Assembly: GCA_036395195.1 (NCBI GenBank)
Contig: DASWDP010000051.1
Location: 1 to 48,509, forward strand
Direction: 5' to 3'
DNA from: Gemmatimonadales bacterium
GTDB taxonomy: Bacteria > Gemmatimonadota > Gemmatimonadetes > Gemmatimonadales > GWC2-71-9
Length of the DNA stretch: 48,509 bases
Shown here: positions 1-48,509 of the stretch, in pieces
How positions within the stretch are numbered: the first letter of the stretch is position 1
How the letters are laid out: every line of letters begins with the position of its first letter
Notes under the pieces: model-generated
The model's database searches: none
What the model was told of the DNA's origin: nothing
The model's input: the letters and a program-made list of their open reading frames with translations, nothing else
Program-made: the position numbers and the translations under genes

Positions 1-447
1 GTGCTGGACGACGACTACCTCAAGTACCGGCTCCGCTCCACGGCGTACCTGGCCGAGAAGGCCGTGGCGGCGGGCGTTCCGGTGGTGCAGCCGCCGGGCG
101 GGCACGCCGTGTACCTCGATGCGAAGGCCCTGCTGCCACACATCGCGCCCGCGCAATACCCCGCGCAGGCGCTGGCGGTGGAGCTCTACCGGGTCGGCGG
201 CGTGCGCGGCGTCGAGATCGGCTCGGTGATGTTCGGCAAGCGGCGGCCGGACGGCGGCGAAACGCCGGCCGCGATGGAGCTGGTGCGGCTGGCCGTGCCG
301 CGCCGCACCTACACGCAGAGCCACATCGACTACGTCGCCGAGGTGATCGGCGAGGTGGCGCGGCGCAAGGATCGGCTGCGCGGGTACCGCATGGTGGAGC
401 AGGCGCCCTGGCTCCGCCATTTCAGCGCGCGCTTCGAGCCCCTTTAG
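1..447 (+). CDS. beta-eliminating lyase family (tryptophanase / tyrosine phenol-lyase), C-terminal 148 aa; 5' end lies outside the window
   Basis: The frame is open from base 1 to TAG 445-447. The C-terminal blocks GGHAVYLDAKALLPHI, ELVRLAVPRRTYTQSHIDYV and WLRHFSARFEPL resemble the conserved C-terminus of TnaA/TPL PLP enzymes. Confidence 0.85.
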   Translation: MLDDDYLKYRLRSTAYLAEKAVAAGVPVVQPPGGHAVYLDAKALLPHIAPAQYPAQALAVELYRVGGVRGVEIGSVMFGKRRPDGGETPAAMELVRLAVPRRTYTQSHIDYVAEVIGEVARRKDRLRGYRMVEQAPWLRHFSARFEPL

Positions 448-664
448 CCCGCTCTTCGAGCTTCGCAATCAGCTTCTCCAGTTCGGCCTTCATCCGCTTC
501 AGGGCGGGGAGGAGCCTCGGTTCGAGGTCGCGCTCGATCTCCTTGCCTTCCCGCAGCACGTCCTTCACGATGTCGCGGAACCGTTCCGCCAGCTCGCGCC
601 ACGTTGGCGTGTCTTCGACCTCGGTGGGTTCGGGGGGCTCGCGTTTCGTCGGCAGCGTGTTCAC
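422..664 (-). CDS. small hypothetical protein (80 aa), highly charged and helical, probable coiled coil
   Basis: GTG at 664-662 is preceded by GGAGGA (reverse complement of 668-673), and third codon positions are G/C-rich. It is the only plausible coding part of the 696-aa antisense ORF 422..2512, which otherwise crosses two tRNA genes. It converges on the lyase gene and overlaps its 3' end by 26 nt. Confidence 0.45.
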   Translation of the reverse strand: MNTLPTKREPPEPTEVEDTPTWRELAERFRDIVKDVLREGKEIERDLEPRLLPALKRMKAELEKLIAKLEERAKGARSAR

Positions 665-767
665 GGATCCTCCAGTTGAGGGCTGCCGAATGATACGCAT
701 GAACGGGGAGGCAGGGTTCATTCGGGAGCCTGCCCGTAGCGAAACCGCGGAGCCTTGTTTATTTACT

Positions 768-807
768 ACGCGTCTGTGCGCCTCGGCGTCTAGGCGTCTC
801 GTCGTTT
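768..807 (+). repeat. tandem octamer array (ACGCGTCT GTGCGCCT CGGCGTCT AGGCGTCT CGTCGTTT) directly abutting the 5' end of tRNA-Ser(GGA)
   Basis: Read directly from the sequence. It is complementary to the array at 906-931, with GCGCCTCGGCGTCT pairing to AGGCGCCGAGGCGC with one G-U. Confidence 0.75.
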
Positions 808-894
808 GGATAGGTGGCCGAGCGGCTGAAGGCACACGCCTGGAGAGCGTGTAAACGGGTAACCGTTTCGTGGGTTCGAATCCCACCCTATCCG
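808..894 (+). tRNA. tRNA-Ser, anticodon GGA (class II tRNA with long variable arm); no encoded CCA
   Basis: Acceptor GGATAGG pairs with CCTATCC and the discriminator is G. The anticodon stem is CACGC/GCGTG with loop CUGGAGA. The variable arm is TAAACGGGTAACCGTTTCG and the T arm is GTGGG-TTCGAAT-CCCAC. Confidence 0.93.
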
Positions 895-905
895 CTACGT
901 AACAA

Positions 906-931
906 AGGCGCCGAGGCGCCGAGACGCCGAG
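906..931 (+). repeat. tandem octamer array AGGCGCCG AGGCGCCG AGACGCCG AG, the reverse complement of the CGGCGYCT unit
   Basis: Read directly from the sequence. It can pair either with 768-807 (enclosing the tRNA) or with 993-1024 (enclosing a 60-nt spacer that itself contains GTGGATGTGAGG...CCTCGTATCCAC and the palindrome AGAGGCCTCT at 952-961). Confidence 0.75.
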
Positions 932-992
932 TGGATGTGAGGGCCGAGGGAAGAGGCCTCTCCTCACCCCGCGACTCATCCTCGTATCCACG

Positions 993-1024
993 CGGCGTCT
1001 CGGCGTCCAAGCGTCTCGACGTAA
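993..1024 (+). repeat. tandem octamer array CGGCGTCT CGGCGTCC AAGCGTCT CGACGTAA directly abutting the 5' end of tRNA-Ser(CGA)
   Basis: Read directly from the sequence. It has the same unit and orientation as 768-807 and the same position relative to the downstream tRNA. Confidence 0.75.
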
Positions 1025-1111
1025 GGACAGGTGCGTGAGCGGTTGAAACGGCCGGTCTCGAAAACCGGTGTGCCCGCAAGGGTACCGTGGGTTCGAATCC
1101 CACCCTGTCCG
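1025..1111 (+). tRNA. tRNA-Ser, anticodon CGA (class II tRNA); no encoded CCA
   Basis: Acceptor GGACAGG pairs with CCTGTCC and the discriminator is G. The anticodon stem is CCGGT/ACCGG with loop CUCGAAA. It has a long variable arm and the T arm GTGGG-TTCGAAT-CCCAC. Confidence 0.93.
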
Positions 1112-1154
1112 TGCGCCTGCCCGACCCAGTCGTCTTCCACGCCGGAGGGTCCCG

Positions 1155-1682
1155 ATGCGTTGGATGAAGTCATCGCTGGTCGTGCTCGTGCCGATCGCCG
1201 CGTTGGCGTGCAAGTCCGCCGCGAGGAAGGCCGAGGAAGTGCGGTCCTGCAGCGCCATCACCATGGACGCGAAGGGCGCCGCGCAGTGTCTCGTGCTGCA
1301 GTACAAGTGGAAGCAGGCGGAGGCGCTCGCCGTGGCGACCAAGTTCCAGCAGCAGCAGGACAGCATCGCGCAAACGGCGGCGGATTCGGGGTGGCGCGCG
1401 GATGCCGCGAGGCACGTGAAGGAGGTGAAGCAGTGCGCCGTCGATCCGTCCGGAGAGATCGCCAGCTGCCTCATCGGGTATGGCTGGGCGGACGCCCGGG
1501 CCAAGGGCGCGGAAGACTCGCTGTGGCGCCACGACAGCAAGAAGCACCGGGAGCAGGTGCTCGCGTGTACCCGCCAGCGGCAGATGCAAGCCGGCGCGTG
1601 CCTCCAGCTGTACCACAAATGGAGCCCCGAGCGCGCGCTCGCCGTGGATGATTCGATTCGCCGGGCGCAGATGAGGAGGTAG
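1155..1682 (+). CDS. putative lipoprotein (175 aa) with three internal Cys-pair repeats; function unknown
   Basis: ATG 1155 is preceded by GGAGGG. The signal peptide has the lipobox PIAALAC. The pattern C-x(10-12)-C-L-x-x-Y-x-W occurs three times. The upstream extension to 1068 would run into the tRNA gene. Confidence 0.7.
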   Translation: MRWMKSSLVVLVPIAALACKSAARKAEEVRSCSAITMDAKGAAQCLVLQYKWKQAEALAVATKFQQQQDSIAQTAADSGWRADAARHVKEVKQCAVDPSGEIASCLIGYGWADARAKGAEDSLWRHDSKKHREQVLACTRQRQMQAGACLQLYHKWSPERALAVDDSIRRAQMRR

Positions 1683-2620
1683 TGGGGCACTCCGTCCTCG
1701 TCGCCGCCGAATTGCAGAACCTCCTCGAGCCCGAGCAGCTGGCCGGCCTCGACGTCACCTGGATCGGCGCGACGCAGCCCACCCCCAGGGGCGACTACGT
1801 CGCGATCGTGCCGCTCCTCTCCCGCTGGGTGGGCGGCACCGAGTTCAAGTACCTCCCCAGGCTCAAGGTCGTCGCGAACTGCGCCGTCGGTCACGACAAC
1901 GTGGACGTCGTGGCCGCCGAGCTGCGCGGCATCACCGTCACGAACACCCCGGACGTGCTCACGGACGCGACCGCCGACCTGGCGTGGGCGCTGATCCTCG
2001 CCTGCGCCCGCCGCGTCGTGGAAGGCACCGAGCTGGTGCGGAGCGGCCGGTGGACGGGGTGGCATCCCGAGCTGCTGCTCGGGGTGGAGCTGCGAGGCCG
2101 GACGCTCGGCCTGCTCGGGGCGGGCCGGATCGGGCAGGCGGTGGGCCGCCGGGCAAAGCCGTTCGGGATGCGGGTCCTGTACAGCGCGCGCAATCCGCGG
2201 CCCGACTTCGAGCGGGAGACCGGCGCCGCGCGGGTCGAGCTGTCCCGCCTGCTGCAGGAGAGCGACGTGCTGTCGCTGCACGTGCCGTCGGTCCCCGAGA
2301 CCAAGGGCATCATCAACGCCGACACCCTGCGGCGGATGAAGCCGACGGCCATCCTCGTGAACACGGCGCGCGGCGACCTGATCCGCGAGGAGGCGCTCGC
2401 TGCGGCGCTCGAGGAGGGCCGGCTCGGCGCGGCGGGGCTCGACGTCTACCTCGAGGAGCCCGCGATCCACCCCCGGCTCCTCGCGGCCCCGCGGACGGTC
2501 CTGCTGCCGCACATCGGGAGCGCCACGCTCGAGACCCGGCGCCAGATGGCGGCGATCGCGCTCGCGAACGTGCAGGCGGTGCTCAAAGGTGATCCGCCGT
2601 TGACCCCGGTGTTCCGCTAG
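1682..2620 (+). CDS. D-isomer-specific 2-hydroxyacid dehydrogenase (glyoxylate/hydroxypyruvate reductase-like)
   Basis: It has the NAD-binding motif GLLGAGRIGQAV, the blocks VNTARG and LDVYLEEP, and the catalytic-His block LPHIGSAT. GTG 1682 overlaps the upstream TAG and is preceded by GAGGAGG. Confidence 0.88.
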   Translation: MGHSVLVAAELQNLLEPEQLAGLDVTWIGATQPTPRGDYVAIVPLLSRWVGGTEFKYLPRLKVVANCAVGHDNVDVVAAELRGITVTNTPDVLTDATADLAWALILACARRVVEGTELVRSGRWTGWHPELLLGVELRGRTLGLLGAGRIGQAVGRRAKPFGMRVLYSARNPRPDFERETGAARVELSRLLQESDVLSLHVPSVPETKGIINADTLRRMKPTAILVNTARGDLIREEALAAALEEGRLGAAGLDVYLEEPAIHPRLLAAPRTVLLPHIGSATLETRRQMAAIALANVQAVLKGDPPLTPVFR

Positions 2621-2638
2621 TTAACTTCCACGCCTGAG

Positions 2639-3190
2639 ATGAGCCGGCCCGAACGGACCACCATCCTGGACGCCCGCGCCTTGTCGCGGGCGCTTCAGCG
2701 TATGGCGGTCGAAGTGCTGGAGCTGGCCCACGGCACCGGCGATCTCGTCCTCATCGGCATCCAGCGGCGCGGCGTCGAGCTCGCCGAACGGATCGCCCGG
2801 CTCATCGAGAAGGAAGAAGGGGTGCTGGTCCCCCGCGGCGCCCTCGACATCACCCTGTACCGCGACGACCTCGAGACGATCGGTCCCAAGCCGGTGATCG
2901 GCGAGACCCGCATTCCGGGCGACCTCTCCGGCAAGCACGTGGTGATCGTGGACGACGTGCTCTACACGGGCCGCACGGTGCGCGCCGCCCTGGACGAGCT
3001 CGCGGACTTCGGCCGGCCCAAGCGCATCTCGCTCTGCGTCCTGGTGGACCGCGGCGGCCGCGAGCTGCCGATCCAACCGGACGTCGTGGGGAAGCAGGTG
3101 AAAGTCAACTCGAACGAGCGGGTCGACGTGCTCCTGGAAGAGCTGGACGGGAAGGATGAGGTGAATCTGGCGAGAGCGCACGGATCATGA
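2639..3190 (+). CDS. pyrR: bifunctional pyrimidine operon regulator / uracil phosphoribosyltransferase PyrR
   Basis: It carries the PRPP-binding motif [21 protein letters not shown], has the typical ~180-aa PyrR length, and lies immediately upstream of pyrB-pyrC. Confidence 0.93.
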
Positions 3191-4152
3191 GCACCGCCCT
3201 CGGGAAGGATCTGATCGGACTCGAGCACCTCTCCGCGGACCAGATCCGCCTGATCCTCGACACCGCAGAGCCGTTCAAGGAAGTGTCCGAGCGCCCCATC
3301 AAGAAGGTCCCCGCGCTGCGCGGCAAAACGATCGTCAACCTGTTCTTCGAAGCCTCCACCCGTACGCGCATCTCCTTCGAGTTCGCCGAAAAGCGCCTCT
3401 CGGCCGACACCGTGAACGTGGCGGCGAGCGGCAGCTCGGTGCAGAAGGGGGAGACCCTCGTCGATACCGCCCGGAACCTCGAGGCGATGCGGATCGACAT
3501 GGTGGTGATCCGCCACCCCTCGTCCGGGGCGGCCGGGTTCCTGGGCGACCGCATCCGTTCCAACGTGATCAACGCGGGCGACGGCCAGCACGAGCACCCC
3601 ACGCAGGCGCTCCTCGACCTGCTCACCATCCGCGACAAGCACGGCCGCATCGAAGGGCTCAAGGTCTGCCTCGTGGGCGACGTGCTGCACTCGCGCGTCG
3701 CCCGCTCGAACATCTGGGGCCTCACGAAGCTCGGCGCCGAGGTGGGGGTGTGCGGGCCCGACACCCTGCTGCCGCGCGGCATCGAGCAGCTGGGGGTGTG
3801 CCGGTTCCGCCGCATCGAGGAAGCGATCGAGTGGGCGGACGTGCTGAACGTCCTGCGGTTGCAGCTCGAGCGCATGGAGAAGGGCTTCATCCCGAGCCTG
3901 CGGGAGTACTACCGCGTGTTCGGCGTGACGCCGGAGCGGCTGGAGAAGACGCCGCGCGAGCTGACGATCATGCACCCGGGCCCGATGAACCGGGGCGTCG
4001 AGATCGATTCGCGGGTGGCCGACGGGCCGTACAGCGTGATCCTCGAGCAGGTGACGAACGGCGTGGCGGTGCGGATGGCGGTGCTGTACCTGCTCGCCGG
4101 CGGGCGGCCCGAGCTGGCCGACGCGGCGAAGGGACCCGGAGGCGCCGAGTGA
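3187..4152 (+). CDS. pyrB: aspartate carbamoyltransferase catalytic subunit
   Basis: It contains the motifs [22 protein letters not shown] and HPGPMNRG. There is an ATGA overlap with pyrR. Confidence 0.95.
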
Positions 4153-5483
4153 CGCGGCCGCTGCTCCTCACGGGCGGGCGGGTGATCGACCCGAGCCGCG
4201 ATTTCGACCAGACGGCGGACGTCCTCATTCAGGACGGCAAGATCGCCGCGGTCGGCCGTGGGCTGGGCCCCCCCCCCGACGGCGCCGAGGTGCGCGACGT
4301 GGGCGGCCAGGTCGTGGCGCCAGGGCTCGTGGACGTGCACGTCCACCTGCGCGAGCCCGGGAACGAGGACGTGGAGACGATCGCGACCGGGGCGCGCGCC
4401 GCCGCCGCGGGGGGATTCACCGCCGTGTGCGCCATGCCCAACACCGACCCCGTCACCGACAACCAGGCGGCGGTCGGGTTCATCGTGCGCCAGTCGGTGC
4501 GCGCAGGGCTCGCCCGCGTATATCCGATCGGGGCGATCTCGGTGGGCGAGAGGGGCGAGCGGCTCTCCGAGTTCGGCGAGATGGTGGGCGCGGGCGCGGT
4601 GGCGGTGTCGGACGACGGCCGGCCCGTCGTGTCGAGCCACCTCATGCGCACCGCGCTCGAGTACGCGCGCACCTTCGAGATCCCCGTCGCGGACCACTGC
4701 GAGGAGCCGACGCTGGCCGCGGGCGGCGTGATGCACGAGGGGCTCGTCTCCGCCCGGCTCGGTCTGAAGGGCATGCCCGCGGCGGCCGAGGAGATCATGG
4801 TCGGCCGCGACATCCTCCTGGCCGAGCTCACGGGCGGCCACGTGCACCTGTGTCACGTCTCCACGCGCGGGTCGGTGGAGCTGATCCGCCGCGCCAAGGA
4901 GCACGGCGTCCGCGTCACCGCCGAAGTGACGCCGCACCACCTGACCCTGACCGACCGGGCGTGCGAGGGGTACGACACGCACGCAAAGATGAACCCGCCG
5001 CTGCGGGAAGCAGCGGACGTCACGGCGCTGCGGACGGCGCTCGCGGACGGCGTGATCGACTGCATCGCCTCCGATCACGCGCCGCACGCGTACGACGCGA
5101 AGGAGGCGGCCTTCGACGACGCCCCGTTCGGGATCGTGGGACTGGAGACAGCGTTCGGCGTGGCGCACACCGAGCTGGTGCTGGGCGGCGTGCTGTCGCT
5201 GCCCGAGCTGCTGCGCCGGATGAGCACGGTTCCGGCCGCGGTGTTCCGGCTTCCGGGGGGGACGCTGAAGCCCGGCGCGCCCGCCGACGTGGCGGTGCTC
5301 GACGTCGCCGCGCGCTGGACCGTCGAGCCGACGGCGTTTTTCTCGAAGAGCCGGAACACGCCGTTCGCAGGCCGCGCCCTCACGGGGCGGGCCGTGCTCA
5401 TGCTGGTCGGCGGCAAGATCGTCCACGGAGCCGAGGCGCCCGCGGAGGGGTGCGGGGGCGGGGGAGGCCGGGGAGGCCGATGA
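4149..5483 (+). CDS. pyrC: dihydroorotase (multifunctional-complex type)
   Basis: It contains [17 protein letters not shown] and the amidohydrolase block [11 protein letters not shown] take the start as GTG 4149 (GTGA overlap with the pyrB stop) rather than the 3750 start of the raw ORF, which lies inside pyrB. Confidence 0.9.
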
Positions 5484-6118
5484 ACGCGCGCGAGGCGGCC
5501 CGCCGGATGGCGTTGTGCTGCCGGCAGCTCGCGGAGCGGGGTCTGATCGCGGGGCAGGATGGCAATCTCGCCGTGCGCCTCGGGCGCGACCGCGTCCTCG
5601 TGACGCCGAGCGGCCTGATCAAGGCGCTCGTCGCGCCGTCCGACATGGTGGAGGTGGACCTGTCGGGCCGGAAGCGGCGCGGCCGTCGCAACCCCACGAG
5701 TGAATTGGACTTACACCTGCGGATCCTGGTCCGCCGGCCTGACGTGGGCGCGGTGGTGCACGCCCACCCGCCGGCGGCGACGGGGTTCGCCGTCGCGGGT
5801 GAGGGGCTGGATACACTTGTGCTGCCAGAGCTTATCTTGCAGTGTGGCCGGGTGCCGGTCGTACCTTATGGGACGCCGGGGAGCCCGGAGCTGGGGGACC
5901 GGATCGAGCCCTATCTTGCAGGCCACGCCGCCTGGCTGCTCGCCAACCACGGCGCGGTGACGGTGGGGGAAACGCTCGATGCGGCCTGGATCCGGATGGA
6001 GAGTCTCGAGCACGCGGCGCGCATCCTCGTCACGGCGCGCCTCCTCGGCCGGGTGACAGCGCTTCCGGCGGACGCCGTCACCCGCCTCAAGGCCACAGCA
6101 CGGGAGCGGGATGCCTAA
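5480..6118 (+). CDS. class II aldolase/adducin-family protein (fuculose-phosphate aldolase / MtnB-like)
   Basis: It contains GNLAVR...VLVTPSG, the SELDLHLRI block and the metal-binding region VVHAHPPAATGFA. There is an ATGA overlap with pyrC. Confidence 0.8.
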   Translation: MNAREAARRMALCCRQLAERGLIAGQDGNLAVRLGRDRVLVTPSGLIKALVAPSDMVEVDLSGRKRRGRRNPTSELDLHLRILVRRPDVGAVVHAHPPAATGFAVAGEGLDTLVLPELILQCGRVPVVPYGTPGSPELGDRIEPYLAGHAAWLLANHGAVTVGETLDAAWIRMESLEHAARILVTARLLGRVTALPADAVTRLKATARERDA

Positions 6119-6902
6119 AGGGTCTTCGAAGAGCACGGCGGTCATCCAGCGGCTGCTGGAGGAGCGGCGGCAGTATGAGGCGTGGATCGCGCGGCTGAAC
6201 AGCGCCGCGGACGCCACGCCCGAGGGCGTTCGCGTGCGCGTGCGGGCCGACTACGAGGCCCGGCTCGCGGCCGTGACCGAGGAGCTCAAGGCCCACGCCG
6301 AGAGCGCCCGCCGCGCCGTCGACGAGAAGAAGCACCTCCGGAGCGAGCTGCAGAAGAAGGAAGCGCTCGTCGCGGAGAAGCTGACCGAGACGGAGCTGCG
6401 TCATGCCGTCGGTGAGTATGACGAGGGGCAGTGGAGCCAGGTGCACAAGGACGTGCTCGCCGAGCTCGTGTCCGTGCGCGAGGAGCTGCAAGCGGTGGAG
6501 GGCGACATCGAGAAGCTCGAAGAGCTGGATGCCCTCGTGCTGGCGAAGCCGGGGATGAAGGTCGTCCCTCCTTCCACGCTGAGGCCGCAGCAGGCGGCCG
6601 GCCACCAGGACGAGCTCGCGTTCCTCAAGTCCGTCACCGAGGACGAGAAGGGCGAGGCGCCTTCGCCGCGCCGGGCGAGCGGCGCTCAGTTCCAGCCGGT
6701 GGCCCCCACGACCGACCTGCCCCGCGTGCCGAGCACTGCCCGAGCGGCGACCCCGGCACCCACGCCCATCGTGCCCGAGGTGCCGGGCGAGAATGGGGAC
6801 GAGGAAGCCGCGAAAACGCTCAAGTGCAGGGCCTGCGGGACGATGAACCTGGCGACGGAGTGGTACTGCGAGCAGTGCGGAGCAGAATTGGCGGCGGTGT
6901 AA
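6111..6902 (+). CDS. hypothetical coiled-coil protein with C-terminal zinc-ribbon (CRACGTMNLATEWYCEQCG)
   Basis: It is a 263-aa ORF with an 8-nt overlap with the upstream gene. The N-terminal half is heptad-like and charged, followed by a Pro/Ala-rich linker and a CxxC-x10-CxxC motif at the C-terminus. Confidence 0.6.
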   Translation: MPKGSSKSTAVIQRLLEERRQYEAWIARLNSAADATPEGVRVRVRADYEARLAAVTEELKAHAESARRAVDEKKHLRSELQKKEALVAEKLTETELRHAVGEYDEGQWSQVHKDVLAELVSVREELQAVEGDIEKLEELDALVLAKPGMKVVPPSTLRPQQAAGHQDELAFLKSVTEDEKGEAPSPRRASGAQFQPVAPTTDLPRVPSTARAATPAPTPIVPEVPGENGDEEAAKTLKCRACGTMNLATEWYCEQCGAELAAV

Positions 6903-6927
6903 GACGGCGCGCGACCAATGGGACGAT

Positions 6928-6955
6928 GTAGGGGCGCAGCATGCTGCGCCCCTAC
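6928..6955. terminator. perfect 28-nt palindrome GTAGGGGCGCAGCATGCTGCGCCCCTAC between convergent genes; putative bidirectional terminator
   Basis: It forms a 14-bp perfect stem (or 12 bp with a 4-nt loop). It sits 26 nt after the stop of 6111..6902 and 4 nt before the rpsT stop. A short T-rich flank is present only on the plus strand (TCGTTATTT). Confidence 0.55.
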
Positions 6956-6958
6956 TCG

Positions 6959-7216
6959 TTATTTGGCCAGTTTCCTGACCGCCGCCGCCAAACGAGACTT
7001 GTGCCGCGCCGCGTTGTTGTCGTGGATCAAACCCTTGCGCGCGGCGCGATCGAGCAGTTGGGCGGCGGCGCGGTACGCCTGCGCGGCCTGGTCGGACGTG
7101 GTGGCGGAACGCACGCGCTTCAGCGCGGTGCGCAGTGCGGAACGCTGGGCGCGGTTGCGCTCGTGGCGCGCGCGGCCTTGGCGCATAGCTTTTTTGGCGG
7201 ACTTGATTCGCGGCAC
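6959..7216 (-). CDS. rpsT: 30S ribosomal protein S20
   Basis: The protein MPRIKSAKKAMRQ...RNRAQRSALRTALK...KGLIHDNNAARHKSRL is typical of S20. It starts at GTG with GAGGAG upstream. Confidence 0.95.
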   Translation of the reverse strand: MPRIKSAKKAMRQGRARHERNRAQRSALRTALKRVRSATTSDQAAQAYRAAAQLLDRAARKGLIHDNNAARHKSRLAAAVRKLAK

Positions 7217-7240
7217 CGATGGTCTCCTCGTGAGGCGCGG

Positions 7241-7269
7241 AAGATAGAGGGTAAGTGCAGGTCGGTCAA
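7241..7269 (-). promoter_or_regulatory. putative sigma-70-type promoter of rpsT: TTGACC-N17-TATCTT (minus strand)
   Basis: The reverse complement of 7264-7269 is TTGACC and the reverse complement of 7241-7246 is TATCTT. The same hexamer pair occurs at 7282-7311 and 39327-39356. Confidence 0.5.
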
Positions 7270-7281
7270 GGCGCTACGCCG

Positions 7282-7311
7282 TTGACCGGGGCCCCGCCGG
7301 GTCGTTATCTT
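7282..7311 (+). promoter_or_regulatory. putative sigma-70-type promoter TTGACC-N18-TATCTT for the long plus-strand gene string beginning at 7370
   Basis: TTGACC lies at 7282-7287 and TATCTT at 7306-7311. It is arranged divergently with the rpsT promoter. Confidence 0.5.
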
Positions 7312-7369
7312 AGGCGGTCACCGACCCCCGAGCCGAGCTATCTCGTTCGAATTTCTCGTCTGGGCCCCG

Positions 7370-8020
7370 GTGCTCCTGTTTTCGATGGTGGCCCACGAAT
7401 ACGCCCACGCCGAGGCCGCGTACCGGCAGGGCGACGACACCGCCTACATGCTCGGGCGGCTGACGCTCAATCCCCTCAAGCACATCGACCCGTGGATGAC
7501 GGTCATCGTCCCGTTCCTGCTGTGGAGGATCGGGGCGCCCCCGTTCGGAGCCGCCAAGCCGGTGCCCGTCAACCCGCGAAAGTACCGCCAGTTCCGCCGG
7601 GGGGACATCATCGTCTCCCTCGCAGGGATCACGGTCAACCTCGGGTTGTTCGTCGTGTGCACGCTGCTGTACGCCCTGGTGGGGGTCGTGGGCAGCGCGG
7701 CGCCGTCGCTCAGCGGGACGTTCGAGATCGTGCAGCGCATGCTGTGGTGGGGCATGTGGCTGAACGTCGTGCTCGCGTTCTTCAATCTGATTCCCGTGCC
7801 GCCGCTGGACGGCAGTCACGTGTTCTACTACCTGCTCCCGCCGGGAGCTGGGCTGAAGTACCGCCAGCTGCAAGCCTTTGGATTCTTCCCCGTCATGTTG
7901 CTCGTGTGGGTTTTCCCCGGCGCGCTCCAGGTGTTGCTCTGGCCGGCCTACCATCTCATGGGCGTCGGCTGGGCGCTGGTGCGTGGGTTCGCCGTCTCTT
8001 CCGGGGCGTATCCCACGTGA
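7370..8020 (+). CDS. site-2 protease family (peptidase M50) membrane metalloprotease
   Basis: It has the HExxH motif (HEYAHA) near the N-terminus, LNPLKHIDP, NLIPVPPLDGSH and several hydrophobic segments. The GTG 7370 start leaves only 8 residues before HExxH, so the true start may be a non-canonical codon further upstream in the same open frame. Confidence 0.8.
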   Translation: MLLFSMVAHEYAHAEAAYRQGDDTAYMLGRLTLNPLKHIDPWMTVIVPFLLWRIGAPPFGAAKPVPVNPRKYRQFRRGDIIVSLAGITVNLGLFVVCTLLYALVGVVGSAAPSLSGTFEIVQRMLWWGMWLNVVLAFFNLIPVPPLDGSHVFYYLLPPGAGLKYRQLQAFGFFPVMLLVWVFPGALQVLLWPAYHLMGVGWALVRGFAVSSGAYPT

Positions 8021-8757
8021 GCGCATCCGTGAACCCGGTGGTCGAAGGTCCGGCCGGCTTCGTCGTCGAGCTCGAGCAGTTCTCGGGCCCCTTGGACCTG
8101 CTGCTGCACCTGATTCGCGAGGACGAGGTCGACATCACCGACCTCCCGATCGCGAAGATCGCCGATCAGTTCCTCGCGGTCATCAACGAGCTCGGGCTGA
8201 ACCAGGCGGCCGACTACCTCGAGATGGCCGCCCGGCTGTTGCGCGTCAAGGCGCAGCTGCTCCTGCCGCGCCGCCTGGGAGACGACGAGTGGGAGGATCC
8301 CCGCGCGGCGCTGGTGCGCCGCCTGCTCGAGTACCAGCAGATTCGCGAGCTGGTGGACTGGCTGGCGCAGGCCGCCGCGCGGCGGGCCGAGCAGTTCGGC
8401 CGCGGCTTCGCGCCCGAGCCGCCGTCCGCGCCGCCCGCCCCGTTGGTGATCGAGCTCAACGACCTCCTGGCGGCCGCGGAGCGGGTGATCGCGCTGATTC
8501 CCGAGCCGATGCTGCACCGCGTGGTGCCGCGGCCGCTCGACGTGGAGGGCGCGACGGCGCGGATCCAGGCGTTGCTCGCCGAGCGCGCCACGTTCGGGTG
8601 GCTCGACGTCGTGGGCGCGCGTCCCAGCATCGTGGACGTGCTGTCCGCCTTCATCGCCTTGCTCGAGCTGGCGAAGCGCGGGTCGCTGACGCTGCGGCAG
8701 GACGGGCCGTTCACCCCCATCGTGATCCGCCGTGAGCCCCCTCGCGAAGCTGCTTGA
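8017..8757 (+). CDS. scpA: segregation and condensation protein A
   Basis: FSGPLDLLLHLIREDEVDITDLPIAKIADQFL is the canonical ScpA N-terminus. GTG 8017 makes a GTGA overlap with the upstream stop; GTG 8029 is an alternative start. Confidence 0.88.
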   Translation: MSASVNPVVEGPAGFVVELEQFSGPLDLLLHLIREDEVDITDLPIAKIADQFLAVINELGLNQAADYLEMAARLLRVKAQLLLPRRLGDDEWEDPRAALVRRLLEYQQIRELVDWLAQAAARRAEQFGRGFAPEPPSAPPAPLVIELNDLLAAAERVIALIPEPMLHRVVPRPLDVEGATARIQALLAERATFGWLDVVGARPSIVDVLSAFIALLELAKRGSLTLRQDGPFTPIVIRREPPREAA

Positions 8758-9280
8758 GGCCGCGCTGTTCGCGGCGTCGCGCCCGCTCCCCGTCGGCGAG
8801 CTCCTGACGCTCGACGCGCAGGCGGGAGAGCCGGCGGTGCGCGCGGGGCTCGAGGAGATCCGCGCGGCCTACGCGGCGGAGGACCACGGCGTGGAGCTGG
8901 TGGAGATCGCGCAGGGATGGCAGTTCCTCACGCGGCGCGAGTATGCGGAGGCGGTCGAGCGCGCGCAGTTCGCGTTGCGCCCGCGCCGGCTCAGCCCGGC
9001 CGCGCTCGAGACGCTGGCCATCATCGCCTACCGGCAGCCGGTGGGGCGGATCGAGGTGGACGAGATCCGGGGGGTCGATTCGGGCGCCGTGATCGACAAG
9101 CTGCTCGAGCGCGGGTTGATCGAAGTGGTCACCCGGGGCGAGGGGCTCGGCCGGCCGCTGCTCTACGGCACCACGCCGCAGTTCCTGGAGATCCTCGGGC
9201 TGAAGGACCTGGACGAGCTGCCGCGGCTGGACGAGCTGTCGGTGGCGCTCCGGCCGCCCGCGCCCGCCGAACCAGAATGA
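8732..9280 (+). CDS. scpB: segregation and condensation protein B
   Basis: It contains LLEAALFAASRPL, GWQFLTR, LSPAALETLAIIAYRQPV and GRPLLYGTT. It follows scpA. Confidence 0.9.
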   Translation: MSPLAKLLEAALFAASRPLPVGELLTLDAQAGEPAVRAGLEEIRAAYAAEDHGVELVEIAQGWQFLTRREYAEAVERAQFALRPRRLSPAALETLAIIAYRQPVGRIEVDEIRGVDSGAVIDKLLERGLIEVVTRGEGLGRPLLYGTTPQFLEILGLKDLDELPRLDELSVALRPPAPAEPE

Positions 9281-9993
9281 CGCTGATGCGCCTGCAGCGC
9301 GCCCTGGCGCGCGCGGGCGTGACGTCGCGCCGCAAGGCCGAGGAGCTGATCCGCGCGGGCCGGGTACGCGTGGACGGCGCCGTCGCCGCGCTCGGCTCGA
9401 GCGTGGATCCGGCGCGGCAGCGCGTCACGGTGGACGGCCGGGCCGTGCGCCCAGCGCCCGTGACGTGGCTCGCGCTCAACAAGCCGGTCGGTTACGTCGT
9501 GAGCCGGGGCGATCCCGAGGGGCGGCGCACGGTGTACGACCTCCTCCCCAAGGTCCCCGGGCTCACGTACGTTGGACGGCTGGATGTGATGACGTCCGGC
9601 CTGCTGCTGCTCACCACGGACGGGGCGGGCGCCCATCACCTCATGCACCCACGCTTCGCGGTGTCGCGCACCTATTGGCTGCGGGCGCACGGGCTCGACG
9701 CCGCGGCGGTGCGCGCGGCGCTGGCCCGCCCGCCGGTGATCGACGGCCGTCCGGTGCGGGTGGTGAGCTCCCGCGCGCGGCCGGTGGACGGCGGCGTGGA
9801 GATCGAGCTCACCCTCGCCGAAGGACGCCATCGGATCGTGCGGCGGCTTGCGGAGGCGCTGGGGCTCAAGGTTGAGTGGCTGCACCGCGTCGCGTACGGG
9901 CCGGTGCGCCTGGGGCGGCTCGCCGCTGGGAAATACCGGCGGCTTTCTCCTGCCGAGATCGGGGCCATCGAGCGACTGCATGGAACTGCGTGA
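9277..9993 (+). CDS. pseudouridine synthase, RsuA/RluB family (S4 domain plus catalytic domain)
   Basis: It has the S4 block RLQRALARAGVTSRRKAEELIRAGRVRVDG, the catalytic block GRLDVMTSGLLLLTTDG and the block EGRHRIVRR. There is an ATGA overlap with scpB. Confidence 0.9.
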   Translation: MTLMRLQRALARAGVTSRRKAEELIRAGRVRVDGAVAALGSSVDPARQRVTVDGRAVRPAPVTWLALNKPVGYVVSRGDPEGRRTVYDLLPKVPGLTYVGRLDVMTSGLLLLTTDGAGAHHLMHPRFAVSRTYWLRAHGLDAAAVRAALARPPVIDGRPVRVVSSRARPVDGGVEIELTLAEGRHRIVRRLAEALGLKVEWLHRVAYGPVRLGRLAAGKYRRLSPAEIGAIERLHGTA

Positions 9994-11632
9994 TCGGACG
10001 GCGATGATCCTGGGCGGCAGCGGGCTGGTCGGGCGCGCCGTGGCCCGCCGGTTGCTCGCGGCCGCCCCGCGCCGGATCGTGCTCGTGGCGCTGTTCGAGG
10101 ACGAGGTGAAGGCCACGGCCCGCACGCTCGAGCCCTACCGCGGCCGCACGGCGATCGACGTCGAGTGGGGCGACGTCTTCATCCCCGCCGACCTGGCGCG
10201 GCTCGAGCACGGCGCGATCGTCAACCAGCCCGAGCACCGCGCGCTGCTGCTGCACGACCTCCTCGGGGACCTGACCGACGACATCCTGGACCGCAGCTTC
10301 CTGTGCCAGCTCTTGATGAAGTACCGCCCCGAGGCGGTCGTGGACAGCATCAACACCGCGACCGCCTTCGCCTATGAGGACATCGTGCACAGCGCGCAGC
10401 AGCTCCTGGAGCTCGCGGCGGAGGGGAAGCTCGACCGGGCGGCGGTGGAGCGGCACGTGCTCGTGCTGACGACGCCGCGGCTCATCCGGCACGTGCAGAT
10501 CCTCCACGAGGCGCTGCGGCGCGCCGAGACGAAGGCGTACGTCAAGATCGGGACGAGCGGCACGGGCGGGATGGGCTTCAACATTCCCTACACGCACTCC
10601 GAGGAGCGACCGAGCCGCACCCTGCTCGCGAAATCCGCAGTGGCGGGGGCGCAGTCGCTGCTGCTGTTTCTCATGGGTCGCACCCCCGGCGCGCCCGCGA
10701 CGGTGGAGATCAAGCCGACGGCGACGATCGCCTGGCGCGAGATCGGGTTCGGACCGATCCGCCGCAAGGGGAAGCCGATTCCGCTCGTCGATTGCCCTTC
10801 CCCGGTGCCGCTGGCGGAGGCGTTCCGCCCCGACGCGCGCCCGTGGTGCGAGCTCGGCAAGGCGCTCGAAGGGGTGTTCATCGACGTGGGCGAAAACGGG
10901 CTGTTCTCGCGCGATGAATTCGAGACGGTGACGGCGCTCGGCCAGATGGAGTTCATCACACCGGAAGAGGTCGCGGAGTACGTGCTGATGGAGCTCGAGG
11001 GCCGGGCCACCGGGCGCGACGTGGTGGCCGCGCTCGACGCCGCCACCGCCGGCCCGACCTATCGGGCGGCGCTGCTGCGGGCGCACGCGCTCGAGCACCT
11101 CCGCACCCTCGAGCACCAGACCCAGAGCCGCAGCGTCGCGTACGAGATGCTCGGGCCGCCCCGGCTCACCAAGCTGCTGTGGGAGGCGCACCTGTGCGCG
11201 CTGCTGTGCCCGAGCGTACGGCAGCTCGCCCAGTCCAAGGCGAAGCAGCTCGCCGCGGAGGCCCACGCGCTCGTGACCCGCGACGCGGCGCTGCGGAGCC
11301 ATATTGTGTCGGTGGGAATCCCGATCCTGGCGCCGGACGGCGAGCGGTTGTACCGCGGCAGTCTGGTCGTCGTACCCCCCTCCGGGGACGGGTATGACCC
11401 CCGGGCCGCGGCGCCGCGCGGCTGGGTGGACCTGCGGCCGGAGCAGTTCGGGATGTGGGTCAAGCGGGCCCAGGAAATGGTGGCCCAGGCCGAGCGACGT
11501 CGCAGCCGCGCGGCGGAGTCGGGGAGCGACGTGGACTGGACGGCCATCGGCGCCGACGATCCGATCGAGCCGGCCCGGTTCGCCACGTGGGTCTTCCGAT
11601 ACGAAGACCGGGGGGAGCGGATCAAGCGCTGA
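9980..11632 (+). CDS. uncharacterised 550-aa protein with an N-terminal Rossmann-type NAD(P)-binding motif
   Basis: ILGGSGLVGRAV (GxxGxxG) is followed by an SDR/CapD-like layout. I cannot assign the C-terminal ~300 aa. Third positions are strongly G/C-rich, and it overlaps the upstream gene by 14 nt. Confidence 0.6.
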   Translation: MELRDRTAMILGGSGLVGRAVARRLLAAAPRRIVLVALFEDEVKATARTLEPYRGRTAIDVEWGDVFIPADLARLEHGAIVNQPEHRALLLHDLLGDLTDDILDRSFLCQLLMKYRPEAVVDSINTATAFAYEDIVHSAQQLLELAAEGKLDRAAVERHVLVLTTPRLIRHVQILHEALRRAETKAYVKIGTSGTGGMGFNIPYTHSEERPSRTLLAKSAVAGAQSLLLFLMGRTPGAPATVEIKPTATIAWREIGFGPIRRKGKPIPLVDCPSPVPLAEAFRPDARPWCELGKALEGVFIDVGENGLFSRDEFETVTALGQMEFITPEEVAEYVLMELEGRATGRDVVAALDAATAGPTYRAALLRAHALEHLRTLEHQTQSRSVAYEMLGPPRLTKLLWEAHLCALLCPSVRQLAQSKAKQLAAEAHALVTRDAALRSHIVSVGIPILAPDGERLYRGSLVVVPPSGDGYDPRAAAPRGWVDLRPEQFGMWVKRAQEMVAQAERRRSRAAESGSDVDWTAIGADDPIEPARFATWVFRYEDRGERIKR

Positions 11633-11636
11633 CCTC

Positions 11637-13168
11637 ATGGCAGCGGATACCGCAGGAATCGACCGCGCGCTCGGCGCCATCGGCACGACGTTCCGGCTGA
11701 TGCGCCTCTATCCGCCGAGCCACCCGGCGGTGCTGGAAGCGCTGCGCCAGATCGGCGAGGCGCTGCCGTTGCTCGCAGCGCTCGGCACCGTCGAATGGAA
11801 GATCGGCGCCACCGGCCTGCACTGGCAGGGTCAGCATATGCTGCCGCGCAACACGCAGATCGCGGAGCTCGCCGGGTTGCTGTACGCGCGGGGCGTGCGT
11901 GCCATGACGCTGAATCCCGGCATGACCGCCGACCACGTCCTCGCCCTCTTTAAGGTCGCCATGGGCACGATCCTGCCCGACGACCCGACGCTGGGGCGGG
12001 TGACGCTCGCGCTGGCCCGCCGCACGACGGCGCGGCTCGAGCGGTTGCGCACGCCGGCGCCGCCCGACGCGCCGCCGGCCGCCGGGGGAGGGGCCGCAGC
12101 GCCGCCGCGGCCCGCGGCGCCCGCAGCCGACGCCGGTCTCGCGGGGAAGCGGCCCAGCACCGTGTTCCGGTCCGACGTGCTGCCGCCCGAGGTCGAGGCG
12201 AAGCGCGCTGTCACCGGGCTCAAAGCGGCGGCGACGCCGGAGGAGCAGCGCTCGGCGGTGGACAAGCTGGCCGCTCTGGCGCCCGCCCTGCTGCAGCAGC
12301 GCGACGCGGCCACGGTGGCGGATGCGATCGCCGCGCTCGACCGCCTGCTCCTGGCGGCGCAGGATGCGGATCTGCTGGCAGCGATCGACAAGGCGGCCCT
12401 CGCGCTCTCCGACCGCACCCTGGTCGAGCGGATGGTCCAGCGGATGGGTGAGGCGCGCGTGCCACCGGAGGAGCGTGAAGCGCTCGTCGCGGCGGTCGGG
12501 GCGCTCGCCGCGCTGTCGATGCCGCTGCTTCTGGACGCGTTCATCGCCACGCGGCTCGACTCCCGCGCGCCGTACCGCGCGGCGGTGCGCAAGGCGGCCG
12601 ATCGGGCGCTCGAGCCGCTCCAGAGCCGGCTCGCGGACAAGGACCCGCAGCTGGTGGCGGCGGCGGCGGAGCTGATCGGGCTCACCGGGAGCCCGCAGGC
12701 GGCGGCGCTGCTCGTGCCGCTGATCCGGCACCGCTCCGAGTTCGTGCGGGAGGCCGCCCTGCTCGGTCTCGCCGAGGCCGGGGGGCGGGAGATCTCACGG
12801 CCGGTGATGCCCGCCTTGAAGGACGAAAGCGTGATGGTCCGGCTGGCGGCGGCCCGCGCGGTCGCCGCCGGGGGCGACCCCGCGTCGTCCACCGTCCTCA
12901 TCCGGCGGCTGGACCAGGAGCCGGACGAAGGGGTACAGGCGGAGTTGTTGCGGGCCATCGGGCGGCTCGGGGCGACGGAAGCGCTGGAGGTGCTGGCGCG
13001 TTACGCCGAGCCGGGAGGTCGGATGAGCCGCCGCCGGAACACGACGGTGCGGGCGGCCGCGGTGGACGGGCTGCGCCACATCGCGCGGCCCGAGGCGCGG
13101 GGGCTGTTGGAACTCTACAGCAGGGACAAGGAGCCGGCGGTGCGAAAGGCGGCGGAGGCGGCGCTGAA

Positions 13169-13172
<4 letters not shown>
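11637..13172 (+). CDS. HEAT-repeat protein (511 aa) with an unassigned N-terminal domain; function unknown
   Basis: The C-terminal third has repeated VR.AA...L blocks (VREAALLGLAEAG, VMVRLAAARAVAAGG, VQAELLRAIGRLG, VRAAAVDGLRHI, PAVRKAAEAAL). The stop overlaps the moxR start (ATGA). Confidence 0.65.
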
Positions 13173-14139
<967 letters not shown>

Positions 14140-14143
<4 letters not shown>

Positions 14144-15081
14144 CGTACGAAGGACAAGAGCGTCGGCGTGGCGGCACACCCCCGGTCCGCATCCGCCGGC
14201 GGGCCGTCACCCCCGAAATCCTGCGACAGGTCAAGGGGATCGAGCTCCGCGCTCGCTCCCTCGTCAACTCCCTCTTTACGGGCGAATACCGCTCGGTCTT
14301 CCGCGGGCAGGGCATCGAGTTCGCGGAGGTGCGCGCGTACCAGCAGGGGGACGACTTCCGCGCCATCGACTGGAACGTCTCGGCGCGGATGGGCCACCCT
14401 TTCGTGAAGACATTCCACGAGGAGCGGGAGATCACGCTGCTCCTCGTGGTGGACCAGTCCGGGTCGTGCCAGTTCGGCCGTCCCTACACCAAGGCGGGGC
14501 TGGCCGTGGAGGTGGCCGCGGTGCTCGCGCTGGCGGCGGCGCGCCACAACGACCGCGTGGGCGCGCTCATGTTCGCGGACAAGGTCGAGTACGTGGTGCG
14601 TCCCGCGAAGGGACGGCCGCACGCGCTGCGCGTGATCCGCGACCTGGTCGCGTTCACGCCGCGGGGGCAGGGTACGAACCTGGGCGAGGCGCTGCGCTAC
14701 GCCGCGAAGCTGCTGCGCCACCGCTCCATCCTCGTCGTGCTCTCGGACTTCCGGGGGGACGGCTGGGAAGATCCCCTGGCGCAACTCGCGGCCGGCCACG
14801 ACGTGGTCGCCATCACGATCGACGATCCGCGCGAGCTCGAGCTGCCCGACGCCGGCTGGGTGGACATGGAGGACGCCGAGACCGGCCAGCGGGTGCTCCT
14901 CGACACGAGCCACGGCCCGACCCGCACGCGCGTGCGGGTCGCGGCGGAGCGGCAGCTGCGCGAGCGCGGCCGCAGGCTGATCCAGGCAGGCGTGGACCGC
15001 GTGGCACTCCAGACGAGCGTCCCCTACGGCGTGCCTTTGCGGCGGGCGTTCGCCGAACGCGCGCGACGGCTGAAACGATGA
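14140..15081 (+). CDS. DUF58 domain protein (vWA-like partner of MoxR)
   Basis: It contains GEYRSVFRGQGIEFAEVRAYQQGDDFRAIDWNVSAR and the vWA-like block LLLVVDQSGS. There is a GTGA overlap with moxR. Confidence 0.9.
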
Positions 15082-15971
15082 ACCCCCGTTGTAGGACGCT
15101 ACGACGCTACGTTGTACGAGGTGCGGCCAGGACGGTCCTCGGTGTTATCGTTGGCGTCTTGGCGTCCTGGCGTCTGGCAACGGGGCAGGGCGGTGACTGG
15201 GTTGCCACTCCGGCTCGTCCGACGGTCGGAGATACGATTTGGCTCCAGCGTTTGATTAGCGTACCGGGGGGATGGCGGGTGCGGGCGGGGAAGCTCGAGG
15301 CCACCGAGCAAGTCGAGGCGCTCGGCGACCCCGCGGTGCTCCGGGTTCCAGGAGGGTGGGTGGTGCGCTACCCCGTGGTCGCGTGGGCCCCCGGGGCCGA
15401 GACCATCGCGCTGCCGCCGATCTGGCGGCTCGGTCCCGACGGCCGGGCCGACTCGACGGGCGGTGGCACGGCGAGCTTCACCGTCGCGAGCGTCCTTCCG
15501 GATACGCTGCGTCGGGCGGCGCCGCGGGGGCTCATCGGCCCCCTGCGCCCCGAGCGCCGCAATCCACTCCTGCCGCTCGCCGCCGTCGCCGTATCCGCCG
15601 GCGTGCTCGCGGCCGGGATCGTGTTGCGACGGCGTCCGCCACGCGAGGTCGTCGCCCCGGTTCACGTTCCAGTGGAACATGAGGTCCCGGACGCCCGCTG
15701 GCTGGCCGCCGGGGAGCCGAAGGCGGTGGCCGCGCGGGCGACGTGGCACCTGCGCGCGGCACTCGCCCGCGCGGTCCCCGAGGCGCACCCTGCGCTCAGC
15801 ACGCAGGAGTGCCTCGCCGTCGTCGCGCGGGTCCGGCCCGACGCGCCGGTGCGCGAGCTGCGGGACCTGCTCGAGCAGCTCGACCGCGTGGCGTTCGCCT
15901 CCGCCCACGGCACCGACGTGGCTGGCCTCGCCGCGATGGCCCGCGGGCTCGCCCAGGAACTCGCCCCGTGA
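15078..15971 (+). CDS. membrane protein occupying the DUF4381 slot of Bat/MoxR operons, with an extra ~140-aa N-terminal extracytoplasmic domain
   Basis: It has an N-terminal signal or TM segment, a central TM (LLPLAAVAVSAGVLAAGIVL), and a C-terminal helical region ending in a DUF4381-like ...TQECLAVV...LLEQLDRVAFA. It has ATGA/GTGA overlaps on both sides. Confidence 0.6.
   Translation: MNPRCRTLRRYVVRGAARTVLGVIVGVLASWRLATGQGGDWVATPARPTVGDTIWLQRLISVPGGWRVRAGKLEATEQVEALGDPAVLRVPGGWVVRYPVVAWAPGAETIALPPIWRLGPDGRADSTGGGTASFTVASVLPDTLRRAAPRGLIGPLRPERRNPLLPLAAVAVSAGVLAAGIVLRRRPPREVVAPVHVPVEHEVPDARWLAAGEPKAVAARATWHLRAALARAVPEAHPALSTQECLAVVARVRPDAPVRELRDLLEQLDRVAFASAHGTDVAGLAAMARGLAQELAP
15093..15178 (+). 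repeat. inverted pair of octamer arrays (GACGCTAC x2-3 at 15093-15118; GGCGTCTT GGCGTCCT GGCGTCTG at 15149-15178) inside codons 6-34 of the CDS
   Basis: Read directly from the sequence. The arms pair only when G-U pairs and two mismatches are allowed. The central spacer contains the palindrome AGGACGGTCCT. Confidence 0.55.
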
Positions 15972-16948
15972 GCTTCGCGCGGCCGATCCTGCTGCTCGTC
16001 CTCGCCGCGCTCCCGCTCTGGTGGTGGCTCCGCAACAAGCGCCTGGGCGGGCTCCGCGGCACGCGCATGAGCGACGTCCGGCCCGCGAGCGGGGTGGCGG
16101 CGCGGCTGTGGGTCGCCCGGCTGCCCGTGAGCCTCCGGAGCCTGTGCCTCGGGGCGTGGATCGTCGCCGCCGCCGGTCCCCGGGTCGGGGCGGCGCGCAC
16201 CGAGACGCGCAGCGAAGGAATCTCGATCGTGCTCGCCATTGATCTGTCGAGCAGCATGCTGGCCGAGGACTTCGCGCCGGCGAACCGGATCGACGTGGCG
16301 AAGCGGACGGCGCTCGACTTCGTGCAGGCGCGCGCGTCCGACCGGATCGGCCTGGTCGCGTTCGCGGCCCAGGCGCTGACGCTCGTGCCCCTCACCAACG
16401 ACTACGCCGTGCTCGACCAGGCGCTGCGCGATCTGAAGATCGGCATCCTCGAGGACGGGACCGCCATCGGTACGGGCATCGGCACCGCGGCGAACCGGCT
16501 GCGGCGCGCTCCGGGGAAGAGCAAGGTGATGGTGCTGATCACCGACGGCGTCAACAACCGCGGCACCGTGGACCCGCGAACGGCGGCGCAGGCGGCGGCG
16601 GCGCTCGGCATCCGGATCTACGTGATCGGGGTCGGCATCCGGGGAGAGGCTCCCGTGCCGACGGGCCAGGGGCTCGAGGGTCTCCGCTATCAGATGATGC
16701 CGGTCGAGATCGACGAGCCGCTCATGACCGAGATCGCTTCGATGACCGGGGGGCGCTACTACCGCGCCACCGACACGGAGTCGCTGCGGCACGTGTTCGA
16801 GGAAATCAACCGGCTGGAGAAGACGACCGTGGAGCAGGTCGTGTACCGGCGCTACGAGGAAGCGTACCGGGTCCCGCTGGCGCTGGGACTCCTGGCCCTG
16901 GCGCTCGAGGTCGTCCTCTCGGCGACGCTCGCGATCCGGGTGCCCTGA
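15968..16948 (+). CDS. batA: BatA-like vWA-domain membrane protein
   Basis: It has the N-terminal TM LLLVLAALPLWWW, the vWA MIDAS block VLAIDLSSSM, the block MVLITDGVNN and a C-terminal TM. There is a GTGA overlap upstream. Confidence 0.85.
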   Translation: MSFARPILLLVLAALPLWWWLRNKRLGGLRGTRMSDVRPASGVAARLWVARLPVSLRSLCLGAWIVAAAGPRVGAARTETRSEGISIVLAIDLSSSMLAEDFAPANRIDVAKRTALDFVQARASDRIGLVAFAAQALTLVPLTNDYAVLDQALRDLKIGILEDGTAIGTGIGTAANRLRRAPGKSKVMVLITDGVNNRGTVDPRTAAQAAAALGIRIYVIGVGIRGEAPVPTGQGLEGLRYQMMPVEIDEPLMTEIASMTGGRYYRATDTESLRHVFEEINRLEKTTVEQVVYRRYEEAYRVPLALGLLALALEVVLSATLAIRVP

Positions 16949-18633
16949 TGACCTTCGACGCCCCGGTGGTGCTGGCGCTGGCGCCGCTGGTCGGCGGCGC
17001 GATGTGGTTCGCGGCGGCGTGGGCCCGGCGCGCGCGCATCCGGCGCGCGGCTCTGTGGTCGGAAGAGACGGTGCGCCGCGCGCTCGCCGCGGGACGCCTC
17101 GGGCCCACCGCGCTCTCGGTGTCCGCGTTCCTCGGCGTCGTGGCGCTGGCCGGCCCGCGGTGGGGTGAAGAGCGGATCGTGACGGAGACCCGCGGGCTCT
17201 CGCTCGTGATCGCCGTGGACATCTCACGCTCGATGCTCGCCGAGGACGCGCGCCCGAGCCGCCTGGGGCGCGCGCTGCGCGAGGCGCGGCGGCTCCTGCA
17301 GGACCTGGACGGCGACCGGATCGGCCTGGTCGCCTTCGCCGGCTCGAGCTATATCCTGGCGCCGCTCTCGATCGACGGCTCCGCGCTCACGCTCTACCTC
17401 GACGCGCTCGATCCCGACGTCGCCTCCGAAGGGGGGACCGCCCTCGCGCCGGCGCTGCGCCAGGGCGCGGAGCTGCTGCGCGCCGGCTCCGACCTGGCCG
17501 ACCGCGTGCTGGTCGTGTTCACCGACGGCGAAGCGCACGACACCCTCGCCGGGATCGTCGCCCAGGCGGAGCGTCTCCGGGCGGCCGGCGTCCACCTGAT
17601 TCTCGTCGCCGAAGGCGGCCGGGCGCCCGCGCGCATCCCCGTGCGCGACGATCGCCGGACGCTGGTCGGCTGGCAGCGAAGCGACGAAGGCGCGGTGATC
17701 GAGACGGCGCGGCGTGACGACGTGCTGGGCGCCGTCGCGGACGCGGCGCAGGGGACGCTCGTCGCCGCCGACCTCCCCGATCAGGCGGGCGCGGTGCGCG
17801 ACCTCGTCGCGTCGTACAAGCGCGCCCGCGCGAGCGAGAGCCGCGCCGAGCGCGGGCGCGCCCGCGCCTGGGTGCCGCTCATGCTCGCCGCCCTGCTGCT
17901 CGTGGTGCAGGCCGCCACCCGGCGCACCGCGGCGCTCATCGGGCTCGCGCTGATCTGCCTCACTCCGCCGCGGGCGGTGGCGCAGCAGCCGCCCCCCCCC
18001 TCGTCCCCCCCGCCCTCCCGCCCGCGCACGCCCGCGGAGAAGGCGTGGGATGCGCGGCAGCTCGCGCGGGCGCGCGAGGCCTACATGACGGAGCTTGCCA
18101 GGCGCCGCCACGACGATACCGCTTGGTACAACGCCGGGACCGCGGCCCTCGCCGACTCGGACGCCGAAACGGCGCAGGCGGCCCTGACGCACGCCGGCGC
18201 CTCGCTCGACCCCGAGCTGCGGTTCCGCGCCCTCTACAACCTCGGACTGCTGGGGCTGCGCCTCGCCGACGCGGACAGCGCGAACCGCGACGCCCACCTC
18301 ACGGACGCCGAGCGCGCCTACCGCGAGGCGCTGTTGCTGCAGCCGGGCAACGTCGCCGCCAAATGGAACCTCGAGCTCGCGGTCCGGCGGCGCGGCGGCG
18401 GGTCGAGCACCCGGCAGAACGCACCACCCTCGGGCGGCGGCGGGGGAGGCGGCGGGGGCGGTGGTGGTCAGGGGGGTGGTGGCGCCCGGGGCGATGGGGG
18501 GCAGGCCGGAGGACTCAGCCAGGCTCAGGCGGACGAGATCCTCCGGTCGCTCGGCCAGGAGGAGCTGAACACGCGGCGCGACCGCACCGGCCACCTGCGA
18601 CGCGCCGCCGAGCCGGGGGTGAAGGACTGGTGA
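16948..18633 (+). CDS. fused BatB-like vWA domain plus BatC-like TPR domain protein, with a Pro-rich linker and a Gly-rich tract
   Basis: It contains the vWA block VIAVDISRSM, the block LVVFTDGEAHD, a TM segment, TPR-like AWYNAGTAAL...ALYNLGLLGL, then GGGGGGGGGGGQGGGG and the C-terminal block SQAQADEILRSLGQEE. Confidence 0.8.
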   Translation: MTFDAPVVLALAPLVGGAMWFAAAWARRARIRRAALWSEETVRRALAAGRLGPTALSVSAFLGVVALAGPRWGEERIVTETRGLSLVIAVDISRSMLAEDARPSRLGRALREARRLLQDLDGDRIGLVAFAGSSYILAPLSIDGSALTLYLDALDPDVASEGGTALAPALRQGAELLRAGSDLADRVLVVFTDGEAHDTLAGIVAQAERLRAAGVHLILVAEGGRAPARIPVRDDRRTLVGWQRSDEGAVIETARRDDVLGAVADAAQGTLVAADLPDQAGAVRDLVASYKRARASESRAERGRARAWVPLMLAALLLVVQAATRRTAALIGLALICLTPPRAVAQQPPPPSSPPPSRPRTPAEKAWDARQLARAREAYMTELARRRHDDTAWYNAGTAALADSDAETAQAALTHAGASLDPELRFRALYNLGLLGLRLADADSANRDAHLTDAERAYREALLLQPGNVAAKWNLELAVRRRGGGSSTRQNAPPSGGGGGGGGGGGGQGGGGARGDGGQAGGLSQAQADEILRSLGQEELNTRRDRTGHLRRAAEPGVKDW

Positions 18634-20995
18634 TCACGGCTCTCTGGCTGCTCGTCGCGCTGCAGGGCCCCCAAGGAGTGGACGGGGCCGCGCTCGACGT
18701 GACGGCGCGCGTGGACCGCGTGCGCCTGACGGCGGGTGAGCAGCTGTTGCTGACCGTGCGCGCCCGCACGCGCTCGGCCGAGCCGGTCTCAGTGGTGCTG
18801 CCGGCGCTCACCGGGTTCGCGATCGTGGGCTCGCGCGAGGTGACCGAGGTGACGATCGAGGGCCTGGGCGGCCCCGTGCGCACCACCACCCGCGAGCTGC
18901 AGCTGCGGGCGCAGCGTCCCGGCACGCTCGTGGTCGGCCCGGTGCGGGTACGCCAGGGCCGCCGCGAGGTCGGGACGGCGCCGATCACCGTGAGCGTTGA
19001 CAGCGCCGCCGTCGGCCTGGCGACGACGCTCTCCCCGATCGCGCGCAGCCTCATCGACGCCGCGCCGTCCCCGGCACCCTCGCGGAGCGACCGCGTCGCG
19101 CTCACCGTGATTGTTCCGGGCGACTCGGGGCTGGTCGGGCAGCAGTTCGACGTGATCGCAGCGGCGTGGTTCCCGCGGGAGTTGCGCGGGCGGCTGCGCC
19201 GGGCGCCGGTTCTCACTCTGCAAACGCCCGAGGGCGTGTGGGCGTATCCGGGTGCGGCGCCGAGCGAGGTGGCGGCGTCGCGGCTCGTGCGGGGGCAGTG
19301 GCTCGATCTGTTCGTGGCGCACCAGGCGGTGTTCCCGCTCGCGCCCGGGCGCATCGTGATTCCCCCGGCCACGGTTCAGTATGCGGTTCCGGCCAGTTTC
19401 TCCTTCTTCAGTCGCGAGGAGCGCTTTTCGCTGCGGAGCGATTCGCTGCCGGTCACCGTACTGCCTCTCCCAGAGGCCGGACGGCCCGTCGGGGACCAGC
19501 ACGTGGTCGCTCAGGGACTCGACCTCGCGTTGACGATCGATCCGGCCGACAGCCGCGTGGGGGAGCCGATCGACGTGATGGCGACGGTGTCCGGTGTGGG
19601 GAACGTGGCCCTCTGGCCCGAGCCCGCGATCCGGTGGCCGGCCGGGTTCCGCGCCTACGCCGGCGAGACGGGGATGCGGGTCACCCCGCGCGACGGCCGG
19701 ATCGGCGGTACCAAGACGTTCCACTACCTGGTCGTGCCGGACTCGGCGGGCTCGTTCCTGCTGCCGGACGTGCGCTACCCCTACTACGACATCGCCGCCG
19801 GCCGGTACGCCGCAGCGGCCACCGCTCCCCGCGCGCTCGCCGTGGCGCCGGGGATCGAGCCGCGCGCGGCGCGCGCGCTGCCGCCGCTCGCCCGACCCGC
19901 GATCGCGGTGTGGAGCGACGCGCTGGCGCGCGACCTGATCCCGTGGGGCTGGCTCGCGTTGCTCGTCGGGCCGCCGCTCGTCGCGTGGCTGTCGCGCCGC
20001 CGCGGCGCGCCGCGGCTCGCGCCCGACGCGCTCGCGGCGGCGGCGCCGCTCACGCGGCTCGGCCGGCTCGAGCGCGCGTTCCACAGCGTGCTCGCGAACC
20101 ATGTTCCCGACGCGCAGGCGCGCGACGGGGACGGCCTGGCGCGGGCGCTGCGCGCGTCGGGCGTCGAGAACGCGGTGGCCGATCACGTGATGCGGCTGCG
20201 CGACCGGCTGCGCGCGGCGCGCTACGGGCCCGACGGGCTGGGGGATGCGGTGGAGCTGGCGGCGGAGCTCGAACAGGTGCTGCAGGTGCTCGGTGCAGAG
20301 CCGTCCGGGGGGCGGCGTCGTGTCGCGGCGCTGCTCGCGCTGGTGGCGCTCGCGGCGGCGCACGCGGGCGCCGCGCAGGGGCCGAGCGCCGAGGCGCTGT
20401 ACGACGCGGGCGCGCTGCGCGCCGCCGCCGATTCGTTCGCCGCGCGGGCCGCCGCGGAGCCGGGCGTGCCCGCGCACTGGTACAACCTCGGCGCCACGCT
20501 GTACCGCGCGGCCGCGGACGGCAAGGCGACCGCCGCCTGGGCCGTGGCCGCGCGACTCGCGCCGCGGGACCCGCTGTTGCGGCGCGCCCGCGCCCTCCTC
20601 CCGGCGCCCGACGCCGCGACCGAGCCGCTGCTCGCAGCGGGGCGCGCGACGCCCCACGAATGGGCGCTCGCGGCGGCAGCCTGCTGGTTGGTCCTCTGGG
20701 GCGCGGTCATCGCACGGCGGCGGCGCACCGTCGTGATCGGCCTCGCGGTCCTCACCCTCCTGGCGGCGGGGCTCGGCGGGCTCGCCGCGGCGCGGCGGGC
20801 GCGGCCCGTGGCGGTCGTGATCAATCCCGGGACGCAGGTGCGCGTCGCCCCGTACGGCGGGGCGAGTCCCGTGTCCACGGTCGAGCCGGGTGCGGCGCTC
20901 CTCGTGGCGCGGCGCTACGGGGGGGGCGCCTGGCTCGAGGTGCGCCGCGCGGACGGCGTGCACGGCTGGGTGCTCGCCTCCGAAGTGGTGCGGTT

Positions 20996-20999
<4 letters not shown>
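18630..20999 (+). CDS. fused BatD-like (oxygen tolerance) plus TPR plus C-terminal SH3b (BatE-like) protein, 789 aa
   Basis: The N-terminal BatD-type repeats resemble VDRVRLTAGEQLLLTVRA...F.IVG. A TPR block (HWYNLGATLYRAAADGKA) follows, then TM segments and the C-terminal SH3-like block GAWLEVRRADGVHGWVLASEVVRL. There is a GTGA overlap upstream. Confidence 0.8.
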
Positions 21000-22726
<1,727 letters not shown>

Positions 22727-22729
22727 ACT

Positions 22730-23716
22730 TTGACGGTGCCGCACCGACCGCTGGTCCCGGTAATCGTCGGTCCCACCGCCGTCGGGAAGACGGCGGTCGC
22801 GGCCGCGTGGGCCGGGCGTGCAGCGGTCACCGTCATCTCGGCGGACGCGCGCCAGGTGTACCGGCCACTCGACATCGGGACAGCGAAGCCGGATGCCGAG
22901 CTGCGGGCGCGCGTCCCGCACGTGGGGCTCGATCTGATCGATCCGGGGGAGCGCTACAGCGCGGGGCGGTTCGCGCGCGACGCCGCGGAGTGGCTCGGCG
23001 CGATCCGCGCCGCGGGGCGGCAGCCGGTCATCGTGGGCGGCACCGGTTTCTACGTGCGGGCGTTGGCCGAGGGGCTGTTTCGCGAGCCGCCGCTCGACGC
23101 GGCCCGGCGCGACCGGCTGCGCCGCTGGAGCGCGCGGCTCTCCGCCGCCGAGCTGGCGCACTGGGCGGCGCGACTCGACCGGCGGTTCGCCGGTGGCGGC
23201 CGGCAGCGCGCCGCCCGCGCGATCGAGGTCGCATTGCTCACCGGGCGCGCCCTCAGCTGGTGGCAGGAGCACGCGCGCGAGACGGGGGTCATGCGCCCGT
23301 GGTACATTCATCTCACACTGCCGCGGGACGCGTTGCACCGGCGGATCGCCGAGCGGGTGGATCGCATGCTCGCCGCGGGGCTGGTGGACGAGGTGCGGCG
23401 CGTGCTCGCCGCCGGCGTATCGCCGGGCGCGCCCGGGCTCGACGGCGTCGGCTACCGCGAGGTGGTGGCGCTGCTCGAAGGGCGGATTCCCGAGGCGGGC
23501 CTGCGGGACGCGATCGTCGCGGCGACCCGGCAGTACGCGAAGCGGCAGCAGACGTGGTTTCGACATCAACTGCGGGACGAGGGACGGGGGACGGGGGACG
23601 GGTCGGTGTGGATGCTCGATGCGACGGACGAACCCAACGTGCTCGCCCAACGGATCGTGGAACGCTGGCATGCGATCACCCGTCCCCCGTCCCCCGTCCC
23701 CCGTCCCGTTCGCTGA
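22730..23716 (+). CDS. miaA: tRNA dimethylallyltransferase
   Basis: It has the P-loop VIVGPTAVGKTAVA plus ADARQVYRPLDIGTAKP, VGGTGFYVRAL and RQYAKRQQTWFRH. The start is TTG 22730 (GTG 22736 is an alternative). Confidence 0.93.
   Translation: MTVPHRPLVPVIVGPTAVGKTAVAAAWAGRAAVTVISADARQVYRPLDIGTAKPDAELRARVPHVGLDLIDPGERYSAGRFARDAAEWLGAIRAAGRQPVIVGGTGFYVRALAEGLFREPPLDAARRDRLRRWSARLSAAELAHWAARLDRRFAGGGRQRAARAIEVALLTGRALSWWQEHARETGVMRPWYIHLTLPRDALHRRIAERVDRMLAAGLVDEVRRVLAAGVSPGAPGLDGVGYREVVALLEGRIPEAGLRDAIVAATRQYAKRQQTWFRHQLRDEGRGTGDGSVWMLDATDEPNVLAQRIVERWHAITRPPSPVPRPVR
23574..23708 (+). repeat. inverted pair of heptamer arrays, (GGGACGR)x4 at 23574-23608 and (CGTCCCC)x4 at 23678-23708, with a ~70-nt spacer, at the miaA 3' end
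   Basis: Read directly from the sequence, with more than 20 nt of near-perfect complementarity. The arms encode GRGTGDG and RPPSPVPRPV and bracket the conserved C-terminal block VWMLDATDEPNVLAQRIVERW. Confidence 0.85.
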
Positions 23717-23717
23717 C

Positions 23718-24851
23718 ATGAGAATTGGAATTACGTGCTATCCGACCTACGGCGGCTCCGGCGCGGTCGCGACCGAGCTGGGGCTCGAGCTGGCGCGGCG
23801 CGGCCACGAGGTCCACATCATCTCGTACGCGAGCCCGTTCCGGCTGCGCGGGGGATACGCCGAGCGGGTGACGTTCCACGAGGTCGTGCCGGCCGATTAC
23901 CCTCTGTTCGAGCACTCGCCCTACGCCCTCGCGCTCGCCGTGAAGCAGCACGAGGTGGCGCTGCGCGAAGGGCTCGAGCTGATGCACGCGCACTACGCGA
24001 TTCCGCACGCGGCGACCGCGTGGCTCGCGAAGCAGATGCTCAAGGAGCAGCGCGACCTGAAGGTCGTGACTACCCTCCACGGTACCGACATCACGCTCGT
24101 GGGGCAGGACCCCTCCTACTTCACGATCACCAAGTTCTCGATCGAGCATTCGGACGCCGTGACGGCCGTCTCCGAGTTCCTCAAGGAGGAGACCTACCGG
24201 GCGTTCGGGTGCGTGGGCTGTGACGTGCAGGTGATCCCGAACTTCGTGTCGGCGGCCGACTTCTCTCCCGCGACGGACGGGGGGGGCACGTGCCGCCGCG
24301 CGCTGGCGCCCGCCGGCCACAAGATTCTCATTCACGTGTCCAACTTCCGGCCGGTGAAACGGATCGTGGACGTGGTCCGGATCTTCGCCGCGGTGCGGCG
24401 GGCGCTCCCCGCGACGCTGGTGCTCGCCGGCGACGGCCCCGATCGCGATATCGCCGAGGAGGAGGTGGACCGCCTGGGCCTGCGCGCCGACGTCCGGTTC
24501 CCGGGCAAGGTGGATCGCGTGCCGGATCTGCTGCGGGGCAGCGATCTGTTCCTGCTGCCGTCGCAGAACGAGTCGTTCGGGCTGGGCGCGCTCGAGGCGA
24601 TGGCGTGCGGCGTGCCCGTGCTCGCCAGCCGGGTCGGCGGGCTGCCGGAGGTGGTCGTGGACGGCGAGACGGGATATCTGGCCCCGGTCGGTGCCGTGGA
24701 CGAGTTCGCCGAGCGGGCCGTGACGGTGCTCAAGGATCCCGCTCTGCACGCGCGACTTCGGGCGGGCGCGGCGGCGCGCGCCAGCGAGTTCTCGGCCGAG
24801 CGGATCGTGCCCCGCTACGAAGCGCTCTATCAGGACGTCCTGCGTGCGTGA
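23718..24851 (+). CDS. bshA: N-acetyl-alpha-D-glucosaminyl L-malate synthase (bacillithiol biosynthesis glycosyltransferase, GT4)
   Basis: MRIGITCYPTYGGSGAVATELG...HAHYAIPHA...TTLHGTDITLVG...GLPEVV closely follows the BshA pattern as I recall it from Bacillus YpjH. Confidence 0.85.
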   Translation: MRIGITCYPTYGGSGAVATELGLELARRGHEVHIISYASPFRLRGGYAERVTFHEVVPADYPLFEHSPYALALAVKQHEVALREGLELMHAHYAIPHAATAWLAKQMLKEQRDLKVVTTLHGTDITLVGQDPSYFTITKFSIEHSDAVTAVSEFLKEETYRAFGCVGCDVQVIPNFVSAADFSPATDGGGTCRRALAPAGHKILIHVSNFRPVKRIVDVVRIFAAVRRALPATLVLAGDGPDRDIAEEEVDRLGLRADVRFPGKVDRVPDLLRGSDLFLLPSQNESFGLGALEAMACGVPVLASRVGGLPEVVVDGETGYLAPVGAVDEFAERAVTVLKDPALHARLRAGAAARASEFSAERIVPRYEALYQDVLRA

Positions 24852-25677
24852 CGTGCTGCGGCTCGTCCGCGCCCACAACCTGCTCATCGCCGCGGCCGGC
24901 GTGCTCGCCGGAGGGTGGATCGCCCTCGAGACCGTCGCGCTGCCCCCCCCCAAGCTGCTCGGCTTTGCGGCGCTCGCGGCCGCCGGCTTCGCGGCGGCGG
25001 GGAACACCCTCAACGATCTATGGGACGCCGCGGCTGACCGGGTGAACCGGCCCGGGGGCGAGCGCCCGCTTGCGGCGGCGGGACGGATCGCGCGCGGCAC
25101 GGCGCACCTGTGCGTCGTGGGGGGTGCGCTCGGGGGCCTCGCGGCGGCGATGCTGGTCGGCGGGACGGCGGTGCTCGTAGGTGCCGCCGCGCTCGCCGTG
25201 ATGATCGCGTATTCACCGGTCCTCAAGCGGCGCGGTCTGGCGGGCAACCTCGCCGTCGCGCTCGTCGCCGGGCTGCCGCTCATGTACGGCGCGATCGCCG
25301 TGGGGCGCCCCGCGGCCGGCGTCGTGCCGTGGACGCTCGCGGCGTGGATGCACCTGGTGCGGGAGATCGTGAAGGACCTGGACGACGAGCCAGGCGACCG
25401 CGCGCTGGGGCGCCGCACGCTGCCGATCGTCTTCGGCCCCCGGCGCGCGGCGCTCGTGGCGGCGGCGCTGGCCGGTCTGTTCGTGCCGCTCTCGCTCGCG
25501 CTGCCGGCGAGGGCGCACTACGCGTGGCCCTATTTCGTGGTCGCCCTGTTCGCCCAGCTCGCGGTGCTGCTCGTCGCGACCCGGCTGCTCGTGGGACGAA
25601 CACCGGGCAATACCGTACTCCTCAAAGGAGCGATGCTCGTCGGGATCGTGGCGCTCGTGGCGGGGCGGGTCGCATGA
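24844..25677 (+). CDS. UbiA-family prenyltransferase (DGGGP-synthase-like), 277 aa
   Basis: It has the Asp-rich motif NTLNDLWDAAADRVNRP...RPLAAG, a second motif KDLDDEPGDRALGRRTLP, and about 8 hydrophobic helices. Confidence 0.8.
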   Translation: MRDVLRLVRAHNLLIAAAGVLAGGWIALETVALPPPKLLGFAALAAAGFAAAGNTLNDLWDAAADRVNRPGGERPLAAAGRIARGTAHLCVVGGALGGLAAAMLVGGTAVLVGAAALAVMIAYSPVLKRRGLAGNLAVALVAGLPLMYGAIAVGRPAAGVVPWTLAAWMHLVREIVKDLDDEPGDRALGRRTLPIVFGPRRAALVAAALAGLFVPLSLALPARAHYAWPYFVVALFAQLAVLLVATRLLVGRTPGNTVLLKGAMLVGIVALVAGRVA

Positions 25678-26456
25678 CGTTGTGGCAGGGAATCATCCTG
25701 GGACTGGTGCAGGGGGTCACGGAGTTCCTCCCGATCTCGAGCTCCGGGCATCTCGTGCTCGTGGAGGCGCTCACCGGCATCCATTTCACGGACGTGACCG
25801 TGGAGGTGTCCCTGCACGTGGCCACGCTCGGGTCGGTGCTGGTGGTTTACGGAGCCCGGCTGTGGGAAATCGCCCGCGGCGCGTTGCGCGGCGACGGCCC
25901 GAGCGTGCGCTACGCGGCGTTGCTCATCCTCGCGACGATCCCCGCCGGCTTGATCGGCGTCCTGTTTCACCGCCAGATCGAGGAGCAGTTCCATTCACTG
26001 GTCTGGGTCGGCATCCAGTTCGTGATCACGGGCGTCATTCTGTGGGCGACCCGTGGGTCGCGCGGCGAGCGGACCTTTCCCGCGCCGGGCGCCGCGGTCG
26101 GCATCGGGTTCGCCCAGGCGTTCGCCATCCTTCCCGCCATCTCCCGATCGGGCGCGACCATCGCTGCGGCCCTGTGGGCAGGGCTCACGCCCGCGGCGGC
26201 AGCGGACTTCAGCTTCCTGATGGCCGTTCCCGTGATCGCCGGCGCCGCCGTGCTCGAGGGACGCCAGGTGGTGCTCAACGTCGCGGCCGTGGGCGCCTTG
26301 CCCTGGGCGGTGAGCTTCGTGGTGGCGTTCGTCGGCGGTATCTGGTCCATCAAGTGGCTGGTGGCGCTGCTCCGGCGCGGCCGCTTCCACGTGTTCGCGC
26401 CGTACTGCTGGATCGTGGGCGTGCTGACGCTCGCGTACGCCCTGTGGCCGGCCTGA
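25674..26456 (+). CDS. uppP: undecaprenyl-diphosphate phosphatase
   Basis: It contains GLVQGVTEFLPISSSGHL and QAFAILPAISRSGATI. There is an ATGA overlap upstream. Confidence 0.93.
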   Translation: MTLWQGIILGLVQGVTEFLPISSSGHLVLVEALTGIHFTDVTVEVSLHVATLGSVLVVYGARLWEIARGALRGDGPSVRYAALLILATIPAGLIGVLFHRQIEEQFHSLVWVGIQFVITGVILWATRGSRGERTFPAPGAAVGIGFAQAFAILPAISRSGATIAAALWAGLTPAAAADFSFLMAVPVIAGAAVLEGRQVVLNVAAVGALPWAVSFVVAFVGGIWSIKWLVALLRRGRFHVFAPYCWIVGVLTLAYALWPA

Positions 26457-27196
26457 CGCTCGACGGCGTGCCCGCGGGCGACCTGGCCCCGCGCTGGGGC
26501 GTGCCGCGGTGCGAGCTGGTCGCGCGGCTCGGCTCGACGCTCGACGCGGCGCACCACCTCGGAGCGGCGGGTGTCCCCGCCGGCACGACGCTGATCGCGG
26601 AGGAGCAGACGGCGGGGCGCGGGCGCGACGGGCGCACGTGGCATTCGCCCGCGGGCGGCGTGTGGCTCGCCATGCTGCTCAGGCCGGCGCGCGCGGAGCT
26701 CGGCGCCGTGTCGATCCGCGCCGGCCTGGCGCTCGCCGACGCGGTGGACGCCCTGCTCGGCCGCGCCGAGACCCGCCTCAAGTGGCCGAACGACGTGCTG
26801 CTGGGCGACCGCAAGCTCGCCGGCATCCTGTGCGAGGGGCGCTGGCAGGGCGTGGCGCTCCAGTGGCTCGCCGTCGGCGTCGGGGTGAACGTGTGCAACG
26901 CGATCCCCGCCGACGTCGCGCGGCGGGCGGTGGCGCTGCATGAATGGCTCCCGGCGGTCCGCCGGATCGACCTGCTCGACCGCCTCGTCCCCGCCCTCGC
27001 CCGCCTCTCCGCGAGCGAGCCCGCGCTCTCGGTCGACGAGCGCGCCGCCTTCGCCGCGCGGGACTGGTTGCGCGGGCGCGAGCTGCGTGCGCCCGCCGCG
27101 GGGCGCGTCCGGGGGGTCGGTCCCGACGGCGCCCTGCTCGTGGACGCCGGCGGGGGGACCGTCGCCGTGCGCGAGGGGCGCGTCGAGCTGGCGTGA
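26444..27196 (+). CDS. birA: biotin--[acetyl-CoA-carboxylase] ligase (class I, no N-terminal HTH)
   Basis: It contains EEQTAGRGRDGRTWHSPAGGVWLAMLL and KWPNDVLLGDRKLAGIL. The start is GTG 26444, overlapping uppP by 13 nt. Confidence 0.88.
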   Translation: MAGLTLDGVPAGDLAPRWGVPRCELVARLGSTLDAAHHLGAAGVPAGTTLIAEEQTAGRGRDGRTWHSPAGGVWLAMLLRPARAELGAVSIRAGLALADAVDALLGRAETRLKWPNDVLLGDRKLAGILCEGRWQGVALQWLAVGVGVNVCNAIPADVARRAVALHEWLPAVRRIDLLDRLVPALARLSASEPALSVDERAAFAARDWLRGRELRAPAAGRVRGVGPDGALLVDAGGGTVAVREGRVELA

Positions 27197-27263
27197 GAGG
27201 GGACGGTAGAAGACGGTAGAGGACGGTAGAGGGCGGTAGAGGACGGTAGAGGACGGCGAGAGG
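27197..27263 (+). repeat. left arm: six tandem decamers (GGACGGTAGA AGACGGTAGA GGACGGTAGA GGGCGGTAGA GGACGGTAGA GGACGGCGAG)
   Basis: Read directly from the sequence. Confidence 0.95.
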
Positions 27264-27345
27264 ATCGCTCCCGCCGCCTCATTTTGTCACCGCCGGCAAC
27301 GATACGGTCCGACGGCCCGCCATGCCGGCGGTAGGTTGGGTCCGT

Positions 27346-27708
27346 ATGGCACCCTATGAGCAACTCAGAGCATGGCAGGAGTGTCACAAGCTCGTGCTCG
27401 AGACCTACCGAGCAACGAAGTCGTTCCCGAGGGAAGAACTCTACGGCCTGACGTCTCAGGCACGGCGAGCTGCGTTTTCGGCCGCCGCGAACATCGTCGA
27501 GGGATCATCCAAGCACGGCGCGCGAGAGTATCGTCGGTTTCTCGACATCACGATCGGTTCGCTGGCGGAGCTCGGGTACACCTTTCGCGTCGCAAGAGAA
27601 CTCGCGATGCTGTCGAGCCCGGATTGGGACGCGTTGGAGGATCTGCGACAGCGAGCGGGGTTCCTGACGTGGCGACTGTACAGGTCACTGGGCGACCGAG
27701 GGCGCTGA
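27346..27708 (+). CDS. four-helix-bundle protein (23S rRNA intervening-sequence protein / Avd-like family), ~120 aa
   Basis: YEQLRAWQECHKLVLETYRATKSFPREELYGLTSQARRAAFSAAANIVEGSSK...FLDITIGSLAELGYTFRVAREL is the typical pattern of this family. ATG 27346 is preferred over ATG 27322. Confidence 0.85.
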   Translation: MAPYEQLRAWQECHKLVLETYRATKSFPREELYGLTSQARRAAFSAAANIVEGSSKHGAREYRRFLDITIGSLAELGYTFRVARELAMLSSPDWDALEDLRQRAGFLTWRLYRSLGDRGR

Positions 27709-27714
27709 GACCTT

Positions 27715-27753
27715 CGCCCTCTACCGTCCTCTACCGTCTTCTACCATCTTCTT
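27715..27753 (+). repeat. right arm: about 3.5 tandem decamers CTACCGTCYT, the reverse complement of the left-arm unit
   Basis: Read directly from the sequence. CGCCCTCTACCGTCCTCTACCGTCTTCTACC is the exact reverse complement of 27205-27235, including the order of the variant units. Confidence 0.95.
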
Positions 27754-27758
27754 GCCCC

Positions 27759-28538
27759 ATGCTCCTCGCCATCAACATCAACAACACCGAGACGAAGGTC
27801 GGGCTCTTCCGCGGCGACAGCCTGGAGTCCCACTGGCGCCTCACGACCACGCCGTCGCGCACGCCCGACGAGTGGGCGGCCACGCTCACGGCGTACCTCG
27901 CCCAGGCGGGACGCTCCACGCAGGAGGTCCGGGCCGCGGTGGTCGCATCGGTGGTGCCGCCGATGACGCAAGGCCTGTGTGAAGCCGTGCAGCAGGCCAC
28001 CACGGTGTCGCCGGTGGTCGTGGACGGCCGCTCGACCCTCCCGATCAGGCTCGAGGTGGACGAACCGCTGCAGGTCGGGGCGGACCGCATCCTCAACACC
28101 CTCGCCGCCGCGCAGCTCTTTCACCGCGACACGATCGTGGTGGACTTCGGCACCGCGACCACGTTCGACTGCATCACCGGCGACGGCCGCTTCCTGGGCG
28201 GCGTGATCATGCCCGGCATCCGGACGGCCTCGGACGCGTTGATCCGGGGCACCGCCAAGCTGCCGGCCACCGATCTCACGCCGCCCCACCGCACCATCGG
28301 CCGTCGCACCGACGAAGCGATCCGCGCGGGCGTGCTGCTCGGCACCGCCGACGCGGTGAACGGCATCGTGCGCCGCATCAAGGCCGAGTGGCCGAACGGG
28401 AAGACCCCCCAGGTGATCGCCACCGGGGGTCTCGCGAGCCTCGTCGCGCCGCTCGCCCACGAGATCGAGTCGGTGCATCCCGACCTGACCCTCACCGGCC
28501 TGCGTTTCGCCGCCGCGGCGCTCGGCCTCAAGTGGTAG
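27759..28538 (+). CDS. coaX: type III pantothenate kinase
   Basis: It contains MLLAININNTETKVGLF, VVDFGTATTFD and ATGGLA. Confidence 0.92.
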   Translation: MLLAININNTETKVGLFRGDSLESHWRLTTTPSRTPDEWAATLTAYLAQAGRSTQEVRAAVVASVVPPMTQGLCEAVQQATTVSPVVVDGRSTLPIRLEVDEPLQVGADRILNTLAAAQLFHRDTIVVDFGTATTFDCITGDGRFLGGVIMPGIRTASDALIRGTAKLPATDLTPPHRTIGRRTDEAIRAGVLLGTADAVNGIVRRIKAEWPNGKTPQVIATGGLASLVAPLAHEIESVHPDLTLTGLRFAAAALGLKW

Positions 28539-29452
28539 CCGGGGCGCGCACCCTCAATCGCTGGCGCCGCTGGGGCTACCGGCTGCTCCCCGGCGAGCTG
28601 TTCTCCTACATCCTCCACACGCGCCCCGCCGAGTGGCCAATCATGGCGGGGCACACGCTGCTCGGGTACGTGCTCGCCGTGGGCCTCGGCGGAGCGGCGC
28701 GCGGGGAGCGGTTGCTGCCGGCGCTGGGTGCGCTGGTGATCTGGGTCGTGTTCCTGAACGGCGGCACGCTCGCGATCAACTCCGTGTTCGACAAGGACGA
28801 GGGTGACATCGGCTATCTGAACGCACCGCCACCGCTGCCGCGTCACCTCCTCGCCTTCAGCGGCGCGCTGCTCGCGGGCGGCCAGCTGCTCGCGTTCGCG
28901 CTGCCGGCGGCGTTCCGGATCGATTACGGCATCTGCTTCGCGCTTTCGTTGCTCTACTCGGTGCCGCCGTTCCGGTTCAAAGCCGTGGCGGGCGTCGATT
29001 GGCTCATCAACATGTGGGGCTTCGGAACGCTCACTCCGTTCGCGGCGTGGGCCGCGACCGGGCGGCCGCTCGACGCCGGGCACGCCCTCGTCCTCCTGGC
29101 CTTCTGCCCCCTCTTCGCGGGGCTCTATCCGCTCACTCAGCTGTATCAACTGGAGGAGGACCGCCGCCGCGGCGACCGCACCCTCGCGCTCCTCCTGGGG
29201 ATGCGGGCGAGCCTCGCGGTCGCGATCGCGTGCATCGTGCTGGCGTTCGCGCTGTTCGGCTGGGCGGCAGTGCTGTTGCCGGTGCGGGCATGGCTGCTCG
29301 TCGTCCCGCTCCTCGCGTGGCTCGCCGTGCTCGTGCCCTGGTATCGGCGGCGGGACGCGTTGCCTCCGGCGGGCCACCAGCGGGGGATGTACCGGGCGCT
29401 CGCGGCGTGGGCGCTCACCGATCTCGTGGTGCTGTTGGTGTTTGCCCGCTGA
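28532..29452 (+). CDS. UbiA-family prenyltransferase-like membrane protein, 306 aa
   Basis: It has the N-terminal block HTRPAEWPIMAGHTLLG, the Asp-rich block NSVFDKDEGD and 8-9 hydrophobic helices. GTG 28532 overlaps coaX by 7 nt. Confidence 0.7.
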   Translation: MVAGARTLNRWRRWGYRLLPGELFSYILHTRPAEWPIMAGHTLLGYVLAVGLGGAARGERLLPALGALVIWVVFLNGGTLAINSVFDKDEGDIGYLNAPPPLPRHLLAFSGALLAGGQLLAFALPAAFRIDYGICFALSLLYSVPPFRFKAVAGVDWLINMWGFGTLTPFAAWAATGRPLDAGHALVLLAFCPLFAGLYPLTQLYQLEEDRRRGDRTLALLLGMRASLAVAIACIVLAFALFGWAAVLLPVRAWLLVVPLLAWLAVLVPWYRRRDALPPAGHQRGMYRALAAWALTDLVVLLVFAR

Positions 29453-29508
29453 GACCGCGGACTTAGATTTGGCGGTGACAACCCTCTCGACCCAGGAGCT
29501 GTGACAGC

Positions 29509-30117
29509 ATGTCGGCCACGGCGGCACCCGCGGCATCGGATCGTTCGGACTTCCGCACCGTCACCCTGGGAGGCGCCAAGCTCGGCGTCCTGACGGCGGT
29601 GGCGGTGGTGCTGTTTCTCGCCGTGTCCCGGTTCGTGCCCGCCACCGGCGGAGTGCGGGGCGGGATCGAGGCGCTGATCGTCCTCGCCGCGGGGGTGGCG
29701 GCGAGCTTCCTGCCGGCACAGTGGGCCGCCGCCCGCCAGGTCGAGGGGATCGCCGGAGCCGCGGCGATGGGCCTCGTCGGCACCGTGGTGTTCATGGCGA
29801 TCGACATCGTGGTGCTCCGGCCCTTCCAGGCGTATCCCTGGACCTGGGACGCGATCGGCGGCGGGAGTACGTGGTGGTACCTGCCGATCTGGTGGATGCT
29901 CGGCACCCTTCTCGCGTGGATCGGCGGCATCATTACGGCGCGAGGGGGCGAGGCGACGCTCGCGCGCCGCGCGCTGCCGGCGGTGGTCGGCGCGCTGGTC
30001 CTCGTGACGATCGCCCGGCTCGCGGGGCTCGGCTTCGTGCTCCCGTTCGTGACGGGAGTCGCCTACACCCTCGTCCTCGCGGTGCTCGCCGTCGTCGCGC
30101 TCGCCCGGAAGGGCTAG
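29509..30117 (+). CDS. hypothetical integral membrane protein (202 aa, ~5 TM, Trp-rich loop WWYLPIWWMLG)
   Basis: It is an ORF with hydrophobic segments and GC-rich third positions. I recognise no family. Confidence 0.6.
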   Translation: MSATAAPAASDRSDFRTVTLGGAKLGVLTAVAVVLFLAVSRFVPATGGVRGGIEALIVLAAGVAASFLPAQWAAARQVEGIAGAAAMGLVGTVVFMAIDIVVLRPFQAYPWTWDAIGGGSTWWYLPIWWMLGTLLAWIGGIITARGGEATLARRALPAVVGALVLVTIARLAGLGFVLPFVTGVAYTLVLAVLAVVALARKG

Positions 30118-30135
30118 CGGCGGGAGGGGGCGACG

Positions 30136-30420
30136 GTGCCCCGCTGGCTCGCCCACCTGCTGGTCGTCGTGGGATGGCTTCTGACGCCGATCCTGGCGTG
30201 GGGTGCGTCGTACGCCGGAATGTGGCTCGGGGCCCTCCTGGCGATGCGCTTTGCGCGCCCGCTGACGATGTTGCTGGTCGCGGGGAGCGGGGCGGTCCTC
30301 TTCGGATTCGTCGCCCTCGCCGTGTGGGTCCGCTTCATGCGCCGGCTGCCGCATCTCGTGTCCCACCTCATGGCGCCGCGCGCTTCCGAGGAGGAGAGCG
30401 CGATTGCCGCGGCCGACTGA
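30136..30420 (+). CDS. hypothetical small membrane protein (94 aa, 3 TM)
   Basis: It has a GTG start and three hydrophobic helices. I recognise no family. Confidence 0.5.
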   Translation: MPRWLAHLLVVVGWLLTPILAWGASYAGMWLGALLAMRFARPLTMLLVAGSGAVLFGFVALAVWVRFMRRLPHLVSHLMAPRASEEESAIAAAD

Positions 30421-31396
30421 ACGCTGGGGAGGGCGGCTCGCGCCGCTGCTGCTCTTGCCGGCGACGCTCGCTGCCCAGGGCCGTGGCATGGAGCTCCACC
30501 TCGGCCGCTGGTACAACGGCAATCGCGCCGACGTGTACGAGTTCCGCACCAGCTCGCGCCCGGGGCGGGCCGGCCCGTTCACGCACGGGTTCGGCGCCAC
30601 GCTGCTCGTGCACGACTCGCTCGGCCGGCGCCGCGCGTTCTACGGTGTGGGCTACGAAATGCAGGCGTGGCGCGGCCGGGCGACGTTCGGTCCCTATGCG
30701 CTCGCCGGCCTCGCCCTCGGGCTCTCCACCGATACCTCCACCCAGGAGCTCGCCGCGCAGTGGAGCGTCGGCGGCGGGGTCGAGTGGCGTCCCTTCTCGT
30801 GGTTCGCGCTCGGCACGGAGGTTCGCTACCGGCTGGAAGACCGCGGGCCGCGGGGGTTCTGGCGCCCCGCCGGCGACGCGCGCCGGGGGGTCAGTCTTGC
30901 GGCCGGGATCTCGATAGGCTTGGGGAAGGGGGAAGAGGGAAGAGGGAAGGGTGGATACGGAGGTACCCCGGAGCTTCCCCCGCCGGCGCCGCCCACGACC
31001 TTCACGGGGAATGCGGGAGACGTCGTGCAGACTGCCATCGAGTCCCTCGGCACGCCTTACACCTGGGGCGGTACCGCCGACAACGGGTTCGACTGCTCGG
31101 GGCTGATCCAGTACGCGTACGGGCAGCACGGCGTCCGCCTGCCGCGCATGAGCCGCGACCAGGCTCGCGCGGGCGCGGAGGTGACGCCCGTGGTCGACGC
31201 GCTGCGTCCCGGGGACATCCTGCTCTTCTCGGCGCGACCGGGATCGGGTGTGTCGCATGTCGGGATGTACGTCGGCGAGCTGAAGTTCATCCACAGCTCG
31301 AGCCGGGGGGTCAAGCTGTCGCGGTTCGACCCGGCCGATCCGGAGGGTGGTTACTGGCTGGATCGGTGGGTGGGGGCGCGGAGGATCATTCCGTGA
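30404..31396 (+). CDS. NlpC/P60 peptidoglycan endopeptidase fused to an N-terminal beta-barrel-like (OMP-type) domain
   Basis: The C-terminal region has YTWGGTADNGFDCSGLIQYAY...SHVGMYVG (catalytic Cys and His). The N-terminal ~170 aa show alternating-hydrophobic strands (YGVGYEMQAW, WSVGGGVEWRPFSWFALGTEVRY, GVSLAAGISIGLG). The start is TTG 30404 with a signal-like segment; ATG 30488 is an alternative. Confidence 0.8.
   Translation: MPRPTERWGGRLAPLLLLPATLAAQGRGMELHLGRWYNGNRADVYEFRTSSRPGRAGPFTHGFGATLLVHDSLGRRRAFYGVGYEMQAWRGRATFGPYALAGLALGLSTDTSTQELAAQWSVGGGVEWRPFSWFALGTEVRYRLEDRGPRGFWRPAGDARRGVSLAAGISIGLGKGEEGRGKGGYGGTPELPPPAPPTTFTGNAGDVVQTAIESLGTPYTWGGTADNGFDCSGLIQYAYGQHGVRLPRMSRDQARAGAEVTPVVDALRPGDILLFSARPGSGVSHVGMYVGELKFIHSSSRGVKLSRFDPADPEGGYWLDRWVGARRIIP
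30922..30949 (+). repeat. tandem heptamers GGGGAAG GGGGAAG AGGGAAG AGGGAAG in the inter-domain linker, with a single complementary CTTCCCC unit at 30974-30980
   Basis: Read directly from the sequence. It encodes GKGEEGRGKG. Confidence 0.7.
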
Positions 31397-31812
31397 ACCC
31401 TGGGCGTCTTGGCGTCGTGTCGCTTGTGACGGTTTTCAGCGCCTGCGCCCCTGCCTCGCGCTACGAGTCCCCCGACGCGCTGCGCGGCTACGTGATTCTG
31501 ATCACCCGGAAGGATTCGCTCGAACGGCAGATCGCCGACGGGTTGCGGAGCCGGGGGTTCACCGTGCGGACCCACATGAGGGGGGGAAGCCGGCCCACCG
31601 CATACCTGCTCGCCTTCACGTTCCGCGAAACCGAGACCCCGGCGCTGGCCTGGGTGCACGTCCGGCTTGCCGACACACGCACGGGGGCGATCGTGGCTGC
31701 GGTATCGGCTCCCCTCGACTCCCTGGGCCCGACCCCGGCGGCCCGGGCCCGGGCGATCGTCGATTCCCTCGCGGCAAAGCCCTCCCTGCGACGGCCTCTC
31801 CCCCCCTCTTGA
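31393..31812 (+). CDS. putative lipoprotein (139 aa), function unknown
   Basis: GTG 31393 makes a GTGA overlap with the upstream stop, and the lipobox is VFSAC. Codons 4-11 carry the octamer array GGCGTCTT GGCGTCGT GTCGCTTG (31403-31426). Confidence 0.6.
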   Translation: MNPGRLGVVSLVTVFSACAPASRYESPDALRGYVILITRKDSLERQIADGLRSRGFTVRTHMRGGSRPTAYLLAFTFRETETPALAWVHVRLADTRTGAIVAAVSAPLDSLGPTPAARARAIVDSLAAKPSLRRPLPPS

Positions 31813-31837
31813 CAGTGCAGGGGCGAGCGGAGAGATT
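31809..31837 (+). promoter_or_regulatory. putative groESL promoter TTGACA-N17-GAGATT
   Basis: TTGACA lies at 31809-31814 and overlaps the upstream stop codon. A weak -10 lies at 31832-31837. The position just upstream of CIRCE is the canonical arrangement. Confidence 0.45.
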
Positions 31838-31851
31838 CCCGGCAGCTCATT

Positions 31852-31878
31852 TTGGCACTCATTGTATGAGAGTGCTAA
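31852..31878 (+). promoter_or_regulatory. CIRCE operator (HrcA binding site): TTGGCACTC-N9-GAGTGCTAA
   Basis: It matches the consensus TTAGCACTC-N9-GAGTGCTAA at 17 of 18 positions and lies 55 nt upstream of the groES ATG. Confidence 0.9.
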
Positions 31879-31932
31879 TCACGTTGAGAAACAAGCACTT
31901 AGCACCAGGTACCGAGGTGGAGGCAGCGCACC

Positions 31933-32247
31933 ATGGCAACTGCAACGGCATCCAAGACGAAGCTCAAGCTCTTTCCGCTCGCCGACCGCGTGGCCATCCG
32001 GCCGACGGAGGAAACGGAGACGATGAAGGGCGGGCTGTACATCCCGGACACGGCGAAGGAGAAGCCGATCCAGGGTGAGGTGGTCGCCGTCGGCCCCGGC
32101 CGGCGCGAGAAAGGAGAGCTGGTCCCGATGGAGCTGAAGGTGGGGGACCGCGTGGTCTACGGGAAGTACAGCGGCACGCAGGTGGAGCTCGAGGGTGAGG
32201 AACTCATCCTCATCAAGGAATCCGACGTCATCGCCAAGCTTGGCTGA
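31933..32247 (+). CDS. groES: co-chaperonin GroES
   Basis: It contains [34 protein letters not shown] and [19 protein letters not shown] lies upstream. Confidence 0.96.
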
Positions 32248-32268
32248 GGCTGAGGGAGGAAGGACACA

Positions 32269-33903
<1,635 letters not shown>

Positions 33904-33939
33904 CGGCTAGACGCCCAGACGCACAGCGGTGAACAGGTC

Positions 33940-33977
33940 GGAGGGGGTAGGAGGTCTCTACCCCCTCCTGCGTTTTC
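33940..33977 (+). terminator. rho-independent terminator after groEL
   Basis: An 11-bp perfect stem GGAGGGGGTAG / CTACCCCCTCC with the 7-nt loop GAGGTCT is followed by TGCGTTTTCT. Confidence 0.8.
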
Positions 33978-33989
33978 TGGGGTATCTTC

Positions 33990-34385
33990 GTGACAATGTG
34001 GCTCATCATGCTCGTCTGCTCGCTCGCCGTCGCGCCGGCGCTCGCCGCGCAGACCGGTGGGGCGCCGCACCGTCCCCGCTTGGAAGGGAAGTGGCAGGCC
34101 AAGGCCGAGGACGAGATCCGCAACATCATGGTGCGGAGCGACAGCTCCGCGCAGTTCGGGGATCAGGTGGCCCGCTGGCGCGTGGTGGGCGACAGCCTGT
34201 GGCTGACGCTGGGCGACGGCGTCTGGCAGGTGTACGGGATGAAGCTCGAGAGCGACAAGCTCACCCTCTCGGGCGGGGATCTCGAGAAGCCGGCGACGCT
34301 GCGCCGGGTCGGGCCCGCGACGGCGCGCGCCGACTCGGTCGCCATTCCCCCGCCGCCCCTCCCGACCGAGCGCGCCTGGGACTAA
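33990..34385 (+). CDS. hypothetical secreted protein (~130 aa)
   Basis: It has the signal peptide MWLIMLVCSLAVAPALAAQ. GTG 33990 or in-frame ATG 33996 could be the start. I recognise no family. Confidence 0.6.
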   Translation: MTMWLIMLVCSLAVAPALAAQTGGAPHRPRLEGKWQAKAEDEIRNIMVRSDSSAQFGDQVARWRVVGDSLWLTLGDGVWQVYGMKLESDKLTLSGGDLEKPATLRRVGPATARADSVAIPPPPLPTERAWD

Positions 34386-34399
34386 ACCTAGACGTCTAG

Positions 34400-36244
34400 T
34401 TATTTCAGGTCGCGGATGTTCGCGATCCGCCAGCCGGTGGGCGTTTTGGTGAAGCGGATCGCCTGGCGTGACCGGGTTTCCCCCTGGGCGCCGCCCCCTC
34501 CCGCCGGCACGTAGGTGTAAATCGTGCGGACCGTGGCGTGCCCCGTGTCGCCGCGGGCGCTCAGCTGCTCCACCGCGTAGCGGGCGGTGAGCCGGGTGTA
34601 GCGCCGGAAGAAATTCTCCCACGCCGTGACGTCCTGGTCGGCCATCCCCGGCATGAGCATGCGCAGGTTGCCCACCCGTTCGCTCGAGACGGCGCGCTCG
34701 AGGTCCTGGAGCAGCACCGCGATGGCGGCCCGGGCGTCGGTCGGTTGCGGGGAGGGCGGGGCGACGCCGGCGGCCACCCCCACCTGCTCGGCGTCCAGCG
34801 CGGCGAGCCGGGCGACCACGTAGTCCATCGCCCTGTACAGCGAGTCGGCGCGCGCCAGCGACGTGGCGGCACGCCCCGCCTCGGGCCGTGTAGCCAGGGC
34901 GTGCACGACCGGCGTCGCACGGGAGATCGCCTGCTCGGCGTCGCGCCGCAGCGCGTCGGCTTCGCTCTGCGTCTTCCCGTACTCGGACACGGCGCTCACG
35001 TAGCCGCTCGCCGCACGCGCGGGGTCGCCCGAGCGGATCGCCCGCTCCGCCGTCTGGAGCACCGTCTCGGCGAGGATGAGCGAGGCGACGTTGTTCCTCA
35101 TCGCGCCGGCGCGGCGCGCCCGCTCGCGCGCGGCCAGCGCGGAATCGCGCTGCGCCGTGAGCGCGGCGTTGAGGTCGGGGGGCAGGGGATAGCCGATGAG
35201 CTGGTCGAGCGTGGCGGTGAGGAGATCGGTCCCGGGCGACGGAGCCGCGACGGGCGACGGCGAGCGGGACACGTAGAGCAGCACGAGCGCCGTCGCCATC
35301 AGGGCCGTGAGCGCCGCCGCCCGCCACTTGACCGGCGCGTGCGTGACCAACCGCAGCACGGCGGGCGGGATCGGCGTCCAGCGCGGACCCAGCCGCTCGG
35401 TGGTCTCCCCGGCGCCCGACAAGGCCGCCCGGATGCTGAACAGCGCGGCCTGCATCTCGCGGGCGGTCTCGTAACGGTCCTCGGGGACCTTGTTCATCGC
35501 CTTCGCCACCACGCGCTCGAGCGAGGCGGGAATCGAGGGCGCCATCGCGCGCAGCGGCTTCGGGTCGGTGGTCAGCACCTGATACAGCACGCCGTGCACC
35601 GTCTCACCCTCGAACGGCTTGCGGTAGGCGAGCAGCTCGTACAGGAGGCAGCCGACCGCGAACACGTCGGTGGCGGGGGTGATCGCGCCGTTGGTGATCT
35701 GCTCCGGCGCCATGTAGGTGGGCGTGCCCACGATCGCGCCCGACCCCGTGACATCCCCCGACTGGAGCCGGGCGATCCCGAAGTCCAGGATCTTCACCGA
35801 GCCGTCCGATCCGATGCGCACGTTCGACGGCTTGATGTCGCGGTGGATCACACCGCGCTCGTGCGCGTACGAGAGCCCCTGGAGGACCTCGATCACGATG
35901 TCGAGCTTGCGCTCCAGCGCCAGCGGCTCGCTCAGCGCGATCAGCTCGCTGAGGTCATGGCCGTCCAGCAGCTCCATCGCGATGAAGAGCAGCCCGTCCG
36001 CTTCGCCGAGGTCGTAGATCGTGATGATGTTGGGATGCTGCAGCGCGCCGGCAGCCCGCGCCTCGCGCAGGAAGCGGGCGCGTGCGTCGGCCGACCGGCC
36101 CACGTTGCCCGAGAGGAGCTTCAGGGCGACGTAGCGGCGGATGACCGAGTCGTACGCTTTCCACACCGCGCCCATCGCTCCCTCGTCGATGAGCTCGTGC
36201 AGCTCGAACTTCCCGACCCGCCGGTACTGCCCGGTTTGCGCCAT
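34400..36244 (-). CDS. serine/threonine protein kinase with one TM and a large extracytoplasmic region ending in an NTF2/SnoaL-like fold (inferred)
   Basis: It has the Hanks kinase motifs GAMGAVWKA, VALK, HRDIKPSN, DFG and GTPTYMAPE, and the TM AALTALMATALVLLYV. ATG 36244 is preferred over the GTG 36280 start of the raw ORF. Confidence 0.9.
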   Translation of the reverse strand: MAQTGQYRRVGKFELHELIDEGAMGAVWKAYDSVIRRYVALKLLSGNVGRSADARARFLREARAAGALQHPNIITIYDLGEADGLLFIAMELLDGHDLSELIALSEPLALERKLDIVIEVLQGLSYAHERGVIHRDIKPSNVRIGSDGSVKILDFGIARLQSGDVTGSGAIVGTPTYMAPEQITNGAITPATDVFAVGCLLYELLAYRKPFEGETVHGVLYQVLTTDPKPLRAMAPSIPASLERVVAKAMNKVPEDRYETAREMQAALFSIRAALSGAGETTERLGPRWTPIPPAVLRLVTHAPVKWRAAALTALMATALVLLYVSRSPSPVAAPSPGTDLLTATLDQLIGYPLPPDLNAALTAQRDSALAARERARRAGAMRNNVASLILAETVLQTAERAIRSGDPARAASGYVSAVSEYGKTQSEADALRRDAEQAISRATPVVHALATRPEAGRAATSLARADSLYRAMDYVVARLAALDAEQVGVAAGVAPPSPQPTDARAAIAVLLQDLERAVSSERVGNLRMLMPGMADQDVTAWENFFRRYTRLTARYAVEQLSARGDTGHATVRTIYTYVPAGGGGAQGETRSRQAIRFTKTPTGWRIANIRDLK

Positions 36245-36316
36245 CACACTGACTTCTAGAGGGAACTGGTGAATGTGCACAAACGGCTGCCCTGGGGCAA
36301 CCGCCGGCCACGCAAC

Positions 36317-37492
36317 TCAGCGCGTAGCCCAGTCATAGATACGGCCGAGCGCAGCACGCGTCGCCTCGTCCAGCGTCACGTCGCGGCGCGGCAAGACCCG
36401 CCCGGCGACACGCAGAAACCCGTCGCGGCTCACCCGCGCGGCGCCATCCGCGCCCCAGGCGAACGGGGGGACGAACTTCGGCGGCCGCACGGCGTCGAAC
36501 ACGTTCGCGCCCGCGCCGATCACGGTCCCGGTGCCGAGCAGCGTTCCGATCGCCGTCTTCGCGTGGTCGCCGACCAGGCTGCCGAGGAACGGCATCCCCG
36601 TCTCGACCGTCACGCCCGCGACGTCGAGCCGCACGGGACCATACGTGTTCTTCAGGTTCGACGTGATCGTGCCCGCGCCGAGGTTCACCCAGCGGCCGAT
36701 CACCGAGTGGCCGACGAACCCGTCGTGCGCTTTGTTGGCGTACCCGAGGAACACGCAGTTCGACACCTCGCCGCGGACGTTCGCGCGCGGGCCGATCGCC
36801 GACACGCGGATCGGGCCGCCCAGGAGGTGCGCGTTCGCGCCGGCCCAGAGCGGACCCTCGACCCGCGTGCCCGCGCGTACTTCGACGCCGCTCTCGAGCA
36901 CCACCGGGCCGTTGCGGACGTCGAACACCACGCCCGGCTCGATGGCCGCGTCGTGCAGCGCGAGCCACGCGGGATCGCCCAGCACGATGCTTCCGGCGGG
37001 GACCGGATCGCTCTCCCCGAGCACCCCATGCACGTCCTCGCGCAGCAGCGGCTCGAGCGCCGCGATCAGGTCGTATACCCCGTGCAGCACGACTCCGGCC
37101 ACGTCGACCGCCACGGCGTGCGGCTGCGGACCGTCCCACGTGGCTCCCGGTCCCCCCCCGATCCCCCAGCCCACCGTGACCCCCTGACAGGTCAGCCGGA
37201 AGGCGCCGTCCGGCCACGCGGGGGCGAGTCCCCGGGGCGCAAAGGTGGAAGATGCGATGATCGCCGGTCCGGTAACGGGGTGGCGCGGCGCGACGGGCGG
37301 CACGCCGGCCTCGGCGAACCCGGCGAGGTGGGGGAGCGTCAGGATCTCCGTGGCCTCGACGCCGACGAAGGCCTCCCAGCGCTCGCGCACCAGGTGCGCC
37401 CCGGCCCGCAGCTCGCACAGGGGCCGGACGCCTGCGAACGGCGCCCACCCGGGGGCGGGCTCCGGGTCGAGCAGATAGAGGGCGTGCGTCAC
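36317..37492 (-). CDS. putative sugar nucleotidyltransferase/acyltransferase with left-handed beta-helix (GlmU-like, alt_bact_glmU-type)
   Basis: It has hexapeptide repeats in the C-terminal half (VIGRWVNLGAGTITSN, LVGDHAKTAIGTLLGTGTVIGAGANV). GTG 37492 makes a GTGA overlap with the upstream stop. The raw 635-aa ORF extends spuriously into the upstream gene. Confidence 0.7.
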   Translation of the reverse strand: MTHALYLLDPEPAPGWAPFAGVRPLCELRAGAHLVRERWEAFVGVEATEILTLPHLAGFAEAGVPPVAPRHPVTGPAIIASSTFAPRGLAPAWPDGAFRLTCQGVTVGWGIGGGPGATWDGPQPHAVAVDVAGVVLHGVYDLIAALEPLLREDVHGVLGESDPVPAGSIVLGDPAWLALHDAAIEPGVVFDVRNGPVVLESGVEVRAGTRVEGPLWAGANAHLLGGPIRVSAIGPRANVRGEVSNCVFLGYANKAHDGFVGHSVIGRWVNLGAGTITSNLKNTYGPVRLDVAGVTVETGMPFLGSLVGDHAKTAIGTLLGTGTVIGAGANVFDAVRPPKFVPPFAWGADGAARVSRDGFLRVAGRVLPRRDVTLDEATRAALGRIYDWATR

Positions 37493-38499
37493 AACCGCTG
37501 CACCAGCTCCTTCAAATGCTCGGCGCGGCCGGTCGGCATCACTAGGGTGTGCCCGTTGGCGCGCACCACCACCATGTCCTCGAGGCCGATCACGGCGAGG
37601 TGCTCGGTGTCCGACCAGATCACCGAGCGGCGGACGTCGTCGGCGACGGTCACGTGGCCGACGACCACGTTGCCGCGCGCGTCCGGCTTGCGGATGCGGA
37701 GCAGGGCGTCCCACGAGCCGATGTCGTCCCAGCGGAACGTCCCGGCGACCACGGCGAGCCGCTTGGAGCGCTCCAGCACGGCGACGTCCACCGCCACGGG
37801 CCGGACGGCGGCGAAGAACCCGGCGACGTCGCCCGCGGCGAGCGCCGGCCAGCCGGCCCGGAGCTCGCGCGCGTAGGCGCCCGCCTCGCCGAGGAAGCGC
37901 GCCACGCCCCAGGCGAAGAGACCCGTGTTCCAGAGCGCGCCCCGCCGCCGCAGCAGGGCGGCGCGCGCGGGTGATGGCTTCTCCACGAAGCGGCGCACCG
38001 TGCGGGCGCCACCCAACGGCTTCCCGGGGATGATGTAGCCGTACCCCGTCTCGTTGCGGGTCGGCGTCACGCCGACCGTCACCAGCACGTCGTACTCCTG
38101 CGCGACGCCCAGGGCGTGCCGCGCCGCCGCGCGGAACGCGCGGTCGTCGCCGACGGCCCAATCGGCGTGCAGCGAGAGCATCTGGGCGCCGGGGTCGTGC
38201 TGCGAGATCCAGTGCGCGGCCCACGCGAGCGCGGGCGCCGTGGAGGCGGCGCGCGGCTCGGCGAGGATCTGCGCCCGAGGAACCTGCGGCACGACGCGCG
38301 CCACCTGATCCACGAGGAAGGGACCGGTGAGGATGAGCAGGCGCTCGGGCGGCACGAGCCCGTCGAGCCGCTCGACCGCCTGCGCGAGCAGCGGGCGGTC
38401 GCCGACGAGCGGCAGCAGCTGCTTCGGCCGCTCGGGGGTGGAGAGCGGCCAGAACCGGGATCCCGACCCGCCGGCGAGGATCGCCGCCCAGACGGTCAC
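37489..38499 (-). CDS. mannose-1-phosphate guanylyltransferase-like nucleotidyltransferase (no cupin/PMI domain)
   Basis: It has the N-terminal signature AAILAGGSGSRFWPLS....PKQLLPL and the block GYGYI. Confidence 0.85.
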   Translation of the reverse strand: MTVWAAILAGGSGSRFWPLSTPERPKQLLPLVGDRPLLAQAVERLDGLVPPERLLILTGPFLVDQVARVVPQVPRAQILAEPRAASTAPALAWAAHWISQHDPGAQMLSLHADWAVGDDRAFRAAARHALGVAQEYDVLVTVGVTPTRNETGYGYIIPGKPLGGARTVRRFVEKPSPARAALLRRRGALWNTGLFAWGVARFLGEAGAYARELRAGWPALAAGDVAGFFAAVRPVAVDVAVLERSKRLAVVAGTFRWDDIGSWDALLRIRKPDARGNVVVGHVTVADDVRRSVIWSDTEHLAVIGLEDMVVVRANGHTLVMPTGRAEHLKELVQRL

Positions 38500-38903
38500 G
38501 GCGCGTCCCCGGAGGTCGTCGGCGCGTCGCCCAGCATGCCGGCGATACGCGTCGTGAGCTTGCTCGGGCTGAACGGCTTGGTGAGGAGCGCGGCGCCCAG
38601 ATCCTCGGCCTCGCGGAGGATGCGCTCCTCGCCTTCCGCCGTGAGGACCATGACCGGCAGCCCGCGGGTCGCGATGCCGCCGCGCAGCTCGCGCAGCAGG
38701 TCGAGTCCCGAGCCGTCGGGGAGATGCAGGTCGAGCAGCAGGGCGTCGAGCGGCGTGGCGCGGTCGCTCAGCGCGGCGCGCGCCTCGGCGAGCGTGCGCG
38801 CGAGGCTGACCGTGTACCCGAGCCGCTCCAGGTGCGGGCGCAACAGCAGCCCGATGTGGGGCTCGTCGTCGACGACGAGAAGGTGCCGCCGGCCGGGCGA
38901 CAA
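38496..38903 (-). CDS. single-domain response regulator (CheY-like receiver)
   Basis: It contains LLVVDDEP, the phospho-acceptor block LLLDLHLPDGSG, VLTA and TKPF. The start is TTG with GGGGAG upstream, and there is a 4-nt overlap with the downstream gene. Confidence 0.88.
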   Translation of the reverse strand: MSPGRRHLLVVDDEPHIGLLLRPHLERLGYTVSLARTLAEARAALSDRATPLDALLLDLHLPDGSGLDLLRELRGGIATRGLPVMVLTAEGEERILREAEDLGAALLTKPFSPSKLTTRIAGMLGDAPTTSGDAP

Positions 38904-38920
38904 GGGAGCGCGCTCCCCCG

Positions 38921-39274
38921 TCAGAGCAGACCGGCGATCGCCGACCGGTGGCGCCGCAGGTCGTAGAGCAGGGCGCCCACGTTGGTCGCAGGCCGCACCA
39001 GCATGACCAGCAGCGCGTCGGCGTTGAGGACGGAGACGACGGCGAGGCCCGAGCCGAACTCGAGCACCCCCGTGCCGAACTCTCCCCGGCCTCCCGCCTC
39101 TCCCAGCTGCGCCAGCCCGTTGATGACGGAGGGCAGCAGGGCGGCGACGTTCTCGGCGTCCACGCCGTTGCCCGTGCGGGAGTCGATCGGCAGGCCGTCG
39201 CGGCCGACGACTACAACGGCGTCCACACCGGGTCGCCGGGCGAGCGCTTCGACCACATCCCGGATCGTCGCCAT
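38921..39274 (-). CDS. roadblock/LC7 (MglB-like) domain protein
   Basis: At 117 aa, with VVVVGRDGLPIDS....AALL..V......L and GLAVVSVLNADALLVMLVRP, it matches the roadblock/LC7 pattern. Confidence 0.8.
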   Translation of the reverse strand: MATIRDVVEALARRPGVDAVVVVGRDGLPIDSRTGNGVDAENVAALLPSVINGLAQLGEAGGRGEFGTGVLEFGSGLAVVSVLNADALLVMLVRPATNVGALLYDLRRHRSAIAGLL

Positions 39275-39326
39275 ACGGCGGCCAAGCTAGGAATGGGAAC
39301 TAGCGAAGTCAAGCAGTGACCGTGGG

Positions 39327-39356
39327 TTGACCCACTCGGCGGCGGTTCGGTATCTT
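39327..39356 (+). promoter_or_regulatory. putative promoter TTGACC-N18-TATCTT upstream of the lipoprotein-serS unit
   Basis: It has the same hexamers as 7282-7311 and as the rpsT promoter. The -10 element ends 13 nt before ATG 39370, so the leader would be very short. Confidence 0.45.
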
Positions 39357-39369
39357 CTCCGGCACCCGA

Positions 39370-39951
39370 ATGCCCTCTGCTTCCCGCCGCCGCTCTGCCG
39401 CGCCGGCTCTCGCCCTCACCGGCCTCGCCCTGCTCGCCGCCGCGTGCAGCGACACCACCGGCCTGCCGGGCGCCACCGTCGAGAACGCGGTGGCGACGGT
39501 GGAGCTGTTCGCCTTGAGCGACGATTCGGTGGCGCTGCCGTCGGCGTATGTCCTCGACGGCGCCCGGCGGGTCTGGACCAATCAGTCGTCGGTGTTCGAC
39601 TTCGCGTTCGACTTCGACTCGCAAGGTCGAGCGGTCCTGCTGTCGACGTACGCGGCGTCCCCGACATTGGGAAAGCTGTCCAGCCTGCAGCGCGCGACGG
39701 TCCCATTCGATTCGGTCACGATCGCCCCCATGGGCCGGTGGGTGTACGACTCGGCCTTCGTCGTGGAGCCGGGGTCGGTGCTGCTGGTGCGCTCCCGCCC
39801 GACGTCCTGCATCACGGGTATCACCGTGTCGCTGTATGCGAAGCTGCGCGTGGTGACCGTGAACGCTGCGGCGCAGCGGCTCGAGTTCGAGATCCTGGTC
39901 GATCAGAACTGCGGCTACCGCGGCCTCGAGCCCGGACTCCCGAAGCGGTAG
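39370..39951 (+). CDS. putative lipoprotein (193 aa), function unknown
   Basis: It has a signal peptide with the lipobox LLAAAC. I recognise no family. Confidence 0.65.
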   Translation: MPSASRRRSAAPALALTGLALLAAACSDTTGLPGATVENAVATVELFALSDDSVALPSAYVLDGARRVWTNQSSVFDFAFDFDSQGRAVLLSTYAASPTLGKLSSLQRATVPFDSVTIAPMGRWVYDSAFVVEPGSVLLVRSRPTSCITGITVSLYAKLRVVTVNAAAQRLEFEILVDQNCGYRGLEPGLPKR

Positions 39952-39955
39952 CGCC

Positions 39956-41248
39956 GTGATCGATCTCAAGCTGCTGCGCGCCTCGCCCGGGCAGGTGCGC
40001 GCCGCGCTCGCCCGCCGCGGCGATGCGACGCTCACCCGGTTGCTGGACGAGCTCGAGGCGCTCGACATGAAGCGCCGCGCGCTCACCGGCCAGCTCGACC
40101 AGCTCAACGCCGAGCGGAACGAGGCCGCCAAGGCCGACGCGCGCGTCATCAAGGAAAAGGGCGCGATTCCCGCCGACGTGCGCGAGCAGCGCCGCAAGCT
40201 GGGCGAGCGCATCGACGCGCTCACGGCCGAGCGGCGGGACGTGGAAGCGACGCTCGACACCAAGCTGCTGTTCGTGCCCAACCTCCCGCTGCCCGAGCTG
40301 CCGGACGGCGACGCCTCCCACAACACGATCGTGCGCGCCTGGGGCGACCCGGCGCCGCAGGGTGGGAAGCCGCACTGGGAGCTCGGCGAGACCCTCGGGA
40401 TCCTCGACCTCGCGCGCGGGGCAAAGGTGGCGGGCTCGGGCTTTCCGCTGTTCGTCGGGCTCGGCGCGAAGCTGACGCGCGCGCTCATCACCTTCATGCT
40501 CGACCTGCACACCCGCGACCACGGCTACGTCGAGGTCGAGCCGCCGCTCCTCGTGAAGCGCGAGACGATGCAGGGCACGGGCCAGATCCCGAAGTTCGAG
40601 GACGAGGCGTACAAGACGGCGCCCGACGATCTTTTCCTCGTGCCCACCGCCGAGGTCCCCGTCACGAACCTGCATCGCGACGAGATCGTGGACGGCGCCA
40701 AGCTGCCGCTCGCCTACACCGCCTACACGCCGTGCTTCCGGCGCGAAGCGGGGGCCGCCGGGAAGGACACGCGCGGCCTCCTGCGCGTGCACCAGTTCGA
40801 CAAGGTGGAGCTGGTCCGGTTTGCCCGGCCCGCCGACTCACCGGCCGAGCACGAGCGGATGACCGGGCACGCCGAGGCCGTGCTGCAGCGCCTCGAGCTG
40901 CCGTACCGCGTGGTGCTGCTCGCGGCGGGGGACGTCGGGTTCGCGAGCGCCAAGACCTACGATCTCGAGGTCTGGGCGCCGGGCGTCGGGCAGTGGCTCG
41001 AGGTCTCGAGCTCGAGCACGTTCACCGACTTCCAGGCGCGGCGCGCCAACATCCGCTTCCGCCCAGGGCCGGGCGCGAAGCCCGAATTCGTGCACACCCT
41101 CAACGCGTCGGGCGTCGCGTTGCCGCGCACCATCGCCGCGCTGCTCGAGACGTACCAGCGGCCCGACGGCGCCGTCACCGTGCCGCAGGCGCTCGTCCCG
41201 TACCTTGGGACCGATCGCCTCGCTCCCCGCCCCCCCGGTGGCGCGTAA
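39956..41248 (+). CDS. serS: serine--tRNA ligase
   Basis: It has the N-terminal coiled coil MIDLKLLR... and the class II motifs FRREAGAAGKDTRGLLRVHQF and GSGFPLF, plus TLNASGVALPRTIAALLE. Confidence 0.96.
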   Translation: MIDLKLLRASPGQVRAALARRGDATLTRLLDELEALDMKRRALTGQLDQLNAERNEAAKADARVIKEKGAIPADVREQRRKLGERIDALTAERRDVEATLDTKLLFVPNLPLPELPDGDASHNTIVRAWGDPAPQGGKPHWELGETLGILDLARGAKVAGSGFPLFVGLGAKLTRALITFMLDLHTRDHGYVEVEPPLLVKRETMQGTGQIPKFEDEAYKTAPDDLFLVPTAEVPVTNLHRDEIVDGAKLPLAYTAYTPCFRREAGAAGKDTRGLLRVHQFDKVELVRFARPADSPAEHERMTGHAEAVLQRLELPYRVVLLAAGDVGFASAKTYDLEVWAPGVGQWLEVSSSSTFTDFQARRANIRFRPGPGAKPEFVHTLNASGVALPRTIAALLETYQRPDGAVTVPQALVPYLGTDRLAPRPPGGA

Positions 41249-42410
41249 CGCCGCTTGGCGCCGCGCGGGCCCTCCCGCCGTCGTCGGGTTGGCGCTGCTC
41301 CTGGGCGGGATCACGCTCGGCTACGCGTGGGTGGTGGCCCGGCACCTGCGGGACGACGCGCGCGAGACCAGCCGGCTGCTGGGCCGGGCGTTCGCCGGGC
41401 TGAACGATCCGCACCCCGACGCCGCCACCGCCGCGCTGCTCGACCTGGCGAGCCAGGTCCGCTCGCTCGGCGTCCCCCTCGTCGTCACCGATACCGCCGG
41501 CCGCATCACGGCGCTCGACAACGTGCCCGCGGATGTGGGCACCGACAGCGCGCGGTTGCGCGCCTGGATCGCCGCGCTCGACCGGGAGAACCGCCCGCTC
41601 GACCAGCCGGGCGTGGGCACGATCCACTTCGGGGCGCCCCCGACGGCGCGGCGCTTCACACTGCTCGCCCTGCTCGAGGGCGCGGTGCTCGTCTGCCTCG
41701 CCGGGCTGGCGGTGTGGGCCTATCGCTCCCAGGTGGGCGCGGCGCGGGATCGCCTGTGGGTTGCGATGGCGCGGGAGTCGGCGCACCAGCTCGGGACGCC
41801 GCTGATGAGCCTCACGGGATGGATTGCCTACCTGCGGGAAAATCCGGATACCGGCGCCGCCGAGCTGACCGACCATCTTCAGGCCGACGCCGAGCGGCTC
41901 GAGCGGGTCGCCAAGCGGTTCGAGCGCATCGGACGCCCGGCGCGCCGCGAGCCGCTCGGCCTGGGCGCGCTGGCGGAGCGGGTGGTGAGCTACTTCCGGC
42001 CGCGGCTGCCCACGCTCGCGAGCCCCGTCGCGCTGACCCTCGCGGCGACGGGGCCCGGACCCACGGCGCTGGGCGATCCCGTGCTCGTCGAGTGGGCCCT
42101 GGAGGCGGTGATCAAGAACGCGATCGACGCGCTCTCGGGGCGCGGCGGACGGATCGACGTCACGGTCGAGGCGGCGGCGCGCGCCGCCCGGGTCCGCGTG
42201 CGCGACGACGGCCCGGGCGTGGCCGCGGAGGTGCGGGCTCAGCTGTTCGAGCCGGGCGTGACGACCAAGCCGGGCGGCTGGGGGATCGGCCTCGCGCTGG
42301 CGCGCCGCATCGTCGAGCAGCAGCACGGCGGCCGCCTGCTGTACCGGCCGGGGCCGAACGGGCAGGGGGCGGAGTTCGTGCTGGAATTCCCACTCGTGAG
42401 CGCGACGTGA
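41238..42410 (+). CDS. sensor histidine kinase (two TM, HisKA plus HATPase_c); no adjacent cognate regulator
   Basis: It has the H-box ESAHQLGTPLMSLTGW, the N-box VIKNAIDA, the G1 block VRDDGPGV and the G2 block GWGIGLALAR. The start is uncertain: GTG 41238 or TTG 41205, both overlapping the serS 3' end. Confidence 0.85.
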   Translation: MARNAAWRRAGPPAVVGLALLLGGITLGYAWVVARHLRDDARETSRLLGRAFAGLNDPHPDAATAALLDLASQVRSLGVPLVVTDTAGRITALDNVPADVGTDSARLRAWIAALDRENRPLDQPGVGTIHFGAPPTARRFTLLALLEGAVLVCLAGLAVWAYRSQVGAARDRLWVAMARESAHQLGTPLMSLTGWIAYLRENPDTGAAELTDHLQADAERLERVAKRFERIGRPARREPLGLGALAERVVSYFRPRLPTLASPVALTLAATGPGPTALGDPVLVEWALEAVIKNAIDALSGRGGRIDVTVEAAARAARVRVRDDGPGVAAEVRAQLFEPGVTTKPGGWGIGLALARRIVEQQHGGRLLYRPGPNGQGAEFVLEFPLVSAT

Positions 42411-42440
42411 CGGGCATCAGGGTGTCCCCGACGTTGATTT

Positions 42441-42531
42441 CCCAGGCTGAAGCCTGGGCTCGGCCCGACGCTGCCCTAAAGGGTATTGCCCTTCAGGGCA
42501 GTGATGCGCCGAGCCCACCCTTCAGGGTGGG
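42441..42531 (+). other. cluster of three stem-loops with alternative long-range pairing in the 130-nt spacer upstream of uvrD
   Basis: H1 is CCCAGGC-TGAA-GCCTGGG (42441-42458). H2 is CTGCCCTAAAGGG-TATTG-CCCTTCAGGGCAG (42471-42501, one mismatch). H3 is CCCACCC-TT/CA-GGGTGGG (42514-42531). GGGCTCGGC (42456-42464) can instead pair with GCCGAGCCC (42508-42516). Confidence 0.5.
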
Positions 42532-42540
42532 AATACCGGC

Positions 42541-44760
42541 GTGACCCTCGCCCTCAATCCCCAGCAGGAGGCCGCCGTCCGCCATCCCGGCGGGCCGCTC
42601 CTCGTGCTCGCCGGCGCGGGCTCGGGGAAGACCCGGGTGCTCACCGCGCGGATCGCCCACCTGATCCAGGAACGGGGCGTCGCGCCCTCGCGCATCTTCG
42701 CGGTCACGTTCACGAACAAGGCGGCGGGGGAGATGCGCGCCCGCGTGGCCACGCTGCTGGGCGCCGACCCGCGAGGGCTCTGGATCGGCACGTTCCACGC
42801 CCTCTCCGCCCGGCTGCTGCGGCGCGAGGCCGCCCACCTCGGCTTCGGCCCCAACTTCACGATCTACGACCAGGACGACTCCGAGTCGTTCATCAAGCGC
42901 TTGCTCGAGCAACGCGGCCTCTCGCCCAAAGCCCATCCGCCGCGCACGATTCACGCCATCATCTCGGGGGCGAAGAACCGCATGGTGCTCCCCGAAGAGC
43001 TGGGGGCGAGCGCCGACAGCCCGCTCGAACGCGTCGCCGCGGACGTCTACGCCGCGCTCGGCCCGGCCCTCAAGCAGGCCAATGCGATGGACTTCGACGA
43101 CTTGCTGCTGTACCCGCTCACCCTGTTCCAGGAGCATCCCGAGCGGCTCGCCTACTGGCAGCGCCGCTTCGACCACGTGCTGGTGGACGAGTTCCAGGAC
43201 ACCAACGCCGCCCAGTACCGGCTCGTGAAGCTGCTCGCCCGAGAGCACAAGAACTTCTGCGTCGTCGGGGACGACGACCAGGCGATCTACGGCTGGCGCG
43301 GGGCCGACGTGCGGCACATGCTGTCGTTCCAGCACGATTTTCCCGGCACGACGCTCATCAAACTGGAGCAGAACTACCGCTCCACGCAGGTGATCCTGGA
43401 CGCCGCCAACGGGGTGATCGCCGAGAACGCGCGGCGGCTCGGCAAGACCCTGTTCACCGCCAAGCAGGGCGGAGACCCCGTCACGTTCCTCACCGCCGCC
43501 GACGAGCGCGACGAGGCCGAGTGGCTTGCGGCCGAGCTGGCGCGCCGCGCGGCGGGCGCCGACGTGCCGTACGAGGGGATGGCGATCCTGTACCGCACCA
43601 ACGCGCAGTCGCGCCCCCTGGAAGAGGCGTTCCGCTTCCGCGGGATCCCCTACCGGCTCGTCGGGGCCGTGAGCTTCTACGAGCGGCGCGAGGTGAAGGA
43701 CGTGCTCGCCTACCTGCGGCTCATCGCGAACCCGGCGGACGACGAGGCGTTCGCCCGCATCGTGAACGTCCCCCGCCGGGGGATCGGCGACGCGTCGTTC
43801 GCGCAGCTCGTGCGCGCGGCGACCCAGTGGGGGAAGCCGCTGCTCGAGGCGGCCCGCGCGGCGGACCGGATCCCCGACCTGCGACCCAGCGTGCGGGAGG
43901 CGTTCGGCGCGCTGGCGCGCCTCGTAGACGAGCTGCGGGCGCAGTGGGGGCAGGCGGACCCCGCCACGGTGCTCGAGCAGCTGGTGTCGGCGGTGGGCTA
44001 CGCCCGCTATCTCGCCGAGGAAGGACCCGAGGGGATCGAGCGGCTGGACAACGTCCAGGAGCTGATCGCCGGAGCGGCCGGGTGGGCGGAGACGGCGGAG
44101 GACGAGGGGACGGGGGACGAGGGAGAGGGGACGGGCGCGACTCTGATCGGGCGCTATCTCACCCAGGCGGCCCTCGTGACCTCCGCCGATCAGGGGACGG
44201 GTGACCCGACCGGCGTGACGCTGATGACGGTGCACATGGCGAAGGGCCTCGAGTGGCCGGTGGTGGTGCTCGCGGGACTCGAGGACGGACTGTTCCCGCT
44301 GGCGCGCGCGGCGGGGGAGCCGGGGGGGCTCGAGGAGGAGCGACGGCTGTGCTACGTGGGTCTCACGCGGGCGCGCGAAAAATTGTATCTCTCATGGGCG
44401 CGTACGCGGTATCGCAACGGCCGGCTGGAGCTGTCGGAGCCGTCACGCTTTCTCGAGGCCGTGCCGCCGAGTGTGCTCGAGGAGCGCAGCACGACGCCCT
44501 CGTGGGATCGCGGTCGCGCGCGCCGCGCGGCGCGCGCGCCGGTCGAAGTGGAGTGGGAAGCCGAGGCGTCGCAGGACGTCCCGCGCTACGTCGCGGGCGA
44601 GCGGGTGCGGCATCGCAAGTTCGGCGGCGGCGTGGTGCGGGCGGTGTCGGGCTCGGGACGCGACCTCAAGGTGACGGTGGAGTTCGACGACCAGGAGGTC
44701 GGAACCAAGCAGTTGCTCGTGGCCTATGCGGGGCTCGAGCGCGAATGGGAGAGTGCATGA
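42541..44760 (+). CDS. uvrD: ATP-dependent DNA helicase, UvrD/PcrA family
   Basis: It has the helicase motifs AGAGSGKTRVLTARIAHL, TFTNKAA, VDEFQDTN, NYRST, VHMAKGLEW and YVGLTRAR. Confidence 0.95.
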   Translation: MTLALNPQQEAAVRHPGGPLLVLAGAGSGKTRVLTARIAHLIQERGVAPSRIFAVTFTNKAAGEMRARVATLLGADPRGLWIGTFHALSARLLRREAAHLGFGPNFTIYDQDDSESFIKRLLEQRGLSPKAHPPRTIHAIISGAKNRMVLPEELGASADSPLERVAADVYAALGPALKQANAMDFDDLLLYPLTLFQEHPERLAYWQRRFDHVLVDEFQDTNAAQYRLVKLLAREHKNFCVVGDDDQAIYGWRGADVRHMLSFQHDFPGTTLIKLEQNYRSTQVILDAANGVIAENARRLGKTLFTAKQGGDPVTFLTAADERDEAEWLAAELARRAAGADVPYEGMAILYRTNAQSRPLEEAFRFRGIPYRLVGAVSFYERREVKDVLAYLRLIANPADDEAFARIVNVPRRGIGDASFAQLVRAATQWGKPLLEAARAADRIPDLRPSVREAFGALARLVDELRAQWGQADPATVLEQLVSAVGYARYLAEEGPEGIERLDNVQELIAGAAGWAETAEDEGTGDEGEGTGATLIGRYLTQAALVTSADQGTGDPTGVTLMTVHMAKGLEWPVVVLAGLEDGLFPLARAAGEPGGLEEERRLCYVGLTRAREKLYLSWARTRYRNGRLELSEPSRFLEAVPPSVLEERSTTPSWDRGRARRAARAPVEVEWEAEASQDVPRYVAGERVRHRKFGGGVVRAVSGSGRDLKVTVEFDDQEVGTKQLLVAYAGLEREWESA
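44099..44135 (+). repeat. heptamer array (GGGGACG GGGGACG AGGGAGA GGGGACG) inside uvrD; a second same-orientation copy GGGGACGGGTGAC lies at 44193-44205
   Basis: Read directly from the sequence. It uses the same unit as the miaA arms and encodes EGTGDEGEGTG and QGTGD on either side of the conserved block RYLTQAALVTSAD. Confidence 0.7.
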
Positions 44761-45062
44761 GCGTCACGCATGACGACGTGTTGAAGATCGCGCGGCTCGC
44801 GGAGCTGGCGGTGAGCGACGAGGCGCTGCCCGAGCTCGCGGCGCAGATGTCGCGGATTCTCGACTACGTCGCCCAGATCAACAGCGTGCCGGCGAGCGAG
44901 GGCGTGAAGCCGTTCGTCCCGGGGCCGGACGCCGTCCGGTTCCGCCCGGACGAGGTGAAGCCCGCGCCGCTCGCGTTCGGGCCCGCCCAGTTCGCGCCCG
45001 CGTTCCGGGACGGCTTCTTCGTGGTGCCGAGGCTGGGGCAGTTCGAGGACGCCGAGTCGTGA
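44757..45062 (+). CDS. gatC: Asp-tRNA(Asn)/Glu-tRNA(Gln) amidotransferase subunit C
   Basis: VLKIARLAELAVSDEALPELAAQMSRILDYVAQI is typical of GatC. There is an ATGA overlap with uvrD, and gatA follows. Confidence 0.92.
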   Translation: MSVTHDDVLKIARLAELAVSDEALPELAAQMSRILDYVAQINSVPASEGVKPFVPGPDAVRFRPDEVKPAPLAFGPAQFAPAFRDGFFVVPRLGQFEDAES

Positions 45063-46447
45063 GCGATCCGAGCGAAGCGCTCGTGAGCGCCAAGGCGGCG
45101 GCCGACCGCCTCGTCAAAGCCAAACGCCTGAACGCCTGCCTCACCCCGCCGAAGGACCTGCGCAAGTCGCTCGTCGCGCAGGCGCAGACCGCACATCCGT
45201 CCGGGGTGCTGTACGGGATGCCGGTCGCGGTGAAAGACAACATCTGCACGCTCGAGTTCACGACCACGTGTGGCTCCAAGATTCTTCAGGGCTACCGCTC
45301 GCCCTACGAGGCGACCGCCGTGGCGAAGCTCAAGGCGGCGGGCGCGCTCGTCGCCGGGAAGACGAACTGCGACGAGTTCGCGATGGGCTCGTCCACGGAG
45401 CATTCCGCGTACGGCCGCTCGCTGCACCCGTTCGACAAGATGCGCGTGCCCGGCGGCTCGTCGGGAGGCTCGGCAGCGCTGGTCGCCGCGGGCGCCGTGC
45501 CGACGGCGCTGGGCTCGGAGACCGGCGGGTCGGTGCGGCAGCCAGCGTCGTTCTGCGGCGTGGTGGGCATCAAGCCGACCTATGGGCGCGTGTCCCGCTA
45601 CGGGCTGGTCGCCTTCGGCTCGTCGCTCGATCAGATCGGGGTGCTGGGCCGCAGCGTCCACGACGCGGCCCGCGTGCTGTCGGTGATCAGCGGGCGGGAC
45701 CCGAGGGACGCGACCTGCGAGGACCGCGACCCGCTGCGGCTGCCCACCGTGCCCGAGTCGCTGCAGGGGTTCGTGATCGGGATCCCGAAGGAATACTTCC
45801 CGTCCGACCTCGACCCCGCGGTGCGGCGCGCCTGCGACCGGGCGATCCGGATCTTCCGGGAGCAGGGGGCGGCGGTGCGCGAGGTGTCGCTGCCGCACAC
45901 CCCGTACGCGGTGGCGACCTACTACATCATCGCGCCGGCCGAGGCGTCGTCGAACCTGGCGCGGTACGACGGAGCGCGCTACGGCCCGCGCTTCGACGGC
46001 GCGGCCGACGTGCGGTCGCTGTACCGCACCACGCGGGGCGAGGGGTTCGGCCCCGAGGTGCGGCGGCGGATCCTCGTCGGAACCTACGTGCTGTCGTCGG
46101 GCTACTACGACGCGTATTACCGCAAAGCCCAGCAGATGCGCGCGCTGATCGCGCAGGATTTCCGCAACGCGTTCGACCGCGGCGTGGATCTGCTGTTCAC
46201 GCCCACCACGCCGACGCCGGCGTTCAAGGCGGGCGAGAAGCTCGCCGACCCGGTGGCGATGTACCTCTCCGACATCTTCACGGTCACCGCGAACCTCGCG
46301 GGCCTCCCGGCGCTCTCGCTGCCGATCGGGCGCATCAAGGGCCTGCCGATCGGCGGGCAGTTCATCGGCCAGGCCTTCCTCGAGGACGAGATGATCGAGG
46401 CGGCGTACGCGCTCGAGCGGGTCGTCCCGGCGGCGGAGGAAGCCTGA
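45059..46447 (+). CDS. gatA: Asp-tRNA(Asn)/Glu-tRNA(Gln) amidotransferase subunit A
   Basis: It has the amidase signature GGSSGGSAALVAAG...GSETGGSVRQPASFCG. Confidence 0.96.
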   Translation: MSDPSEALVSAKAAADRLVKAKRLNACLTPPKDLRKSLVAQAQTAHPSGVLYGMPVAVKDNICTLEFTTTCGSKILQGYRSPYEATAVAKLKAAGALVAGKTNCDEFAMGSSTEHSAYGRSLHPFDKMRVPGGSSGGSAALVAAGAVPTALGSETGGSVRQPASFCGVVGIKPTYGRVSRYGLVAFGSSLDQIGVLGRSVHDAARVLSVISGRDPRDATCEDRDPLRLPTVPESLQGFVIGIPKEYFPSDLDPAVRRACDRAIRIFREQGAAVREVSLPHTPYAVATYYIIAPAEASSNLARYDGARYGPRFDGAADVRSLYRTTRGEGFGPEVRRRILVGTYVLSSGYYDAYYRKAQQMRALIAQDFRNAFDRGVDLLFTPTTPTPAFKAGEKLADPVAMYLSDIFTVTANLAGLPALSLPIGRIKGLPIGGQFIGQAFLEDEMIEAAYALERVVPAAEEA

Positions 46448-47874
46448 TGCCGGTTTGGGAGACGGTTATCGGGCTCGAGACGCACGTCCAGCTGCGGACG
46501 CTCTCGAAGATGTTCTGCGGCTGTTCTGCGGCGTTCGGAGCCCCGCCCAACACCAACGTCTGCCCGGTGTGTCTCGGCCTGCCGGGCGCGCTGCCGGTGC
46601 CGAACGAGCAGGCCCTGAAGCTCGCGGTGCGCGCCGCCCTGGCCCTTGAGTGCACCGTGCACCCGCGTAGCATCTTCGCGCGCAAGAATTATTTCTATCC
46701 CGACCTGCCGAAGGGCTACCAGATCTCGCAGTTCGAGCAGCCGCTTTCGACCGAGGGGTCGGTGTCGTACTTGTCGCCGGAGCGTGGAATCGCGACGGCT
46801 GCAATCATACGGCTGCACGTCGAGGAGGACGCCGGCAAGTCGCTACACGACCGGTTCCCGAAGCAGACGGCGATCGACCTGAACCGCTGCGGCGTCCCGC
46901 TCATCGAGATCGTCACCGGCCCCGACTTTCGCTCGCCGCAGGAGGCACGCGCCTATCTCCTCACTCTGAAGCAGGTGCTCGAGTACGCCGGCGCCTCCGA
47001 CTGCGACATGGAAAAAGGCAGCCTGCGGGTGGACGCGAACGTCTCGGTGCGGCGGGCGGGCGAGACGGCGCTCGGCACCAAGACCGAGGTGAAGAACATC
47101 AATTCGTTCGCCTACGTCGAGAAGGCGCTCACCGTGGAGCGCGACCGCCAGATCGCGCTGCTCGAAGGTGGGGGCAAGGTCGAGCAGCAGACGATGCTGT
47201 ACGATGCGAAGACGAACAGCGTGCGGCCGCAGCGCAGCAAGGAAGAGAGCCACGACTACCGCTACTTCCCGGACCCCGACCTGCCGCCGCTCGTGCTGCA
47301 TCCCGACTTCATCGAGGAGCAGCGCGCCGCGCTGCCCGAGCTGCCGGCCACGAAGCGGGAGCGCTTCACCGCGCAGTACGCGCTGGGCGTCGACGAGGCC
47401 GCCGTGCTCACCGCGGACCGCGCGGTGGCGGACTACTACGAGGCGGTGGTGCACGCGGGGGCCGAGCCCAAGGCGGCGGCGAACTGGGTGCGCACGGAGG
47501 TGCTGGCGGACGCCAAGGACCACCGGGAGGCGCTGCGGGTGCCGGCGTCGTCCCTGGCGCAGATCATCTCGCTCGTGAAGGGGGGGACGCTCTCGCACCA
47601 GGCGGCGAAGCGCGTGTTCGGCGAGGTGGCGGAGCGGGGCGGGGAGCCGCGCAACGTCGCCGAAGCGCTCGGGCTGGTGCAGGTGGCGGACACGGGCATG
47701 GTGGCCGGCTGGGTGAGCGAGGTGCTCGGCACCTACGTGACCGAGGTATCGCGCTACAAGAGCGGCGAGACCAGGCTGTTGCAGTTCTTCGTGGGCCAGG
47801 TGATGAAGGCGTCGCGTGGCAAGGCAGACCCGAAGCTGGCGCAGAGGGTGCTCGAGGAGAAGCTGGCGTCCTGA
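46447..47874 (+). CDS. gatB: Asp-tRNA(Asn)/Glu-tRNA(Gln) amidotransferase subunit B
   Basis: It contains WETVIGLETHVQL, KMFCGC, NTNVCPVCLGLPGALPV, NYFYPDLPKGYQISQ and the C-terminal GatB/YqeY block. Confidence 0.96.
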   Translation: MPVWETVIGLETHVQLRTLSKMFCGCSAAFGAPPNTNVCPVCLGLPGALPVPNEQALKLAVRAALALECTVHPRSIFARKNYFYPDLPKGYQISQFEQPLSTEGSVSYLSPERGIATAAIIRLHVEEDAGKSLHDRFPKQTAIDLNRCGVPLIEIVTGPDFRSPQEARAYLLTLKQVLEYAGASDCDMEKGSLRVDANVSVRRAGETALGTKTEVKNINSFAYVEKALTVERDRQIALLEGGGKVEQQTMLYDAKTNSVRPQRSKEESHDYRYFPDPDLPPLVLHPDFIEEQRAALPELPATKRERFTAQYALGVDEAAVLTADRAVADYYEAVVHAGAEPKAAANWVRTEVLADAKDHREALRVPASSLAQIISLVKGGTLSHQAAKRVFGEVAERGGEPRNVAEALGLVQVADTGMVAGWVSEVLGTYVTEVSRYKSGETRLLQFFVGQVMKASRGKADPKLAQRVLEEKLAS

Positions 47875-47927
47875 GGGCCTTCCAGCTGCACATCCCTTCC
47901 CATCATTAGTTGTCCATGCAACCCCCG

Positions 47928-47971
47928 AGCCTGGGCGAGCTTACACAGGGGGCGGCCCAGCTTTGCTTTTT
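47928..47971 (+). terminator. candidate rho-independent terminator after gatB
   Basis: The imperfect stem AGC(C)TGGGC / GCCCAGCT has a ~18-nt loop and is followed by TTTGCTTTTT. Confidence 0.45.
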
Positions 47972-47977
47972 GTGAAC

Positions 47978-48031
47978 TTGACTTTCACTATAATATCAAT
48001 AATATTCATATAGTAGTTAATATAGTGAAAG
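47978..48031 (+). promoter_or_regulatory. AT-rich promoter/operator region with candidate TTGACT-N17-AATATT (and an overlapping perfect TATAAT at 47989-47994) and the 11-bp inverted repeat CTTTCACTATA-N28-TATAGTGAAAG
   Basis: Read directly from the sequence. The inverted-repeat arms lie at 47982-47992 and 48021-48031. The region is far more A/T-rich than anything else in the window and lies immediately upstream of an HTH gene. Confidence 0.5.
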
Positions 48032-48041
48032 GTAGGCGGAG

Positions 48042-48350
48042 GTGGTGCCACGCTGGATCGACCGTTTGAGCGACGAGGATCTCGCGTTCCTGAAGCGATT
48101 CCTGCTGTCTGGGGGCACGCTGAAGGATCTCGCCGCCCAGTACAACATCTCGTACCCCACCGTCCGACTGCGGCTGGACCGGCTGATCGAGAAGGTCAAG
48201 CTGGTCGACGCCGCACCGGATGCGGGTCCGTTCGAGCAGCGGCTCCGCGCCGCTTACGCGGACGGCCGGCTCGACGCCGAGACGTTTCGCACGCTCCTTG
48301 AGGCCCATAAACGAGAGCAGGAGGATCGACATGAGACGCGTGCTCGCTAG
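48042..48350 (+). CDS. DUF2089-like helix-turn-helix protein lacking the usual N-terminal zinc ribbon (102 aa)
   Basis: LSDEDLAFLKRFLLSGGTLKDLAAQYNISYPTVRLRLDRLIEKV matches the DUF2089 C-terminal pattern (LS.E.L.F...F....G.IKE.E...GISYPTVR..LD.VI). The start is GTG with GGAGG immediately upstream. Confidence 0.7.
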   Translation: MVPRWIDRLSDEDLAFLKRFLLSGGTLKDLAAQYNISYPTVRLRLDRLIEKVKLVDAAPDAGPFEQRLRAAYADGRLDAETFRTLLEAHKREQEDRHETRAR

Positions 48351-48509
48351 CGCCGGAATAGTGCTCTTCGTGGCCGCCCGTCCAGTGGCGGCACAGGAAC
48401 TGACGATCGACTGGTCGCGGACGGTCGTGGCGGGCGGTGTGACGCTGCCCGGCGAGGGGCCGGACGGCGCGACGGCGCTTCAGCTCCGAGCCACCGCCTC
48501 GGGTCCGAC
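48331..48509 (+). CDS. hypothetical secreted protein, N-terminal fragment (3' end outside the window)
   Basis: ATG 48331 is preceded by GGAGGA. The signal peptide is MRRVLASAGIVLFVAARPVAAQE. The frame is open to the window end and overlaps the upstream gene by 20 nt. Confidence 0.5.
   Translation, partial: MRRVLASAGIVLFVAARPVAAQELTIDWSRTVVAGGVTLPGEGPDGATALQLRATASGP

Follow-up and report, generated by a model that had tools for sequence, protein, structure and literature searches.

Anatomy of the arrays

The window, by which we mean the whole analysed stretch of 48,509 nucleotides from a Gemmatimonadales bacterium (contig DASWDP010000051.1), contains foldback repeats, which are self-matching inverted microsatellite pairs with tandem units of 7, 8 or 10 bases. 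These pairs bracket tRNAs, a small gene and pieces of housekeeping proteins, and all the features given below lie on the + strand. A preliminary description had listed five loci with inverted arrays; all five were found in place, the second of them being the weakest (site A below), and its gene calls agreed with Pfam.

Octamer arrays surround the tRNA-Ser genes. Arm a (765-805), with the unit (YGCGTCTN)n, makes up the entire 5' leader of tRNA-Ser(GGA) (808-895; ARAGORN; Rfam 57.2 bits), which is followed by arm b (906-942), a reverse-complement array (AGRCGCCG)n. Arm c (980-1024) is the leader of tRNA-Ser(CGA) (1025-1111; ARAGORN and Rfam) and adjoins it. Arm b could pair with either of the others: arms a and b are 81-87% complementary (87% for the flanks 782-804 and 909-931) and arms b and c 78% (906-942 with 980-1016), and the region folds at -73.4 kcal/mol (z = -7.0). 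Across 52 distinct related metagenome loci the leader array of tRNA-Ser(GGA) has 0-7 copies, and the hairpin-plus-leader layout of tRNA-Ser(CGA) is also present in L085, L087, L094, L107, L110, L150, L188 and others.

Within genes, the arms are translated. Site B (22015-22132) is a heptamer pair in the MutL inter-domain linker, composed of (GGGGCTC)5, a 51-nt loop and (GAGCCCC)5, in which 22015-22046 and 22100-22131 are 94% complementary over 32 nt and the conserved motif ..VPLEMF lies between the arms (-105.8 kcal/mol, z = -7.2). Site D (23573-23708) consists of (GGGGACG)4, a 74-nt loop and (CGTCCCC)4 around the last conserved MiaA block VWMLDATDEPNVLAQRIVERW, with 97% complementarity over 31 nt (23573-23603 and 23678-23708; -96.5 kcal/mol, z = -7.2). 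Its arm 2 covers the MiaA C-terminal tail; only 9 nt separate the end of this arm from the ATG of the following gene, and they hold the miaA stop codon. Site A (15093-15178), within codons 6-34 of the gene that follows DUF58 in a Bat-type cluster, is an octamer pair that has decayed. It is only about 65-70% Watson-Crick complementary at the DNA level and folds well as RNA through G:U pairs (z = -4.6), while its orthologues in L003, L009, L022, L037 and L051 have clean pairs of 18-29 bp. The coding-site arms flank ancestral coding blocks, and the heptamer loops are host sequence that is also found in genomes lacking arrays, in agreement with the earlier view that functional segments, in-frame coding sequence among them, lie between the arms.

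Some arrays stand alone. Site F (31403-31426), with GGCGTCTT-type octamers, codes for the beginning of a lipoprotein signal peptide and had been described as a single arm. This holds for the window, whose genome has lost the left arm; however, the full pair is kept 3' of the NlpC/P60 stop codon in L020 and L037, which makes site F a right arm, and its loop holds the start codon. The linker of NlpC/P60 contains a lone (GGGGAAG)4.3 array (30922-30951) with one inverted unit only (CTTCCCCC), 22 nt downstream. In uvrD, a lone degenerate GGGGACG-type array (44090-44135) has 73% matches, too few for the partner search (cut-off 75%); inspection by eye of the about 125 nt downstream showed no inverted partner. 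The identical 14-mer noted earlier at 15153-15166 and 31403-31416 was found exactly twice (0.01 expected), in different reading frames.

Distribution and positional conservation

We surveyed 1.34 Mb, made up of the window and 80 related loci. Among 454 short tandem arrays, 111 are accompanied by a reverse-complement array at most 700 nt away, and a single one by a direct copy. The paired arms come from periods 7, 8 and 10, and periods 6, 9, 12 and 15 give only 4 of 404 arrays. Paired arms reach 12.1 per 100 kb in the ingroup, compared with 0.21 in syntenic outgroup loci (58-fold fewer), and the host range of the pairs is one family-level group of soil Gemmatimonadales. Generally, the positions are conserved: the mutL-linker, miaA-tail, birA/coaX and Bat-gene pairs occur at identical positions in dozens of Gemmatimonadales genomes, at least 15 genomes have a pair with other units at the mutL site, and the next ATG lies 3-10 nt past miaA arm 2 in dozens of genomes. 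For six of the 7 sites, a cistron boundary is no more than about 100 nt away.

These counts bear out the earlier claim that composition is not the cause. That the arms are a chance product of a 72% GC genome, or G-quadruplex or i-motif structures, is scarcely credible. The window mutL and miaA arms do carry at least four G-runs, and G4 formation was shown for Xanthomonas and Nostoc heptamers (PMC4692102). However, many orthologous arms are built from GACGTCA, TCGGTCA or GCTATCG, and these, like GTCCTCA, cannot form G4; because such arms have no G-runs, the G4/i-motif idea fails, and G-richness, once proposed as a general property, does not hold. The ratio of inverted to direct partners, the outgroup density and the folding controls, in which shuffles never fold as well as the loci, also contradict both ideas, and for the heptamers we reject them on the comparative data.

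Compensatory unit turnover

The unit at orthologous sites varies by lineage (GGGGACG, GACGTCA, GGGAGAC, TCGGTCA and others), and arm 2 complements arm 1 of its own genome. The score of arm 1 against arm 2 is 16.0 within the same genome and 6.9 across genomes. With a structure-blind alignment, double changes occur in 28 of 30 pairs, and covariation is 0.328 compared with 0.144 after shuffling, a value reached by 0 of 500 shuffles. Close relatives show 15 compensatory doubles where about 3 are expected. Among relatives, orthologous sites have a pair, lack it or carry one made of other units. Two earlier points are supported, namely that the two arms of a pair resemble each other and no genome-wide consensus, and that the constraint is on nucleotides rather than peptides; the comparison strengthens both considerably, in that units change at shared sites and the arms are always self-complementary. 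That every pair has its own unit is true in part; the octamers share a GCGTC core, common to different sites and genomes, and the decamers share GRCGGTRGAG.

The arms are about 92% complementary. Their mismatches comprise 80 G:U (G:T), 83 A:C and 115 transversions (41%), and without a G:U bias the complementarity looks maintained at the DNA level. This result bears on the possibility, which we hold only tentatively and think rather unlikely, that the pairs are selected cis-acting RNA stems, that is, leader-trailer or intracistronic duplexes of 20-39 bp which RNase III cuts or translating ribosomes melt, with the tandem build being the mode of stem growth. Such stems might release tRNAs and the mRNA of the intervening-sequence protein (IVP) from polycistronic transcripts, set mRNA half-life, or couple translation at tight gene junctions. 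Besides the absent wobble bias, coding arms show a reversed one (32 G:U vs 50 A:C), a 30-bp RNase III site within the mutL ORF would destroy the message, individual pairs are lost in many relatives with no replacement stem there, and Rfam gives no matching family. For the RNA stems speak the very stable folds (z = -4.6 to -7.2; at z = -7, 0 of 200 shuffles are as stable), a mild sense-strand G:U excess in the tRNA-spacer hairpins (44 vs 25 A:C), and the mainly G:U pairing of site A. The layout also fits: arms adjoin mature tRNA ends and enclose the whole IVP ORF, miaA arm 2 ends just 5' of the next ATG, and the site F start codon lies within the loop. Moreover, site positions are conserved and arms diverge more slowly among relatives than the intervening coding loop (12.9% vs 21.9%), and RNase III is known to act on the stems of 23S rRNA intervening sequences with a gene of the IVP family.

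Cassette polymorphism at birA/coaX

The decamer pair lies between birA and coaX. Its internally repetitive left arm, (GGACGGTAGA)5.6 (27197-27256), and its right arm, (TCTACCGTCY)3.3 (27715-27753), enclose as cargo a four-helix-bundle gene of the 23S rRNA intervening-sequence protein family (27322-27708; PF05635, E = 1.2e-26), and together they form the IVP cassette. The arms are 97% complementary over 34 nt (27202-27235 and 27715-27748), including a perfect 31-mer. In many relatives the site is empty, with 6-7 nt; others contain full cassettes or internally deleted remnants (L009, L004, L031, L194), and the cassette is inverted in L019, L022, L057 and L009. The site has been colonised repeatedly by different hairpins. 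The decamers travel with the four-helix-bundle gene, and array arms flank an IVP gene at three unrelated sites (birA/coaX, S9 peptidase/acyl-CoA dehydrogenase, and near lptD). In its behaviour this cassette resembles a mobile or invertible foldback element, unlike the other pairs.

It is quite improbable that the pairs in general represent small mobile elements of the MITE, REP or RPE-like palindromic kinds which inserted into genes in-frame. The decamer class fits this idea, with its empty sites, full and deleted cassettes, the repeated colonisation of birA/coaX and its arm family at other loci. For the heptamers, however, a simple MITE insertion is rejected, since the loop is ancestral host coding sequence and there is no arm consensus between sites; the unit at each site is its own and evolves in place, and neither a transposase nor a RAYT gene was seen.

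The two orientations of the cassette between identical flanks also raise the idea of genetic switches, in which arm recombination flips the segment or a one-unit slip shifts the frame, so that mutL (and miaA, uvrD) would become a reversible mutator switch. We consider it very improbable. Indeed, no unit length is a multiple of 3 nt, Salmonella has known repeat-based mutL switches, and the mutL frame of L027 changes within the linker arrays, but this change is located at a run of 9 G and may be an assembly error. In all other genomes the ORFs are intact, and variant units stand at precisely those places where a stop codon would otherwise arise. The orientation is forward in all 47 miaA loops and every mutL loop, Pfam detects no recombinase nearby in the window, and the same design is found at tRNAs and ordinary metabolic operons.

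Comparison with known systems

In Leptospira, Coxiella and Salmonella, 23S rRNA intervening sequences with an S23p/four-helix-bundle ORF (PF05635) are excised by RNase III at the flanking stem. The IVP cassette shares with them the gene family, an ORF within long inverted repeats (the stem would be about 30-39 bp) and a patchy presence among relatives. It differs in lying between protein genes and not in rRNA helices, and in its tandem 8-10-mer arms and two orientations.

REP, BIME and REPIN elements and the in-frame Rickettsia palindromic elements (RPE) (PMC3116915) are families that each follow one consensus across the genome and are inserted whole, and REPINs need RAYT transposases. They resemble the window pairs as short hairpin-forming repeats at operon junctions, and RPE, like the window arms, are tolerated in-frame within proteins; here, no consensus is shared and two arms stand on either side of pre-existing sequence.

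The earlier statement that no such class had been described was too strong. Heptameric repeats are known from Xanthomonas (GGGAATC) and Nostoc/Anabaena (GGGGAYT, STRR), and each Xanthomonas genome has 70-75 pairs that are inverted and convergent (Rehm et al. 2015, PMC4692102). Like the window pairs, they are tandem heptamers with about four copies preferred, form many nearby inverted pairs, lie beside ORF ends, are transcribed, and keep the pair or single state between related species. Locus-specific units and coding locations do not form part of that report. In those genomes one unit is used genome-wide in largely intergenic arrays read as G4 motifs, whereas here units differ by locus and lineage and are co-rewritten on both arms, G-richness is not conserved, and arms are found within ORFs, with conserved coding blocks, tRNAs or a gene between them. 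As far as could be found, the literature holds no bacterial description of such co-rewritten complementary arms.

Foldback transposons with internally repetitive terminal inverted repeats, such as Drosophila FB and Galileo (PMC3573991), likewise have arms of short tandem subrepeats, variable copy number, optional central cargo and an association with inversions. These eukaryotic elements are of kilobase scale, depend on a transposase and have one arm family in all copies, while here the arms are 20-60 nt, no transposase was seen and most pairs enclose host sequence. Finally, template-switch mutations build and mend hairpin stems (Monttinen & Loytynoja 2022, PMC8794818) and expand inverted repeats in yeast promoters (PMC13100816). 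They would match the window pairs in making a perfect reverse-complement copy in one step, in homogenising and extending arms, and in giving multi-base "compensatory" changes without a G:U intermediate, but they are known for ordinary stems, not in combination with microsatellite arrays and not as a recurrent clade-wide feature.

Proposed origin of the foldback repeats

The explanation we favour, to which we give an even chance, is that the foldback microsatellites are made and homogenised by replication slippage and template switching between arms, and are kept where extra sequence is tolerated, giving transcript stems of 20-39 bp. A unit of 7, 8 or 10 nt is amplified in tandem, and a reverse-complement array is found 20-500 nt off on the same strand. 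Slipped-strand mispairing within an array would lead to unit gain, loss and turnover, and template switching or gene conversion would copy one arm onto the other, so the unit would be rewritten over time with the arms still about 92% complementary. The variable tRNA leader copy number and the unequal arm lengths in L011 and L044 suggest slippage; variant units in mirror order (15 of 46 pairs) and the perfect decamer 31-mer point to arm-to-arm copying, and template switching is known to create, homogenise and extend hairpin arms (PMC8794818, PMC13100816). Arrays would persist at tolerant places, such as cistron junctions, C-terminal tails, signal-peptide starts, a disordered linker and tRNA spacers, and where deletion is hard: within genes a one-unit slip would shift the frame, the unit not being a multiple of 3 nt, and hairpin-mediated deletion would take out an essential loop.

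Several observations weigh against slippage and arm copying. Long retention at fixed positions throughout a family-level clade has the look of purifying selection rather than neutrality, as does the slower divergence of arms than of the coding loop; the sites near cistron boundaries also fit a role in polycistronic RNA, and the tRNA-spacer hairpins have their mild G:U excess. Sequence-specific recognition is suggested by the conserved octamer core GCGTC, the outcome for mirror order is mixed, with 31 of 46 pairs not significant, and persistence "frozen by frame" cannot account for intergenic octamer and decamer arrays.

In conclusion, when transcribed the arms must form 20-39-bp stems around the bracketed segment, long enough for RNase III, and these are plausible substrates of that enzyme or plausible coupling devices, as a consequence of the arrays rather than a demonstrated reason for their existence.

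Genes of the window and verification of the arrays

The GC content of the window is 72%, and MiaA similarity places it in an uncultured soil Gemmatimonadales lineage, whose closest MAGs are ~79% identical. Gene calling by GC3 frame plots and Pfam agreed with the annotation in the preliminary description: a DUF58/VWA/BatD cluster, mutL (ending at 22726), miaA (22730-23716), a GT4 gene, UbiA, birA (ending at 27196), a gene for a 128-aa PF05635 "23S rRNA intervening sequence protein" (27322-27708; Pfam E = 1.2e-26), coaX on the other side of this gene from birA, an NlpC/P60 gene and uvrD. Two tRNA genes, tRNA-Ser(GGA) and tRNA-Ser(CGA), lie at 808-895 and 1025-1111.

The preliminary description had reported five loci with inverted pairs of short G-rich tandem arrays, each pair with its own unit. 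All of these arrays were recovered with TRF and an inverted-repeat finder, and the arms contain 3-7 copies (TRF and partner search). Heptamers (GGGGCTC, GGGGACG and GGGGAAG), octamers and decamers all occur within this one window. The two arms are 94-97% complementary across 31-34 nt in the mutL pair (22015-22132), the miaA pair (23573-23708) and the decamer pair between birA and coaX (27197-27753), 78-87% complementary around tRNA-Ser, and merely ~65-70% complementary at the DNA level in the Bat-cluster gene (15093-15178). When four loci were folded as RNA with both arms included, all of them were far more stable than shuffles (z = -7.2, -7.2, -7.0 and -4.6), and 0 of 200 shuffles were as stable as the native folds. 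The repeated 14-mer described earlier occurs twice, while 0.01 occurrences are expected. The observation is confirmed, and it is extended here.

Some other repeats and small features are also present. Just 5' of uvrD lies an imperfect palindrome with 45-nt arms (42439-42533) that consists of three short hairpins, one of them CCCAGGC-TGAA-GCCTGGG and the others two copies of CCCTTCAGGG. It does not belong to the tandem-array type, and its motif has no enrichment elsewhere in the window. Around the predicted start of a BatD-like ORF (18045-20999 in the longest call) there is a C-rich GCCCCCCC-type array (17988-18025), and the C-terminal half of MutL contains (GGGGGCGCG)x4 (22487-22522). Neither has an inverted partner, and both look like ordinary coding repeats. 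Besides, an apparent small ORF on the minus strand (445-702) is divergent from the tRNA-Ser operon, in a 320-nt "intergenic" stretch.

Pairing of arrays beyond composition

We combined the window with 80 syntenic loci into a set of 1.34 Mb. The study as a whole covered 10 kb on either side of miaA, the surroundings of tRNA-Ser and a few sites of the PF05635 gene. Among 454 arrays of period 6-12, 111 have a reverse-complement match within 700 nt, while only 1 has a direct match within this distance. Only arrays with periods 7, 8 and 10 form pairs, apart from a few with longer ones (13, 14, 16, 17 and 19), and among arrays with periods of 6, 9, 12 or 15 pairing is almost absent (4 of 404). The density of paired arms is 12.1 per 100 kb in ingroup loci versus 0.21 in the syntenic loci of other Gemmatimonadota. 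Because inverted partners far outnumber direct ones, the periods are restricted and the density differs so much between ingroup and outgroup, composition is ruled out as the cause, as had been argued from the window. Multiples of three are avoided among intergenic pairs too, where the reading frame does not explain it.

Orthologous sites and turnover of the units

The pairs occupy orthologous positions across dozens of genomes. These are the start of the Bat-cluster gene (site A, period 8), the MutL linker (site B, period 7), the junction of mutL end and miaA start (site C, period 7 or 8; not in the window), the MiaA C-terminus (site D, period 7), the birA|coaX junction (site E, period 10) and a position 3' of the NlpC/P60 stop (site F, period 8), where the window contains the right arm only, at 31403.

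At site D, the distance from the QQTWFRHQ block to the ATG of the next gene is 83-98 nt in array-less genomes and 137-170 nt in genomes with arrays, where one array is inserted ahead of the conserved VWxLDAT...W block and another behind it. The unit depends on the lineage (GGGGACG, GGGGAAD, GGGAGAC, GGGAGYY, GGGGAGC, GACGTCA, CAGCCGT, TCGGTCA, GTCSTCA or GGGATGC), and the arm sequences form 11 clusters, but in each genome its own arm 1 is matched by a reverse-complementary arm 2. The mean complement score of the arms is 16.0 within a genome, versus 6.9 when arm 1 is matched to arm 2 of another genome. The earlier claim that the arms of a pair match each other and share no common consensus is thus right for the heptamers, while the octamers depart from it in having a conserved GCGTC core.

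RNAalifold found no consensus structure at the miaA site, because the repeat register is lineage-dependent, and covariation was evaluated by explicit pair counting and the cross-genome arm test instead. In a MAFFT alignment made without regard to structure, 28 of 30 pairs contain double-sided changes, and the covariation score is 0.328 versus 0.144 ± 0.011 in shuffles (reached by 0 of 500), with an equal score at a slide of -3, since the register varies among lineages. Among close relatives, the arms diverge by 12.9% per side versus 21.9% for the coding loop, and 15 compensatory doubles were counted where ~3 are expected. In the outgroup locus L076 (10900-11024), a GCTATGG / CCATAGC heptamer pair lies wholly 3' of the miaA stop, so that the C-terminal block is outside it; this pair appears to have arisen independently, at almost the same junction.

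Arms inside coding sequences

In mutL and miaA the arms are located inside the ORFs and translated. The MutL ORF is open across both arms in every genome except the doubtful locus L027, and units that could give TAG are variant precisely where TAG would be in frame. An intron-like excision of arm-loop-arm from mutL is thereby ruled out. A gain of foreign DNA in the MutL linker is ruled out as well, for the linker length is similar with or without arrays and the loop carries the ancestral ..PLELF motif.

The preliminary description had also offered G-quadruplexes as an alternative. The arms of the window do contain four or more runs of at least 3 G, but such runs are absent from the GACGTCA, TCGGTCA and GCTATCG lineages. 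Since many lineages use units lacking G-runs at the orthologous positions, the arms are not G-quadruplex motifs, and this reading is unlikely. Rfam, at both gathering and permissive thresholds, returned the two tRNAs in the window and no family for the arms.

A genetic switch, acting through the frame or by inversion, would suit unit lengths that are not multiples of 3 nt, and the PF05635 gene with its decamer arms is found in both orientations across genomes. It is nevertheless unlikely, for the ORFs are open in all genomes bar L027, the mutL and miaA loops are forward in every genome, and no recombinase was found near the pairs. In L027 (9270-9420), the mutL frame changes within the linker arrays, at a 9-G run between GGGGAAG-type arms, which reflects either an off-phase (mutator) allele or a misassembly. 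Another related locus, L043, has an assembly gap at the mutL linker arrays.

The tRNA-Ser locus

A metagenome scan with tRNA-Ser(GGA) as the query gave 120 matching loci. Most relatives have a conserved block ...CCCGTAGCGAAACC..GTATTTACTAC, and from its end (GCGTCTNN)2-7 extends without a gap as far as the tRNA. Such a CCCGTAGCGAAACC..N..GTATTTACTAC block lies directly 5' of the leader arrays at 725-768 of the window and in more than 50 metagenome loci (L083-L198), and it looks like a putative promoter or start region. A sigma-70 scan of this block gave no consensus match, and a sigma-70 and terminator scan at the conserved TATTTACTAC block gave no promoter.

In processing stems of rRNAs and tRNAs, the 5' leader of the stable RNA pairs with its 3' trailer over at least 20 bp. 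In the window, the leader and trailer of tRNA-Ser(GGA) are 81-87% complementary over 23-27 nt, and a leader-trailer stem with a score of at least 14 exists in only 17 of 111 related loci. In 33 related loci, a hairpin between the two tRNAs takes the place of this stem. The spacer to tRNA-Ser(CGA) in relatives is either missing or hairpin-bearing; the 3' arm of the hairpin is the leader array of the second tRNA, and its units in some lineages are AGGTGCGA, CACGTTGCA and CTAGACGT.

The decamer cassette

The decamer pair is a distinct subclass, in which inverted repeats (34-nt arms, 97% complementary) enclose the PF05635 ORF, a four-helix-bundle gene. At birA|coaX, many relatives have an empty spacer of 6-7 nt (CCGCCCC), others contain the full cassette of arms and gene, and L009, L004 and L031 keep internally deleted remnants. 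The window, L002, L028 and L044 carry the cassette on the + strand, while in L019, L022, L057 and L009 all of it is inverted. Unrelated tandem-arm hairpins with units of 13 nt (GACGTCACGGAAA) or 10 nt (GGGAGGTTTG) occupy the same junction in L003 (14444-14576), L005 (9633-9753) and L032 (14440-14520); this junction has been colonised repeatedly.

Within 2 Mb of compared sequence, copies of the gene were found at birA|coaX only. Elsewhere, inverted tandem arrays also flank homologues of the gene in two further genomic contexts, as (GGCGGTGGAG)n between an S9 peptidase and an acyl-CoA dehydrogenase, and (GGTACGGC)11 near lptD. Three more decamer pairs were found in metagenome loci, one with a gene remnant. 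Close homologues are mostly on contigs shorter than 2 kb (protein hits P0001-P0120), suggesting that short-read assemblies break at inverted-array cassettes.

Recurrence at unrelated sites and empty sites in relatives are what a MITE or foldback transposon would leave, and the decamer class matches both, as sampled across different genomes, not within one. However, the loops of the heptamer pairs are host sequence, and a reading of all pairs as MITEs only is unlikely. birA|coaX has no clear target-site duplication, and there is no transposase among the annotated genes of the window. The cassette also resembles the 23S rRNA intervening sequence (IVS), a PF05635 ORF within inverted repeats whose stem is cut by RNase III, but the IVS sits in a 23S rRNA helix, whereas this cassette sits between birA and coaX. 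Rfam detected no rRNA in the window, and a sigma-70 and terminator scan inside the cassette gave no promoter. Judged from its sequence, the cassette is a foldback-like or IVS-like element outside rRNA.

DNA-level or RNA-level maintenance

Six of the seven sites are ~100 nt or less from a cistron boundary within a run of co-directional genes, and the remaining one is a disordered inter-domain linker. This placement fits both arrays that are tolerated only there and elements that act on polycistronic RNA. To separate the DNA level from the RNA level, we compared G:U with A:C mismatches by strand. The 63 stems around miaA contain 1578 Watson-Crick pairs, 60 transversion mismatches, 50 A:C and 32 G:T; the 33 tRNA-spacer hairpins contain 871, 46, 25 and 44, and the 17 tRNA leader-trailer stems 317, 9, 8 and 4 respectively. 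Altogether G:U (80) and A:C (83) are about equal, with weak and opposite trends in coding and tRNA stems, and transversions make up 41% of mismatches. The mismatches resemble unfiltered mutations that are afterwards removed whatever their kind, and not wobble-tolerant selection at the RNA level. A selected RNA role in processing, stability or translational coupling is the less likely alternative, and is most plausible at the tRNA and cassette loci.

Other features bear on how the arms change. The unit number varies, with 0-7 units in the tRNA leader and arms that are unequal in L011 and L044. In 15 of 46 pairs, the order of variant units in one arm mirrors that in the other (a mixed outcome of the unit-order permutation test for whole-arm copying), and the decamer arms have a perfect 31-mer in common. 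Together with the mismatch spectrum, these point to replication slippage within each array, combined with template switching or conversion between the arms, as the putative process. In documented cases, a single template switch can create a stem, repair it or make it longer (PMC8794818; PMC13100816). The best-supported explanation, to which we give about an even chance, is that the pairs are self-templating foldback microsatellites at the DNA level, whose arms evolve in concert. Such microsatellites would persist where their removal would cost a frameshift or an essential loop.

A far more speculative reading, which we regard as improbable, is that the pairs are clade-specific, actively maintained cis elements defined by structure only. 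Tandem-arm hairpins would then punctuate transcripts at tRNA, cistron and protein-domain boundaries, with free sequence and arms rewritten together. Their autonomous member would be the four-helix-bundle (IVS/Avd-like) cassette, whose protein would recognise or propagate such hairpins. If true, this would also explain PF05635-type genes in the loops of rRNA IVS stems.

Comparison with known repeat systems

Of the published cases, the inverted GGGAATC pairs of Xanthomonas (PMC4692102) come closest. The heptameric SSRs of Xanthomonas and Nostoc are likewise tandem 7-nt units of ~4 copies, some in convergent inverted pairs. However, they have one genome-wide consensus unit and are mainly intergenic and G-quadruplex-capable, whereas here several units occur in the one window and the unit differs by lineage at a fixed site, arms are translated in mutL and miaA, and many orthologous units have no G-runs. 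The earlier statement that no such class had been described is therefore to be narrowed: the layout is known from Xanthomonas, while locus-specific co-evolving units and coding locations are not part of that case. REP/REPIN elements are genome-wide extragenic palindromes linked to RAYT, unlike arms inside ORFs with no common consensus. Phase-variable contingency repeats have on- and off-frame alleles among close relatives, whereas the ORFs here are open save in L027. Literature searches on inverted or tandem repeats in Gemmatimonadetes gave no report of the feature, and the phylum is absent from two tree-of-life surveys of inverted repeats and STRs.

Implications

If the DNA-level reading is correct, the pairs would be a test case of stem evolution, in which hundreds of independent "compensatory" changes arise by DNA self-templating without selection on RNA. 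Such covariation could mislead structure prediction that takes covariation as proof of functional RNA. The cassettes may also break MAG contigs, as the short contigs of most homologues and the gap in L043 suggest. For the organisms, conserved motifs of MutL and MiaA are flanked on both sides by 10-residue peptides that are arbitrary and change quickly, and the enigmatic four-helix-bundle family of the 23S rRNA IVS is tied to a foldback-type cassette outside rRNA. If the stems are functional, they would represent a new, sequence-independent punctuation of bacterial operons.

Follow-up and report, generated by a model that had tools for sequence, protein, structure and literature searches.

A probable IVS-type hairpin cassette carrying a four-helix-bundle gene between birA and coaX in Gemmatimonadales

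The birA-coaX junction and its four-helix-bundle gene

The window analyzed here is a 48,509-nt stretch of DNA from a Gemmatimonadales bacterium (contig DASWDP010000051.1). On its forward strand, birA, the gene for biotin-protein ligase (26444..27196; PF03099, TIGR00121; gene call on the identical contig L103), is the upstream neighbour of the segment under study, and coaX, which encodes a type III pantothenate kinase (27759..28538, + strand; PF03309, NF009855), is its downstream neighbour. The segment is thus flanked by birA and coaX and not by helix 25 or helix 45 of 23S rRNA. An earlier reading of this DNA, made from the sequence only, had placed the junction in a tightly packed gene string of ~22 kb. 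We measured a shorter string of about 13.7 kb (15743-29452), beyond which there are gene gaps of 56 and 18 nt, at 29453 and 30118.

Between birA and coaX lies a gene for a four-helix-bundle (4HB) protein of 120 amino acids (27346..27708, + strand), which was recognized by profile HMMs and a structure match and is the sole ORF in the cassette. The sequence-only reading had placed this gene in the 23S-IVS/Avd four-helix-bundle family, and the profile searches agree: the protein matches PF05635, '23S rRNA IVS protein' (93.7 bits with a cut-off of 33.8, E 1e-26), and TIGR02436 (87.1 bits versus a cut-off of 24), in both cases above the curated cut-off. The closest solved structure is 2GSC, the pentameric protein XCC0516 (E 6e-19). 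A search of PHROGs returned only a weak match, to 'Avd protein of DGR' (E 3e-4), and PADLOC gave no defence-system match for the cassette. Homology supports a translation start at 27346 (MAPYE...); the gene callers chose 27322.

The codon usage of the 4HB gene sets it apart from its host. Its GC3 is 0.72 versus 0.945 ± 0.027 in 318 host windows, the lowest of which reaches 0.858. The estimate that about a quarter of its codons end in A or T was close to the measured value of 28%. In all copies of the cassette GC3 falls between 0.62 and 0.73, with the host at about 0.90. For 31 distinct orthologous cassettes, the median dN/dS was 0.12 at a dS of about 0.77, and decayed copies are few (2 of about 50). 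Judged by these substitution rates, the 4HB protein is kept by purifying selection.

The gene is preceded inside the cassette by an upstream region (27257..27345, + strand) that is collinear and partly conserved in both orientations of the cassette (see below) and is a putative promoter of the gene's own or a leaderless start. It contains a conserved TAnnTT element (27332-27337) located 8 nt ahead of the 4HB ATG. Across cassettes, the distance from this element to the ATG is 8-11 nt, and the element resembles one found ahead of coaX at empty junctions. A scan of 27100-27850 for sigma-70 promoters and intrinsic terminators yielded zero matches.

Two inverted tandem arrays bracket the gene and its upstream region. 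The left arm (27201-27256, no strand assigned; TRF score 98) consists of 5.6 tandem copies of a purine-rich decamer, GGACGGTAGA, and starts 4 nt past the birA stop. The right arm (27715..27752, no strand assigned), detected both as an inverted repeat and by TRF, which delimits the array to 27720-27752, consists of 3.3 copies of TCTACCGTCY, which is the left-arm unit in reverse complement, and ends 6 nt ahead of the coaX ATG. The arms pair over 34 nt (27202-27235 with 27715-27748) with 97% complementarity, and the perfect core of this stem is 31 nt long (27205-27235 with 27715-27745). The junction had been described as a perfect 31-bp inverted repeat in which the variant units (AGAC, GGAC, GGGC) recur in mirrored order, and the arms match that description in both respects. 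The accompanying figure of six left decamers comes down to 5.6 by the TRF count.

As a null for the bracket-stem score, the same search was carried out at 256 random positions in related loci. These positions averaged 8.8 and never exceeded 13, compared with 31 for the cassette at birA-coaX. A minimum-free-energy RNA fold of 27190-27765 reached -286 kcal/mol (z = -6.6) with the terminal stem closed. Rfam, searched at the gathering threshold over the whole window, detected two tRNAs only and no RNA family on the cassette. Stem mismatches that are compatible with G.U pairing showed no bias between strands, either in cassettes (61 vs 52, p = 0.45) or in gene-less hairpins (36 vs 42), and thus provide no specific argument for constraint at the RNA level. 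Homogenization at the DNA level would be sufficient on its own to account for the stem data.

Junction states, orientation and copies at other sites

Our comparison covered about 170 related loci in total (L numbers below), comprising 80 orthologous coaX loci from species-representative genomes, contigs with close 4HB homologues, and 80 metagenomic 4HB loci. The birA|coaX junction is empty, with a conserved 35-nt spacer, in L011, L015, L017, L021 and L033, and it is also empty, at 5-10 nt, in distant relatives. The cassette occupies the junction on the operon strand in the window, L010/L039, L014, L018, L029 and others, and on the opposite strand in L001-L009, L012, L022, L027, L034 and others. 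Gene-less hairpins of the same TAGAGG-type unit are present in L030, L031 and L035, and hairpins made from unrelated units in L013 and L058 (a 13-mer) and in L061. Additional occupants are an Rce1-like CPBP gene or its remnants, a small membrane protein and, in L024 and L038, an IS200-like Y1 transposase (Y1_Tnp) that fills the junction. The Rce1-like CPBP gene is apparently ancestral at this position.

These states are mixed across the flanking-gene tree, which like all trees in this work was built by neighbour joining and carries no support values; the empty locus L011, for example, is sister to the cassette-bearing L012. If MAG lineages have recombined with one another, gains and flips could be overcounted. 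Comparison of filled with empty junctions revealed no evident target-site duplication; filled junctions just lack the left portion of the ancestral 35-nt spacer. Empty birA-coaX junctions, one of the predictions of the sequence-only reading, are therefore present among the relatives, and those relatives with a 4HB gene at this junction keep both the arms and the non-native codon usage. On this distribution, the cassette is best described as dispensable, and within a Gemmatimonadales clade its presence at birA|coaX is patchy.

The 51 junction copies are divided between the two orientations, 22 being co-oriented with the operon ('+') and 29 antisense to it ('-'). With 40 distinct interiors placed on a neighbour-joining tree, parsimony gives at least 8 changes of orientation. 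The polarity of the arms is constant in both orientations, with the G-rich array after birA and the C-rich array before coaX, and the host-side sequence beside coaX is also the same. The reversed part is the interior only, which comprises an upstream stretch of about 90 nt, the 4HB gene itself and some 8 nt of tail. Additionally, the arm units co-vary between both arms, which are of the GGACGGTAGA, GGTCGGTAGA, GGTCGGGAGA and CCTAGAGG types. Fixed arms around an inverted interior, combined with this co-variation, would be the expected products of recombination or gene conversion from arm to arm.

Each species has a single orientation across independent assemblies, '-' in L002-L009 and '+' in the window and L103-L106. 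Both orientations are present in k141 MEGAHIT assemblies, where k is larger than the arm length, indicating that the difference in orientation is not an assembly artefact. We also encountered a real inverted-repeat assembly artefact, the fold-back contig L119. A search for a near-identical pair in opposite orientations gave a closest pair of 93.7% identity, which suggests that flipping is recurrent on an evolutionary scale and that inversion may be rare and incidental. The neighbours within about 4 kb, at all loci, included no invertase or recombinase gene. Orientation also bears on the proposal that the topology of an IVS has been transferred to an mRNA. The architecture does agree with that of ORF-bearing 23S IVSs, but this topology cannot explain how the 4HB gene is expressed, since over half of the copies at this junction carry it antisense to the operon.

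Copies of the cassette are not restricted to birA|coaX. Related 4HB genes, 58-88% identical to the one at birA-coaX in the window, are found at other sites and nearly all lie between inverted arrays. The bracket-stem score was 14 or higher in most of 78 metagenomic 4HB loci (null maximum 13). A decamer core, RGRCGGTARR, with a spacing of 10 nt is common to the arrays (329 units from 65 distinct loci). Clustering of the flanks separated at least 8 genomic contexts in Gemmatimonadales, of which birA|coaX accounts for 41 loci, the interval between S9 peptidase/DUF1003 and acyl-CoA dehydrogenase for 22 and the 3' end of rpmA for 8, plus smaller ones. At all sites, the arms are 0-5 nt from the neighbouring stop codon. 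The additional copies that had been predicted do exist, then, at several other sites and each with arms.

The rpmA site is occupied in both orientations (L132 versus L112, L140, L149, L163 and L184), and its interiors are very different from one another. Because the rpmA-site interiors are so diverse and that of L112 is 86% nucleotide-identical to the cassette in the window, it appears that interiors move or exchange between sites. Near-identical copies at different sites were not found, the closest inter-site pair being the one at 86%. As we also found neither a mobility enzyme nor a target-site duplication, we infer movement from the distribution of the cassettes and not from fresh transposition.

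Array hairpins without the gene and in other phyla

The window contains further array-stem hairpins that carry no 4HB gene, two of them in the same operon as the cassette. Within the region encoding the MutL interdomain linker (22015..22131, + strand), 4.9 copies of GGGGCTC are opposed to 5.3 copies of CGAGCCC around a 53-nt loop, and at the 3' end of miaA (23573..23708, + strand), 4.1 copies of GGGACGG are opposed to 4.1 copies of CCCGTCC around a 74-nt loop. Additionally, the tRNA-Ser(GGA) gene (808-895) is bracketed by inverted 8-mer arrays (782..931, + strand), which cover 23 nt on each side (782-804 and 909-931) and are 87% complementary. The mutL and miaA hairpins are of the same structural type as the cassette stem and are not part of the cassette. 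Most close relatives have them at the corresponding positions, each with a different heptamer. Both are translated, with loops that encode native conserved peptide, and the reading frame through the MutL linker is kept in 66 of 67 loci. Because the loops are host-encoded, the arrays must have arisen in situ around host sequence. A custom HMM run over the 80 orthologous loci detected no 4HB-like ORF, either inside these two hairpins or elsewhere. Array-stem hairpins are therefore not exclusive to 4HB genes, as they are also found in mutL, in miaA, around tRNA-Ser and as gene-less hairpins at the junction. There is thus a process at the level of the lineage that builds array stems, and it may have contributed to the arms of the cassette.

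Outside the phylum, PF05635 genes are found in a similar setting. Of ten PF05635 plasmid loci identified by tblastn, nine are bracketed by inverted arrays, with scores of 14-24 and a local null of at most 13, and each of these has its own short unit, mostly a heptamer. The bracketed loci are from Calothrix (two), Trichormus, Stanieria, Geminocystis, Nostoc punctiforme, Picosynechococcus (between cas10 and cmr3), Pseudanabaena (between cas6 and cas4) and Azospirillum lipoferum AZO_p2, whose arms are GAGGACG-type heptamers. The Azospirillum copy is located inside a 23S rRNA gene, as determined with the Rfam LSU model, and is thus a genuine IVS. The suggestion that other 4HB genes would also be bracketed by arrays, each of its own unit, is in this way borne out in other phyla.

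ORF-containing 23S rRNA IVSs occur in Leptospira, Coxiella burnetii and Haemophilus, where they are inserted in helix 45 or helix 25. To our knowledge, neither rRNA IVSs nor the 'S23p'/Avd-like four-helix-bundle proteins have been given a function or an origin in over 30 years. The Coxiella IVS is 428 nt long and has a terminal stem of 28 bp, a loop that carries an S23p ORF, and GACAGAT heptamers repeated in tandem in varying numbers; RNase III excises it in vitro (PMC4990558). In the literature available to us, no paper dealt specifically with IVS-like 4HB cassettes outside rRNA or with array hairpins in Gemmatimonadota. The comparison with IVSs is correct as regards architecture, and it can be extended, the ORF-bearing IVS being one context of a wider cassette type.

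Interpretation and comparison with known systems

We propose that the segment 27197-27753 is probably an IVS-type hairpin cassette that resides in mRNA operons, is moved or exchanged between sites and is inverted via recombination of its arms. Every sequence-based test suggested for an IVS-like, foreign-looking, mobile hairpin cassette came out in favour of that description. The unit would comprise a PF05635 gene of about 120 amino acids and its own upstream region (~90 nt) inside two inverted decamer arrays. Since the gene is intact in both orientations and retains the same upstream region, it is likely expressed from a promoter of its own. In transcripts crossing the junction, the arms are predicted to form at least 31 bp of duplex whichever way the interior is oriented. 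A duplex of this kind is the type of substrate cut by RNase III in rRNA IVSs, and by analogy cleavage is plausible here. With such a duplex the operon could tolerate an insert between two cistrons, or the birA and coaX messages could be separated from each other. Because the decamer contains TAG and has a period of 10, a ribosome running into an arm from either side would meet a stop within 30 nt in whichever of the three frames it arrived, and these stops would insulate the insert from incoming translation. One possible route to new sites is ectopic recombination through the shared arrays, which would also explain the exchange of interiors. The orientation polymorphism and the gene-less hairpins had not been foreseen by the sequence-only reading.

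The gene-less hairpins raise the question of whether the arms belong to the gene at all. The lineage could make and maintain array stems as structural hairpins, either for RNA processing or stability or as a result of template switching and slippage at the DNA level, and the 4HB gene could simply lie within one of their loops. The mutL and miaA hairpins, with their conserved positions, species-specific heptamers and host-encoded loops, are what such a process would leave, and the bracketed tRNA-Ser and the unrelated-unit hairpins at birA-coaX in L013, L058 and L061 point in the same direction. Xanthomonas likewise has 70-75 inverted pairs of heptamer arrays (GGGAATC) that are not linked to a 4HB gene (PMC4692102). 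However, the 4HB arms keep the decamer core and the 10-nt period at 8 or more unlinked sites, whereas the gene-less hairpins use arbitrary heptamers. PF05635 genes are also bracketed in cyanobacteria, Azospirillum and Coxiella, and the mutL and miaA hairpins are without a 4HB gene in all 80 loci. We consider it unlikely that the host built the arms independently of the gene. An ordinary intergenic ORF beside a chance repeat, or an error of assembly, is scarcely credible. The assembly is of the metagenome type and inverted repeats can confuse de Bruijn graphs, as in the fold-back contig L119, but the structure is found in dozens of independent assemblies, including the k141 MEGAHIT assemblies with k above the arm length, and the stem score is far above the null.

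Two further explanations assign the arms a function. In divergent cassettes (58-100% protein identity) the core RGRCGGTARR is strictly phased at 10 nt, and decamers of 10 bp, or one helical turn, could serve as iterons to which the pentameric 4HB protein binds for autoregulation or for mobilization of the cassette, the hairpin potential being secondary. This would fit a protein under purifying selection whose relative Avd is a pentamer that binds nucleic acid and RT. Nevertheless, the units are wholly different between phyla and mostly heptamers elsewhere, and both the inverted symmetry and the mirrored order of variants are better explained by copying from arm to arm, so that we regard binding sites of this kind as quite improbable. 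Alternatively, the arms could be the recombination sites of a programmed inverton, whose promoter-bearing interior would toggle coaX and the downstream genes or an antisense RNA to birA. The finding of both orientations at two different sites and the 8 or more flips are in keeping with such a switch, and the conserved upstream region would face coaX in the '+' orientation and birA in the '-' orientation. Yet no invertase or recombinase gene lies within about 4 kb of any locus, and the arm sequences are not conserved between species, unlike site-specific recombination sites. Moreover, no two cassettes in opposite orientations are more than 93.7% identical, and each same-species set of contigs has one orientation. 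These observations leave a programmed switch very improbable.

A broader scheme can be built on the cassette reading, in which PF05635 genes with array arms form a phylum-spanning class of hairpin elements, with 23S IVSs as its best-known context. The pentamer would build, maintain, invert or mobilize array hairpins, and the mutL, miaA and tRNA-Ser hairpins would be its targets or satellites. We offer this extension as a speculation and doubt that it will hold.

If the cassette reading is right, an ORF-in-hairpin unit resides between ordinary cistrons in several phyla, which recasts the rRNA IVS as one landing site. The operon junctions, with two orientations, empty alleles and alleles with gene-less arms, would provide natural test systems. 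For annotation, 'four helix bundle protein' genes within operons (birA|coaX, cas10|cmr3, cas6|cas4 and downstream of rpmA) would best be treated as inserts that may affect RNA processing of the operon.

Several known systems share part of this organization. Like MITEs and REP/RAYT elements, the cassette has terminal inverted repeats and hairpin potential, is intergenic, and has gene-less derivatives (L030, L031, L035); a gene of the RAYT type (IS200-like Y1; Y1_Tnp) is found at the same junction in L024 and L038. We rejected an assignment to MITE, IS or REP/RAYT elements, as the cassette has no transposase, no target-site duplication and no identical consensus across the genome, and inter-site identity does not exceed 86%. 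An integron gene cassette, which has a single 3' attC, was rejected as well, given the arms at both ends and the lack of an integrase in the neighbourhood. With invertons the cassette shares an interior found in both orientations between inverted repeats; it differs in having no adjacent invertase, in its species-specific array arms and in flips that are seen only between species.

Avd of diversity-generating retroelements has a homologous four-helix-bundle fold and belongs to the same family, a link between PF05635 and Avd that has been stated previously (PMC10053308). Unlike the Avd gene of a DGR, the 4HB gene stands alone inside inverted arrays. A diversity-generating retroelement was rejected, because the neighbours within about 4 kb include no RT and there are no long direct repeats of the TR/VR kind. 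The Xanthomonas arrays (GGGAATC) and the tandem heptamers of cyanobacteria resemble the arms in forming convergent inverted pairs in intergenic DNA (PMC4692102). Those arrays use one genome-wide unit and have no link to a gene, whereas the cassette has its own unit at each locus and encloses a 4HB gene.

The closest likeness is to the 23S rRNA IVS, which also has a PF05635 ('S23p') ORF in its loop, a length of about 430-560 nt and a stem of ~28-31 bp. Its stem is likewise made of tandem repeats of variable copy number (GACAGAT in Coxiella, GAGGACG in Azospirillum), and its presence is sporadic. In contrast to the rRNA element, the cassette is located between protein cistrons, occurs in both orientations and is built from 10-nt units. 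The ORF of the Coxiella IVS is decaying, whereas that of the cassette is under strong purifying selection.

Composition of the junction cassettes

At the birA-coaX junction, every four-helix-bundle (4HB; PF05635) cassette, including that of the window (27197-27753), has a GC content at third codon positions (GC3) of 0.62–0.73 vs. ~0.90–0.95 for the host. Synonymous divergence between the junction copies is ~0.77, yet their GC3 stays steady within this range. The cassettes are not ameliorated, a pattern that points to ongoing flux, to mutational conditions unlike those of the host, or to selection acting on composition.

Other occupants of the birA-coaX junction

The birA-coaX junction is a gene-turnover hot spot. 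Among the orthologous loci of relatives, L024 and L038 carry an IS200-like Y1 transposase (PF01797, E 4e-21) with short REP-like palindromes on either side. In L025, L028 and L037, the opposite strand encodes a small membrane protein. An Rce1-like CPBP gene is found in L023, L040-L043, L045 and L050, with remnants in L026, L036, L046, L049 and L056. Gene-less hairpins, stems of inverted tandem arrays with no 4HB gene in the loop, occur here in lineages lacking the 4HB cassette: 121–133 nt built from GACGTCACGGAAA 13-mers in L013 and L058, and 80 nt built from GTGAGCGGTAAGC-type units in L061. The units of these hairpins are quite different from the cassette units.

In a further compared contig, L119 (1243-2003), the cassette has a copy of the coaX 5' end on each side, the two inverted relative to each other and forming a 130-nt 'stem'. 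The most likely source of this duplication is fold-back of the de Bruijn graph, an assembly artefact arising from the inverted arms, and it serves as a warning for assemblies of loci with such arms.

Array hairpins and cassettes at other sites

Around the last ~25 codons of miaA, inverted heptamer arrays (GGGACGG / CCCGTCC; window 23573-23708) form a hairpin whose position is kept in most of the related loci L011-L063. Its heptamers differ in nearly every genome (AGTCGTC, CGGGAAA, GTCAGAC, GACGTCA, GGAGTTG and others); across relatives the sequence varies while pairing is retained, and the loop is 72–92 nt in all of them.

The hairpin that forms the MutL interdomain linker (inverted GGGGCTC / CGAGCCC heptamer arrays; window 22015-22131) lies ~5 kb upstream of coaX in L011-L063, at the same place in most close relatives, and here too each genome has its own heptamer. 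Of 67 loci, 66 keep the hairpin in the mutL reading frame, where it is translated; slippage by a single heptamer unit would shift this frame. A conserved 'W..G...P.ELF' motif is encoded in the loop and is also found in distant relatives without arrays.

A second, gene-less array hairpin (GGACGGGC x8.5–9.5 / CCGACCGC x4.2, loop 77 nt) was observed in L096-L099 near the LptD gene, ~1.1 kb downstream of a 4HB gene whose own cassette arms are GTACGGCG x10. Bracketed 4HB cassettes also lie inside plasmid CRISPR-Cas operons, in the cas10 / cmr3 gap in Picosynechococcus (L188) and the cas6 / cas4 gap in Pseudanabaena (L189), the latter having arrays of up to 10–15 heptamer copies in both direct and inverted sets.

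Arrays around the tRNA-Ser genes

Window 765-1021 is a further array region. Here, tRNA-Ser(GGA) (808-895) sits between inverted 8-mer arrays (782-804 / 909-931) that are 87% complementary, and a second array hairpin (906-942 / 980-1016) precedes tRNA-Ser(CGA) (1025-1111). These array hairpins around the tRNA-Ser genes resemble rRNA-type processing stems.
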